A stretch of DNA of 64,000 bases from an uncultured Solirubrobacterales bacterium (GCA_963731895.1 CAVSXO010000026.1:451285-515284), one strand, 5' to 3'; shown: positions 1-64,000, numbered from the stretch's first letter. Notes: generated by a model not told the origin, from the sequence alone. Program-made: numbers and translations.

Positions 1-26
1 GGCCGGCTGACGACGCCGCTCCTCCG

Positions 27-770
27 ATGATGCCGGAGACAGAGCGCATCGCCGCGGCGCTCGAGCCCGCGCTGAGGGAGGTCATCGACATGACCATGGA
101 GCGGGTGGCCAAGATCGAGCAGGAAACCATGCGTGAGGCTCGCGAGCTGATGGCGTCTGCGGGGCAGAACTCGCAGGAGGCGCTCGACCATTCGTCCCGC
201 CTCGTGATAGGCTGGAGTCCTGACCGGCACGGTGGCCCAGGTGACATCCAATTTGCGCACCGAGGTCGACGACGTGACCGAGTCCCTGCGGGGACTGCAT
301 GGATTGAAGGTGGAATTGCCGGAGGAGATGGCCGGGAATGCTCCAGATGCCGAGCCCCAGCACCCCGAGCCACAGCCTTCACCCGAGCCGGAGGCGCGAT
401 CCGAGGCTCCAGCGCCCGAGGCGCCGCAACCCCTCCGAGGCTCCGGCACCCGAGCCTCCAGCACCCGCCGCCGCCAGCACCCCCGGCTCCAGCACCCGCC
501 GCCGCAGCACCCGAGGCCCCGCCACCCGCCACGTCGATGCCCGACCCCGAGTTCGAGCCCAGCCCCGAGCTGACCGGCATGTTCCGCGAGCAGATCACGA
601 GGATGCGCGACGACGGCAAGTCACGTGACGAAGCCGAGCGTGTCCTGCTGCGCTTCAGGCTCGGTCACCGCTTCCTCGGGATGCTCGACGAGATCTACCT
701 GTCGGATGCGCCCAGCAGAAGGCGTCGCAACAAGCGGGGGCCGTTCACAAGGTTTCGGCGCCACGCCTGA
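27..770 (+). pseudogene. Hypothetical coiled-coil protein with Pro/Ala/Glu-rich linker; frame broken (>=3 shifts between ~205 and ~480)
   Basis: The helical N-terminus (MMPETERIAAALEPALREVIDMTMERVAKIEQETMREAREL) and the C-terminus (PDPEFEPSPELTGMFREQITRMRDDGKSRDEAERVLLRF) are in frame 27. The protein-like middle (AQVTSNLRTEVDDVTESLRGLHGLKVELPEEMAGNAPDAEPQHPEPQPSPEPE) is in the frame of ORF 232..573. Paralogous to the next gene. Confidence 0.4.
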
Positions 771-867
771 GTGCCGCGAGGCGTGGGCAAAGCACATTCC
801 GATTGCGCCCTTTCGGCGCTAGCAGTAGCCTGTAGCCCGTTCATAGCGAGCGAAGGAAGGCTCCAAA

Positions 868-1763
868 TTGGCCATTATCAAGCGCAGTGACGCAGACTCA
901 GGACCGCAGCCAGGGCTGGCGGATGGTTCGATCGCAGTGGAGGAAGCGCCGGCCGCCCCGGCAGCCGATCCCGCCCCCCCGGCGCCTCAGGGCGCCGTCA
1001 AATCGATGGCGGAGACGCTTCCGGCCGCGCTCGAGCCCGAGTTGCGGCGGATCATCGACACGGCCGTAGCCCGTGTCGCGGCGATCGAGCTGGAGGCGAT
1101 CCACGAGGCCCGCGAGCTCACGCAACGCTCCGAGAAGGAGGCGCGCGAGGCGCTGCGCTTCGCGCTCGACCGCGCTTTCAACCTGATTGCCACGCTGGAG
1201 CTGCTGGCGTCCACGGTCAGTGGGATGGCCGACGCGCTGAAGATCGAGCTCGACGATGCGATCGACGCTCTCGGAAGGTGCCGGAGCCCGAATCCGAGCT
1301 TGCCAAGGAGTTGGGGCAGACGGCGCCCGCACAGGAGGCGCCGATGCCGGAGCCCACGCCGTGCGCCAGCAAGCCCGCGCCGGAGCCGGCACCAGAACCG
1401 GTGCCTGTCGCCGTCCAACCGCCGCCGCCCGCCGAGCCGGAGCCTCAGGTCACCGCAGAGGAGCCGCCCGCCGCCTGTCGCGGGCAGCCCGCTCCCGAAG
1501 CGCCCGCCGTGGAGGAGCCTGCTCCCGCTGCTCCCGCGGAGGTGCCGCCCGCCGCGGCCCGTGGGAACGGTTACCCACCCGCCGAGCGGCAGGCCGAGTC
1601 ACTTGCCACGGCGACACAGAGCGAGCCGGAGCCGGAGCCGGAGCCCGAGCCAGAGCCGCAGGAGCCGCCCGAGCGCACGGTCGTTCGCGCGGCCGCGTCC
1701 GAGGACGGCGGGATGGTCCCCGCACGCCGTCGCGGGCTCATGCGCCGGCTGTTCGCCAAGTAG
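868..1763 (+). pseudogene. Hypothetical coiled-coil protein with Pro/Glu-rich tail (paralog of 27..770); one +1 shift near 1270
   Basis: TTG start at 868 preceded by GAAGGAAGG. Residues ETLPAALEPELRRIIDTAVARVAAIELEAIHEARELTQRSEKEAREAL...DDAIDAL are in frame 868. The sequence then continues as VPEPESELAKELGQTAPAQEAP...EPEPEPEPEPEPQEPPERT...RRLFAK-stop in the frame of ORF 1278..1763. Confidence 0.5.
1623..1658 (+). repeat. Hexanucleotide tandem repeat (GAGCCN)x6 encoding (EP)n
   Basis: Read directly: gagccg gagccg gagccg gagccc gagcca gagccg, inside the Pro/Glu-rich tail of the 868..1763 gene. Confidence 0.85.
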
Positions 1764-1833
1764 TCCCGGCAGGCGGCCAAACGCACCGACGGCGTCCGGC
1801 GGAACGTCCGCAAAGACGCACTACGCTTTCTCC

Positions 1834-2169
1834 ATGGACGACGAGGGTCACGCAGTCTCGTACAAGCTGCTCAAGCGCGGCACAGCCGTGCACTCCTCGG
1901 ACGGGGAGGAGATCGGGACGGTCGAGCGCGTGCTCGAGAACCCGCGCGAGCACATCTTCGACGGCATCGTGATCATCACGGCGCGCGGGGAGCAGTTCGT
2001 GGACGCACCCGAGGTCGCCCGGATCGCGGAGCGTCGCGTGACGCTGTCGATCCCGGCCGCTGAGGCGGCCCAGCTGCCCGAGCCCGACCCCGGAGCGCCG
2101 GAGTTCAAGGCCAACCTGGCGAGCGGGCGGCTGTCGCGACTCTTCGGCGGCGCCTGGCGCCGCAAGTAG
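1834..2169 (+). CDS. PRC-barrel domain protein
   Basis: ATG at 1834, in the same frame as the long ORF 868..2169. Sequence MDDEGHAVSYKLLKRGTAVHSSDGEEIGTVERVLENPREHIFDGIVIITARGEQFVDAPEVARIAERRVTLSI matches the PRC-barrel pattern. Confidence 0.7.
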   Translation: MDDEGHAVSYKLLKRGTAVHSSDGEEIGTVERVLENPREHIFDGIVIITARGEQFVDAPEVARIAERRVTLSIPAAEAAQLPEPDPGAPEFKANLASGRLSRLFGGAWRRK

Positions 2170-2187
2170 CCCGACCGCCGCGAAGGC

Positions 2188-2877
2188 CTACCAGGCGGCC
2201 GGTCGCCGGTCCCTGAAGAAGCCGTTCGTCGGGCCGTCGGCGGGCAGGGTTGCCAGCCACACCAGCGTGTCGACGCCCTCCTCGACGGAACGCGGGGCCG
2301 ACTGCCCGCCCATGTCCGTACGGACCCACCCCGGGCACATCGCGTTCACCTTCACGTCGCCGTGGCCCTCCGCCGCGAACGCGAGCTGGCGCGTGAGCAT
2401 GTTGAGCGCGGCCTTGGAGATGCTGTAGGCGGGCGAGTAGGCCTCGGGTTCGGTGATGGAGCCCGCCCCGCTCGAGACGTTCACGACGCGGCCGTAGCCG
2501 CGGTCGAGCATTCCCGGCAGAAAGGCGCGGGCGGTGCGCAGCGGCCCGAGCAGGTTCACCTCCAGCGTCTTTCGCATCAGCTCGTCGGTCATGTCCAGGA
2601 TGCGGCCGCTCTGCAACACCCCGGCGTTGTTCACGAGCACGTCCACGGTGACCCCGTCGCGCTCCAGGCGGCGCGCGCAGTCCCGGACACTGTCGTCGTC
2701 TGACACGTCGAGCCGCTCGAAACGAACGCCCAGCTCGGCGGCTGCCGCCGCCCCGGCATCGGGGTCGCGCGCGGTCAGCACCACGTCGAGCCCGGCGCGC
2801 GCGAGCTGGCGTGCGGCCTCGAGGCCGATTCCGCGGTTCGCGCCCGTGACCAGTGCCGTGAGATCGCCGGTTTCCAT
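2188..2877 (-). CDS. Short-chain dehydrogenase/reductase (SDR)
   Basis: METGDLTALVTGANRGIGLEAARQLA (TGxxxGIG cofactor motif), NNAG, and the YSISK catalytic Y-x3-K. ATG complement at 2875..2877. The upstream part of ORF 2188..3723 is antisense to the next gene and was discarded. Confidence 0.9.
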   Translation of the reverse strand: METGDLTALVTGANRGIGLEAARQLARAGLDVVLTARDPDAGAAAAAELGVRFERLDVSDDDSVRDCARRLERDGVTVDVLVNNAGVLQSGRILDMTDELMRKTLEVNLLGPLRTARAFLPGMLDRGYGRVVNVSSGAGSITEPEAYSPAYSISKAALNMLTRQLAFAAEGHGDVKVNAMCPGWVRTDMGGQSAPRSVEEGVDTLVWLATLPADGPTNGFFRDRRPAAW

Positions 2878-2986
2878 CGATTCCACTTGATTCTCCCTCC
2901 AACCGTGGGCTAGGCTCGCGCCGACGGAGGTTCGGATATCACGATGCGAGGGCCGAACTTGAGAGATCGACACGGAAGTTGGAGCC

Positions 2987-4261
2987 ATGGCGGGCTTACG
3001 GGAAACCATCAGGAGAAGGGGCTTCGGACCTTCGGGGCTGTGCTGCGTCGGTCTCCTGTTGGTCTCCCTGCTTGCCCTGCTGCCGGCGACGGCACCCGCA
3101 GCGATCACGGAATTCACGCTGCCCAACGCCAACAGCTGGCCGGCGGGGATCACCGTGGGTTCCGACGGGGCGCTCTGGTTCACCGAGGAGAACGGGCACC
3201 GGATCGGCCGGATCACGACCGACGGCGCCATCACGGAGTACCAGATTCCCACCATCCCGAGCGCACCGGCTGAGATCACCGCCACCAAGGACGGGAATCT
3301 GTGGTTCACCGAGTTCGGCGCCGCTCCGCTGCCCAAGATTGGCCGGCTGACGCCCGGAAATCCTCCAGTCTGGAGGGAATGGGAGCTTTCACCGGGCGCC
3401 GCCCCTGACGGGATCACCGTCGGGCCCGATGGGGCAATCTGGTTCACGGAGAACGGCGCGGGCAAGATCGGCCGGATCACGCTCGACGGCTCCTCCCTCG
3501 AGGAGTACGGCCAGGAGCACGGCTTGAATGGATCCAAGCCCGGGGACATCACGACGGGTCCCGACGGGCGGCTCTGGTTCACCGAATCCGAGGCCCACAA
3601 GGTCGGCGCCATCAGGCCCGGGAACCCACCCGCGATCGAGGAATACGACGTTCCCGGAGCCGATCCCTCTGGCATCGCCGCCTCCGGGGGCTCGATCTGG
3701 TTCACCATGCACGGTCTGGACATGGTGGGCCGGATGTCGACGCTCGGTCAGTCCTTGGACGTGTTCGGGCTTCCTCCCGGCAGCCGCCCTTCGGGGATCG
3801 CGCTCGGTCCCGACGGCGCACTGTGGTTCGCTGAGACGGATACCAACAAGATCGGCCGCATGACGACCACGGGCCGCCTCACCGAGTTCGCGCTTCCTCC
3901 AGATCCGAGCGGGCCCAATCTCCCGGGTGAGATCGTGCAAGGGCCGGACGGCGCGATGTGGTTCACCGAATCGGGGGTCAACAAGATCGGGCGCATCGAC
4001 GCCGGCCCCTCCACATCGGTGTTCGTCCCGCCGCCGTCCGTGCCGCCGCTGAAGATCACGACCACCAAGACGTCCACACCTGTGAAGAGGGCCTGCCGGG
4101 TGCCGCGGGTGCGTGGTCTGCGGATCGGGCAGGCCCGGAAGAAGATGCGGCGCGCGAAGTGCAGGTTCCGCATCCGCGGCAAGGGCCGCGTGGTCTCGAC
4201 CCGCCCGCGGGCCGGCGTGCGCACCCGCGCGACCGTGCAGCTGAAGGCGAAGCGGCGCTAA
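2987..4261 (+). CDS. Secreted Vgb (virginiamycin B lyase)-like beta-propeller repeat protein with basic PASTA-like tail
   Basis: Signal peptide (LLLVSLLALLPATAPA). About 7 repeats of GPDGALWFTE..NKIGRIT. C-terminal CRVPRVRGLRIGQARKKMRRAKCRFRIRGKGRVVSTRPRAG resembles a PASTA-type unit (inference). Confidence 0.85.
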   Translation: MAGLRETIRRRGFGPSGLCCVGLLLVSLLALLPATAPAAITEFTLPNANSWPAGITVGSDGALWFTEENGHRIGRITTDGAITEYQIPTIPSAPAEITATKDGNLWFTEFGAAPLPKIGRLTPGNPPVWREWELSPGAAPDGITVGPDGAIWFTENGAGKIGRITLDGSSLEEYGQEHGLNGSKPGDITTGPDGRLWFTESEAHKVGAIRPGNPPAIEEYDVPGADPSGIAASGGSIWFTMHGLDMVGRMSTLGQSLDVFGLPPGSRPSGIALGPDGALWFAETDTNKIGRMTTTGRLTEFALPPDPSGPNLPGEIVQGPDGAMWFTESGVNKIGRIDAGPSTSVFVPPPSVPPLKITTTKTSTPVKRACRVPRVRGLRIGQARKKMRRAKCRFRIRGKGRVVSTRPRAGVRTRATVQLKAKRR

Positions 4262-4313
4262 CCCGAGCTCGCCGGGCTCGACGCAGTCGGTCGATTCCGG
4301 GTAAGACGGTTCC

Positions 4314-4652
4314 ATGTCGCAATTGGCCGTCTCCAGTCAGGTCGCGGTGCTCTATGCCATCGGCCTGTTCGCGGTCCTGTTCCTCCCGGGTGCGGTGACG
4401 CTGCTCAAGGGCCGGAGCGGCCTGTTCGCCGTCGGGTGGCTGGTGGGCGGCCTGGTGTGGATGATCGTCTCACTCAGGCTCGCGCTGCCGGAGTCCTACT
4501 GGGCACGCTGGTTCTACGGGCCGGACAAGGTCTCCAGGGCGCGCCGGCGATATCCGAACGGCGGCTTCGGCGGGCCGGCGCACCTGATCGGCGCGGCACT
4601 CATGCTCGCCGCGCCGGTCGCCATCGGCGTTGCCGTGGCGATGGGGGTCTAG
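4314..4652 (+). CDS. Small integral membrane protein, unknown function
   Basis: 112-aa ORF with 3 hydrophobic segments (VAVLYAIGLFAVLFLPGAV, LFAVGWLVGGLVWMIVSL, LIGAALMLAAPVAIGVAVAM). Confidence 0.5.
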   Translation: MSQLAVSSQVAVLYAIGLFAVLFLPGAVTLLKGRSGLFAVGWLVGGLVWMIVSLRLALPESYWARWFYGPDKVSRARRRYPNGGFGGPAHLIGAALMLAAPVAIGVAVAMGV

Positions 4653-4683
4653 TGCCTGCGGTTTGCTACGCGGGTCTCGCGGA

Positions 4684-6421
4684 TCACGGCACGAAGACGC
4701 CCTGCCGGGCGAAGACCGTGTTGCCGGTCGGCGTGTCCACGTCACCGTCGGGTCCTCCGTCGAGCACATCCGTCTGGCTGAACTGCCAGATCGCGCGCTT
4801 GCCCGACTGAACGATTCCGGGAGTCACGGCGTTGGCGGCGGTGACCACGCTGCACGTGCTTCCCACGTTCGCCGCCCCGCCGGTCGGCGAGCACGGCACC
4901 GTGAACGCGAAGGTGCGGTCACCGAGCGTGCCCGACTCGGTCAGCGATGCGCCGTTCACCTTGTCGGTGATGCGCAGGGTCACCCGCGCCTGCAGCTCCC
5001 CCGGGTAGTCGGCAAGGCCGGCCTTGTTCCTGACATCGTCGATGGACGCCCTCAGCACGACGTCGCCCGCCCCCAGCTCGTACTTCAGTGAGCCCACGGA
5101 CTGGGCCGGGTTCGAGTTCGCGTCGGGCGAGCCGATCGTCACGAAGCCGGAGCTCTGGGCCGTCGGGCTGCATGACGCGTTCGCGAGGGGCGGCCCGTGC
5201 ATCCGGTTCGCGCTGCCCGTGGGACATGCGTTGAAGGCCGGCACGAGCGCGGCCCTGAACGGCGTTGCGCCCTGGGGGCGTGGATAGCCCTCGAGGGTCG
5301 TCCCGAGCAGAATCGAGACGTTGTCGACCAACTCGTTGGTGACCGCGATGTCGGCGCGGCCGTCGGCGTTGAAGTCGGCCACGGCGACCGAGCTGGGGCC
5401 GTCGCCGGCCGCGAGGTTGATCGGCCCCAGGAAGCCGAGGCCGCTTCCGCCGATCAGCACCGTCACGTCGTCCGAGGCCTGGTTGGCGACCGCCAGGTCC
5501 CGGTCGGTGTCGCCGTTGAACTCGCCCACGGCGATGTCGTCGGGGAGGCTGCCGACCGCGGTGTTGGTGATGCCCGTGAAGGTTCCCCCGGTGGCGCCGC
5601 CGAGCGCCGAGATGTTGTGGCAGGTCTCGTTCGCGGTCGCGAGGTCCGGGTCCGAGTCACCGTTGAACTCGCCTGACGTGATCGCGGTCGGGCTTCCGCA
5701 GACGCTGAAGTTGGTGGGCCCGGTGAAGGTCCCGCCTACGGCGCCGAGCAGCACGGACACGTTGTTGGTCCCCTCGTTCGCGACCGCCAGGTCGAGGTCG
5801 GTGTCGCCGTTGTAGTCGCGGATCACGATCCCGCGCGGCAGGCCGCCGACATTGAAGGTGGTCGGGCTCCCGAAGCTCGCGCCGGCGCCACCGAGCAGCA
5901 CGGAGACGTTGTTCGAGCCCTCGTTCACCGAGGCGAGGTCGGGATCGGAGTCGCCGTTGAAGTCCCCGACCCCCACGGTCTGGGGCGCCATGCCCACAGC
6001 GATGTCGGTCGGCCCGGTGAAGCTCCCGCCGGCGGCCGCCGAGCAGGATCGAGATGGTGTTCGCTCCCTCGTTCGCCACCGCCAGGTCGGGATCGGTGTC
6101 GCCGTTGAAGTCGCCCATTCCCAGTGACAGGGGCACCAGTCCGACAGCGAAGTCGGTCGGCGCCGAGAACGTTCCGCCGGCGCCGCCGAGCAGGATCGAG
6201 ACCGTGTTGGCGTGCTGGTTCACGATCGCCAGGTCCGGATCCGAGTCGCCGTTGAACTCGCCCACGGCGACCGTTTGGGGGAAGTTCCCCGTGGCGAAGT
6301 TGGTCGGCCCGCTGAAGTTGACAGCGTGCGCCGCCGGCGCCCAGACCGCGATGCAAGCCAGCATTCCAAGGAGCGGCGCCAGCCTGCCACCTCGCGTCGG
6401 GTTTCGTCCGTGATCGCCCAC
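4684..6421 (-). pseudogene. Secreted FG-GAP/VCBS repeat protein with conserved C-terminal module; single +1 shift near 6035
   Basis: Signal peptide MLACIAVWAPAAHA. About 8 repeats of GDFNGDSDPDLAV.N...N.VSVLLG. ORF 5657..6421 reads ...ISILLGG, and the sequence continues as ..FTGPTDIAVGMAPQTVGVGDFNGD in ORF 4684..5997 (extra C in GGCGGC[C]GCCGGC). The last 201 aa form the shared C-terminal module (4684..5289). Confidence 0.85.
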
Positions 6422-6520
6422 TCCGTCTCCTCCGTGATCCGTAATGCTCCCGGTGGCGCCTACCGTCCGCGCCGAGCCGACCCTAACCGGGCACTGACCC
6501 CGGTGTCAATTTCCCTGGTC

Positions 6521-7318
6521 GTGAGCGCGGCGGAAGCGATAGCTTGCAGCGCGGTGCTGCGGCTCGTCACGATCCCGATCAGCCACTACTGCGAGAAGGC
6601 GCGGTGGGCGCTGGAGCGGGCGGGGATCCCGTACCGCGAGGAGCGCCACGTGCAGGGCATCCATCGCGTCGCGGCGCGCCGCGCGGGCGGGGGCTCGACC
6701 GTGCCCGTGCTGGTCACACCCGAGGGCGTGCTCGGCGAATCGGAGGCGATCCTCGCCTGGGTGGACGAGCGCACGCCGCCGGAGCAGCGGCTCTTCCCGG
6801 CCGACCCGGCCGAGCGCTCCGAGGTCGAAACGCTCTGCCGGCGTCTGGACGAGCACCTCGGGCCGACCGGGCGGCGGCTGATGTACACGAACATGCTCCC
6901 GCAGCGCAGCCTGATGCTGCGCTTCAACAACCAGGGCGTTCCGGCATGGGAGGATCGCCTGCTCCGCTACGGGTGGCCCGTGATCATCCGGTGGGCGAAG
7001 CGCGAGCTCGGCATCCGCCCGGGCGTCGAGGTCGAGGACGAGGCCGCGGTGTGGCGCGAGTTCGACTTCGTCGCCGAGCTGCTGTCGGACGGCCGCGAGC
7101 ACCTGTGCGGCGATCGCTTCGGCGCGGCCGACCTGACCTTCGCGGCGCTGTCAGCCTCGATGATCGTGCCGCCCGTCTACGGGGTTCCCCTCCCGCAGCC
7201 GGACATCCTGCCGCCCCACATCGTGGCGATGGTCGAGCGCGCGCGAGACCATCCTGCCGGCCGCTACGCGCTCACGCTTTTCGAGCAGCACCGCCGGCCC
7301 GGCGTGCCCGTCGGTTAG
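6521..7318 (+). CDS. Glutathione S-transferase family protein
   Basis: LRLVTIPISHYCEKARWALERAGIPYREE (thioredoxin-like N-domain) plus a helical C-domain. The start is uncertain: in-frame GTG at 6521 or 6554. The upstream part of ORF 6212..7318 is antisense to the FG-GAP gene. Confidence 0.75.
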   Translation: MSAAEAIACSAVLRLVTIPISHYCEKARWALERAGIPYREERHVQGIHRVAARRAGGGSTVPVLVTPEGVLGESEAILAWVDERTPPEQRLFPADPAERSEVETLCRRLDEHLGPTGRRLMYTNMLPQRSLMLRFNNQGVPAWEDRLLRYGWPVIIRWAKRELGIRPGVEVEDEAAVWREFDFVAELLSDGREHLCGDRFGAADLTFAALSASMIVPPVYGVPLPQPDILPPHIVAMVERARDHPAGRYALTLFEQHRRPGVPVG

Positions 7319-9471
7319 CCGCCTTCCGTCTCGCTCGCCACCCGCGGCGGGATCGACGGCTTCACGCGCAGCCAGCGCGCCGGCCGTTCCGGCAGCCACC
7401 AGTTCCAGCGGCCGAAGAGCGACACCGCCGCCGGCACCAGCAAGGCTCTGAGCACGATCGCGTCGAACAGGATCCCGGCCGCCAACCCGGTGGCCAGCAT
7501 CTTCACGTCGGTTCCCGGGCTCGCCGCGAGCGACATGAACGCGAGGAACAGGATCAGCGCCGCGCTCGTGACCAGCCGCCCGGTGCGGCCGATGCCGCGG
7601 ATGACCGCCTGCTCGGTGGAGCCCGTCGCGTCGTACTCCTCCCGCATGCGGGCCAGGATGAACACCTCGTAGTCCATCGAGAGCCCGAACAGGAACGCGA
7701 AGATCATCAGCGGGATCCACGACGGCACCGAGCCCGTGGATGCGATGCCCCAGATCGCTTCGGAGCCCCATCCGAGCTGCCACACGACCACCAGCACGCC
7801 CCAGGCCGCCGCGATGCTCAGGACGTTCAGCGCCACCGCCTTTGCGGGCAGCAGCAGTGAGCGGAACGCCCGCGCCAGCAGGATGAACGTGATGATGCCG
7901 ATCAGCGCGATCATCAGCGGGAAGTTGCCGTAGACGGCCTCGATGAAGTCGTCGTTCAGCGCCAGGTTGCCTCCCACACGCACATCGGGACCGGCAGCGG
8001 CCGCGGCTTCGCGCACGCGGTCGAGCGTGTCGCGCGACTCCGAGGTCGCGCCGTCGGCCGTCGGGAAGACCTCGACCAGCGCGGTGCCGTCCTGGCGCCA
8101 CGCGCTCGAGTCGGGAGCCACGGCCCCGTGGATGCCGGCAAGACCGTCCATGTCACTTGCAACCTTCGCGGGGTCCGTGCCTGCGGCCAGCACCTCGTGC
8201 GGCAGCAGCGCGCCCGCGCCGATGTCGGAGTTCTTCAGCGCCTCGAGCCCGGCCTTGGCGTCGCCCTGCTTGGCGATCGTGTCGAGGTCGGATTGGCCCA
8301 GCTGGATGTTCCAGGCGGCGACCACCAGGGCGGCCACGATGGCGAGGGAGACGCCCGCCGCGATCCAGCGCCGGCGCACGACCAGCTCGGCCCAGCGCGT
8401 CCATGCCCGGCTCGCCTTGTCGTCGGTGCGCCGGTGCGGCCAGTCGAGCCGCCGCCCCCATTTCGCCAGCACGACCGGTAGCAGCGTGAGCGCGACGGCC
8501 GTGCTGACGAGCGGGATCAGCATGCCGCCGTACCCGACGCTGCGCAGGAACGGAAGGGGAAGAGCGACCAAGGCGAGCAGGCCGATCGCGACCGTCGTGC
8601 CGCTGAACACGACCGCACGCCCGGACGTCTCCATCGCGCGCTGGATCGCCTCATCGTTGGTGCGCCCGTGCGCAAGCTCCTCCCGCCAGCGCACCACGAT
8701 CAGCAACGCGTAGTCGATCGCGACACCCAGCCCGATCAGCGCGACCAGGAACTGCACGATCGGTGACACGTCGGTGAAGGCCGTGAGGCCCCACAGGAGC
8801 AGGAACGTGGTCATGATCGACACGATCGCCATGAACATCGGGACGAGCGCGAGGAACGACGCAAACACGAAGGCGAGCACGGCCAGGGCGCCCAGGCCGC
8901 CGACGACCGCCTCGACCAGGATCCCCGGACCCTGAGCGTCCTCGCCGCTGTCCTCCACGAGCGCGTCGTAGCCGGTCAGGTGCACCGGCGCGCCGGCCAC
9001 CGTGACACCTCGGAGCTCCGCCCGTGCCCGCTTCGCCGCGTCCGGGTTCTCGCCGAAGGCGGAGTTCGGGTCGCGGCGGGGAAAGGCGATCGCGAAGGTG
9101 GTGCGGCCGTTGGCCGACACGAACGCGCGGTCACCGGTGGACGCGTACGAGGCGATCCGTGCTCCTGGCAGCGCGCGCTGGACGCGCGCATCGACTGCGC
9201 GCAGCTCCGCGCGCACGCCCGGGGAATCAACGGTCTTGCCCGCGGGGAGTGTCACGACGGGGAGGAAGGGCGCCGTGTCGCCGCCCGTGTTCCCATACTT
9301 CTTCGCGATCTCGACGTTGGTCTCGTACCCCTCCTTGCCGGGCACCGAGAACTCCTGCGAGAGGGCATCCGAGGCGGGGCCGGCGGCCCCGATGCCGACG
9401 ATGGTCAGCAGGAGCCAGAAGGCGACGACTGTACGCTTGTGGGCGAGGACCCAACGGGTGAGGGAAGACAA
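7315..9471 (-). CDS. MMPL-family (RND superfamily) membrane transporter
   Basis: 718-aa intact ORF with two blocks of 5-6 TM helices separated by soluble loops. TTG start at 9471 with GGAGG 7 nt upstream. Typical MMPL N-terminus MSSLTRWVLAHKRTVVAFWLLLTIVGIGAAG. Confidence 0.9.
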   Translation of the reverse strand: MSSLTRWVLAHKRTVVAFWLLLTIVGIGAAGPASDALSQEFSVPGKEGYETNVEIAKKYGNTGGDTAPFLPVVTLPAGKTVDSPGVRAELRAVDARVQRALPGARIASYASTGDRAFVSANGRTTFAIAFPRRDPNSAFGENPDAAKRARAELRGVTVAGAPVHLTGYDALVEDSGEDAQGPGILVEAVVGGLGALAVLAFVFASFLALVPMFMAIVSIMTTFLLLWGLTAFTDVSPIVQFLVALIGLGVAIDYALLIVVRWREELAHGRTNDEAIQRAMETSGRAVVFSGTTVAIGLLALVALPLPFLRSVGYGGMLIPLVSTAVALTLLPVVLAKWGRRLDWPHRRTDDKASRAWTRWAELVVRRRWIAAGVSLAIVAALVVAAWNIQLGQSDLDTIAKQGDAKAGLEALKNSDIGAGALLPHEVLAAGTDPAKVASDMDGLAGIHGAVAPDSSAWRQDGTALVEVFPTADGATSESRDTLDRVREAAAAAGPDVRVGGNLALNDDFIEAVYGNFPLMIALIGIITFILLARAFRSLLLPAKAVALNVLSIAAAWGVLVVVWQLGWGSEAIWGIASTGSVPSWIPLMIFAFLFGLSMDYEVFILARMREEYDATGSTEQAVIRGIGRTGRLVTSAALILFLAFMSLAASPGTDVKMLATGLAAGILFDAIVLRALLVPAAVSLFGRWNWWLPERPARWLRVKPSIPPRVASETEGG

Positions 9472-9500
9472 CGCGTTACCTCCGCTTCGTTGATCGCATC

Positions 9501-9523
9501 AACGATTTGTACCACAAATCGTT
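9501..9523. promoter_or_regulatory. Perfect palindrome AACGATTTGT-ACC-ACAAATCGTT, candidate MarR operator
   Basis: 10-nt perfect inverted arms with a 3-nt spacer. It lies exactly 30 nt from the MMPL start (9471) and 30 nt from the marR start (9553) in the 81-bp divergent intergenic region. Confidence 0.6.
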
Positions 9524-9552
9524 TCTGGCGCTAACGTTATATTTGTCACACA

Positions 9553-9996
9553 GTGCGCTGGGACGAATCTCCACCCGAACCCCTGGCCAGTGCGCCAGGC
9601 TTCCTGCTCTCCTGGAATGGGCAGCGGATCGCGCGGAAGTTTGCCGCCGCGATGGAGTCCGTCGGCCTGCGCCCGCCTCACTTCGGCGTGCTGACGCTGA
9701 TCGACACGGAGCCTGGGAGTGCCCAGCAAACCCTCGTGGAGCGGTCCATGATCGATCCAAGCTCGATGGTAGCGGTGCTCGACGAGCTGGAAGCGATGGG
9801 GCTGGCCGAGCGCCGCCACCATCCGGAGGATCGGCGCAAGCATGCGGTGTACCTGACGGCCCGCGGGCGGCGGACCCTCGAGCGCGCACGGGCCGTGGCG
9901 ATGAAGACCGCGCAGGAGACCTTTGCGCCGCTGGACGCCACGGAGCTGGAGACCCTGCGCCTTCTCCTGCGCAAGCTGGCCGGCGTCGAGTCCTGA
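9553..9996 (+). CDS. MarR-family transcriptional regulator
   Basis: 147 aa. Winged-helix core FGVLTLIDTEPGSAQQTLVERSMIDPSSMVAVLDELEAMGLAERRHHPEDRRKHAVYLTARG. Divergent from the MMPL gene. Confidence 0.9.
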   Translation: MRWDESPPEPLASAPGFLLSWNGQRIARKFAAAMESVGLRPPHFGVLTLIDTEPGSAQQTLVERSMIDPSSMVAVLDELEAMGLAERRHHPEDRRKHAVYLTARGRRTLERARAVAMKTAQETFAPLDATELETLRLLLRKLAGVES

Positions 9997-10070
9997 GCGA
10001 AGCTGGATCATTCATCAGGGGGTAAGACCGGCGCCCGGGGGCAAACTCATCGCCAGCTAAGGTCTGTGGG

Positions 10071-14241
<4,171 letters not shown>

Positions 14242-14736
14242 GCCGGCGCCAATCCGCCTGCCTGCATCGACCGGCCCGCCGGCCGAGCGTCACGTCCGGT
14301 GTGTTGGTTTTCGGTCGTATAGCAACCGATTTGCGCCACACCGGGCCCGGGTGGCGGCACGGCCTCGGACGCTACCGGCTGGGCCGACCGGTCGCGGACA
14401 ATATCGCGTAAAACGTGGAGCTCTTGCGGCGCGCATATTGAGGCCGTGGAACCGCCGAGACGTGGTGCTGGCTTCCAGGCAAACGCAGGTCGGCACTACG
14501 GTTCGCTCGCGCGCGGTGGGCGATGATAAGGCGATGCGGAGACTCTGATGGCGCGCTTCCTGAGCACGCCTGCCCGGCCCTCATGCGGTGCAATCCGTAC
14601 GCGTCACGGTCGCCTGGCAGAGAGGACGAATCCGCAGGATCAAGCTTGAGTACGTGCGGCCTCATTTGATCCAGCGCTTGATCAACGCCGTGAGGTGGTA
14701 GCCGGAGAGGCTCCAAAGCGGCACTGCCGGCTCCGC

Positions 14737-15183
14737 CTAGGGCGGCAACCCGGCGGCCTGGCGCGCCCCGTCGGGGTCGGCAAAGGATTCGACGCGGACG
14801 ACCCGCCCATCGCGGACGGTCAAGAGCGAGGATCGGGTCTCATCGACTTCGAGCTCGTGCGTCCGGCCCACGATGTGCACGACAACTGCTACCTGATCAC
14901 CGGCGTCGTCGAACCGCAGCGTCTCAACCCGGTACGTCTCCCAAGCCGAGAGGAACTCACCCCAGAAGCGCCGCACGCCGTCAAAGCCGCGGTAACGGTC
15001 GACGGCAAGCAATGACTCAGTCACCGGGACCCACTCGATCTCCGGATCCAAGAAACGGCCGAGAGCGTCATCGGACATGCGCTGCTCGAACTCTTGTGTG
15101 GAGCCCTCGCTCGCAAGCTGCGCGTAGAGCCGGCGGACCAGTTCGACGTTCTCCTGTGACACCGCGTTCCCAGTGTCTCGCAT
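14737..15183 (-). CDS. SnoaL-like / NTF2-fold protein
   Basis: 148 aa. N-terminal VSQENVELVRRLYAQL and ...VVVHIVGRTHELEVDETRSSLLTVRDGRVVRVESFAD are typical of this family. Paralogs elsewhere in the window. Confidence 0.75.
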   Translation of the reverse strand: MRDTGNAVSQENVELVRRLYAQLASEGSTQEFEQRMSDDALGRFLDPEIEWVPVTESLLAVDRYRGFDGVRRFWGEFLSAWETYRVETLRFDDAGDQVAVVVHIVGRTHELEVDETRSSLLTVRDGRVVRVESFADPDGARQAAGLPP

Positions 15184-15221
15184 CGTGCTCTACCGTCGGC
15201 GCCAGCACCGGCGGTCAGCGG

Positions 15222-16783
15222 TCACACCACGAGCCCGTGGCGGACGGTGTCCTCGGTCACGACCTGTGGGTCGGTGAACTGGAGCACGTAGTCGGGTCCG
15301 CCGGCCTTGAAGCCCGTCCCCGACAGCCGGCGGCCGCCAAACGGCTGACGGCCGACCATTGCTCCCGTGATCTGGCGGTTGACGTAGAGGTTGCCCACCG
15401 GAGTTCGTGACACCACGTAGTCGACGGTTTCCGGGTTGCGCGAGAAAAGCCCGCCGGTGAGCGCGTAGTCGAGGCTGTCCACGACGTCGCACGCCTCGGC
15501 CACACCGGCCACGCGCTCGACCGCGAGCAGCGGCCCGAAGATCTCGTCCTCGAGCACGGAGGAGGCGGCAGGCAGGTCCACGGCCAGGGCCGGCGGGACG
15601 AACCACCCGGGGCTCGGCACCGGGCCCGGCCGGCGCAGCAGCCGCCCCTCGCCTTCTGCGCGCTCCTGATACTCGAGCACCCGCGCCTGCGCGGCGCGCT
15701 CGATCAGTGGCGGCACCTGTGTGGCGAAGTCGTCCGCCTGACCGACCTGCAGCAGCTCGACGGCTCCGCGCATGCGCTCGATGAACTCGTCCGCGATCGC
15801 GTCGTGAACGAGCACGCGGGCGGCGGCCGAGCACTTCTGCCCGCCGTATGTGAACGCGGACGTCACGATTGCCGGGACAGCGTCGTCGAGATCGGCGTCC
15901 GAATCCACGATCACGCAGTTCTTGCCGCCCATCTCGGACACGACTCGCTTCACGTGCCGCTGCCCGGCGGGCGTGGCGGCCGCGGTCGCCACGATCTCCA
16001 GGCCGACCGGGCGCGAGCCCGTGAAGGCGATCGTCGCCACGCCGCGGTCCCGCACGAGCGCCGCCCCGACGTCGCCCTCACCGGGGAGCAGCTCAACGGC
16101 TGCGGGCGGGACCCCGCCCTCGCGCAGCGCTTCGACGCACGCCAGCCCGGAGGCCGGCGACTGCTCGGCCGGCTTCAGGATCACCGCGTTGCCGCCCGCG
16201 AGCGCGCCGGCCACCATCCCGGTCGGGATCGCGAGCGGGAAGTTCCAGGGAGAGATCACGGCGCACACCCCGCGCGGGCGGTAGCGCATCGTGTTGCGTT
16301 CGCCGGGTGCCTGCACCAACGATCTGCCCTGCTCCAGCTCGACCGCCTGGCGTGCGTAGTACTCGAGGAAGTCGATTGCCTCGCAGACGTCCGCGTCGGC
16401 CTCGGCCCACGGCTTGGCGCACTCCCGGACCTGGAGCGCGGCCAGCTCATGCCGTCGCCGCCGCAGGACGCTGGCGGCGGTGATCAGCGCCGTGGCGCGC
16501 TCGGCGGCCGGGCGGGCGCCCCACTCACGGGCGCCCGCCTCTGCCGTCTCCACCGCTGCGGGAACGTCCTCCGCCGTCGCGCGGGCACACGCTGGCCACC
16601 ACCCGCTCCGGATCCCCGGGATCGGTCGAGAGGAGCCCGTCGCCGGACCGTCGCTCGTCGCCGATCCACAGACGGCACGCTCCACGGCAACGTTGCCTCG
16701 AGGCCGCGCAACGCCGCAATCAGGCTCTCGCGCACGGCGGCGCGGCGCAGCTCGGCATGAGGCTCGTTCACGAACGGCTTCAC
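15222..16783 (-). pseudogene. pruA: L-glutamate gamma-semialdehyde (P5C) dehydrogenase, two +1 shifts in the 5' 200 nt
   Basis: Aldehyde dehydrogenase core (VISPWNFPLAIP, EMGGKNCVIVD, GQKCSAAARVLV). The N-terminus MKPFVNEPHAELRR is in ORF 16484..16783, then VWIGDERRSGDGLLSTDPGDPERVVASV in ORF 16525..16719, then ORF 15222..16949. The GTG start overlaps the stop of the upstream gene (GTGA). Confidence 0.85.
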
Positions 16784-18118
16784 GGCGCGGCGAGCAGCTC
16801 CTCGACACTCGCGTCATGCATGCGCGCCGCCAGGAACGACTCGTTGCTCGTGTTCTCGAGCAGCCTGCGCACCAGGTACGCCATCCCGGCCACGAGGTCG
16901 CCGACCGGGCAGTACGTCCGCACGCGCAGGCCCTGCCGGGCGAGCGCATGCTGCAGATCGTCGCCGAGCCCGCGCAGCACCTGGAGCTCGAGGTCGCCGT
17001 CCGGCGCGCCGAGAGCGCGGTTGCAGGCGATCGCGTGCGCGACCGAGCGCAGGTTGTGAGAGGCGACGGCGACCCGCACGAGCGGGCGCGCCTCCAGCAG
17101 GCGGCGGGTGAGCGCCTCGAAGTTGCGATCGCTGTCGGCCTTCTGCTCGAACACCGGCGCAGGCCATCCGTGGCGGCGTGCTTCGACGATCTCCTGGTCC
17201 CAATAGGCGCCCTTCACGAGCCGGACCACCAGCGGCTGCGCGCGCGCGTGGCCCCGCGCCCAATCGAGCACCTGCTCGACCGTCTCGGACGAGTCGCGCA
17301 GGTAGGCCTGCACGACGACTCCCGCCGACGGCCCGTGCGCAAACTCGTCCTCCGCCAGCAGCTCGAGCACCAGGCCCAGCACAGTCTCGCGCGAGTCGAG
17401 CGACTCCATGTCCACGTGCAGGTGCGCGCCGAGGTCGCGCGCAAGCTGCATCAGGCCGCGCAGGCGCGCGGCCGCGTCGCGCTTTCCGACCTCCGGCGCC
17501 TCGGGACGCAGGAGCGGGGTGAGCGCCGACACCTTCACGCTCAGGTTCGCCCGCGGAATCGCACCAACCGAATCGCTCTCCAGCGCCGGCCGTTGCGGCC
17601 ACTGCGCGGATGCCTCGTGGAGCGTCACGAGCGCCGCCCGGCACCGTTCCGCGTAGCGGTCGGCTTCCTCCACCGTGATCGTCGCCTCCCCGAGCAGGTC
17701 GACGGAGGTGGCGATGCCTCGCTGCCAGAGGTCGGCCAGCAGCCGCAGCGCATCCTCGGGCGTCTCCCCGACGATGAACCGGTGGGCCATGTGACGGACT
17801 CCGGCAGTGGCGGCAAGGCCGAGCGCCCGGGCGCCGGCCTTCGAGTCCGCCATCCGGACGGCCACGTCGAGCGGCGGGGGCCGGTCGTCCACCTCGTGCA
17901 GGAACGCGCTCAGGTGGCGGGCGAGGTCCTCGAGCGAGCGGCACGCCGGCACCACGTCGACGAAGCGAAACAGCGCCGCGCGCAGCTCGGCGTCGCGCGA
18001 GGCGAGCTCCATCGCCTTGTCGTCCAGCGCCTTCACCGGGTGGCGGGCGGCGGACGGGAAACGAATCCGCGAGCTCGCGACCGATGCGCCGGATGTCGTG
18101 CTCGAGCGAGATGGCCAT
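16780..18118 (-). pseudogene. pruB: Proline dehydrogenase, one +1 shift near 18055
   Basis: PRODH barrel sequence (SVKVSALTP, LHVDMESLDSRE, VVQAYLRDS, VRLVKGAYWD, VASHNLRS, LRGLGDD). The true N-terminus MAISLEHDIRRIGRELADS is in ORF 16814..18118 and joins FPSAARHPVKALDDKAMELA of ORF 16780..18123. Confidence 0.85.
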
Positions 18119-18256
18119 GGCAAGACGATACGCCGCCAGCGGTGTCAGGCTTTTCGCCCACCAAGTATTTGCTAGCGAAACGCTGGGCCGTTATTCAGCC
18201 CGGCCCAGTGTCTCGCGTCTAGAGGATGGTGTGCGCAAGCACGACCGCGATGTACG

Positions 18257-19506
18257 TCAGTCATCGTCGCCATGGCGTCGCCCGTGATCGCCGTGGCGTC
18301 GCCTGTGATCGCCATCGCGCCGGTTCGTGAACGTCATCGCGTCGCTCGTGATCGTCATCGCGCCGCTCGTGATCGTCATCGCGCCGCTCGTGATCGCCTC
18401 CGGCCGCGTCTGCGGCTTTTGCCAGTCCTCTGAGGACGTTGAAGAACTCTGGTGATTGCCCGATGAACAGTCCGTCGGCGGTCAAGGCGTTGAGCGCGCC
18501 CATGGCGGCGCCGTCGGTCTCGGTGGGGCGGATGATCGAGCAGACCGGGAACTTGCGATTGAGGAAAACTGTCGGCTCGGGCATGATCAGGTTGGTCTGC
18601 GTTATCTCACCATCGGCGTTGAGGTCGGGGAAGATCAGACCGTTCGTGGGGTCGGTGAGCGGAGGCGCGTTGCCGGCCTTGTCGTGCCAGGTCTGGAAGT
18701 GCATCGATCTCACTGCCGCCGATGCTGAGCAGGATGCGCAGCACCTCCTGGCTGGCTGACCCGCTGGGCGAGCGAGGCGTAGAGGCTGGTACCGCCCTGC
18801 CTCGATGAAGGCGAAGTGGAAGCCGGCCGTGTTGGCGATCGCTTGCAGGTGGTTCGCCTGGGCTGAGGTCGGCGTCGCTGCGAGGAATCGCCGGAAATTG
18901 CCCGGCAGCCAGGCCGGGGACGGCCTGCGGGAGGGTGTCGCCGAGGTCGGGGTTCTGCGAGTCGCTGCGGTAGCGCGTCCAGAAGCTGGTGTCGACGCTC
19001 AGCTGCATCAGGTTGGTGAGCCGGCCGATTTGCTGCGCGCCGGTCGCCTTGCTGCTGGGCAGGGTGCGGAACTTATCCAAGTTGACTGTTTGCGCGCCGT
19101 GCGCTTCCAGGTAGGCGTTGATGAAGGTGAAGTGGGAGAACTCGTCGTCGGTGTTGTCGTGGATGTACTGGTCCATGTCCTCGTCCAGTACCGCGACCGC
19201 CTCGGTGTAAGCCGGATTCCCGCTTCCGCCGGGGACTTCGCTGTCCTGGATACCGGCGAGCTCGTTGTACTGCTGCCACAGATCGGTCTCGAGGATCTCG
19301 GCCGCAGCCAGGAACTGGAGAATCGCCGCGTCCCGTGAGCCGGCCTTCTCGTGGTCGGCCTTGTGGGCCTTGCGGCCCTTGCGGGCGAGGGCCGGTGACG
19401 CATCGGCCAACAGCCGCCCGGCGCCGATGGTTCCTGCTCCGATCGCGGCACCCTTGAGCAACGAACGACGGCTGGTCAGATGCTTGGAATGTTCGGTCGT
19501 TTCCAT
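18257..19506 (-). pseudogene. Tat-signal ferritin-like domain protein with His/Asp/Arg heptad-repeat tail; about 5 +1 shifts
   Basis: AAGGAG RBS then METTEHSKHLTSRRSLLKGAAIGAG (twin-arginine). Ferritin-like core AAILQFLAAAEILETDLWQQYNEL...DEFSHFTFINAYLEAHG. The path runs through frames 0>2>1>0>2(>1) between ~18880 and ~18310. C-terminal part MHFQTWHDKAGNAPPLTDPTNGLIFPDLN. Confidence 0.75.
18263..18398 (-). repeat. 21-nt tandem repeat (~6.5 units) encoding x-x-D-H-x-R-R heptads
   Basis: The GTGA anchor recurs at 18284, 18305, 18327, 18348, 18369 and 18390 (spacings 21, 22, 21, 21, 21). Translation on the minus strand reads GGDHERR DDDHERR DDDHERR DDVHE... Confidence 0.85.
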
Positions 19507-19680
19507 GATCTGCTCCTTGTGGAATTCGGCGAGCTCGAGAGAACGAGAGACATGCGGGATGCTCGCCCAGGCAGGTGCGTTTGTCGTCCCTTCGCGGGCG
19601 TGTCTTTGGGCCACCCCCGTCGGAGTACGCAGCGGGGACGACTACCCCCTGTGAGGTAGCCGACGCGCTTAGCAAGCTGT

Positions 19681-21898
19681 GTGGCCTTGCGTCGAGCGTT
19701 TGGGCAGCAACTCGGTGGTCGACGTGGTGTTCCGGTTGACGTGAACGGGTCCGGGGGAGCGACGCGACGATCGTTTCTGCGCAGTGGCGCTCTCGCCGGT
19801 CTCGGACTGTGGGTTGGTCGTCTTGTGCGGCCGACCGCCGGTGCTGCCGCCCGCGGACTGGGCGCGAAGGCCGCGGTGGTCGGCACCCCGCCGCTCACGA
19901 ACGCCGGCTACTGGGAGTTCGCCGACTGGCTCCAGCCCGCGATGGACCGCCTCTGGAACGAGTCCGCAGAACGCCTACACGACCGACACGCGCATCAACG
20001 CCTGCGCGCTGATGACGCATGCGATCGCGGCGCTCGAGGGCCACGACGGCGCCGCGCGCCGCGACGAGCGCGCGCGGCAGCTGGCCGCGCGCCTGTGCGA
20101 GTCGCCGCCGTTCCGGGCGCCGCGCGGCCGGCCCACCCGCCACGCGAACCCGCGCTCGGAGACCCAGGTGCACGCTCCGGGCTGGGTGTCGAGCATCGCC
20201 CGGCGCGACAGCGCCATGCACCTGTCGGTCGACCCCAAGGTGGCGCGCGCCCTCTACTACGCATGGCGCGCGCGCGAGCAGCTGCAGCTACCGCCCGCGA
20301 CCGTCGACCGGATGGTCGCGTGCGTGCGCTCGGTCGCCAACTCGCCGTTCTTCCGCTACCCGAACATCCGCCTGAACCAGATCAACTTCGCCGCCGAGAT
20401 CCAGGCCTGCGCGGTCAGCATGACCGACGACCCGACGCTGCTGCGGCGCGACTACCGGCGTCAGCTGACCCGCTTCCTGCGCGGGCGCAAAGCGCGCCGT
20501 GCGGCCGTGGCGCATCCCGAACCTGGGGCCGAGCTACAACTTCCACCGCAACCCGTTCCAGCGCGCCGGCGTCGGCCAGAACATCGAGTCGGCCGAGTAC
20601 GCCAACATCGTGCTCGACGTCATCTACTACTACGAGCAGGCGCGGGCGCGCGGGATGACGCCGATATCCGTGGCGCACGGGCGCACGCTGCGCGCCTTCG
20701 TGCGGCGGTCGCTGTCCGCCTACTGGACGCACAGCGGCTACCTGAACTGGGACACGGGCCTGTACCTGTACCGCTGGCACCTGTCGCGCTACTGGGCCTG
20801 GTCGTGCCAGGGCCTGCTGGCGATCGCCAGCTCGAAGAACTTCGTCCAGGACGACGAGCGCCGCTGGGCGAAGCACATGTTCGACCGCTCGCTGTCCCTG
20901 TACGAGCGCTTCACCGAGCGCTGGGACGACGACCGCCGCGAGCCGGGCAGCAGCCTGTACGGCGTCACGACCAAGTTCAGCGAAGGGAAGCACTTCGAGC
21001 TGGCGCGGTTCCAGGCGCTGGCGGCCGAGGCGATCCTGCGCGGGATGGGCGACGACCCGGCCGAGGAGCCGCCGCCGCTGTACGCCTTCGACCCCTCGAT
21101 CGGGCGGCTGGCGATCACGACGCCCACCTACAACACCGCGATCGTGGCGGATCAGCAACGGCGCCTTCCCGTACGGGGGCATCGACCTCGCGCGCTGGTT
21201 CGACTCGCGCCAGCGGGTGATCTCGCACATCGGCGGCCGGGCGCCGGCCGCGTTCGGCCTGCTCGTGCGGGCGCCGAACGGCACGGTCGTGACCGCATCG
21301 CAGCGCCCGCGCACGCTCGGGCGCCCCGGGCGCCTGCCGTTGATCCTGAACAGGTCGCCGCAGGGGCCGATCACCCGTGTGAAGCGCTATCCGCGCTCGC
21401 CCCATGCCGGCCGCTTCGACCAGATCGACACGAGCGGGATCGTGGACCGGGCAGGAGTGCGTTTCCGGTCGCGCTACGTCTTCACGACCGATCAGATCCA
21501 CGTCCACTGGCAGATCACCCGTTCCCGCACCGACGCGCTGACCGCCGAGGCGACGCTGCCGAGCTGGGGCGACGGGGTCCTGAACGCCGTGTTGCGGTCG
21601 GGACAGGTGGTGAAGCTGGCCGGGACGGCATTCGTGCGGCTGTCGGACGTGCGCTACTTCTTCATCGACGGCTCCGAGGGCGGCTACGTCGTCGTGCCGC
21701 GCGCTTTCCGCCGACCGCCACAGCCCACGTCATCAAGCCGTCGGATCAGAGCTCGAACCCGCGCTCCGGGCCGAGCGTCTCCTTGCGGTTCGCAAGCGGC
21801 ACGCAGTGGCGCGACGTGTCGGTGCGGATCGCGATGGCCCCGGCGCGGAACGGCGACGAGGCGGCGGCGCCTGGCGCCGCGGCCTGGGCGCCGTATGA
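19681..21898 (+). pseudogene. Tat-signal secreted protein of unknown family, >=4 frame breaks; 3' end approximate
   Basis: ATRRSFLRSGALAGLGLWVG (an alternative GTG start at 19741 is in frame). Protein-like sequence hops between ORFs 19681 > 19784 > 20499 > 21217 > 20499 (e.g. NAYTTDTRINACALMTHAIAALEGHDG; NLGPSYNFHRNPFQRAGVGQNIESAEYANIVLDVIYYYEQ; ISHIGGRAPAAFGLLVRAPNGTVV; AHVIKPSDQSSNPRSGPSVSLRF). I do not recognise the family. Confidence 0.55.
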
Positions 21899-21943
21899 TG
21901 CTGGAGTCGGCTGTCGACGGTCGGCGCGCCTCAGGTCTGCGCC

Positions 21944-23004
21944 TCAGGTCCTCCGCGAGCGTTGCCACCAGCGCGAACAGCCCGGTGCGCTCTCGTGCGG
22001 AGACCGGCCCGGTGTGCCCTGGCGGTGGCGGTCGATCGTCGCGATCGTGATCACGATCCGCTCGGGCGAGTCCCACCAGTCCCACGGCGCCGAGCGGTAC
22101 TCGTCGCTGCGCAGCAGCTCGCGCGCGACCTCTGGCACGGTGCCTCCCGCCGCCAGGCGGGGCAGCGCCTGCGCATCGACCCATTCCAGGTAGTCGCGCA
22201 GGACCTCGACCTCCGACCGGCCCGAGACGGGCCCGTGGCCGGGCACGACCACATCGGGATTCAGCTCCAGGATCCTGTCCAGCGCGGCGACCCAGCCGGC
22301 GGTCGGCCCCGCCCACATGATCGGCGCCACGCCGACGAACAGAACGTCGGCGGCAAACACGATGCTCGCATCCGGCACGTGGACGATCAGGTCTCCCGGG
22401 GTATGTGCCGGGCCGACCTCGATCAGCCGCACCTCGCGCCCGCGCGACCGAGAGCGTCAGCTCGCCCCCGAACTCGCGCGTCGGCGGGGTCATGCGCACG
22501 CCGGAGAAGTCGAACGGCGACAGGATCCGGCCGACGTAATCGCCGAGCGCACGGAGCGGCAGGCGCGGGAGGCGGGGAAGGGGAAGCGTTCCGACCACGG
22601 GCAGGGGAAGGCGCCCCACCGTCCGCAGGATGGGCGCGAGCTGCTTGAACCGGCGCAGCGTGGCGGCCGACTCCTCGCGGATCAGATCGCGCGGCGGCGC
22701 CGGTCGCGACGATGTCGGCGCCGGACAGCAGCTGATTGCCGAACACGTGGTCCCCGTCCGAGTGCGTGTTGACGAGCGTCCGGATCGGCTCGCGGACGCG
22801 CTCGGCGATCTCGTCCAGCATGCGCTGCGTGAGCCGCAGGTCGAAGAGCGTGTCGATCAGCAGCGCCTCGCCGTCGCCCACCACGACCCCGGCATTCGAC
22901 TCGCCCCACTCGCCGTTCGGTTGCAACCACGCGAACACGCCGTCACCGACCTGCTGGAGGCCGGGCGGGAACCGCGCCGGTTTGCCGAGCAGGGTGCGCT
23001 CCAC
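21944..23004 (-). pseudogene. MBL-fold metallo-hydrolase, about 3 frame breaks; 3' end approximate
   Basis: VNTHSDGDHVFGN (HxHxDH motif) in ORF 22423..23004. The middle is in ORF 21684..22619. VRLIEVGPAHTPGDLIVHVPDASIVFAADVLF...VVPGHGP is in ORF 21944..22432. Confidence 0.75.
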
Positions 23005-23146
23005 GGGCGCGACTCTATCGCCCGGTGTCAGGGTCAGCTCTCAAGCAAACTTAAACCCGCCCACAGAGAACCCACAAACGCGGGGCCGAAGCTTCCTCTC
23101 GAGCCGGTGAGCAGATCGCCGGGGGAGCAAATACGAAGGAGCTTCA

Positions 23147-23807
23147 ATGAGACCACCTGGATGGAAATGGATCGCGGCGATGTCGGTGCTGGTGCTCGGC
23201 ATCGTCGTGTCCGTGTCCGGCGCTGCGACGTCGGGCAGCAAGCGCGACGGCGGTAGTGGCAGCAGCACGCTGAGCGAGAAGGTGCAGGGCGAGAAACGGC
23301 TGCACGTGATCGGCCCGCCCGGCGAGCATCTCTCGACGCTCGCCGACGAGCTCGGCGTGACGCAGGCCAAGCTGCGCGACGCGCTCGAGGCGGTCCGCGA
23401 GGACCTCGAGCCGCCGAAGCGCCCGCGACCGAGGGCAGCCGCCGACGAAGGCGCAGATGGAGAAGCGCTGCAACGAGCTCACCGACGCGCTCGCGAAGGA
23501 GCTCGGCAAGAGCGGTGACGACGTGCGCGCGGCGATCAAGGCCGCCGCGAAGAAGGACATCGAGGAGGCCGTGGACGCCAAGCGCCTGACGCGGAGCGAG
23601 GCGGACCGGATCCTGTCCCGCTCGACGACGGCGACCTGCCTGCCGGCGTTCGGGTTCCACAAGTTCGGCGGCCACGGCTGTGGCGGCCCCGGTGGGCCCG
23701 GTGAGCGCGGTGAGCGCGGTCGCTTCGAGCACCCGGCGCCTCCGCCCGGTTCAGGGTCGGAGGGCAGCTCGGACGTGGCGCCCGCGCCACTGGGGGCTCC
23801 CGCCTGA
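23147..23807 (+). pseudogene. Secreted hypothetical protein upstream of two-component system; one +1 shift near 23440
   Basis: GAAGGAG RBS. Signal/TM segment WKWIAAMSVLVLGIVVSVSGA. Continues from ORF 23147..23518 into ORF 23457..23807 (MEKRCNELTDALAKELGKSGDDVRAAIKAAAKKDIEEAV...). Confidence 0.5.
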
Positions 23808-23822
23808 GACGGCAGTAGTGTC

Positions 23823-24509
23823 GTGGCGATGACGACGGAACCGCTGGTCCTCGTCGTCGACGACGACGAGGAGATCCGCAAGGCCCTCGAGCGCGCGCTG
23901 CGTCTCGAGGGCTTTGCCGTGCGCGTTGCCGAGGGAGGCCACGCGGCGCTCGAGCTGGTCGAGCAGGAGCGCCCCGGAGTGATGGTGCTCGACATGGTGA
24001 TGCCGGACCTCTCCGGCATCAGCGTCGTGACGCGCCTGCGCGCGCGCGGGAATGACACCCCGATCTGCATCCTGTCCGCGCGCGACGAGGTCGAGGACCG
24101 GGTCGCCGGCCTCGAGGCGGGCGCCGACGACTACGTCGTGAAGCCGTTCGACATCGGCGAGCTGGCCGCGCGGCTGCGGGCGCTGCTGCGGCGGATGCCG
24201 GCCGGGGACGGGGAGCCGATCCGCGTCGGCGACCTGCTGGTGGATCCCGCGCGGCGCAGCGTGCAGCGCGCCGGGCGACCGGTCGAGCTGACCCGCCGGG
24301 AGTTCGACCTGCTCGAGGAGCTGGCCCGGCATCGCAACGTCGTGCTGAGCCGGGGACAGCTGCTGGAGAGCGTCTGGGGGTACGACTTCGAGGTGGACGG
24401 CAACGTCGTGGACGTCTTCGTGGGCTACCTGCGCCGTAAGCTCGAGGCGGATGGCGAGGCTCGGATGATCCACACGGTGCGCGGCGTGGGCTTCGTCCTG
24501 CGCGCGTGA
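23823..24509 (+). CDS. OmpR-family response regulator
   Basis: Receiver domain ([15 protein letters not shown]...[11 protein letters not shown]...ADDYVVKPF) plus winged-helix output ([31 protein letters not shown]...[11 protein letters not shown]). Stop overlaps the kinase start (GTGA). Confidence 0.92.
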
Positions 24510-25957
24510 GCGGGCTGAGCATCAGGGCCCGCGTGACGGCCGCGGCGACGGCCGCGGTCGCGCTGGTGCTGATCGCCGGCGGGGTGTTGACGGTGACCAC
24601 GTTCGCCGACCGGGAGCGGTCGAGCCTCGACCGCGAGCTGGAGAGCCGCGCACAGGGACCGGCCGGCCGGGCATTGGGGCCGGAGAGCCGGGCGCGGGAG
24701 CTTCGAGGCGGCGCCGGGCGGAAGGCGCTGGATGGCGGCGGCAAGCCGGGACCGCCCGACCTCCTGGCGCAGAGCGGTTCCTTCGTCCGCGTGGTCGGTG
24801 ATGGTCAGGTGCTGCGTGCTGAGGGCGACGTGCCCGATGAGGGCCTGCCGGAGCGCAGCGACCCGGGTTTCGCGACGGTCGACGCAGGCGGCGGCCAGTG
24901 GCGCATCCTCACGATCCCGATACAGCTCCCGCACGGTTTCGCGGGCCCTTCCGAGCCGGTGATCCAGTTCGGCGCCGACGCCGGGCCCCTCGAGTCCCGC
25001 ATCGACTCCATGCAGCGCCGGGTGGCGCTGATCTCGATCCTCGGCATCGGCCTGACGGTGATCCTCGCCAGCGTGCTCGCCGGCCCGGCGCTCGCGCCGC
25101 TGTCGCGGCTGCGGCGCTCGGTCGCGGGCGTGACCACCACGCGGGACCTGTCGCGCCGCCTGCCGGAGGGCGACGCCGGCCGTGAGGTGGACGAGCTGGC
25201 GCACGGAGTGAACGAGATGCTGGCCCGCCTGGAGAGCTCCTCCTCGGAGACCGAGCGCGCGCTCGAGGCGACGCGCCGCTTTGCGGGCGACGTGGGTCAT
25301 GAGGTGCGCACGCCGCTCACGTCCATGCGCGCGAACATCGACGCGGTCAGGAGAAACCCGTCGATGCCCGAGGACCAGCGACGGGCGACCCTCGACGACG
25401 TCGCGCGCGAGCAGGAGGACCTCGTCGCGGTGCTCGACGCGCTGCAGGCGCTCGCTCGCGGCGATTCGGCCGCCGCCCTCCCGCGTGAGCCGGTCGACAT
25501 GGCGGAGGTGACCGACGCCGCTGTCGAGGCGGCGCGGCGGCGACACCCCGAGGCGCACGTCGAGCTGTCCGCCGCCGAGGGCGAGCATCTCATCACCGGC
25601 TGGCCCGACGGCCTGCGGCTGCTGATCGACAACCTGATCCAGAACGCGATCCGGCACGGGGGCGATCGGGTGACCGTCGGCCTCGAACGCGACCACGGGA
25701 CGCTCCTGCTGACGGTCGCAGACAACGGCCCCGGCGTGCCGGTCGCCGAGCGCGGCCGCATCTTCGAGCGCTTCACCCGGGGCGCGCAGGCCGGCGGCTC
25801 ACCCGGGTCGGGGCTCGGCCTGGCACTGGTGGCGCAGCAGGCCCAGCTGCAGGGCGGGGACGTGACCGTCGGCGACTCGGCCGCCGGAGGCGCCCTGTTC
25901 ACGGTCCGGCTGCCGGGCGCTACATCGGACCAACCCAGTTGGGTGCGCGAGCCTTAA
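24506..25957 (+). CDS. Sensor histidine kinase
   Basis: Two TM segments and a HAMP-like linker. H-box [17 protein letters not shown]. ATPase motifs DNGPGVP and GSGLGLALV. Confidence 0.9.
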
Positions 25958-25959
25958 CG

Positions 25960-25978
25960 CTTGGGCGCCCAAGTTTGT
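25960..25978 (+). terminator. Weak candidate intrinsic terminator after the kinase gene
   Basis: Palindrome CTTGGGCGCCCAAG (25960..25973), 2 nt after the stop, followed by TTTGT. The stem is short (5-6 bp). Confidence 0.3.
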
Positions 25979-26129
25979 CCCTTGGGTTCCACCCGCTCGG
26001 AACTCAGGAGCCAAAGTTCGGGGTGGTACCGAACGATGTCGCCTCGCATGCACCCCCTGCACGCCAGGCGCCAAAGTTCGGCTCCGAGTTCGGCCGAGGT
26101 CGCCTTACCTGCTCGGTACCGCTGAGCTC

Positions 26130-26704
26130 GTGCGCCATGATGAAGCGATGTTACGTGTGGCGATCTGGCAGGGCATCGACGAGTGGCGCGCCGAGGCCGC
26201 GCGCGTGGATCTCGGGCCGCGCGGCCTGGGTGCGACCGGCACGCAGATCGGAGCCGACCCGGCGCCCTACCGGCTCGACTACGAGCTCGAGCGTCGGCAG
26301 CGGATGGATCACCACCCGGTTGTCGGTGCAGGTGACGAGTGCCGTCGGGGAGCGCGGGCTGCTGCTCGAGCACGATGCCGAGGGGCGGCTGGCGGCGCGA
26401 CGGCGCGGCGGCGCCCGAGCTCGACGGCGCCCTCGACTGCGACCTCGGCCTCTCGCCGCTCACCAACCTCATGCCGGTGCGCCGTCACGCGCTCCACGAG
26501 CGCGCGGGGGCTACCGAGATCCTTGCCGCCTGGGTGTCGGTGCCGGACCTCGCGCTGCACGCCTCACGACAGCGCTACGAGCACGTGCGCCCGGGCGTCG
26601 TGCGGTTCACCGACCTGGGTGTGCACGAGGGTTTCAGCGCAGAGCTGGAACTTGACGCCGACGGGCTCGTGCTGCTCTATCCGGAGCTCGCCCGCCGGCT
26701 CTGA
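26130..26704 (+). pseudogene. Putative glycolipid-binding domain (DUF1089-like) protein, two +1 shifts
   Basis: MLRVAIWQGIDEWRAEAARVDLGPRGLGATGTQIG..APYRLDYEL (ORF 26130), then GSGWITTRLSVQVTSAVGERGLLLEHDAEG (frame of ORF 25939), then ALDCDLGLSPLTNLMPVRRHAL...LVLLYPELARRL (ORF 26339..26704). The family call comes from remembered motif similarity. Confidence 0.55.
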
Positions 26705-26710
26705 AGGCGG

Positions 26711-27862
<1,152 letters not shown>

Positions 27863-27889
27863 CGCCGAGCAGGGTAGCTTGCTCACCGT

Positions 27890-29236
27890 ATGGCGCACTA
27901 CGACGTGATCATCCTGGGCGGCGGGGCACCGGGCGAGCATTGTGCCGGCGAACTGGCGAAGGCGGGCAAGCGCGTCGCGATCGTGGAGCGCGAGCTGGTC
28001 GGCGGGGAGTGCTCCTACTGGGCCTGCATGCCGTCGAAGACAATGCTCCGATCCGGAGAGGCGCTGATGGATGCACGTCGCGCCCCCGGCGCGGCCGAGG
28101 CGATCTGCCGGGACCTCGACGTCGATGCCGCACTTGGCTGGCGTGACTACATCGTGTCGGGCTACGACGACTCGGGCGCCGTGAAATGGGCGCAGGAGAA
28201 CGGGATCGACATCATCCGCGGCGAGGGCCGGATCGCCGCGCCCGGCACGATCGACGTGGACGGCGAGACCCACACCGCCGCCGACATCGTGATCGCCACC
28301 GGGTCAGACCCGGTGATCCCGCCGATCGACGGGTTGCGCGACCTGGAGGGAGTCTGGACGAACCGGGAGGTGACCGGCATCAAGCCCGGCGAGGTGCCGG
28401 ACAGGCTGCTCGTGCTCGGCGGCGGGCCCGTGGGCGTCGAAATGGGGCAGGTGCTCCGGCGGATGGGCAGCTCCGTCGTCCTGATCGAGGGCTCGGAGCG
28501 CCTCCTGGCACGCGAGCCGAAGCCGCTCGGAGAGGCGCTCGGGCGGGCGCTGGGCGCCGAGGGCATCGAGCAGCATTTCGGCCAGCATGTGTCGCGGGCA
28601 CGCCGCGAGGGCGAGGACTACGTGCTCGAGTTCCCCGACGGCAAGGTCCTGAAGGGCGACAGGCTCCTGGTCGCCACCGGGCGGAAGCCGAGAGTGGAGG
28701 GCATCGGGTTGGAGAACATCGGGATCGAGCCCGGAAAGCAGGGCATCGGCGTCGACGCGCGCATGTCCGCGGGCGAGGGCACGTGGGCGATCGGGGACGT
28801 GACCGGCATATGGCCGCTCACGTATGTCGGCAAGTACCAGGGCCGCGTCGCGGCCGCGAACATCCTCGGCCGGGACGCCGAGGCGAACTACGACGCAGTG
28901 CCGCGGGTCGTGTTCACGGACCCGCAGGCCGTCGCGGTCGGTGAGGCCGAGGGCGAGCTCACGGTGACGGTCTCACTCGACTCGGTACCGCGCACGTCGA
29001 CCTACTGCCGCCAGTACGAGGACGCCGGCTTCCTGACGCTCGTCTCCGACGGTGAGCGCATCAGGGGTGCATACGCGCTCGGCCCCGAGGCCGGAGAGTG
29101 GCTCGGCCAGGCGACGCTCGCGATCCGGGCGCAGTTGCCGATCGCCGTCCTGAAGGACACGATCCAGCCCTTCCCGACCTTCTCGGAGGTCTACCTGTTC
29201 GCGATGCAGGAGCTGAGCGCCGCCGCGCAGGCGTAA
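27890..29236 (+). CDS. Pyridine nucleotide-disulfide oxidoreductase (dihydrolipoamide dehydrogenase / mycothione-reductase-like)
   Basis: YDVIILGGGAPGEHCA (FAD GxGxxG). Redox-active GGECSYWACMPSK (CxxxxC). Second Rossmann LLVLGGGPVGVEMG. Dimerisation-domain motif PFPTFSE. Confidence 0.88.
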   Translation: MAHYDVIILGGGAPGEHCAGELAKAGKRVAIVERELVGGECSYWACMPSKTMLRSGEALMDARRAPGAAEAICRDLDVDAALGWRDYIVSGYDDSGAVKWAQENGIDIIRGEGRIAAPGTIDVDGETHTAADIVIATGSDPVIPPIDGLRDLEGVWTNREVTGIKPGEVPDRLLVLGGGPVGVEMGQVLRRMGSSVVLIEGSERLLAREPKPLGEALGRALGAEGIEQHFGQHVSRARREGEDYVLEFPDGKVLKGDRLLVATGRKPRVEGIGLENIGIEPGKQGIGVDARMSAGEGTWAIGDVTGIWPLTYVGKYQGRVAAANILGRDAEANYDAVPRVVFTDPQAVAVGEAEGELTVTVSLDSVPRTSTYCRQYEDAGFLTLVSDGERIRGAYALGPEAGEWLGQATLAIRAQLPIAVLKDTIQPFPTFSEVYLFAMQELSAAAQA

Positions 29237-29238
29237 AC

Positions 29239-29264
29239 CCGTTCGCGGCCTTGGCCGCGGACGG
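29239..29264. terminator. Hairpin between convergent genes (candidate bidirectional terminator)
   Basis: CCGTTCGCGG-CCTTGG-CCGCGGACGG: a 10-bp stem including one G-U pair. It lies between the oxidoreductase stop (29236) and the msrB stop (29266). No U-tract. Confidence 0.45.
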
Positions 29265-29265
29265 C

Positions 29266-29664
29266 CTATTTCTCCTCTTCCAGGTCCAGCGAGACCGAGT
29301 TGATGCAGTAGCGCTGACCGGTCGGGTTCGGGCCGTCGTCGAACACATGGCCGAGGTGGCTGCCGCAGCGGGCGCAGACGACCTCGGTCCGCACCATGCC
29401 GTGCGTCGCGTCGGGGCGAAGCTCGACGGCCTCGGCGGTGGCCGGCTCGTAGAAGCTGGGCCAGCCCGTTCCAGAGTCGAACTTCGTGTCGGAGCTGAAC
29501 AGCTCGTTGCCGCACGCCGCGCAGCGGTAGACGCCGTCTTCCTTGCTGTACGTGTACTTGCCGGTGAACGGTGGCTCGGTCCCCTGCCGGCGCAGGACCT
29601 CGTACTGCTCCGGCGTCAGCTCCCGCTGCCACTCCTCGTCGGTCTTGGTGATCTTCGTGGTCAC
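29266..29664 (-). CDS. msrB: Peptide-methionine (R)-S-oxide reductase
   Basis: 132 aa. GTG start at 29664. [11 protein letters not shown] and [16 protein letters not shown] (Zn CxxC pairs) plus the catalytic RYCINS motif. Confidence 0.93.
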
Positions 29665-29742
29665 GCGATCGAACCTCCCAATGTCGGGGTCTCCCAGAGG
29701 ACTGTAGCCCGCTCGACCCGAACCCCGTAGGCTCGGTCGGTC

Positions 29743-30430
29743 TTGGCCCTCCCGCGCCGATTCGTCCCGTTCGCGCTGCTCGTCGTGCTGATGCTGGCGG
29801 CCGGCCGCCTTGGGCCCTGCGAGTCGCGGGCGCAGCAAGTCGAGGTGATGGACACGCCTGCGATCGAGCGCACGCAGGCGCTGAACCAGGGTGGCGACCC
29901 CGCGCCCGAGCCGATCGTCTGGCGCGAGTCCCGCGCCGTCGGCCTCCCCTACGCCGGCCGCCTGAAGCGTGGCGTGCGGCTGCCCTCCGAGGATGCCGGG
30001 TACTTCACCTGGGATCCGGTCCGCAACACGACCCCGAACCGCTGGTGGCGGCGCTACGGGACCGACCGTCTGGTGCGGACCTTGCTCGACGTGCTGGGAG
30101 AGTTCCAGGACGCGCATCCGGATGCGCCCAGGGTGGGCATCGGCGACCTGAGCCGGCCGGGAGGCGGCAACTTCCTCGCCGCTCCATGCCTCTCATCAGA
30201 ACGGTCTCGACGTCGACGTCTACTACCCGCGCCTGGACCGCCGCGAGCGCGCTCCGATGAGACCTGCGCAGATCGATCGCGCGCTTGCGCAGGACCTGGT
30301 CGACCGGTTCGTCGACGCCGGGGCGCAGTATGTGTTCGTGGGATTCCGGACCGGCCTGCGCGGACCGCGGCGGGTCGTGCAGGCGATCCCGTACCACGAC
30401 AACCATCTCCACGTTCGCCTGCGGCGCTGA
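29743..30430 (+). pseudogene. Penicillin-insensitive murein endopeptidase (MepA/M74-like), one +1 shift near 30175
   Basis: Signal peptide [15 protein letters not shown]. ...[15 protein letters not shown] is in ORF 29743. The sequence then reads [24 protein letters not shown]...IPYHDNHLHVRLRR-stop (TGA 30428..30430) in the +1 frame. Confidence 0.7.
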
Positions 30431-30757
30431 CCCCTTCACAAACCCGCCGTTGCGTGGTTTTGGGGGGTCCATGGGCCCCACAAGGTCCCCAGCCACCGGC
30501 GAAGGATCACCCAGGCTCCATGCCGTACTAGCTTGCCGAGGTGTTTGAGCCGTCGGATTTCGGCCTCCTGAACGGTAAAGCTCCACATCTTCGGGAACCT
30601 GCTGCCTGCCGTCCGAGGACCGGTATGAGTGTGGGTCTGCAGCACCCGTGTGCTGTGTGACGAATGGACCATTCCGCTTGGTTGCCACACACTCACGAAG
30701 CGGTTAGTGTCGCCCGGCGGCAACAGCCGTTGTGAGATTTGTCATCGATGACGGGAT

Positions 30758-31561
30758 TTGGATCGCTTGAGGCAGAATCAGCAGAGCTTCGCATTGCGGG
30801 TGCGCCAGGCGTTTAGCCGGCGACCATGGTTGCGGTACGCCATCTTGGCGGCGGCTGCCGTGATCATCGTTTCGGGCGCCGTCCTGACCTCGGCCCCCAA
30901 GTGGGTGGGAGCGATCCTCGCCCTATTGGTGTTAGGCGCCAACTGGACTGTGGGGAACTGGTTCGACTCGCTACATGAATGGCGAATAGGGCGCTACCGC
31001 TCACCCCTCGGAGACTTGGTGAAACCGGGCATGCTGCGTTCGGAAATCGACTCGGAGAACCAGAATCTTGGACGCGGGACTCCTATCGACAAGCACGCCG
31101 TGGACGAACTTCGCGAGCGTCTCGAGGCTGCGGCGACGAAGCTGTCACATGCTGACCCGGTGACGATTCTCGCCGGCAATGGCGAAAGCCCCATCGGACA
31201 GGTCGTAGAGAAAGCGTGCTCCGGCATTCAGCCGCGCCTCCAATGCTTCGTCCCAGCGACTGCCAAAGACTTCGTAAAGTGGTTGAGGGAGGGGTCGAGC
31301 GATGCGAAGTTACCCGCGAAGTACGACTCCGACAGGGCAACGCTCTTTCTACTGAATCAGCTCGACAGCTTCCGGGAGGCTGAGTTGGCGCCCGGAGACT
31401 TCGACGACTGGCGAGCGTCGGACTCGAAGTTCCTCGCCGTTGCTGTCTTGCGGACCTCGAGTGATTCTGATCGCGATCCCGCACGGAAGTCAGCCCTGAA
31501 CCAGTGGTACCGAGCGACCAGTGTCATATCCATGTACGGCCAGGAGGCGAAACATCAATGA
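30758..31561 (+). CDS. Two-TM membrane protein with ~190-aa soluble C-terminal domain, unknown family
   Basis: 267-aa ORF (TTG start; start uncertain). TM helices WLRYAILAAAAVIIVSGAVLTSA and WVGAILALLVLGANWTVGNWF. The TGA stop overlaps the ATG of the next gene (ATGA at 31558..31561). Confidence 0.6.
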   Translation: MDRLRQNQQSFALRVRQAFSRRPWLRYAILAAAAVIIVSGAVLTSAPKWVGAILALLVLGANWTVGNWFDSLHEWRIGRYRSPLGDLVKPGMLRSEIDSENQNLGRGTPIDKHAVDELRERLEAAATKLSHADPVTILAGNGESPIGQVVEKACSGIQPRLQCFVPATAKDFVKWLREGSSDAKLPAKYDSDRATLFLLNQLDSFREAELAPGDFDDWRASDSKFLAVAVLRTSSDSDRDPARKSALNQWYRATSVISMYGQEAKHQ

Positions 31562-34236
31562 GCGCGGATCTCCCCAGCTACGACAGCGAGCGCTTTGTCG
31601 GTCGGGATGCTGACTTGAAGACCCTCAAAGACGCTATCGGCTTATCCAAATCCGTCGTTGTCTATGGCTTGGCCGGCATAGGGAAGAGCGCCCTGGTGAG
31701 CGCGGCGTATAGCGAGCTGCCAGACCATGTTGCCGTGCGTCGGCACTATCTGGATTGTGACCGGAATGACTCCGTTGAGCAGATTTTGGAGACGCTCGCG
31801 GAGAGCCTGCAGGTCGAGGTTGTACGCGGTGATCCGCAGCGTGCAAAGAGAACTGTGGTCGAGGGCCTGAAGACGGATGACCGGAAGCTGCTCGTGTTCG
31901 ACAATGTGGAAACAGTCTGGAAGCGCGAGCGATGGGCAATGCAGAACCTGATGGAGCTCCTGTCTCCGTTGCCCTCAGTGTCGGTTGTGGTGGGGCTGCG
32001 CGCCGGCGAATTGCCCGATGCGTTACAGCAGTGGAAGGCGATCGAGGTGGGACGGCTCGACCGTCAGGACGCTGCCGTGCTGTGCAGGAGCTTCAGGAGA
32101 GTGTCGGCCGTCGACGCGGCCGTGGAAGACCTCGTCGATCGTGAGCTCGAGGGCGTTCCGCTCGCCATCGTGTTGCTCGCCCTAGCAACTGAAGGACAGC
32201 GAACAAGTCTCGTCGAGCTGCAAGAACGACTGCAGCACGTCCTGCTCAAGCTTCCGCTGAACGTGGGGCCCGATCGTCAACGGAGCCTGGTTGCGTCGCT
32301 ACAGATCTCGATTCAGCTCCTCGGGGACGAGGATGAGCGCCGACTGCTTGCCCTCCTGGGTGCTTTGCCGGCGGGCATCGGGGGAGAGGACCTGATCGCG
32401 CTGGGGAGGACGTTGCCCTCCGTCGGCGACCTGCAGGTGCACGCCCACGGACTCAGCAACGTGGGCCTCGGGTTCTTTTCGGAGGAGGACCGCCTCGAGA
32501 CGCTCAAACCGATCCGTGACTACGTGGAACACGCGCTCTGGCCATCCGGGAAGGACCTCGCGGTGGTCAGCGCGCACTACCTCGGGCTTGTTCCACAGGA
32601 TGGCGGCGACAATGACCGCAATGCGAGAACGGCTGCTGAGAGCGGAAACGTGGCAAGCATGGCTGCCACGCTGCCGGACCGGATTGCCCAGTGCTCGGTC
32701 TTGATCCGGCAAGGGGATGCCGAGTTGAGGGCCGGTCAGTTTGCCGTAGCCATGAATACCTTCCGGGGGGCCGCCGAGATCGCGCGTGCGGCAAGGCACC
32801 CGGACCTTCTCGCGAACGCCGCTCTGGGCGTCTCCGGTGGGCGAGGAGGGTCCGGACAGAGCTTCGACCGAGCTGACGAGGAACGTCTTGCGGCGCTGGT
32901 GACGCCGAGCACCTCTGATTCGGATGACCCGGCGCTGAAGCTAGAGGTCGTGATCAGGCGGATGGCCGAACTGCATTTCGATGCAAGCTTCCAGGCGATG
33001 AAGGAGCGAGAGGACCTTGATGCTGCTGCAGATCAACTTCTGCCGCTGGTGGATGACGCCACCGTGCGGTTGCAGCTTGCGTTCCGGCGACTGAAGGGAG
33101 CTGCTCCAACGGATTCACTCGATGATCGCTTGAAGACTGCACGAGACGTGATGACCTCCGCTCGGGAACAACAGGACATCAATACTGAAATCGAGGCGGG
33201 CCATGTGCTCATCTCCTTCCTCATGGAGAACGGGGAATTTGATCAGGCCGTCGAGGAGCGCGAGCTGCTGTGCAAGGATCGGATCCCTCACGAGCCGGAC
33301 GCAGGTAAGCGCCAGCGCTTCGAGTGGCAGGACACCGTCCTCTCGCGCACGGAACTTCTGTACCGAGGGACCTTCGACAGTGCCCGCGGTGAGCTCGAAC
33401 CGGAACCGGACAAAGACGAGGTGACGAACTCGCCGTATCGTCGCTGGCTGCACCAGCGTGTGCTGCTCGCATTGGACCACGACGGCAAGGACTTCGTGCC
33501 AAACGTGGAGGAACTCTCGGGCCGGCTTAAGGAGGACGAGTGTCGCAAGTTCCAGCTCGCAAACGATCAGGGACTTCGCACGCTGGCCTACGAGTGGTGG
33601 CCCACGTGGCGCTCAACCCACGCACTTGTGCTGGCTGCGCGTGGAGCACCTGGTGATAGCGAGGCTGCCCACCAAATTATCAACGAGCTCTCGCGACCCG
33701 ACACAAGCTCCGGGGAGTCCGCTCCCTTCGGGCGGATCCTCAAGCACGAGTACTACGTCCAGGTACTCGCACTGATCGCACTTGCCCTCCAACGCCTGAC
33801 CGTCCTAGCCGCAACGGAGGATGACGCCGCTCGGCAGCGATGGGGAGAGGCACGTCGTACATGGGCCATGGACCTCGACCGTCTCCTCGAGCCATTTGAC
33901 ACCCGCGCGGTTGTGCCCGGGAGTGGTGTGATGAACCTTGGCTCGGTTCAAACGTTCCGAGCGATGCTCAAGGCGTGCGCCGACGACTGGGTTGATCTAA
34001 TTGACAACGACCTGTTCGCCAAGGCGGTTCAGAGGAACATCGAACTAGGTAGTCCCCCGGCAGCGGTAAGGACCTTGGTCGCCGAGGCCGAGATGGAGCA
34101 ATTGCGGGGCACAGGACAAGGTCGCGCGCGCGCGGCGGCTGCCGCCGAGAGCGGTCGCGCCCTGGCTCAAGAGCATGGCATGCAGCCCTGGGAGAACAGA
34201 GCGGCAGAGGTGCTCGGCCCAGCCGCTGCGGAGTAG
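31558..34236 (+). CDS. NB-ARC-type STAND NTPase with C-terminal TPR-like helical repeats and no recognisable effector or DNA-binding domain
   Basis: 892 aa from the ATG at 31558. ERFVGRDADLKTL. Walker A GLAGIGKS (31666..31689). Walker B LLVFD (31888..31902). GVPLAI (32152..32169). The long helical C-terminal region starts around LLGDEDERRLLALLGALP. Confidence 0.85.
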   Translation: MSADLPSYDSERFVGRDADLKTLKDAIGLSKSVVVYGLAGIGKSALVSAAYSELPDHVAVRRHYLDCDRNDSVEQILETLAESLQVEVVRGDPQRAKRTVVEGLKTDDRKLLVFDNVETVWKRERWAMQNLMELLSPLPSVSVVVGLRAGELPDALQQWKAIEVGRLDRQDAAVLCRSFRRVSAVDAAVEDLVDRELEGVPLAIVLLALATEGQRTSLVELQERLQHVLLKLPLNVGPDRQRSLVASLQISIQLLGDEDERRLLALLGALPAGIGGEDLIALGRTLPSVGDLQVHAHGLSNVGLGFFSEEDRLETLKPIRDYVEHALWPSGKDLAVVSAHYLGLVPQDGGDNDRNARTAAESGNVASMAATLPDRIAQCSVLIRQGDAELRAGQFAVAMNTFRGAAEIARAARHPDLLANAALGVSGGRGGSGQSFDRADEERLAALVTPSTSDSDDPALKLEVVIRRMAELHFDASFQAMKEREDLDAAADQLLPLVDDATVRLQLAFRRLKGAAPTDSLDDRLKTARDVMTSAREQQDINTEIEAGHVLISFLMENGEFDQAVEERELLCKDRIPHEPDAGKRQRFEWQDTVLSRTELLYRGTFDSARGELEPEPDKDEVTNSPYRRWLHQRVLLALDHDGKDFVPNVEELSGRLKEDECRKFQLANDQGLRTLAYEWWPTWRSTHALVLAARGAPGDSEAAHQIINELSRPDTSSGESAPFGRILKHEYYVQVLALIALALQRLTVLAATEDDAARQRWGEARRTWAMDLDRLLEPFDTRAVVPGSGVMNLGSVQTFRAMLKACADDWVDLIDNDLFAKAVQRNIELGSPPAAVRTLVAEAEMEQLRGTGQGRARAAAAAESGRALAQEHGMQPWENRAAEVLGPAAAE

Positions 34237-34343
34237 CTCAGCGCATTCGGGGCCGCCCCTCGCCTCACGATGAGCAAACCGCAACACTCCGACACAGGAA
34301 CCGGCGAGGAGCTGCCGGCATTGTCACAGGGCCTGGATCAAGA

Positions 34344-34682
34344 GTGGTGATTAGGCTTAAGGACGTAGATGCCAAAGATGTGCACAGACACATCCGGAGA
34401 GGTCTCGGGCGCTTGCTATTTACAGCTGATAGTCGCTGGTACGTCGTTCAATCTAAGGACACCCTCACGGTCGTTAGTGAAGATGACGTCAGATCGTCAA
34501 TCGTCGACTACCACGGTAGACGACGGACCCTTTGGGAGATAATCGATGACGGCCTCTCAAGCGACTCCAAAAAGGAAAAGCAGACTGGCCCAAAAAAGTT
34601 GTCGAGCGATAAGAAGGAGCACCCCGCGATTCGCGGCGAAACGACATGCCGAATGGAAAGGGCGACTGGCTCACGGGGCTAA
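34344..34682 (+). CDS. Orphan hypothetical protein (Lys-rich tail)
   Basis: 112-aa ORF with GTG start in lower-GC DNA: VIRLKDVDAKDVHRHIRRGLGRLLFTADSRWYVVQSKDTLTVVSEDDVRSSIVDY... No family recognised. Coding status uncertain. Confidence 0.35.
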   Translation: MVIRLKDVDAKDVHRHIRRGLGRLLFTADSRWYVVQSKDTLTVVSEDDVRSSIVDYHGRRRTLWEIIDDGLSSDSKKEKQTGPKKLSSDKKEHPAIRGETTCRMERATGSRG

Positions 34683-34787
34683 TCCAGATCAAGCGCACGA
34701 TGCTGCGATCCCGACAGCCGCCGCGGTTGGCGGCCGTCCCGATCATTGAGCGCATCGTCCTGCCTTAGTGTTGGTGGCTTCAGGCGG

Positions 34788-35285
34788 TCACTGCAACAGC
34801 AGCTCCACGAGCTCGAACTCGATCCGCCCGTTCTCCACGCTCGCCACGCCCATCGAGTGCGACGGCGCCCGCCGCCGCTCGGTCGGGCTGCCGGGATTGA
34901 AGATCTGAAAATCACCCTCTTGCAGGTGCAGCGGGATGTGCGAGTGGCCGAACACGACCGCGTTCGCGCCGGGGAAGCGCCGCCGCATTCGCCCCAGCCG
35001 TCCGGCGGCCGGGCCGGCATCGTGCACGACGGCCAGCGTCACGCCGTCCACGTCGATCTGATCCGTGTCGGGTAGGCGCTCGCGCAGGTCCCAACCGTCC
35101 ATGTTGCCCGCCACGCCGCGCACCGGAGGGCCGATCGCCTCGATCTCGGCCAGCGCCTCGAGCGTCATCACGTCACCCGCGTGCACGAGCAGATCGCTGC
35201 CGGCGATCAGCTCCTCGCAGCGGCCGGGCAGCCGGTTGCGCCCGCCGGGCCCCATGTGAGTGTCGGAGATGATTGCCAGGCGCAT
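34788..35285 (-). CDS. YfcE/MJ0936-family metallophosphoesterase
   Basis: MRLAIISDTHMG, LLVHAGDV, GNMD and VVFGHSHIP metal-binding motifs. 165 aa. Confidence 0.88.
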   Translation of the reverse strand: MRLAIISDTHMGPGGRNRLPGRCEELIAGSDLLVHAGDVMTLEALAEIEAIGPPVRGVAGNMDGWDLRERLPDTDQIDVDGVTLAVVHDAGPAAGRLGRMRRRFPGANAVVFGHSHIPLHLQEGDFQIFNPGSPTERRRAPSHSMGVASVENGRIEFELVELLLQ

Positions 35286-35305
35286 GCCCGGCAGGCTAGT
35301 GCCCG

Positions 35306-36715
35306 CTAGTCGGTCACGGGAAGCTTCAGGCTCATGCGCGCGCCGCCTCCGTTGGCACGCGCGGCGACCACCGCTCCGCCGTGGGACTCCGCGACCTGAC
35401 GCACGATCGCGAGGCCGAGCCCCGAGCCCGGCAGGCCCCTCGCGGCCGGTGCGCGATAGAAGCGGTCGAAGACGTAAGGCAGGTCGGAGTCCGCGATCCC
35501 CGGGCCGTGGTCACGCACGCTGACCTCGCCGTCACGCACGCGGACCTCGATCTGGCCGCCGTTCGGGCTCCACTTGGCGGCATTGTCGAGCAGGTTCGTC
35601 ACGGCCCGGTCGAGACGGCCCGGCACTCCGGCGACCAGGCAAGGCTCGAGCTCGGTGAAGAACACCTTGTCGGGCGCGTGGCGGCGCGCGCGCTCGACCG
35701 CGTCCTCCACCAGCGTGTCGAGGCGCACGTCCTCCATGCCCGCGTCGGGCTCATCGCCACGGGCCAGGTCGACCAGGTCCGCGACCAGCACCGTGAGCTC
35801 GTCGAGCTGGACGACCAGGTCTCGCAGCAGGCGCTCGTGGTCCTCCTGCGGGAGCATCCCCCCGGCAAGCACTTCGATGTTCGTGCGCAGGCTGGTGAGC
35901 GGCGTGCGCAACTCGTGCGACGCGTCGGCGACAAGCTGGCGTTGCGAGCGCTCGGCCTCGGCGAGCGCCTCGAGCATCGTGTTGAAGCTCGCGCCCAGGC
36001 GGCTGAGCTCATCCGACCCGTCGGCCTGGATCCGCCTGCTCAGGTCCCTCGTGCGGGCGACGTGCTCGGTCGTCTCGGTCAGCTGCTTCACCGGCGTGAG
36101 CGCCGCGCGGGCAACCAGGCGTCCCAGCCACACCGCGAGCAAGATGCCACCGAGGCTGATCAGCGCCAGTGCGAATGCGAGATCGCGCAGGGTGCTGTCG
36201 ACCTCCTCGAGCGGTCGCACCGCCTGGAGCGCGTCGCCCGTCGACAGCGGCGCGGTGTAGACGCGCGCATGGACGCCACCGATGGTCGCGTCGTGGAAAA
36301 AGGCCTTGCGTTCCCCCCGCGCCACCTCGAGAGCCCGCTGGTCGACCGGGAGCTGAAAACGTACGTCCCTGGGCCGGACGACCGTGCCGTCCGGGCGCAC
36401 GACCTGGGCGAACCCGTCGCGGTTGCCGAGTGGCCCCGTCGGCAGCACGAGCGTGTCGTCCCCTGCGGGAGCTCCCGGCAGCAGCAGTCCCTGCGGAATC
36501 GAGATCTGCTCGAACAGATTGCGGAGGCGGTTGTCGACATCGTCGCGCAGCTGGTTCCGGACCACGACGAACGCGGCCACGGAGGCGAGCACCACCGCCA
36601 CCGCGACGGCCGAGGCGGACAGGAGGATCAGCCGCCGCCGGAAGGAGAAGCGCCCGACGCGCGCCCGTAGGCGTGCCGGCAAGCCCCGCACCACGCCGGC
36701 CGACCCGCTCATCAC
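35306..36715 (-). CDS. Sensor histidine kinase (MprB/PrrB-like)
   Basis: Two TM segments and a HAMP linker. H-box [39 protein letters not shown] and GSGLGLAIV. Start overlaps the RR stop (GTGATGA). Confidence 0.9.
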
Positions 36716-37386
36716 TCCTCGCGCAGGACGTAGCCGACGCCGCGCACGGTGTGCAGCAGCCTGGGCTCCCCGGCAGACTCGGTCTTGCGGCGCAGGTAGC
36801 TGACGTAGACCTCGAGCGAGTTCGAGCCCGGGCCGAAGTCGTAGCCCCAGACGCGGTCGAAGATCACGGGTCGGGTCAGGACCTGCCGCGGGTGGAGGAG
36901 AAAAAGCTCCAGCAACGAGAACTCGGTGCGCGTCAAGTCGATCACGCGGCCACCGCGCTTCACCTGATGTGAGACCGGGTCCAGCTCCAGGTCCCCGAAC
37001 CGCAGGACCTGCCCTCCGGCGCTCGTACCCGACCGCCGCAGCAGCGCCCGTAACCGCGCCAGCAGCTCGTCGAGCGCAAACGGCTTCACGACGTAGTCGT
37101 CGGCGCCCGCGTCGAGGCCCGCGACGCGGTCGGAGATGGCGTCCCGCGCGGTCAGCATCAGGACCGGCGTGCGGTTACCGGCCGATCGCATCCGGCGGCA
37201 GACCTCGAGACCATCCACGCCCGGCATCATCACGTCGAGCACCACCGCGTCGGTGTTGTCCTTCGCCAGCGTGGCAAGGGCCTGGGCGCCGTCTGCGGCG
37301 ACCACGATCTCGTATCCCTCCAGGCGCAGCGCGCGCTCCAATGAGTCGCGTACCGCCGGCTCGTCGTCGACGACCAGGACCTGCAT
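36712..37386 (-). CDS. OmpR-family response regulator
   Basis: [25 protein letters not shown]...DVMMPGVDG...ADDYVVKPF plus the winged-helix output [22 protein letters not shown]...[11 protein letters not shown]. Confidence 0.92.
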
Positions 37387-37565
37387 GCCTCAAGTGTGAC
37401 GCCGGAATCTGAACTTTCACTGAATCAGTGCCCAAAATCGGGGCTGCCAAGCGAAGTCGATCAATCGTCTAAGTCGCTCAGGCGCGCTCAAGGTGAACCG
37501 GCAGGGGGGTCGATGAGGACCCCGAGGTGTAGCTGGCAGGCAGGCCACGGAAAGGCTCTGTCATT

Positions 37566-38742
37566 TTGAAACGATCTTTGTCGCGCAGCACGACGCTTCG
37601 CATGGCGTCGGCCGTCTCATCCATATTCGTGTTGGTCGCCGTGGTCGCGGGGAGCGCCTCTGCGCAGTCCCTCCCGAGCACGAACACGAACCTGCTGCCC
37701 AACGGTGGGGCGAGCCTCACGACAGGGCCGGACGGCCTGGGCGTAGGCCTCGATGCCGGCGATACCGGTGGCGTGACACTCGGAGCGGGCGCGGGCGGGG
37801 TCAACCTCGATCTGCGGACCACTCCGAAGAGCTCTGCGCCGCCCGCCTCTTCGTCGCCTGCCGCGCAGGAGCCCAGCGGCCGCGTCTCGGTCCCCGGCGG
37901 GCCGACGGACGATCCCAGCTCGGGGACAACCCCAGGCCGGTCCACGCCCGGGTGCAGCTCGGTCGGTCGCCGTGACCGACGACCAGCCCGGCGCCGGCCG
38001 CCGGTCCACCTCCGACGCCCGGCGTGGCCGCGCTGAGGGCTCCGGCGGCACCCCACGTCTCGACGACCTTCGGACGACCGCCGGCGCCGAGGACAGCCGC
38101 GGCGGAGTCGCACCGGTGTTCGAGCTGATCGAGTCGATCCCGGGCTTCGTGCGGGCGGGCCTCGTCGCCCTCGCGCTGATCGCAATCGCCCTTTGGGGCC
38201 TTTGGGTCCGTGGCCGCAGGCGCCTCGACCAGAACGCGTATGTCGACCCCGACACCGGCGTGGCGAACATGGAAGCGTTCGAGCAGATGCTCGAGCGCGA
38301 GTGGGAGCGCGCGACGCGGTACCGGCGACCGCTCGGGCTGGTCCTGCTCGATGTGGAGCAGAGCGGGGTCGGGGGCGTCCTGCTGGGTGAGCGCGACGCC
38401 CGCCAGGCCGTGGCCGACATCAGCAAGGAGGTCCGCGGATCCGACACGGTGGCCCGGCTGGCCCAGTCTCGCTTCGCGGTCATCTGCCCCGAGGCGCCGC
38501 AGGGATCGGTCGAGACTCTCGCGCATGCCCTCGAGTCGAGGCTCGAGGAGCGACGCCTGCGCTGCTGGGCGGGGTTTGCCGAGCGCGCCGACGGCAACGG
38601 CCGGCCCGCGGACCTGGTCACGCACGCAGCCACGGCGCTCGCCGACGCACACGCAGAGGGGCCGGTCAAGGAGGCGGATCCGTACCCCGAGCACGAGACG
38701 GTCGCGTTTCCGGCTGCGAACGGCCGGGTCGCCGCTGCCTGA
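37566..38742 (+). pseudogene. Membrane-anchored degenerate GGDEF-domain protein; one +1 shift near 37950
   Basis: Signal-like N-terminus (ORF 37566). TM segment GFVRAGLVALALIAIALWGLWV. Then DPDTGVANMEAFEQMLEREWERATRYRRPLGLVLLDV...ARLAQSRFAVICPE, where AQSRF occupies the GGDEF position. Confidence 0.65.
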
Positions 38743-38752
38743 GCGAGCGGCG

Positions 38753-39463
38753 CTACGAGAGCGCCGCGAACAGCCGGGGGTCGTTCGTGATCACGCCGGT
38801 CACGCCGAGCGAGTCCAGCTCCCGGATCCGCGGAGCGTGGTCGACGGTCCATACGTAGAGCTCGCCGCCCGACGTCTTCACGGTCTCGACCAGCTCCGGG
38901 CCGACCAGCCGCCAGTGGGCCATCACCGCGTGGCATAGCCCGGCCGAAAGCGCCGCGGCGGCTTGGCGCGGCAACCTGCGCCGCATCACGCGGAGGACGG
39001 CCAGGGCGGGGATGGCCATGAACGGGGAGCGGGTGTAGTCCCGCCGCGCCCTCGGCACCGACCAGCCGACGCGCACGCTCCCGTGATGAGCCTTCAGCGC
39101 AACCAGGCTCTCCCGGTATGTGGTCGAGACGATCGCGCGGTCGGCGAGGCCGGACCGCTCGAGGGCATCGACGACGCGGCTCTCGTACCCCGGCAGCTTC
39201 AGGTCCACGATGAACTCGAGGTCCGCGTACGCGGCCGAGGCGAGGTGGTCAAGCGCCTCCTCCAGCGTGAGCGTGGGGCGCTCGGCCGCATCCTCGTAGT
39301 CGTGGGCGAGGATCAATTGGTCCGTCTGCGGCTCAGAGGGCGGGCGCTCGGGCAGCACGTCCAGCTCGATCATGTCCACCCCGTGCGCGAGCGCGGCATC
39401 GAAGCTGGCGAGCGTGTTCCCCGGTTCGATCAGGTCCGCACCCTTGTGACCGACGCGCCTCAT
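38753..39463 (-). CDS. Glycerophosphodiester phosphodiesterase family protein
   Basis: MRRVGHKGADLIEPGNTLASFDAALAHGVDMIELDV (H..EN..AF...G.D.IE.DV pattern). C-terminal VTGVITNDP. ATG complement at 39461..39463. Confidence 0.8.
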   Translation of the reverse strand: MRRVGHKGADLIEPGNTLASFDAALAHGVDMIELDVLPERPPSEPQTDQLILAHDYEDAAERPTLTLEEALDHLASAAYADLEFIVDLKLPGYESRVVDALERSGLADRAIVSTTYRESLVALKAHHGSVRVGWSVPRARRDYTRSPFMAIPALAVLRVMRRRLPRQAAAALSAGLCHAVMAHWRLVGPELVETVKTSGGELYVWTVDHAPRIRELDSLGVTGVITNDPRLFAALS

Positions 39464-39512
39464 GAACCCATCATGGAGCATCGAGGATGAACTTCTTGTT
39501 AAAAATGCGGAC

Positions 39513-39899
39513 ATGGCGAACCTGATTCACACCTGCTACCGGATCACCGACATCGACCGTTCGGTCTCTTTCTACGAGGCGCTCGGCTTCGAGGAGGTCG
39601 GCCGCTTCCCGATCCGTGACGAGGCGATCAACGTCTTCATGAACATCCCCGGGGACGGAGACTCGCCCCGCCTCGAGTTGACGTACAACCACGGCGTCGA
39701 CTCCTACGACCAGGGCACCGCCTACGGGCACATTGCGATCTCCGCCGAGGACCTCGACGCGACGCTCGAGCGGCTGGCGGGTCAGGGCATCGAGCCCGAG
39801 AAGCCGCCCTACAGCGTGCGCGAGGGCGGATCGCGCCTGTGCTTCGTGCGCGACCCCGATGGCTACCGGATCGAGCTGATCGAGCGGCCGAGTCTGTAG
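39513..39899 (+). CDS. gloA: Lactoylglutathione lyase (glyoxalase I, VOC family)
   Basis: 128 aa. MANLIHTCYRITDIDRSVSFYEALGF...LELTYNHGVDSYDQGTAYGHIAISAEDLD...CFVRDPDGYRIELIERPSL. Confidence 0.8.
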   Translation: MANLIHTCYRITDIDRSVSFYEALGFEEVGRFPIRDEAINVFMNIPGDGDSPRLELTYNHGVDSYDQGTAYGHIAISAEDLDATLERLAGQGIEPEKPPYSVREGGSRLCFVRDPDGYRIELIERPSL

Positions 39900-40004
39900 C
39901 GGCGAACGCGGTCTGAGCGGCACGTTCGAGCTGTTCGAGCGGCCGCCCGGTTAGGCGCAGCCCGCTTCTTGCCGTCGGCGCGCCGAGGTGGGAGGATCGG
40001 TGCC

Positions 40005-41355
40005 GTGGCCAACAGGAATAAGCGGCTATTTGCATCTCTGGCAGCTCTTGCCATGGTGCTCCTGGTGGGTGCCGCGACGGCGCAAGCAACGACCTTTCCC
40101 GGCGAGAACGGGAGGCTGGCCCTATCCGTCGAAGTGCGACCGTTCCCCGAGGCGAGTCCGGTTTTCACGATCCAGACGGCGAACTCGGACGGCACGGATT
40201 TCGTCCGTCTCACAGATCCCATCTCCCCGGGTGGACTCGCCGAGCACTCTCACTCGGCCCGCTGGTCGGCGGATGGGAAGCGGCTGGCGTTCTCGACATT
40301 CTCCCCCGGCGGCGCATCGCGGCTCGAGGTCATGGACGCCGATGGGAGCGATCGGGCGGTGGTCCTCGAAGACAGCGGCAGCGGCGACTGGTTCCCCGAC
40401 GGCACGCGGATCTTCCTTGGATCGCGCGTTGTCGACGTCGATAGCGGTACGACCACTCCCGTCGGCACGTTCGACCACCTACCCGACGGGCTCAATCTCG
40501 GATCGTGGGACCTGTCACCCGACGGCACGAAGGTCGCCTTCGACGGCTGGTACCAGTTCGAGCAGTGCGACTACTTCGAAGACCCCCCGGACTGCTGGCT
40601 GGTCGACGACTCCTCTCACATCTATGTCGTGAACATCGACGGCAGCGGCCTCAGGCAGCTGCCGGCCGTCTGCGTGGAACCGCACCGGGGCAGCATGGTC
40701 TCCGGACGGCCGCAAGCTCGCCTACGTCCTCGGCGGGGACATCCGCGCGATCGATGCCGACGGCGAGAACGACGTGGCCATGGGAGTCAGAGGACATCGG
40801 CCACTGTGGTCGCCCGACGGACAGCAGCTCCTGTACGAGGTGCCCGGCTTGATCGGCGGCAACGACGGCCCGGACCCGGACCAGTACGTCATCGGGGCGG
40901 ACGGCTCGAACCCGACGAAGATCATCGAGGGTGACCCGTTCGAGGCCTACTCCGTCTCGAGCTGGCAACCGATCATCAACCAGGTCGCCGGACTGCACGA
41001 GCGTGAGTGCCGCCCCCGACGTGCTCCTGCCGGCGAACCACAAGCTGCGCCTCGTCCGACTCTTGGGGGAACTGATCCCGATCGCGATCCGGTGACGCTC
41101 GAGATCACCGGCGTCACCCAGGACGAGCCGACCGGGTCCGGCCGCGACGCCGAGCCGGCGGCCGACCGGAGCCGCGTTCGCCTGCGGGCCGAGCGCCACG
41201 TTCGTGGTGAGGGCCGCGTGTACAGGATCACATTCGAAGTCAACGACGGCCGGGGCGGATCGTGCACCGGCGAGGAGACCGTGTCGGTACCGCGGCATCG
41301 GAACGTCGCCGCGGTTGACTCTGGCCCGCCGGGCTACGACTCGTTCGGCGGTTGA
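40005..41355 (+). pseudogene. Secreted TolB-like (PD40/WD40-like) beta-propeller protein; about 3 frame breaks
   Basis: GGAGGA RBS 8 nt before the GTG at 40005. Signal peptide LFASLAALAMVLLVGAATAQA. Repeats WSADGKRLAF, LSPDGTKVAF, WSPDGRKLAY and WSPDGQQLLY. C-terminal PDVLLPANHKLRLV...DPDRDPVTLEITGVTQDEP...GRVYRITFEVNDGRGGSC unit. Shifts near 40675, 40990 and 41065 (the last in a G5 run). Confidence 0.75.
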
Positions 41356-41357
41356 CA

Positions 41358-41418
41358 TACCGCGAGGGCGGCGCGCCGCCCCGACGGGTATCGCATCGAA
41401 CTGATCGAGCGGCCCTAG
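41358..41418 (+). pseudogene. Remnant of a second glyoxalase/VOC gene 3' end
   Basis: TAC CGC GAG GGC GGC ... GAC GGG TAT CGC ATC GAA CTG ATC GAG CGG CCC TAG reads Y-REGG...DGYRIELIERP-stop. Compare the gloA tail YSVREGGSRLCFVRDPDGYRIELIERPSL. It starts 3 nt after the TolB-like stop. Confidence 0.55.
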
Positions 41419-41700
41419 AGGCCCACGGCCTCGAGGGCCTCGGCCGAATTGCTCGTAGACCACCACGCGAACGAGCTGGTCGTCGCGATAGGTCCACCCA
41501 CGCGTGCGGTTGTCTATCTCTATGCCACTGCCTCGCCCTCGGCCACGGACATGGATGAAGACGACGACCTCGCCACCGGCGCCTCGAGGAACTCTCCGTA
41601 AGCTCGGTCGTCGAGACTCCGCCAGTTGCGCATGGCCTCGCGAATGCCGTCGGCCATGGACGCCCAGCCTCGCTAGATCACCAGGTCGGGTACTGGACGT
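41415..41700 (-). pseudogene. Decayed SnoaL-like/NTF2-fold gene remnant
   Basis: On the minus strand GGEVVVFIHVRGRGRGSGIEIDNRTRGWTYRDDQLVRVVVYEQ matches the C-terminal half of the SnoaL-like paralogs. The upstream part (MADGIREAMRNWRSLDDRAYGEFLE) is in another frame. No intact N-terminus. Confidence 0.35.
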
Positions 41701-42071
41701 GGTAGGTTCGCCAAGAATGCATGGAACAAGCTCTGGCCGGCGTTCGGAATCGTCCTCCTGACACTGGGCGCGACGGCAGCTCCGGCGTTCGGCATTCATC
41801 CACGGACCAAGGGGGCGACACTCGCGGACACGGGTCGCAACTGTCCCCACAGATCTCGTAGCGACGTCTGCCCGAGTCGGGAACGCATCTCCTCGATACA
41901 TCGGGGATCTCCGATCCATGATCGACGAGGGCGCATTGCCAATCGACCCGCAGCAATCGACGCGACTGATCGCTTACGTTTCCCTGCGCGACATCGGCGA
42001 TATCACATTCCGGGACCGGCATGTCCTGCCGGCAAAGGGCAAGCGATCGCGGGATGCGATGGCCAGGCCCG

Positions 42072-43596
42072 CTACTCGCCGGCGGCCGCCTCGTGCTCCT
42101 CGAGGCTATCCCCGTACACCGGCGCCAGCAGCTGGTCCACCGGCACGTGGTCGTCGGTCAGCTCGACCGTGTCCGTCCTCTCGATGAACGGCCGCAGCTG
42201 CTCGTAGCCGAAGATCGTCTGGAGGCGGGGCAGCGGGGCGCGGCTCGCGACCACGACGAACGTCGCTCGCTCACCCGTCACCGCCTGCCCGGGTACCGTC
42301 ATCAGGCCGAGGTTCGGAAACGTCTTCGTAAGCGTCTTCATGAACGAGCGCAGGAAGTCGTACTCCTTCCCGTCGACCACGTTGATCAGATAGATGCCGC
42401 GATCCGTCAGGTGGTCCGCGACCATCTCGTTGAACTCCTTCGTGGTCAGGTGGTACGGGACGGCGATGTCGTTGAACGCGTCGCCGAGCACGAGGTCGTA
42501 CTTCTCGTCCTCGGGGCGCTCTCTCAGCGCCAGCCGCGCGTCCTCGTGCTGGATCTCGATCTCGGGTGAGTCGCGCAACCCGAGGTGCGACCGGACCACT
42601 TCGGTCACCTCCGGGTCGATCTCTGCGACGAAGGAATCCGCCTTGTAGTTCGCAGCCAGGTAGCGGGGAAACGAATACGTCCCGCCGCCGATCTGGAACG
42701 AACTGATCTTCCCGCCCTTCGGGAAGCTCGACTCCGTCACCTGCTGGTAGAGCTTCTCGTACGGATAGATCAGCTCGGCCGGATTCTTCGGGTTCACGAC
42801 GCCGTGGATCAGGAGGTCGAGCCGCAGCTCCCGGTTCACTCCTGACGGATCCGGGCCCACGTCGATGCAGAAGTAGTTGCTCTCCTTGATGCACTTGCTC
42901 TCCGCGGTCATCGCCAGCGCCAGCGCGCCCACCAGGATCACCGCGGGGACGATCGCGAGCGCGGGCTGCGATCGCACGGCCTGCGCGACGCGGCTCGCGT
43001 CGGTCAAATAGGGATGGCTGAAGGCCGCCAGCAGCAGCAGCACGACCACCACGCCGGCCACGATCGCGCGCGTCCCGAACCACGAGATCAGGAAGTAGCC
43101 CGTGATGAAGACGCCCAGGATGCTGCCGGCGGTGGCGGCGGCCTGCACGTCGCCCACCACGCGGCCGGTCGACTCCAGCGAGGGCAGCGTCAGCTTCACG
43201 AGCATCGGCGTCGGCATGCCGAGCAGCACGGACGGCAGGAAGAACATCAGCGTCGTGATCCAGAGCACCTGGATGATCGCCGGCCATGATCGTGGGCCCG
43301 GTGAAGGCGTCGACGTCCCGGGCGAAGAAGAGGATCAGCGCCGACGCGCCGGCCGCGCCGAGGTACATCGCCGAAAGCGTCGTGCGACCGGGACGCCGGT
43401 CGGCGAGCTTGCCGCCCAGGTAGTTCCCGATCGCGATGCCGGCGAGCACCACGCCGATCACCGATGTCCACGTGTAGAGCGAGACGCCGACGTTCGGGGC
43501 GATCAGGCGACCCGCGACGATCTCCAGCACCAGCAGGCAGCCGCTTCCGAAGAACGCGAACACGCTCGTGAACGGAAGGGGCGTGAAGTCGCTCAC
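42072..43596 (-). pseudogene. Fused MFS-like membrane domain / spermidine synthase-like methyltransferase; one +1 shift near 43280
   Basis: N-terminal TM region VSDFTPLPFTSVFAFFGSGCLLVLEIVAGRLIAPNVGVSLYTWTSVIGVVLAGIAIGN (frame of ORF 42271..44754) joins ORF 42072..43268. That ORF carries FQIGGGTYSFPRYL, DLVLGDAFND and PYHLTTKEF (spermidine-synthase fold). Confidence 0.75.
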
Positions 43597-43685
43597 GGTC
43601 GCGTCGGTCCCCGGGTGCGTCTGAGGACGCTTGCTCAAACCGCGCGGCAGACCTAGCCGAATCGGTTCGGTCGATACTCCACACG

Positions 43686-44286
43686 ATGCCCGCTGCTTCC
43701 CGGCTTGCGACCTGCTTCTGCCTCGGCGCCGTGCTGGGGACGCTGCTCGACGGCATCCACGTGTACGGCGACGTCGAGTCCTACCCGGATCCCCTGTTCG
43801 GCCGCTGGGCGTGGTTCGTCCCGCTCGAGTTCGGGCTCGCCGGCGCGCTCGCCGGCGCGGTGATCCCGGCGCTCGAGCGCATCGCCGGGCCGCCGCCTGC
43901 CCCCGCGGTGGCCGCTCGGCGTTCGCGCCGCGGAGCTCGCGCTGATCGTCGCGGCGTACCTCTCCACGGTCCTGCTGGACGACGCGCCGGTCCTGGTCAC
44001 TGCCGGGCTGATCGCGTTGCTGGCGATCCGGCTCACGTTCCGGCCCGTCTCCGGGCGACTGGCTGTACGCGCTCGATCGGCGCGCTTGCGGGCCCCGCTG
44101 ACCGAGGCGGCGATCTCCGCCCTGGGCGCGTTCGACTACGCGGATCCCGATGTGGCCGGCATTCCGATGTGGCTGCCGGCCCTGTGGGCGAACGGCGGCA
44201 TTTTCATCCGGCGTCTGCTGGCGCCGGTCGTCCTCGAGGACTACCGGTCGCGCAACAGGACCAACCCGCCCAGCGCTCCGACGTAG
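43686..44286 (+). pseudogene. Small membrane protein, unknown function; about 4 +1 shifts
   Basis: MPAASRLATCFCLGAVLGTLLDGIHVYGDVESYPDPLFGRWAWFVPLEFGLAGALAGAVIPALE (ORF 43686), then ..LALIVAAYLSTVLLDDAPVLVTAGLIALLAIRL.. and ..PLTEAAISALGAFDYADPDVAGIPMWLPALWANGGIF (ORF 44017). Three closely spaced shifts lie at 44050-44090. Confidence 0.45.
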
Positions 44287-45799
44287 GCGGTTCCGTCGGG
44301 GCCGAGGGTCACCGGCGCGTAGTGGTTGTTGAAGCCGAGGCCGGTCCCGGCAAGCCGCTTGTAGACCGTCGTCCCTGTGCGGAAGTCGATCGCGGTGAAG
44401 TACCAGGCATCGTTGCCGCTGGGGTCGGCCGGCTTCGTGTAGGTGTAGACGAGGCCGGTTGCGAGCGACAGCTTGGGCACCACCGAGGGGGCGATCTCGG
44501 AGCTGCGCCAGACCGTCTTGCAGCGATCGCCGCTGTCCGTGATGTCCACGCGCTGCAGCCCGGGCGTGGTCGTGGCTCCCTGCGTCGTCGCGGTCGGGCC
44601 GCTGTATCCGTAGTTGTTCTCCACGATCAACGAGCGCCCGGCTCCGATCAGCGAGTTGTCGGTCGCGCTCGCGCCCTGCTGGAACACCGGCTCGCGTGCA
44701 GGCCATGCGCGATCCGCTGATGGTGCGGCCTCGCTTGTAGACGACCACGTTCATCGGGATCGGCGTTGTCGGTGATGGCCACGTATTCCGAGCCGACCAG
44801 CGTGGGGGTCGTCCCGGACCCGGGGCTCACCTGGCCGGGTTTTTGCACGCCACTGTTCGGATACTCCTGCCGCCAGACGACCGTGGGCGTGCCGTCCGCG
44901 CCGGCCTCGAACCGGTAGAGCGCCGCGTCGGAGACGATGTACACGCCGCCCGTCTCGTCGATCGCGAACGAGTTCGTGATCTGCTCGCTCGTGTCGAGGG
45001 TGCGGACCGCGCCGCTGTCCGGAGCGATGGTGCCGACGACGCCTTGCTGGGAGACCCACCAGATCCGGCCCGCCCAATCCGGCAGCGCCGAGAACAACTT
45101 GTCGTCGACGCCGAGCGAGCCGCTCACGTCGTAGTCGCGCGCGAGCGCGAACCCGGGCCCGAGCGGTCCGGACGTCTGCTCGACCACCCAGATGTGGCGG
45201 GTCGTGGTCGGGATCACCGCGCGATCGCGGTTGTCGAGATAGAAGTAGCCGCCGCCGGCGAAGTCGGTGAACGGGTTCGCAGCTCCGGGCTGGCGCGGCG
45301 GGAGCGGGAACTGTGCCAGCTGGTCGAGCGTGCGCGGGTCGAGCAGCACCAGCCGCGGACCGTCCACGCCGACGCAGATCGTCACGATCCGCCCGGCGCG
45401 GTCGAACGTCACCGATGCGCAGTCGGCCGCGAAGAACGTCGAGCGCCGCTCCATGTCTCGGCCCAGGGGGCCGGCGCCGGCATAGGTGTCCGTCATGTAG
45501 GCGTCGTTGTGGAGGTTGCTGCGGCCGTTCGCGGCCATGAACGGGTGCTCCGGCGGAAGGGTGGCGGAGACTGGGCGCGGCTTTGCGGGCGTCCCCAGGA
45601 AGGCCGGCGGGTCGTTCGCCTCGGGGCCCTCGGGGATCGGAACCGCGGGGACCGTCACCGCGGTGGCGGCGGGCGCCCAGGCAAGCAGGACTGCCGCACA
45701 GAGCGCGCCGAGCGCGGAGACATGCCGCGATCGATTCGATGCCGTCTTGCGAGTGAGGTGTGAGGTCAACCGGCGCTCTCCCCAGGGCCCTGTCAGCAC
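44241..45799 (-). pseudogene. Secreted protein of unknown family (beta-rich); two +1 shifts near 44690-44760
   Basis: Signal peptide ALGALCAAVLLAWAPAATA. ORF 44648..45799 joins MNVVVYKRGRTISG (start of ORF 42271..44754) and then ORF 44241..44687 (...GTAYVGALGGLVLLRDR-stop). Confidence 0.55.
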
Positions 45800-46005
45800 G
45801 GGCTATCTACCCGCCAAGGGGGGGTTCTCAAACGACGGTCCAGAGCGGTGGGGCGGCCGCGACGTTGCGCCGGTCGGTGTGTTGCAAGGAGCGACGGGAC
45901 CGGCGCCGAACCAAGCCTGGCTACCTAGATTGACGCCGGAGAGGAACACCATGGCTCGCATTCCCGCCTCCGGCGGACGGCTGGGCCCCGAAGAAGGAGG
46001 AGCAA

Positions 46006-46881
46006 GTGTCCGACATCCGAAGCGATGACCGCACGTGGGTCGAGGCGGTCGACCGCTATGTGGCCGGTGTCCGCCGCGAGCGCCCAAGGCGTTCTTCCAA
46101 CGGTCGTTATGTGCTCGCAAGCGCCCTGGTGCTGGCGGTGACCATGTCCCCGGTCGCGATCGGGGCCACCGGCAGCGTGCTGCGCGAGGGCAAGCGCAAC
46201 CCCTCCAGCGGGGCGGCGGCGAAGGAGACCGAGATGATCTCCCAGACCAAGACGTACGGCACGCGCCAGTCGAACATCCGCGACGGCAACGGCGGCGGCG
46301 CGATCTACGGTTGCCGCTCGAGCGCGGGCCGCGAGCCCTGCATCCGGGCCAACAACCTGAAGAACGGGCGCGCATTCGAGTTCGAGACCGACGGCGACGA
46401 GGCCGGCTTCATCGAGACGAAGAATCCGGCTGCACGGCCGTTCGCCACCAACGCGACGGGAGTCGCGGCGGGCCTGAACGCGGACCGGGTCGACTCGCTG
46501 AACGCGGCGAAGATCGACTTTCGCGCCAAGGTGCCGTCGCCCGCCGCGCAGATCCTGAACCTCGGTGGCCTGATCCTCAACGGCTCCTGCGCCGACGGTC
46601 CGAACCTGGACGTGCGCGCATCGTCGTCGGTGCCCGACTCCATGATCCACGTGAGCTGGAACCGCGATCCGGGCAACGTGCCGTTCTACCGGCAGGACAA
46701 CGACCTCGATCCGGTCGACTCGTTCTCGCTCATGGGCGACAACGACGACGCGTCGGCGGGCACGGTCACCTACGCGACTCCGGCAGGCGCGAACGTGACC
46801 ATCACGTTCCTGTCCGACCAGGGTGTGGTGCTGGGCGGCTCGGCCGCGTGCGTGTTCTCAGGCACGGCCTTCCAGGGCTAG
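46006..46881 (+). CDS. Membrane-anchored hypothetical protein
   Basis: 291-aa intact ORF. Single TM segment YVLASALVLAVTMSPVAIGA followed by a soluble domain. No family recognised. Confidence 0.55.
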   Translation: MSDIRSDDRTWVEAVDRYVAGVRRERPRRSSNGRYVLASALVLAVTMSPVAIGATGSVLREGKRNPSSGAAAKETEMISQTKTYGTRQSNIRDGNGGGAIYGCRSSAGREPCIRANNLKNGRAFEFETDGDEAGFIETKNPAARPFATNATGVAAGLNADRVDSLNAAKIDFRAKVPSPAAQILNLGGLILNGSCADGPNLDVRASSSVPDSMIHVSWNRDPGNVPFYRQDNDLDPVDSFSLMGDNDDASAGTVTYATPAGANVTITFLSDQGVVLGGSAACVFSGTAFQG

Positions 46882-46908
46882 AAGTACCACTCGCAACACC
46901 GCATTCGC

Positions 46909-47748
46909 GTGGGGGCGAAGCGCGCCCCCACGCGTTACCTTGCCCGCGTGACCCCGCTGACGCGCGAGCTGCGGATGCTGCTGTCGATGTTCGCCGGGCT
47001 CGCCCTGGTGGCCGGGTTCCTGCTGTTCCCGCTCGCGCAGGAGACGGACCGGTTCTTCTCCTGGACGATCAAGCCTCCGCTGACGGCCGCGTTCATGGGC
47101 GCCGCGTACTGGGCGGCCTTCGTCCTGATCGGATGGGCGGCGCGGGCGGGGACGTGGGAGCTGGCGCGCCCGGCACTCGTCCCGGTCACGACGATCGCGG
47201 TCCTGTTGCTGGTCGCGACGCTCGTCCACCTGGACAAGTTCGACATGGACTCGATCTTCGGGTGGTTCTGGCTGGTCGTCTACTGCTCGGTGCCACCGGT
47301 GCTCGCGGTGCTCGTGTGGGCGCAGGCCCGACTGCCGGCCGGGCCCGCGCCGCCGGGGCGCCCGATACCGGCGCCACTGCGCGCGACGCTGCTTCTGCAG
47401 GCCGTCGTGATGGGCGGGCTGGGCGCCGTCATGTACGTCGAGCCGTCCACGGCCGGGGACCTGTGGCCCTGGGCCCTGACGCCGCTCACCGCGCGAGCCG
47501 TGAGCGCCTTCCTGATCGGATTCGCCGCCGCGGCGGCCTACGCGGCCTGGGACAACCGGCTGATGCCGTTCGCCGGCGCGGCCTACGCCTACGCGGTGCT
47601 GGGAGCGCTGGAGCTGCTCGCCGCCGCGGTGTTCTCAGGCGACCTCGACGGCGGGGCCCGCACTGCGCTCTACGTCGCGTTCACCGTCACGGTGCTGGCG
47701 GTCGGGGTGGCCGGCTCACTCGCCGTGCGCCGCGTTCAGCGCAGCTAG
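46909..47748 (+). CDS. Polytopic membrane protein, unknown function
   Basis: 279-aa ORF with about 7 hydrophobic segments (e.g. LLSMFAGLALVAGFLLFPL, FWLVVYCSVPPVLAVLVWA, LYVAFTVTVLAVGVAGSLAV). Start uncertain. Confidence 0.6.
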   Translation: MGAKRAPTRYLARVTPLTRELRMLLSMFAGLALVAGFLLFPLAQETDRFFSWTIKPPLTAAFMGAAYWAAFVLIGWAARAGTWELARPALVPVTTIAVLLLVATLVHLDKFDMDSIFGWFWLVVYCSVPPVLAVLVWAQARLPAGPAPPGRPIPAPLRATLLLQAVVMGGLGAVMYVEPSTAGDLWPWALTPLTARAVSAFLIGFAAAAAYAAWDNRLMPFAGAAYAYAVLGALELLAAAVFSGDLDGGARTALYVAFTVTVLAVGVAGSLAVRRVQRS

Positions 47749-48147
47749 CGCCTGGTCGCGGTCGTAGTAGGCGTCGACGCGGGCGCCCTTGCCGTCGCTG
47801 AGCTGCCACAGGTGGGCGAAACGCGAGTCGACCTCGATGCCGCTGCCCGTCCCGCGCGCGCGCAGGTGGATGAACAGCAGCGCGCAGTGCCCGCGCACCA
47901 TCCTGTCCTCGATCTCCTGGTGGAGCTCGTCCCACGACTCGAGGAACTGCTCCAGGAACGACCGGATCGTCGCGACGCCCTCATACGTCCCCGCCTCGGG
48001 AAGGTCGGAGTGCTCGACCCACTTGGCATCGTCGTGCAGGACCGCGACGGTGCCGTCGATGTCACCCCGGTTGAGCGCCTCGTAGGACGACTCGACGCGC
48101 TGCACGTCGGCAGGTGTGGCGGGTGTCGTGGATGATCCGGCGGTCAC
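47716..48147 (-). CDS. SnoaL-like / NTF2-fold protein
   Basis: 143 aa. RVESSYEALNRGDIDGTVAVLHDDAKWVEH...ALLFIHLRARGTGSGIEVDSRFAHLWQLSDGKGARVDAYYDRDQAL. Paralog of 14737..15183. Confidence 0.75.
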   Translation of the reverse strand: MTAGSSTTPATPADVQRVESSYEALNRGDIDGTVAVLHDDAKWVEHSDLPEAGTYEGVATIRSFLEQFLESWDELHQEIEDRMVRGHCALLFIHLRARGTGSGIEVDSRFAHLWQLSDGKGARVDAYYDRDQALAALNAAHGE

Positions 48148-48171
48148 GTCGCGGGACTTACGTCGCGGGAC

Positions 48172-48606
48172 TTATGTTGTCTTGACTATCACCACCGAGC
48201 ACGGCGCGTTGTGGGAGACGCTGTTCGGGACGCTGCCCAGCACCTTGCGGTGCATTCCCCTGTTGCCGACCACGATCACGTCGGAGTCGTAGGCCTCGGC
48301 GATGTCGCACAGGACGTCGGCCGGCTGGCCCTCGCGGGCCTCGGTGACGGCCTCGATCCCGCGCTCGCCCGCCCGCTCGGCGGCGGCCTTCAGGGTCGCG
48401 TCCACCTCCTGGGTGGGGTTCATCGACCACTGGATGTCCTCAGGGGCCTCGCGCTGGTCGCGGCGGACCTTGTCCTCGCTGACCGGCCGGTACGAGCTGG
48501 CGATCACGATCTTGGCGCCGAATTTGTCGGCGAGGTCGAAGGCGAACTGAACCGCCTTCTCTGCGGTATCGGACCCGTCTGTGCCGACGGTGACCGTCTG
48601 GATCAT
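48172..48606 (-). CDS. Universal stress protein (UspA family)
   Basis: MIQTVTVGTDGSDTAEKAV...DVIVVGNRGMHRKVLGSVPNSVSHNAPCSVVIV. ATG complement at 48604..48606. Confidence 0.88.
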   Translation of the reverse strand: MIQTVTVGTDGSDTAEKAVQFAFDLADKFGAKIVIASSYRPVSEDKVRRDQREAPEDIQWSMNPTQEVDATLKAAAERAGERGIEAVTEAREGQPADVLCDIAEAYDSDVIVVGNRGMHRKVLGSVPNSVSHNAPCSVVIVKTT

Positions 48607-48639
48607 TGGCTCCTCCTGATTCGGATGATCTCGAAGGTT

Positions 48640-48885
48640 ATGATGCGGCCCCTCGAAGGTGAGGAGGAGTATTTGCGCTTCCCGGTCTGGATGCAAGCTC
48701 TAGTGGTGATTCTGCTCGCGGCCGTGCTGGCCGTGGCGGTCGTGAGCGTGGTCGACGGATGGGCGGACTGGGTCGTGCTGGGCGGCATCGTCGTGGCGGT
48801 CATCGGGACGATGATGGCTGTCAACCGCCGCCAGTACCCCACGCGCAAGCGCTCCTTCACGAAGGACTCCGACAGCAAGTGGTAG
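48640..48885 (+). CDS. Small membrane protein (hypothetical)
   Basis: ATG at 48640 (or 48691). Two hydrophobic helices ALVVILLAAVLAVAVVSVV and VVLGGIVVAVIGTMMAV. Divergent from usp. Confidence 0.4.
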   Translation: MMRPLEGEEEYLRFPVWMQALVVILLAAVLAVAVVSVVDGWADWVVLGGIVVAVIGTMMAVNRRQYPTRKRSFTKDSDSKW

Positions 48886-48917
48886 TGCCTGCCCCCGCCG
48901 GGCCGCGAGGCCAGGCG

Positions 48918-49502
48918 GTGCGCAAGGCCACACCGGACGACGTCACCCCCCTCGCCGACGCGCTGGCGCGAGCGTTCGACGGCGATCCCCCGATGCAGTG
49001 GTTCCTACCCAACGCCGAGTCCCGGGTGGAACGTGCCCGGAACCTGTTCGACCTGATGCTGACCAGGGTTCACCTCGAGCGCGACTGGTGCTACACGACC
49101 GAGGACGTGGTCGGCGGCGCCCTGTGGGTGCCCCCCGGGAACTGGCGCCTGGGCATCGTGCAGCAGCTCACCCTGCTGCCCGGCATGCTGCGGGTGTTCG
49201 GGCGAGGGCTGGCGCGCGCGCAGCGCGGGCTGGCCGTGATGGAGGAGGGCCACCCGCGCATCGCGCACTACTACCTCGATTCGCTCGGGGTGGTGCCCGA
49301 GTGGCAGGGGAGAGGGATCGGGTCGGCGCTGATGGAGCCGGTGCTGCAGCGCTGCGACATAGAGCGGATGCCGGCGTACCTGAACGCCGGGTCGGCGCGC
49401 AGCCGCGATCTGTATCTGCGACACGGTTTCGAGGTGAGCGAGGAGTTCCGGCTGCCCGAAGGCGGCCCGCCGCTTTGGCGGATGTGGCGGGAGCCGGCAT
49501 AG
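48918..49502 (+). CDS. GNAT-family N-acetyltransferase
   Basis: In-frame GTG at 48918 (VRKATPDDVTPLADALARAF). Acetyl-CoA motif LGVVPEWQGRGIGSALMEPVL. C-terminal YLRHGFEV. Confidence 0.8.
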   Translation: MRKATPDDVTPLADALARAFDGDPPMQWFLPNAESRVERARNLFDLMLTRVHLERDWCYTTEDVVGGALWVPPGNWRLGIVQQLTLLPGMLRVFGRGLARAQRGLAVMEEGHPRIAHYYLDSLGVVPEWQGRGIGSALMEPVLQRCDIERMPAYLNAGSARSRDLYLRHGFEVSEEFRLPEGGPPLWRMWREPA

Positions 49503-49776
49503 CCCGGAAATAGGGTCAACCGGCGTGTCGCCGGTTCCGTCCGGTCCATGCAGTTGCTTTAATGCGCGGAATTCGCCGAGTCCGTTGCGCCCCTGGCGCG
49601 GCGGAGCGGGGGAACCATTGGTCGCAAACCGAGCGTCGGATTGCGGCCGGGGGCTAATCGGCCACATCGGTGGCCGACGCGGAACCCGGGTCGAAGACCC
49701 AGGACCGCGAGCCCGACAGCTCACCTCGTAGGCGGACATAGACGGATCGCGGCAGACCTTCAATAGGAGGACGTGC

Positions 49777-51066
49777 GTGAACGGATACCCCGCCCCCAAG
49801 CATGCCCCTGTGCGCCTCGCCATGGCCGCACTGCTCACAGTGCTGCTCGTGTCGCAGCTCGGAGCGTCCGCGTTTGGCGCGCGGCTCGTGTTCTCCGGCT
49901 CCAGCGGCAAAGACCGGATCCGCGCCAACGGCGCGCCCAACAACATCTCCGGCGGGCGCTCGGGCGACCGCATCTTCGCCCGCGGCGGGAACGACACGGT
50001 CTCCGGAGGAACCGGTCGCGACAAGATCGCGGGCGGCGCCGGGAACGACGCTGTTCGCGGCGATGAGGCCCGCGATCGGATTCACGGCCAGGGCGGGGAC
50101 GACCGCATCGAGGGCGGGACCGCCGGGGACCGCGTACGCGGCGGCAGCGGCAACGACGCCGTCTTCGGGGACTCGGGCGACGATCGCGTGCTGGGCGGGC
50201 CGGGCAACGACTCGCTCACGGGCGGCTTTGGCCGTGACCGGATCATGGGTGGGGGCGGCGACGACACGATCGACGGCGGCGGGGCCGGGGACCGCCTTTT
50301 CGGCGGCAGCGGCAACGATCGCCTCGACGGCGGCAGCGGCGAGGACAGGCTGCGTGGCGGTAGCGGCGACGACTATCTGGTCGGGTGGAGCGGGCGTGAC
50401 GTCATCAAGGGCGGGCCGGGCAACGACACGATCAACGCGGTCGAGCCCTACCAGCCGCTCTCGGAGGCACTGATCGCATGTGGCGCCGGCCACGACACCG
50501 TCTTCATCGATCGCCGCGACGCTCGCGCCACGCGGTTCCGCGGTTGCGAGGTCGTGACGCCGGGCCAGCCGCCGCCCCCGGTCGACCCCAACCGGGGCTC
50601 CCAGTCGATCGGCTCACGCGCGGCCGACCTGCTGCAGGGCGGTCCTCTGAACGACACGCTGCTCGGCGGCTGGGGCGGCGACACGCTGCAGGGCGACGGC
50701 GGTAACGACGTGCTGTGGGGCGACCACATCCCGGGCTCGCGGGGCCACGACAAGATCTTTGGCGGCGCGGGCGACGACGTGATCTTCGGCAACCGGTCAG
50801 GCGATCATCTGGAAGGGAACGATGGCAACGACCGCATCTCGGGTGGCCAGGGCCGCGACCACATCGACGGCGGTCCCGGAAACGACGAGTTGCGGCCCGA
50901 CACCGGGAAGGACCGCGTCTTCGGCGGAGACGGCGACGACACGATCCACGCGTTCGGGGGCGGCAAGCGCGATTACATCGACTGCGGCGCAGGGAATGAC
51001 ACAGCGTTCGTGGACCGCCGCGAGCGCAGGCGCACCGTGAACTGCGAGGCGGTCAAGCACGGGTAG
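49777..51066 (+). CDS. Secreted calcium-binding RTX-type (hemolysin-type GGxGxD) repeat protein
   Basis: Signal peptide LAMAALLTVLLVSQLGASAFGA. More than 20 nonapeptide repeats (GGSGNDRLDGGSGEDRLRGGSGDDYL...). Confidence 0.88.
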   Translation: MNGYPAPKHAPVRLAMAALLTVLLVSQLGASAFGARLVFSGSSGKDRIRANGAPNNISGGRSGDRIFARGGNDTVSGGTGRDKIAGGAGNDAVRGDEARDRIHGQGGDDRIEGGTAGDRVRGGSGNDAVFGDSGDDRVLGGPGNDSLTGGFGRDRIMGGGGDDTIDGGGAGDRLFGGSGNDRLDGGSGEDRLRGGSGDDYLVGWSGRDVIKGGPGNDTINAVEPYQPLSEALIACGAGHDTVFIDRRDARATRFRGCEVVTPGQPPPPVDPNRGSQSIGSRAADLLQGGPLNDTLLGGWGGDTLQGDGGNDVLWGDHIPGSRGHDKIFGGAGDDVIFGNRSGDHLEGNDGNDRISGGQGRDHIDGGPGNDELRPDTGKDRVFGGDGDDTIHAFGGGKRDYIDCGAGNDTAFVDRRERRRTVNCEAVKHG

Positions 51067-51300
51067 GTAGGAGGCACTGGCCCGCCCGCGGTTGGCGAAC
51101 TTTGGCTCGGGTTCCAGGGGGTGGAACCGGGACAATGTCGGCGGCCGCTGCTCGGGTGCAATCGAAAACCGGGTGGGGTAGGGGGGTGTGATCGAGGCGG
51201 CGTTGGGCTGCCGCGGGCGGTATCTGCACGAAAGTCGTGCAAACGTCACGCATCGGGTCTGATCGGAGCTTTTCCGATCCGTAACTGGGCTTTCGTCCGC

Positions 51301-51337
51301 TGGTGAGTTAGGGCTGCTATAGGGCCCTAACTCACCA
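51301..51337. other. Perfect 14-bp-stem hairpin in long convergent spacer
   Basis: TGGTGAGTTAGGGC (51301..51314), then tgctatagg, then GCCCTAACTCACCA (51324..51337). AT-richer than its surroundings. Function unknown (terminator or REP-like). Confidence 0.5.
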
Positions 51338-51591
51338 CTCGACGAAGGGGCGCGATACGATCACGCACACGGCGCTTTTTCACCAGCGCATGCGGAGCAC
51401 ATCACAAACAGCGCGTGTTCGTGAACCCTCCTCCCGCGTCCTGGACCCACTCCCCTACCTACCTTTTTCCAACCCCGGTACCCTCGCCACGCCCGAAGCC
51501 ACCAAGGGGTCCGCACAGCTCCGAACAACGCGGCTGGGAACAGCGCTTGTGTTGTTCCCTCACGCCCGCCTCGCAACCCTCCGGCGGTGTG

Positions 51592-51737
51592 ATGGAAACT
51601 GGTCGCTATGAAGCCGCTCAGCCCCACACCGGCAAGGCCGTGGCGTTGGACGAAGCGATCGCCGGGCTTGCCGCACTGCAACACGGCGTCGTCGCCCGCA
51701 GGCAACTGATCGCTGCGGGGGGTAAGTCGGGGCGCTA
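51592..51737 (+). pseudogene. 5' fragment of a DUF559/AbiEi-N-like gene, truncated at the S8 gene stop
   Basis: METGRYEAAQPHTGKAVALDEAIAGLAALQHGVVARRQLIAAG(VSRG) resembles the N-terminal helix-turn-helix of actinobacterial DUF559-type proteins. Nothing follows. Assignment from memory, so low confidence. Confidence 0.3.
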
Positions 51738-54700
51738 CGGAATGAACACTCCCTGCCGCATGAACACCTGCCTCGTCGCCGTCGCCGCAGGACTCGCGGG
51801 CACCCTGACCCATAGCCGCTGCCGTTCGGGCCGGCGTCATGCAGCTCGACGGGGCCCATCTGCCAGATCGAGCGGTCGCCCTCGGTGACCGCCCCGGGCA
51901 GGACGGAATCCACCGTGGTCGTCAGAGAGCAGGTCGCGCCTGTCTGGGTGCCGGCGGTGGGGGCGCAGCCGGCCGGGATCTCGAGCGGCACGTCGGTGAC
52001 GGTGCCCGGGTCCGACCCGCCACCGGCGCCGACGTCGTTGTCGCGATCGGTGATCCGCAGCGTGGTCGCGACCAGCACGCGGCCGGCGTAGTCGGAGCCG
52101 AGCCCGCCCGGGCATGCTGCGCTGGTCTCCGCGCAGCGCACGTCGGTGGCGCTCAGCTCGAACCCTACGTCCGCCTCGTCGATCGACGTGGTGGACGGGT
52201 CCCCGGGCTGAACGGCGAACCGCACGAACGCGACCGAGTTCGCGGCGAAGCCGTTCGCGTCCACGGTTCCCACGGTCAGAGTTCCTGACCGCTGTGCCGG
52301 CGGGTCGCAGGACGGATGCGCGAGCGGAGGCCCGTGCTGTGAGTTCGGCGCGGTGCATTCCGCGTAGGCCGGGACCAGTGGCACCCGCAGCGGGCTGGCT
52401 CCCTTCGGGCGGGGATAGCCGGTCGTCACGACCACCGGGCGGCCGACGTTGCCCTGGTCGTCGACGGCCCGGATCGCGACGAACGCCCGCGCGCCGGGGG
52501 GCAGCGTGTAGGACTGCTCGCTGCCGGCTGCTTCGGGCTGAGGAGCGTCGGCGAGCGGGTCGGCCTGGTCGAAGTTGTCGCCGTCGATCGGCTCGTTCGA
52601 GGTCACGATCTCGTAGTGATCGGCGGTGCCGCACAGCAGGTCGTCGCCCGGCGCCGTGAAGTTGACCGTCGTGCCGGAAACGCTGGCGGCCATCGGTTTG
52701 CCCGGCGAGGCGGCGTCACGCCGGTAGTCACCGGAGTTGGCGTTGTCGTGGTGGAACCGCGGCCACGACCCGAGCGGGCACGGCGGCGCGTCCGTACGGT
52801 AGGCGAGCACCGAGCCCGAGCGGGTGATCGCGACGACCCGGTTGCGGGCGTCGCCGTCGGTGTCGATCGTCCCGAACGAGCCCACCAGCGGGTTCGCGAC
52901 CATCCAGTCAGAGGTCAGCTTCGGCCATCCGGGGCCGGCCGCCACCCCGGCAGCGTTGAAGGCCGCAAGGTCGAGCGACGCGGTGCCGGCGATGATCTCC
53001 TCGCCGGGCGCGGCGTCGACGTTCGCCGCCGAGGGCCCGGTCAGGAACTGCAGGTCGTTCACCGGTGCCGGCCACCCGGGCCGGAACTGGCCGGTGTGCG
53101 CCTCCCAGCCGGCCATGAAGTCCTGGCCGCCCTGGTACTCGTTGACCGCGATGTCGAGCGCCCGCACGAGCCCGGTGGCCGGCATGAAGAACGACACCGT
53201 CGGCCCGAGGCCGGCGAAGATCGGGTGCCCGAACGCCGGGATCGCGGGCGTGTCGTACTTCTGCGGGCTGGCCGCGAAGTCGGTTTGAAGGGTGATGTCC
53301 TTGCCGCTCTCCTGGCCGTAACACGACTGGCCGGCCACGTTCAGGATGTAGCCGGGGCCGGCGTCCGCGCCCGTCCCGACCTTCGGCCCGACGCCGCCGT
53401 TGGGGCACTCGACCGGCCCGATCGCGGGCGCGCCCGCGACACCCTCGCCGACCACCGGCAGCACCTCGGGCTGGAGCTGGGCGACCTTCACCGGCCACCC
53501 GGGCAGGAAGGGACCGCCGGCATGGGCTTCGCCCTCGGGGTGGATCGCGAACACGCGCCCGTTCGTCTTCGCGAGGCCCTCAGCGGGGTTGCCGTCGAAG
53601 GGGATGCCGCCGGCCTGGGCCAGCAGCGCGACGGTCGTGGCGTTGAACGTCGAGGAGTTGAGCGGACCCTCGTTGCCCTGGTTCGTCGCGTACTCCTCGT
53701 TGGTGCCGACCACGATCTCGGGCTGCCCGTCGCCGGTCAGGTCGCCGACCGCGGGCGTGTCGATGATCGCGCCCTGGTTCAGCGCCTCCCCGGCGTTCGC
53801 GTTGAATGTGACCGCATGTGTCTGGGGATCGACCGAGGCCACCTTGGTCTGGTCGACGACGAGCACGGGGAACCCGGCCACCGGAGAGCCGTCGTCGTTC
53901 CAGGCGTAGACGTGGCGGTCCATCGAGGCGGCCACGATCTCGAGCCGCCCGCCATCGTTGCTGTCGAGGTCGACCAGCACGGGTGAGCCGACGAAGCCGT
54001 GCTGCGTGCGGCGTCGCTTGCTCTCGTCCGGGTTCGAGCGCACGTGGCGCACGTCCTCGAACGGCTGGAGGGGCTTGCCGGAGTAGTCGATGTTCGACTC
54101 CCTCGTCCACAGGCGGTTGCCGGCGTCGTCCCACGCATAGACCTTGCCCTCCATGTCGGTGGCGACGACCTCCGGGGCCCCGTCACGGTCCATGTCCGCG
54201 GCCGCGACCGACGCGAGGATCGCGCCGCCGAGGTTGTCCGACACCGCGCCCGACTGGAACGCGCGCCCGCCGGTGTGCAGCGCCGGGGTGTCGCCGCGCA
54301 CGGGCCACCCCGGGAGCTCGGAGCCGTCCGGGCGGTAGGCGTGGACGAACCCGTCGCTGCCACCCATCACCAGCTCATTGCGATTGTCGCCGTCCAGGTC
54401 GACCAGGATCGGTGACGACTCGCCGTCGCCGTGCTTGCCGCCGATGTCGCTCGGGAACCCGGGCAGCATGTCCTGGTCGCGGTGCAGGTACATGTTGCGC
54501 CGGTCCTCGCCCTGGAGGTCGACGCCGCCCTGGTCGAGCTGCGCCACGACCTTCACCGTGAAGCCATAGGGCTCGGTGTTCGGGCGCCCGTTCGAGGTCT
54601 GCGCGCCGGTCCCGGGCTCGCGGCCGTCGAAGTTGCCCGCGGTCGCGGGGAACCTGGCCTTCAGCTCCTGCACGTCGACGTCGGCGAGCACTCCGTCGAA

Positions 54701-56524
54701 CGCGCTCGTGTGGACGTCGCCGTTGCACCACGAGGACGTCACGCGCTTGAAGTCACCCGGCGTCGAGGCGGTGTCGAGGTCGTTGTTCGGCTGCGAGCCG
54801 GGCGCCACGTACACGGCGCAGCTGTAGCCGGCGCCACGGGCGAACACCTGCCCGCGCAGCGCGAATGTGGCGTGCCCGGGGTCGATCTGGTCATACCAGT
54901 CCGGCGCGGTGATCTCGACCTCGGGCGGCACGGCCGCGTCGCCGGTGCGCACGAGCGCATCCACGGCGCGATTCATGTTCACGCGCCCGTAGCCGAAGAT
55001 CTGGTCGTGCCCGGCGCGGGTCGGGTAGCGCTTCGTGGTAGCCAGGGGTGAAGGGACGGCGCTGTCGTACGGCGCGTTCAGGTTCGGGTCCGTGCAGGTC
55101 GGCAGGAGCGCCTGCGTGCACGACGGCTCGGGTTGCTGGGCGAAGTTCACGTCGTCGGCCTGCGCGGTCCCGTCGATCTGGCCCGAGGCCATGATCTGGC
55201 GGACCTCGTTCGGCGTGATCACGCACGCGCTCCCGTCGGTGCGCTCGCAGGTGGGGTGGTGGTCGAGCGCGCCGGTTTCGCGGGCGTTCAGCGCAGCGCT
55301 GTAGATCAGCCCCGCCATGCCGGACCCGCGGCCCGTCGCGTCCGAGGAGCAACTCACGCTGGGGATCGCGACGGTGATCTTGGACGAGAAGTTCGTGCAC
55401 CCGTTGAACTGGAGGTAGGAGCGGTTCGCCGGGGTGAGCGCGAGGTCGTACTTCTCGATCGAGTTCACGAGGATCACGTGGGGCAGGCTCGACGGCCAGT
55501 TGTGGTGCTGGGCGGCCTCGTCGGCGGCGGAGGCGATCACCGTCACGCCGTGCTCGTATGCGTAATCGACCGCGGCGCGTGAGAGGGAGCTGTTGTTCAG
55601 CGTGCCGAGCGCCTCCTGGATCACGTCGACACCGTTGTCGGTGGCGTAGATGGCGGCCTGCGCGAAGCGGTTCGAGTCGGCGATGAAGGAGTCGCCGACG
55701 CGCATGTGGATCACCATGCAGTTCGGGCAGGCGCCGATGTCGCCGCCGTTGTCGGCCTCACCTGAGGAGTCCCGCGCCTCGCCGGTCCCGTGGCCGTACT
55801 GCACGTCGTCGAACGGGTCGTTGTCGTTGTCGAGGAAGTCCCAGCCGACCATGTCGTCCGTGAACCCGTTCGAGTCGTCGTCGTCCCCGTCGCTGAAGGC
55901 GATCAGGATGTCCTGCGGGTCGAGCAGGTCGGACGGGCCCACGCCGAGGCCGCCCCGCTGCCCGGGGTCGCGCTCCACACGCGGGTCGCACGAGTAGTCG
56001 ACGACGTTGACGACGCCGTCGTCGTTGGCGTCGTATTGGCTCGTGTAGGTGGAGCAGACCTCACCGCTCTCGAGCGACGTGGAGCGGCTCGTGGCCGGAA
56101 TGGGCACCTCGCCCCTGTTCAGGCGAGTCTTGCGCCGCAGGTCGAGCATCGCTCCGCGGTCGTTCCACTTGATGCCGGAGTCGAGCACGGAGATCGTGAC
56201 GTCCGGGCGGCCGGTGGTGGTGGCCCAGGCGAGGTCGTCGTTCGGCGTCGTGGCATCGACCATGTGCGCGCCGCGCACGCCGTTCAGCTCGCGCGGATCG
56301 GAGTTGACGGGCTCGTTGCCCACCTCCTTGTCGGCCGAGTACATCCAGGTCTGCTTCGCTCCGGAGGTGAGCTCGCCCGGACGCGCGTCGGATGCGTCGA
56401 GCCGGTACTGCCCGTAGTCGCCCGGGTCGGAGCCCGGCAGGTAGGGGAAGGCGGCGTGGGCGGGCGGCCCCATCGCCGCGGCAGTCGCGACCACCAGCAG
56501 TGGCACCCACAGAAACCTGCGCAT
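51735..56524 (-). CDS. Secreted S8 (subtilisin-family) peptidase fused to FG-GAP-like propeller region and the shared C-terminal module (~1595 aa); two +1 shifts in the last ~100 nt
   Basis: GGGGGAGGA RBS. Signal peptide LWVPLLVVATAAAMGPPAHA. Asp box TISVLDSGI, His box YGHGTGEA and a Ser region CSSDATGRGSGMAGL. FG-GAP-like units (DLDGDNRNELVMGGSDGFVHAY, DMDRDGAPEVVATDMEGKVYAW, GDLTGDGQPEIVVG). The tail only reads ...VFMRQGVFIP-stop (TAG complement 51735..51737) after hopping through frames 1>0>2. As given, the ORF runs on to 51560. Confidence 0.85.
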
Positions 56525-56730
56525 TCCTCCCCCTTCTGACTCCCCAGGTGCGCTACATGGAGCGCGAGTTTAGTCGCGGCCCGAAGCCTCCGTACCGCGG
56601 TCTTCCGACGCCATTTCCCTGCGCCTCACAGGGGCTTGGTGAACCGGCGTTTACCCGTTGCGGGGCCGATCTACACCTGCCCACGCTTCCCAGGCACCGT
56701 GCTGCCCAATGGTTGCTATGCAACCAAAAG

Positions 56731-57126
56731 TCAGCACGGTGGCTCGAGGTCGACCGCGATCGGCAGCGCCGAGCGGCGCCAGTCGTCGAGGTCGCCGCTG
56801 TAGCTCTTGGAGTACTTGTCGAACAGCAGGCGCCGGGCCATCTCGTCCTCTTCCGGCTCCTCCACGACGCGCGCGCGGCCGGGCCGCGTGACACCGCCGA
56901 TCCGCACTGTCACCGAGGGCTCACGCAGCAGGTTCCGGACCCAGTTCGAGCGGTCGCCCCCGCCCGAAAGCATGTAGAGGGTTGCGCCTCGGCCCGAGGG
57001 CCGAGTCGCGGTTTGCGGCAGGACGAGGCCAAACCAGATCTCTATCTCACGTGGCTGTCCGCTCACCCGCCCGGTGGTGGTCAGGTAGCAGTAGTCCTCT
57101 CCGGCGAGGTCGGCCCCCAGTTCCAT
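56731..57126 (-). CDS. Nitroreductase/quinone-reductase family (DUF385-type, probable F420-dependent) protein
   Basis: 131 aa from MELGADLAGEDYCYLTTTGRVSGQPREIEIWF...LSGGGDRSNWVRNLLREPSVTVRIGG. ATG complement at 57124..57126. Confidence 0.7.
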   Translation of the reverse strand: MELGADLAGEDYCYLTTTGRVSGQPREIEIWFGLVLPQTATRPSGRGATLYMLSGGGDRSNWVRNLLREPSVTVRIGGVTRPGRARVVEEPEEDEMARRLLFDKYSKSYSGDLDDWRRSALPIAVDLEPPC

Positions 57127-57211
57127 CCGGTCGAGGGTACTGGCGGTCGAAACCGGTTGAAACGAGGGCAGCCTGGGTATCCGAACCGAGGATGGCACTG
57201 GGGAGGAGCCT

Positions 57212-57529
57212 ATGAACGAAAGTGGATTGGATTTCAACGAGCGCGAGGTCGTGCTGAGGGCGGACCTCTCGACCCTCGACGAGCTCGAGTGCATCTGGAC
57301 GCCGGTGCGCTTCATCATGAATGGGCCACGCGCGCCGCAGCCCGGAGAACGTGTCCTGCTGGTGGACACCGGCGGAACCGGTAGCTGCATCGGCCGGGTG
57401 GTGGCCCTCACCGGTTGGGAGGCATGCGTGCGCCCCGACTGGGAGACCTGGAGCGGGACCGAGAAGGCGCCGCCCGGTCACATGCTGCCCCCGCAGTCCT
57501 TCGGCCGCGGCCCGACCGCCGCGATCTAG
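57212..57529 (+). CDS. Hypothetical protein
   Basis: 105-aa ORF (MNESGLDFNEREVVLRADLSTLDELECIWTPVRFIMNG...). No family recognised. Confidence 0.4.
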   Translation: MNESGLDFNEREVVLRADLSTLDELECIWTPVRFIMNGPRAPQPGERVLLVDTGGTGSCIGRVVALTGWEACVRPDWETWSGTEKAPPGHMLPPQSFGRGPTAAI

Positions 57530-57560
57530 GGCTTTCCGCACCCCGAGCGGTACGACCGGC

Positions 57561-59956
57561 CTAGGGCGCGAACACGCCCTGGCGCAGGAACGGGCGCCCG
57601 TCGGGGCCCACCACCTCGACCTGCCCGAACGCCCAGATCGCCCGCCGTCCCTCCGCCACGGCGCCGGGGATCAGCGCGTCGACCGTGGTCGACGTCGCGC
57701 ACGTCCCGCCCGCCCCGCCGGGTGTCGCTGCGCACTGGACCGGAATTTCAAGCGGCGTGTCGGTGACGGTCGCGGGATCGTTGCCTCCGCCGGGCAGGGT
57801 GGCGCTGCCGCGGTCGGTGATCCGCAGGGAGATGCGGGCGGTCAGCTCGCCCGTGTGGTCCTCGAGCGTTACTCGCTCGCGCACGTCGCTCACGATCACG
57901 GACACCTCCACATCGGCCTCGTCGGCCGAGGTGCGCGGGTCCCCGGGCGATACGGCGAGACGGGCGCTCCCAACCGAGGCTGCCGGGCGCGCGTTCGCGT
58001 CCGGCGTCCCAACGGTCAACGCAGTCGTCTCGAGCGCCGCCGGCGCGCAGGACCCGAACGCGAGCGGCGGTCCATGCTGCCGGTTGGCAACCTCGCAGGG
58101 GCGGTAGGCGGGGACCAGCGACACCCGCAGCGGGGTGGCGCCGCGCGGGCGGGCGTAGCCCGGGGGCTCGACCCAGATCGGGCTCGAGACGGCCTCGATC
58201 GCGCTCTCGCGCTGGAGCTGCAGCCGGTAGCGGCCCGCACCCACCTCGGGGAAGTCGAAGGAGAAGTCGTCGCTGGTCACGGGCACGGAGAGGAGTGGCG
58301 CGCCGTCCTTCAGCACGAACAGCGTGTACGAGCCGGGTCGCACCGCGCCGGGGCCGGCGCCGGTCACCCGGGCGGTGAACTGGACCCCGCCGCCGGGGAC
58401 CGCGTCGCCCATGATCGCGGGCGGCCCGCTCGCGCCCTGGGGAAGCGCCTCGAAGCGCAGGTCCGGGCCGTCGTTGCCGAACACCTTCACATAGGTATGG
58501 CGCGCTTCGACACCACGCTGGATGCCGCGCTCGGAGAGCTCGTCCGCGTATACGACCGTGGTCGCCTGCCCGATCGGAGACTGCGTCACGGGATCGGGGG
58601 CGCGACCGGCGTTGTGGGAGTCGCTCGAGCCGACGGCCGCGATGCGGTTGGCGTTCTGACCGCCGGCGTCCATCGCCTCCTCCCAGAACTGGATCGCGAG
58701 CGGCGTGAACGGGTTCGGGCCCGGCTGCGGGTCCTCCTTCAGGCCCGCGGGCCCGGTCGCGATCTCGACCGCATCGACGGCGCGGTAGTCGGTCTCCGCG
58801 GCGGTGTAGTCCCAGGGGCAACCACGGCACAGGAAGTCGAAGCCGGGGACCTCGGACGGGAAGATCCGGGGATGGTTGATCTGGGTGAACCCGCCCCCCG
58901 CGTGCACACCGTCGAACAGGGCGCTCGGCGGGCGGGCGGCGCGCACCGGGCGCAGGTCACCGTTCTCGCCGAACTCGTACACCGGCCCGGTGCGGTGATC
59001 GACGTAGCGCAGGCTCGCGTGGTTGTTGGCATGGCCGCGATAGGTGATGACCTCACTGGAGCGGACGATCAGCTTGCCGGGATGAGCGGGCTGATAGCGG
59101 CCGATCTCCCCCACGCCGTGTCGGTCACGTAATCCGACAGCGTGATGAAGTCGAGCCCGGCGCCGCCCTGCGCGAGCGGGCGGAACGCATAGTCGAACGC
59201 CTCGGTCATCGTGGCGTCCCCCAGCGATGAGTGCTCGGCATGGACGTGGAAGTCGCCCGCGTACCACCCGGCCTGCCCGCTTGCCGGCGTCTCGTCGTAG
59301 GGCGCCGGGGCGTATGGCTGCGTTTCCCACAACGGGTCGCTCGAGATGTCGACCTCGACGCGCCAGGCGACGCGCCCGTCGGAGTCTCCCTCGGTCTGCG
59401 AGGCGACCGCCGCCACTCCCAGCTCCACGGCCCATTCCCCGGCCGGGATCGGGCCGGGTCGAAAGCCGCGCGTCGTGTGGCCCTGGCGGTGCAGCCGGGG
59501 ATTCGCGAGGTAGTCAGTCTCGCTCGAGAATCCGTTCCGCGACAGCGTCACGTCGGGGTGGCTGGAGCCTCCCCAGCCGCGGAACTGCGGCTCGGCCCAC
59601 TGCACGCCCGGCGCCGGGCGCGAGTCCCACAGCCCGAGGTCGAGCACGTGCCGGATCCGGGCATTCGTGGGCGCTTCCGGCTGATCGTGGCAGTAGCGCA
59701 CGCGCACCGCCGTCGTGCCGGCCGGGACGTCGAAGGGAAGCATCACGTAACCGCGCTCGAGCGAGGTGTCGAACTCGCCGGTGATCACGCGATGTGGCTG
59801 CAGGGACGAATCGGCTGCGCCGGCGCAGCTCACCGGTGCGGCGGCGAGCCGGGCGGCGGGGTGATGAGCTCCGGCCGAGGCCGCCCACAGAGCCGCACAC
59901 GCGCCCACAACCGCGCATGCCCGAATCATCCGCTGTGCCGCTTCCCCCACTGACAC
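57561..59956 (-). pseudogene. Secreted PHP-domain (CehA/McbA-like) metallohydrolase with shared C-terminal module; one -1 break in a G5 run near 59110
   Basis: Signal peptide (alternative ATG at 59929: MIRACAVVGACAALWAASAGA). GDFHVHAEHSSLGDA (PHP HxH motif) is in ORF 59069..59956. ...DYVTDTAWG joins EIGRYQPAHPGKLIVRSSEV of ORF 57561..59435. SSDSHN. The final 200 aa form the C-terminal module (57561..58160). Confidence 0.8.
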
Positions 59957-60048
59957 GCGATCCTAATCAGTAACTGACCGGCGAGTCTGGACAAGCTGTC
60001 TCGCGTGCGGGTAGAGTCGGCTCGTCCGGGAGCAACGACTTTGGAGGA

Positions 60049-62520
60049 GTGATGTCCCGATTCGCCAGCAGGTTCTGGGCTGCCTTCGGCGTGATGGCGG
60101 TCCTCGTTCTCGGCCTTCAGGCCGGGGCCGCGTCGGCCGCCCCGCCCGATTTCTCATCCCCGGGTGAGGCCTACGACGTGCTGCCGCCCGGCCAGGCCGG
60201 CGGCTTCTCGACCACCGTCAATTCGCGGGACCAGATCCCGCTCTACGACGGGCTCACTCCGCTCAAGGACCAGGTCTTCACCAACGACCTGCCCAACTAC
60301 TTCAAGAAGAACGTGTTCGGCCTCGGCGGCCTGAACGTGCAGCGCGTGCAGAGCTTCCCGGCCCGGCCGGATCTGGTCGTGACGCGTGACAGCTTCTCCG
60401 TCCCGCACATCGAGGCTCCCACCCGGGACGACGTCATGTACGGGATCGGGTTCGTGACGGCCGAGGACCGTGGCCTTCTGATGGACACGTTCCGTGGTCC
60501 CGGCCGGGTGGCGTGCCTCGACGTACCGGGGCTGAACCCGTTCCAGCTGGCACAGGGCTTCCAGCCGTTCAACTCCTCGTCGGACACGGAGGCATTTCTG
60601 GCATCGCAGGTCGATCTGGTCATGCAGGACCCGCGCGGTCAGCGGATCGTGGACGACATCGACAACTACCTCGCCGGGATCAACGCCTTCCGCACCCTGG
60701 CCGGGAGCACCGCCCGCCCGTGGAACCGCAACGACGTGGTCGCGACAGCGTGCCTGATCGCGGCCGTGTTCGGAAAGGGCGGGGGAGACGAGGCGCGCCG
60801 CGCGCAGCTCCTCTCCGCGCTGCAGGACAGGCTCGGCGAGCGTGAGGGCGAGCAGGTCTGGAACGACCTGCGTGAGGTGAACGACCCGGAGACGTCCGTG
60901 TCGATCGACGGCAAGTTCAACCAGCAGGCCCACAAGGCCAAGCACCGGATGGGCAACGCCATCATCGACGCGAACAGCCTCGATACGTCCGCGGCCGGCA
61001 GCTCCGCTGTGGCGCAGGAGTCGCAGCAGGCAGCCAGCAACGCGATCCTGGTCGGGGCGCAGAAGTCCGCGACTGGGCATCCCTTCTTCGTCGCCGGGCC
61101 GCAGGTCGGCTACTTCTATCCGCAGGTGCTGTACGAGATCGACGCGCACGGCGGCGGCATCGACGCACGAGGCGCGACGTTCCCCGGCGCTGGGCCGTAC
61201 GTCGAGCTTGGCCGCGGCATCGACTACTCGTGGAGCGCGACGTCCGCGGGCAACGACAACATCGACATCTTCGTCGAGGAGCTGTGTGGTGACGACACCC
61301 ACTACGTCTTCGACGGGGAATGCAGGGAGATGACGTCGTTCGACGCCGGACGGCTGGGGTTTGGCGCCGGCACGCCGGTCGTCTACAACGAGACGGTGCA
61401 CGGCCCGGTGCTGGGTTACGCGACGGTCGACGGCGAGCGCGTCGCGCTCTCGTCGTCCCGCACCACCCGCGGCCGCGAGGTCATGGCGGCCTTCCCGTTC
61501 GCGGACCTGAACGCGAACGTCCCGACCGACGCGGAGAGCTTCTTCGACGTAGTGTCGGAGATCGAGTTCACGTTCAACTGGTTCTATGCGGACGACAAGG
61601 ACATCGCGATGTACTCGAGTGGGCGGCTGCCTGTCCGCCACCCGCACGTCGACATCGGGTTGCCGACATGGGGCAACGGCCGCTACGAGTGGCGTGGCTT
61701 CCTCGACGCCGACAAGCACCCGCACGGCACAACGCCGGCCGACGGCACGATCGTCAACTGGAACAACAAGCCGGCCGCCGGCTGGGAGGCTGCGGACGAC
61801 ACCTGGGGCTACGGCTCGGTGGTACGCAACGACCTCCTCGAGCGGACGGTCGACCCGCCCGCGACGCACTCGTTGGCGTCGGTTGTCGGTGCGATGAACA
61901 AGGCCGCCACGCAGGACCTGCGGGCGGTGAAGGCGATCAGAGGCGTGCTGTGGGTGGCCGAAACCGGGCCCGCGCCGAACGCGCGCGTCCAGCGGATGGT
62001 CGAGCTGCTCCAGGACTGGCGGACGCAGGGATCACACCGGCTCGACCTGGACCTCAACGGCACGATCGACCACCCGGCGGCCGCCATCCTCGACAGGGCA
62101 TGGGCGAAGATCGCCGACGCGGTGATGGGTCCGGTGCTCGGTCCCCAGCTCGGTGACCTGGCCTCGCTCATGACCCGTGACAACGCTGCCAACAGGCAGG
62201 GCTCCTCCTACGGCAGCGGCTGGTACGGCTACATCGACAAGGACCTGAGGACACTCCTCGGCAGGCCCGTCGCGAAGCGGTTCAAGACCCACTTCTGCGG
62301 GAACGGGGACCTGGCGGCGTGCCGCGACTCGCTGTATGCGGCGCTCGACCAGACTGCCGCGGAGCTCGAGGACGAGTTGGGCAACCCGAATCCAGACGAC
62401 TGGCGCGCCAACGCCGCGGCCGAGAGGATCTTCTTCTCGCCCGGCTTCCTGGGCACCACGATGCGCTGGACCAACCGGCCCACGTTCCAGCAGGCGATCA
62501 GCTACTCGGGCCACCGTTAG
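60049..62520 (+). CDS. Penicillin acylase family protein (Ntn hydrolase, S45)
   Basis: 823-aa intact ORF with GGAGGAG RBS and a signal peptide (FWAAFGVMAVLVLGLQAGAASA). YDVLPPGQAGG. Nucleophile context QQAASNAILVGAQKSATGHPFFVAGPQVGYFYPQ. ...GIDYSWSATSAGND. Confidence 0.88.
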   Translation: MMSRFASRFWAAFGVMAVLVLGLQAGAASAAPPDFSSPGEAYDVLPPGQAGGFSTTVNSRDQIPLYDGLTPLKDQVFTNDLPNYFKKNVFGLGGLNVQRVQSFPARPDLVVTRDSFSVPHIEAPTRDDVMYGIGFVTAEDRGLLMDTFRGPGRVACLDVPGLNPFQLAQGFQPFNSSSDTEAFLASQVDLVMQDPRGQRIVDDIDNYLAGINAFRTLAGSTARPWNRNDVVATACLIAAVFGKGGGDEARRAQLLSALQDRLGEREGEQVWNDLREVNDPETSVSIDGKFNQQAHKAKHRMGNAIIDANSLDTSAAGSSAVAQESQQAASNAILVGAQKSATGHPFFVAGPQVGYFYPQVLYEIDAHGGGIDARGATFPGAGPYVELGRGIDYSWSATSAGNDNIDIFVEELCGDDTHYVFDGECREMTSFDAGRLGFGAGTPVVYNETVHGPVLGYATVDGERVALSSSRTTRGREVMAAFPFADLNANVPTDAESFFDVVSEIEFTFNWFYADDKDIAMYSSGRLPVRHPHVDIGLPTWGNGRYEWRGFLDADKHPHGTTPADGTIVNWNNKPAAGWEAADDTWGYGSVVRNDLLERTVDPPATHSLASVVGAMNKAATQDLRAVKAIRGVLWVAETGPAPNARVQRMVELLQDWRTQGSHRLDLDLNGTIDHPAAAILDRAWAKIADAVMGPVLGPQLGDLASLMTRDNAANRQGSSYGSGWYGYIDKDLRTLLGRPVAKRFKTHFCGNGDLAACRDSLYAALDQTAAELEDELGNPNPDDWRANAAAERIFFSPGFLGTTMRWTNRPTFQQAISYSGHR

Positions 62521-62544
62521 GGCTGGCACACGAGAGGCGTGCGA

Positions 62545-62572
62545 GCGGCCCGGGAGCCAGTGCCCGGGCCGC
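62545..62572 (+). terminator. GC-rich hairpin 25 nt after the acylase stop (candidate terminator)
   Basis: GCGGCCCGGG, then agccagtg, then CCCGGGCCGC: a perfect 10-bp stem with an 8-nt loop. No U-tract, which is common in high-GC actinobacteria. Confidence 0.5.
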
Positions 62573-62595
62573 TCCGCCGCGCCTCGCTCGCCTGA

Positions 62596-62871
62596 CCTTC
62601 GCGCACGGTCACGCGCCAGATCGAACAGCAACGGGAAACCTTCGACGACGACGCATTTGAACTGATCAGCGACTTCATCGACGTTGGCGACCGAGTTGCG
62701 GTGAGGTTCATCTGGCGTGGCGCGGGCCACGGCCCTGAGTTGAACTTGGAGGCGACGGGCGTCTACACGGTGCGCAAGGGCAAGGTCCTCGCCATCGAGC
62801 ACTTCTGGGACCACGCGGAGGCCCTCGAAGCCGTGGGGCGGTCGGAGCAAGACGCTCACGCCGACTCCTGA
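62596..62871 (+). pseudogene. 5'-truncated SnoaL-like gene fragment (C-terminal ~85 aa only)
   Basis: Open frame from 62596 (preceded by an in-frame TGA) with no start codon: ...RQIEQQRETFDDDAFELISDFIDVGDRVAVRFIWRGAGHGPELNLEATGVYTVRKGKVLAIEHFWDHAEALEAVG.. then TGA at 62869..62871. Confidence 0.5.
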
Positions 62872-62894
62872 GCCTGCGTGATACTGCGGGGACG

Positions 62895-63323
62895 ATGTCG
62901 CACGAGAACGTGGAGGTCGTGCGAGCCTTCTTCGAGGCGTGGAACGCCGGGAACACGGATGCCGTTGTGGAACTCCTGGATGCCGACGTCGACTACTTCC
63001 CCTCACGCAAGCTTCCGGAGGCGCGGCCCTGCCACGGCCCGGAGGAGGTCTTGCAGTTCATCGCCCGCTATCTGGATGCATATTCTCGTCACGATTGGGC
63101 GATTCAGGAGGTGATCGAGGTGGGCGGTGACCGTTTCTTGGCACGCGTGAACTTGCGGGTCGAGGGTCGCGACAGTGGGGTGAAACTCGAGGGCGACCTC
63201 TACCACTGCTTTTGGTCGCGAGACGGGCGCTTCTTTCGGGTAGAGGATCACATGACCTTGAGCGGAGCCCTCCATGCGCTCGGGCTCGAAGGCGAAACGC
63301 TCGAAGCCGGTCTCTCGGAGTAG
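62895..63323 (+). CDS. SnoaL-like / NTF2-fold protein
   Basis: 142 aa. MSHENVEVVRAFFEAWNAGNTDAVVELLDADVDYFP...FLARVNLRVEGRDSGVKLEGDLYHCFWSRDGRFFRVEDH. Confidence 0.78.
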   Translation: MSHENVEVVRAFFEAWNAGNTDAVVELLDADVDYFPSRKLPEARPCHGPEEVLQFIARYLDAYSRHDWAIQEVIEVGGDRFLARVNLRVEGRDSGVKLEGDLYHCFWSRDGRFFRVEDHMTLSGALHALGLEGETLEAGLSE

Positions 63324-63325
63324 CG

Positions 63326-63529
63326 ATGTCGCAGGAGAACGTGGAGCTCGTCCGCCGTCTCGTTGCAGCCGTCGAGGTAACCACGCCGACCGCCATCGTG
63401 TTGACGGTTGGGGCCGGGTACCGGCCACCGTCCTGGATAGAGGTCGCATGGCGACACTTAGGCAGGACATCGCCGGCGAACGGCGCGCGGACTGCGAGAT
63501 ATTGCGCGGGCGCTGGGCCTACGGGATGA
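63326..63529 (+). pseudogene. SnoaL-like gene fragment (family N-terminus only, then non-homologous)
   Basis: The ATG at 63326, 2 nt after the previous stop, gives MSQENVELVRRLVAAVE (compare VSQENVELVRRLYAQL at 15183). The rest lacks family features. The ORF runs into the 3' end of the convergent gene. Confidence 0.35.
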
Positions 63530-64000
63530 AGATGCCCTGGCGGGCGAAGACCTGGTTGGGCGCGGTTTCGGCGTCGCCGTCGGACCCGCCGTCCATCACC
63601 TCGACGGGGCCGAGCGCCCAGATCGCGCGGGCGCCCTCGCTCACCAGGCCCGGCGTGATCGCGTCGAGGGTGCTCGTGACGTTGCAGACCGCGCCCGTGT
63701 TCACGTCCGGAGTCACGGCGCATGGGATCGTGGACGGCAGCACCAGGTCCTCCACGGTGCCGGTCTCGTTCACGCCGGGGAGGCTGCGGCGGTCTGTGAT
63801 GCGCATGGTGGTACGCGGCTGCACCTCACCGCTGTAGTCGGCAAGCGTGCCGGCGACACGCACGTCCGAGAGCCTGAACTCGAACACCACGTCCGCGTCG
63901 TCAGCGGGCGTCCCGGGGTCGCCGGTCCGCACCGCGTACCGGAATGATCCGACCGAGTTGGACGCCTTGGCGTTCGCGTCCTGCGTCCCGACCGTGAGGT
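63519..64000 (-). CDS. 3' part of a secreted protein ending in the shared C-terminal module (5' end outside window)
   Basis: ...DDADVVFEFRLSDVRVAGTLADYSGEVQPRTTMRITDRRSLPG...IPCAVTPDVNTGAVCNVTSTLDAITPGLVSEGARAIWALGPVEVMDGGSDGDAETAPNQVFARQGIFIP-stop. The frame is open to the window edge. Confidence 0.75.
   Translation of the reverse strand, partial: LTVGTQDANAKASNSVGSFRYAVRTGDPGTPADDADVVFEFRLSDVRVAGTLADYSGEVQPRTTMRITDRRSLPGVNETGTVEDLVLPSTIPCAVTPDVNTGAVCNVTSTLDAITPGLVSEGARAIWALGPVEVMDGGSDGDAETAPNQVFARQGIFIP

Follow-up and report, generated by a model that had tools for sequence, protein, structure and literature searches.

Frame breaks in a Solirubrobacterales contig from soil are best explained as errors in the consensus of a metagenome assembled from long reads

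We detected 53 frame-breaking events, spread over 16 genes, in a 64,000-nucleotide stretch of DNA of Solirubrobacterales type with a GC content of 70% (hereafter, the window). We conclude, with a probability of roughly 0.9, that these breaks are consensus errors that arose when a soil Solirubrobacterales population was assembled from metagenomic long reads, i.e., an artefact and not biology. Consensus error is favored because the events, where tested, are private to one assembly, because sibling assemblies of the same species carry private events of their own, and because the broken genes show no decay. The source assembly was most likely produced from Nanopore reads with Flye and one polishing round, as in the sibling contigs. 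The genes are thus presumably intact in the cells, as seen directly in the regions that the sibling contigs cover and as expected by analogy for the island that holds lhr.

Plotting GC3 by frame and tracing a Viterbi path on codon usage revealed many frame switches on the same strand of the window. The events were counted with a purpose-written protein-to-DNA aligner that allows frameshifts, run against three kinds of references: intact Lhr orthologs (88–91% identical), proteins from the same-species contigs L082, L085, L087, and L088, and relatives of the PutA, ferritin-like, and TolB-like proteins. In the window, +1 insertions outnumber −1 deletions by 47 to 6 (89%; binomial p = 5.8e-9) in a tally that enters lhr as 16 sites; the gene-by-gene list totals 48 insertions. 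In several places, what looks like a −1 change of phase results from two +1 insertions (26292/26380, 44696/44756, and 13450/13535). In lhr, an apparent "+2" at 13106 resolves into a pair of +1 insertions separated by six bases, and a "−2" at 13908 into one +1 and a codon indel. The alignment reproduced both the insertion bias and the clustering described in an initial annotation of the window, which had estimated about 50 disruptions in about 20 genes, approximately 90% of them +1 insertions. Its gene-level counts agree with ours for lhr (15, versus 15–17 here), the ferritin-like gene (5), the membrane gene at 43686 (4, three of them less than 40 bp apart), the Tat-signal protein (at least 4, versus 6), the metallo-beta-lactamase-fold (MBL) hydrolase (3), and the TolB-like gene (3). 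Two −1 events that it had read in G5 runs near 41065 and 59110 were placed at 41064, adjoining a G5 run, and at 59108, where the deletion makes one.

Table 1. Hot blocks, broken genes, and undisrupted genes discussed in the text, with positions counted from the first letter of the window.
Feature	Coordinates	Strand	Events	Remarks
Hot block 1	10054..23700		35 events, 2.56 per kb	Opens with a 9.8-kb island (10054-19870) that the L085 strain lacks
Hot block 2	39890..44800		10 events, 2.04 per kb	Starts with island 39890-42058, absent from L082 and L083
292-aa protein	868..1760	+	-1 at 1271	L085 DNA alignment and aligner, GC3 phase change; ORF 868-2169 still open, by chance
FG-GAP repeat protein	4687..6421	-	+1 at 6034	Aligner run
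MMPL transporter	7318..9471	-	None	718 aa, 98.3% identity with the L085 protein; serves as a clean control, lying 600 bp from lhr
lhr (Lhr-like helicase)	10065..14238	+	15 aligner events = 17 single-base insertions: 10218, 10327, 10925, 11202, 11452, 11828, 12279, 12523, 12650, 13017, ~13100, 13106, 13284, 13450, 13535, 13908	
Fused putA (proline dehydrogenase + P5C dehydrogenase)	15225..18118	-	+1 at 18061, ~16675, ~16588; -1 at ~16785	Aligned to P0347, P0349, P0352
Ferritin-like, twin-arginine signal	18260..19560	-	+1 at ~18858, 18800, ~18750, ~18705, ~18430	Aligned to P0468-P0476; Viterbi frame switches; Pfam Ferritin_2 match
730-aa Tat-signal protein	19711..21895	+	+1 at 19966, 20483, 21150, 21870, 21883; -1 at 21704	Aligned to intact 730-aa L085 protein; polarized by window codon score and GC3
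MBL-fold hydrolase	21936..22992	-	+1 at 22689, 22442; -1 at ~22008	98.3% identical to intact 353-aa L085 protein
208-aa protein	23180..23804	+	+1 at 23426	Aligned to L085 208-aa protein
Glycolipid_bind-family protein	26148..26701	+	+1 at 26292, 26380	DNA alignment and aligner vs L082/L085
M74 peptidase	29743..30427	+	+1 at 30178	DNA alignment and aligner
TolB-like (PD40)	40038..41352	+	+1 at 40662, 40981; -1 at 41064 beside G5	In strain-specific island
515-aa membrane/spermidine-synthase-like protein	42075..43620	-	+1 at 43289 (extra A)	
198-aa membrane protein	43686..44283	+	+1 at 43900, 44053, 44075, 44093	
495-aa protein	44244..45730	-	+1 at 44756, 44696	
S8 peptidase/FG-GAP protein	51738..56524	-	+1 at 51771, 51790/51796 (C-terminus)	~4.7 kb clean
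796-aa protein	57564..59950	-	-1 at 59108	Aligned to L088 796-aa protein
Penicillin-amidase-family acylase	60049..62520	+	None	Intact 823-aa ORF

The events are strongly clustered, with variance-to-mean ratios of 2.9, 3.8, and 4.1 in bins of 1, 2, and 4 kb, respectively (chi-square p = 1.5e-13, 3e-12, and 1.4e-7). Seventeen of the 32 2-kb bins are empty versus 6.1 expected, and the median gap between events is 276 bp versus approximately 830 bp in simulations. Of the 53 events, 45 fall in two hot blocks, at 10.05–23.7 kb and 39.9–44.8 kb, where their density is approximately 2–2.6 per kb, versus approximately 0.2 per kb in the rest of the window. The clustering is regional, not gene-specific; of the earlier description "clustered by gene", the clustering is therefore retained (chi-square p ≤ 1.4e-7) and its attribution to single genes is not. 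GC and strand, suggested there as factors that the disrupted genes might share, do not explain the distribution. The genes that had been listed as undisrupted (MMPL, both kinases, STAND, the acylase, and 4.7 kb of the S8 gene) are indeed without counted events. Comparison with same-species proteins yields zero events attributable to the window in 18.5 kb of genes, which comprise MMPL, the two histidine kinases, and over 20 others; a compensated +1/−1 pair (24689/24724) in a variable linker of the kinase at 24506–25921 leaves the ORF open and was left out of the count. The clean part of the S8 gene was established against the JGI orthologs P0308 and P0312, and the acylase and the 910-aa STAND gene are intact ORFs with full domain matches.

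Same-species contigs from other samples were reached through an exact match to the response-regulator protein of the window, to which they are 94–97% (L082 and L085), 97.6–99.5% (L083), 96.3% (L087), and 91–93% (L088) identical in nucleotide sequence. Eight events were compared with two or more other assemblies, and all of them are absent there. These are the extra A at 43289, private to the window in a three-way alignment; the insertions at 44053, 44075, and 44093, private in comparison with L082, L083, and L088; that at 44756; both C-terminal insertions of the S8 gene (51771 and 51790), private in comparison with L087 and L088; and the deletion at 59108, where the window reads GGGGGAG versus GGGGCGAG in the relatives and which is again private in comparison with L087 and L088. 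A further 15 events were checked against one other assembly, in which the frame is intact. Genes of 515, 495, 198, 228, 184, 730, 353, and 208 aa are called intact in L082/L085; within the Tat-signal gene, a 21287/21429 pair was assigned to L085, not to the window. The comparison with siblings covers the window outside the two islands, which hold approximately 29 events. The exceptions to privacy are two extra bases common to L083, a C at 43900 (C5 versus C4) and the base at 44696, the length at the latter site being the same in L088 as well; these two are either systematic errors or real.

The siblings, in turn, carry private single-base indels, with insertion/deletion counts of 17/4 in L083, 9/6 in L087, 10/14 in L088, and 3/3 in L082. 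The insertion bias is stronger in the window (47:6) than in the pooled siblings (39:27; Fisher p = 4e-4), which counts against the consensus-error reading. Both the acylase and S8 genes are broken in sibling assemblies; the acylase, intact in the window, is split into 257 + 235 aa in L087 and 639 + 109 aa in L088. In the S8 protein cluster, every long-read ENA member is a fragment, whereas the JGI members include full-length proteins of 1576–1595 aa.

Approximately 30% of the private insertions resolved at the DNA level lengthen a homopolymer, with runs mostly of 1–3 bases, and approximately 70% do not, so that most events lack the homopolymer character of typical Nanopore indels, which we count against Nanopore consensus error as an explanation. 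On the other hand, 14 of 70 private insertions from the five assemblies, among them three of the six in the window, add a base that matches the alternative allele of the adjoining polymorphic column, versus a control rate of 3.6% (p = 1.8e-7 for the excess); this tandem-allele signature covers approximately 20–50% of testable insertions only. Tandem alleles of a polymorphic site point to a collapsed strain mixture. Single extra bases would have entered the consensus where it was poorly determined, and the collapse of reads from co-occurring strains may have left both alleles of a polymorphic position side by side, adding one base, as a partial cause. Such collapse could account for the insertion bias, the non-homopolymer context, and the patchy distribution beside strain-variable islands, and local coverage may play a role too. 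We infer this origin of +1 insertions, i.e., through keeping both alleles, from the present analysis; it is not a documented error class, and a paper describing it was not found in the literature searched. The initial annotation had preferred a technical artefact that depends on context or coverage. The artefact is supported, the tested events being private to the window and the siblings having private indels of their own, but the tandem alleles and the mostly non-homopolymer sites point to a problem of strain-mixture consensus more than of sequence context.

The most heavily disrupted gene, lhr, yields a frame-corrected protein identical to the intact ortholog P0001 at 1258 of 1385 positions, with zero stops, and its Pfam domains continue across the frame joints. 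Neither a deletion, a nonsense codon, nor a larger lesion was found in lhr beside the seventeen +1 insertions. In the MBL hydrolase, Pfam Lactamase_B likewise extends in full length over the joints, and in the TolB-like gene four of four references give the same three events, within approximately 20 nt and in the same frame phase. The match of putA to PDB entry 5UR2 consists of two stretches flanking a scrambled linker, through which a three-frame reading gives a path. The corrected path against P0347 contains one in-frame stop and places the −1 at 17015 rather than at ~16785; we attribute this stop to the routing of the P0347 alignment, the frame-by-frame reading having none. The other four of the five corrected paths, those of lhr, the ferritin-like gene, the TolB-like gene, and S8, are free of stops.

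The initial annotation had also named a biological alternative, an unusual mutational process acting on a subset of genes. Its most concrete form, real pseudogenes decaying in and around strain-variable islands by insertion-biased mutation, could draw on the peak density of events in an island missing from the nearest strain, where decay of dispensable DNA is expected, on the two extra bases common to two assemblies, and on a search for independent conspecific sequence of lhr, putA, and the ferritin-like gene, in which none was found. It is nevertheless very unlikely. The tested events are absent from strains 97–99.5% identical, and each sibling breaks different genes. Broken genes are no more diverged from same-species proteins than clean ones (median 96.8% versus 96.6% similarity; Mann-Whitney p = 1.0), and Lhr is still 91% identical to its orthologs over all domains despite its insertions. 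Bacterial indel spectra are reportedly deletion-biased, as Mira, Ochman and Moran are said to have described in 2001, and the insertions here lie mostly outside homopolymers, unlike slippage mutations. Neither deletion bias, nonsense and missense decay, nor inheritance by close relatives was observed, and the biological alternative is thus unsupported. For the approximately 26 events in the island at 10054–19870, the analogy with the rest of the window suggests that they are very probably assembly errors too; that they are real, arising from an insertion-biased, non-slippage mutation of a dispensable, strain-variable segment, is highly improbable. By the same analogy, the events in the TolB-like island would be assembly errors.

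That cells decode the shifts, whether by programmed +1 ribosomal frameshifting, by transcriptional slippage, or by RNA editing, deserves practically no credence. Its sole support is that most events shift uniformly by +1. The shift sites have neither a motif in common nor a slippery site nor a stop codon, and orthologs and same-species strains read uninterrupted frames there; up to 17 sites per gene, and three within 40 bp, would have to be decoded. A different technical artefact is easier to envisage, namely a patchily corrected, error-rich long-read draft, e.g., one in which short-read or reference polishing worked only at places of unique read mapping, or else insertion-prone PacBio CLR data, with the hot blocks being unpolished. 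The sharp contrast in event density resembles a mosaic of polished and unpolished sequence, the hot blocks contain strain-variable islands, which would recruit reads least well, and the errors of raw single-molecule reads are typically dominated by insertions and lie outside homopolymers. We still consider it unlikely, since the sibling contigs have Flye-style names, the related MAG catalog is Nanopore-only with one Medaka round, and a mere lack of polishing does not predict the tandem-allele signature.

Consensus error in a strain-mixed assembly gives the breaks no biological significance, as the genes are intact in other strains where tested and the rest very probably intact. Gene calls, pseudogene counts, completeness, and metabolic inferences from this contig are unreliable within the two hot blocks. 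The same caution applies to sibling long-read soil MAGs, and frameshift-aware annotation or re-polishing is therefore needed. Tandem-allele +1 insertions may interest builders of polishers for strain-mixed metagenomes.

Pseudogene accumulation, e.g., in Mycobacterium leprae and in recent host-restricted symbionts, also produces many disrupted frames. Natural decay is deletion-biased, linked to homopolymers or short repeats, accompanied by nonsense and missense changes, and inherited by close relatives. The window resembles decay of the M. leprae type in its many disrupted frames and differs from it in having none of these other hallmarks.

The genomes closest to the window are dominated by the Microflora Danica long-read MAGs, which were assembled with Flye (--meta --nano-hq) and one Medaka round, without short-read polishing (PMC12313526). 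Near-finished R10.4 genomes need approximately 40-fold coverage, and homopolymer indels are the usual description of Nanopore consensus errors (PMC9262707). For an ONT soil data set, metaFlye gave full-length proteins in only 56.8% of cases (PMC13087279), and protein-truncating indels in long-read MAGs have been measured by the IDEEL test and corrected by proovframe (PMC9262707, PMC13087279; bioRxiv 10.1101/2021.08.23.457338). The window shares with such consensus indels the breaking of conserved ORFs by single-base indels private to one assembly, which are commoner when coverage is low or the soil data set is complex, and the presence of sibling assemblies, apparently of the same pipeline, that are defective in other genes. 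It differs in that the literature links these indels to homopolymers, whereas here approximately 70% of the resolvable insertions do not extend a run, 89% of the window events are insertions, and approximately 20–50% of the testable insertions carry the tandem-allele signature. Artefacts of collapsed strains, whose consensus is reportedly addressed by the strain-phasing tools Strainberry, Strainy, and Floria, provide the other likeness: strains 91–99.5% identical co-occur, strain-variable islands are present with errors near them, and some of the window errors join alleles of different strains.

Counted against orthologues or same-species contigs from other samples, the window carries 53 single-base frame breaks (events) in 16 genes, comprising 47 insertions and 6 deletions (89% insertions; binomial p = 5.8e-9), which bears out the approximately 50 breaks, about 90% of them +1 insertions, estimated in the initial annotation. 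Its per-gene counts also match the alignment tally, including three insertions within 40 bp (44053-44093), and the clean 4.7-kb stretch of the S8 gene was confirmed by alignment. The insertion bias of the window exceeds that of the pooled sibling assemblies (Fisher p = 4e-4). Classing the insertions by codon position, with a third-position preference in mind, leaves many ties. The events are strongly clustered (variance/mean 2.9-4.1; chi-square p 1.5e-13 to 1.4e-7), with 17 of the 32 2-kb bins empty against 6.1 expected. The clustering had been described as gene by gene; its strength stood, but it is by region, in two event-rich blocks (see table) versus 0.16-0.20 events per kb in the other three stretches of the window. 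Local GC, proposed earlier as something to check, fails to explain the clustering (Spearman rho 0.19, p = 0.29), as does divergence from the L085 strain, the most divergent block (1-7294) having few events.

At the 70% GC of the window, a GC3 frame plot and a codon-usage Viterbi path trained on long clean ORFs revealed dozens of same-strand frame switches. Since the intervals bounded by stop codons are too wide in such GC-rich DNA to locate the breaks, they were abandoned and a protein-to-DNA aligner allowing 1- and 2-base frameshifts was purpose-written. The MMPL transporter has 63-72% identity to homologues in MAGs of the Solirubrobacterales/Thermoleophilia, and many of these MAGs belong to the Microflora Danica long-read catalogue; the 80 GTDB loci at these homologues were rejected as references, with synteny limited to MMPL, as were the contig carrying P0008, an orthologue of Lhr (no synteny), and a JGI contig matching only through its SnoaL-like gene (96% identical protein). 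The 224-aa response regulator is identically coded on contigs from other samples, and further pieces were then reached through cluster members. This gave the same-species assemblies L082/L085 (a single contig of 148.7 kb with 94-97% nucleotide identity to the window), L083 (97.6-99.5%), L087 (96.3%) and L088 (91-93%), together spanning 1-10054, 19870-30424, 34800-39890 and 42058-62585. The remaining events and clean genes were obtained by aligning sibling-contig proteins to the window. Where a single sibling was available, events were polarised by which sequence alters its own coding frame (codon score and GC3), and 21287/21429 (a pair of L085) and 47570 (an insertion of L082) were thereby reassigned to the reference. 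Left out of the tally were 56702/56793 (assigned to L088), 24689/24724 and 37956 (variable linkers), and the indels of a Pro/Ala-rich gene relative to L085 (2, 25 and 16 nt within the gene and 23 nt just past its stop).

The frame-stitched Lhr has more than 100 intact orthologues of approximately 1,385 aa, with 82-88% identity. Its 15 aligner events agree in position within a few bases across three orthologues and correspond at the DNA level to 17 single-base insertions and no deletions; the corrected protein is identical to the orthologue P0001 at 1258 of 1385 positions, without stops. Pfam domains span the frame joints of both Lhr and the MBL hydrolase. For putA, combining a match to PDB entry 5UR2, the translation in three frames and relatives with 65% identity gave three +1 events and one -1. 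Alignment to cluster representatives gave five +1 in the ferritin-like gene and two +1 and one -1 in the TolB-like gene. The earlier placement of -1 events at G5 runs holds for the TolB-like gene, its one -1 adjoining such a run. Four of the five corrected paths are stop-free, the exception being putA against its relative P0347, with one stop that we attribute to where this alignment placed the -1 event; the frame-by-frame reading is without a stop.

In three- and four-way alignments, the extra bases of the window at 43289, 44053, 44075, 44093, 44756, 51771 and 51790 occur in no other assembly, and the missing base at 59108 is also private; the genes concerned were called intact in L082/L085. 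The siblings carry private single-base indels of their own at other sites: 17 insertions and 4 deletions in L083, 9 and 6 in L087, 10 and 14 in L088, and 3 and 3 in L082. The error load of the ENA contigs L083, L087 and L088 is at least that of the window, at approximately one private indel per 450-720 bp, and their gene calls are badly fragmented (S8 in L088: 137+175+186+591+401 aa). The set of broken genes varies by assembly, the acylase and most of S8 being intact in the window but split in L087 and L088, and in the S8 cluster all ENA members are fragments while some of those from JGI are full length. Broken and clean genes are equally similar to same-species proteins (96.8% versus 96.6% identity, p = 1.0), and apart from the indels the broken genes look free of decay. 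Natural bacterial indels are deletion-biased and repeat-linked; most insertions in the window do not extend a homopolymer. The earlier interpretation of the frame breaks as a technical artefact, and not a biological feature, is thus supported by the window-private indels, the private indels of the siblings, the different genes broken in each assembly, the undecayed broken genes and an indel spectrum unlike the natural one.

About half of all events fall in the lhr-bearing island, for which no independent same-species copy was found in the conspecific contigs, by a degenerate lhr pattern against JGI metagenome contigs (no match) or by a PutA search (relatives only, at 65% identity or lower). 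Their classification as errors draws on analogy and on their character, with 17 insertions in an lhr that is otherwise perfectly conserved. Two extra bases, 43900 (C5 versus C4) and 44696, are common to the window and L083, and could be either systematic errors or real.

Three segments of the window have no counterpart in conspecific contigs from other samples. At the first of them, the MarR gene of L085 directly adjoins a 730-aa protein; at the second, L082 has 2.1 kb with an epimerase gene instead. Conversely, a 375-aa Tricorn/PD40 gene that L085 carries between its MMPL and GST genes is absent from the window. The closest relatives of neighbouring genes differ greatly, from hundreds of Lhr orthologues at 82-91% identity to at most about 67% for the fused PutA, which suggests a mosaic island. 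The frame of the ferritin-like gene runs on as heptads beyond the end of its relatives' alignment (~18390). Between the histidine kinase and Glycolipid_bind genes, the extra bases hold two copies of GCCAAAGTTCGG; either a small element that was inserted or a structured leader may account for them. A c-di-AMP riboswitch immediately precedes the gene for an RTX calcium-binding repeat protein, and genes of this kind are unusual downstream of its class. Three large secreted proteins have in common a C-terminal domain of ~200-225 aa (37-56% identical, starting at ~'PRPxGATPxRxxLVPA') that had no match in a Pfam search and may represent an undescribed sorting or anchoring domain. The tRNA called by ARAGORN is probably a false positive, because Rfam found none there at the gathering threshold.

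Regions and features of the window
Feature	Position	Strand	Observation
Event-rich block	10055-23700		2.56 events per kb
Event-rich block	39891-44800		2.04 events per kb
Missing segment	10054-19870		lhr / SnoaL-like / putA / ferritin-like block
Missing segment	30424-34800		Low GC (62-63%); 910-aa STAND NTPase
Missing segment	39890-42058		TolB-like gene
Lhr	10065-14238
Fused PutA	15225-18118
Ferritin-like gene, continued frame	18260-18430	-	ITSGAMT-like heptads
Pro/Ala-rich gene	27-770	+	GC3 phase change at ~210-540
Extra intergenic sequence	25918-26145		174 + 42 bases relative to L082
c-di-AMP riboswitch	49564-49749	+	Rfam RF00379, 46.1 bits (gathering score 38)
RTX repeat protein	49777-51066
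Shared C-terminal domain	4687-5289	-	FG-GAP protein
Shared C-terminal domain	51738-52430	-	S8 peptidase
Shared C-terminal domain	57564-58160	-	796-aa protein
tRNA-Arg(CCG), 80 nt	44891-44970	-	Within coding region of 495-aa gene

Regarding the origin of the errors, the five assemblies together have 70 private insertions, and in 14 of these the inserted base is the alternative allele of the neighbouring polymorphic column, against a control rate of 3.6% (p = 1.8e-7); the share is 3 of 6 in the window and 5 of 12 in L083. Two examples are CTCC[G]GGC, which corresponds to CTCC or CCCG in other strains, and CCCCGCTG, which corresponds to CCCCGTG or CCCGCTG. We hypothesize that both alleles of one site were kept in the consensus, yielding a +1 base, which would explain part of the insertion bias and the non-homopolymer context. 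Such a process would predict more errors where co-occurring strains differ, and both event-rich blocks start with segments absent from other strains. A patchy polishing history or another platform would lead to the same verdict of an artefact by a different route. The sibling contigs bear Flye-style names, and a related MAG catalogue was assembled from Nanopore data alone, with Flye --meta --nano-hq followed by one round of Medaka (PMC12313526). Near-finished R10.4 genomes require approximately 40-fold coverage (PMC9262707), and full-length sequences made up only 56.8% of the metaFlye proteins in one set of soil data from ONT (PMC13087279).
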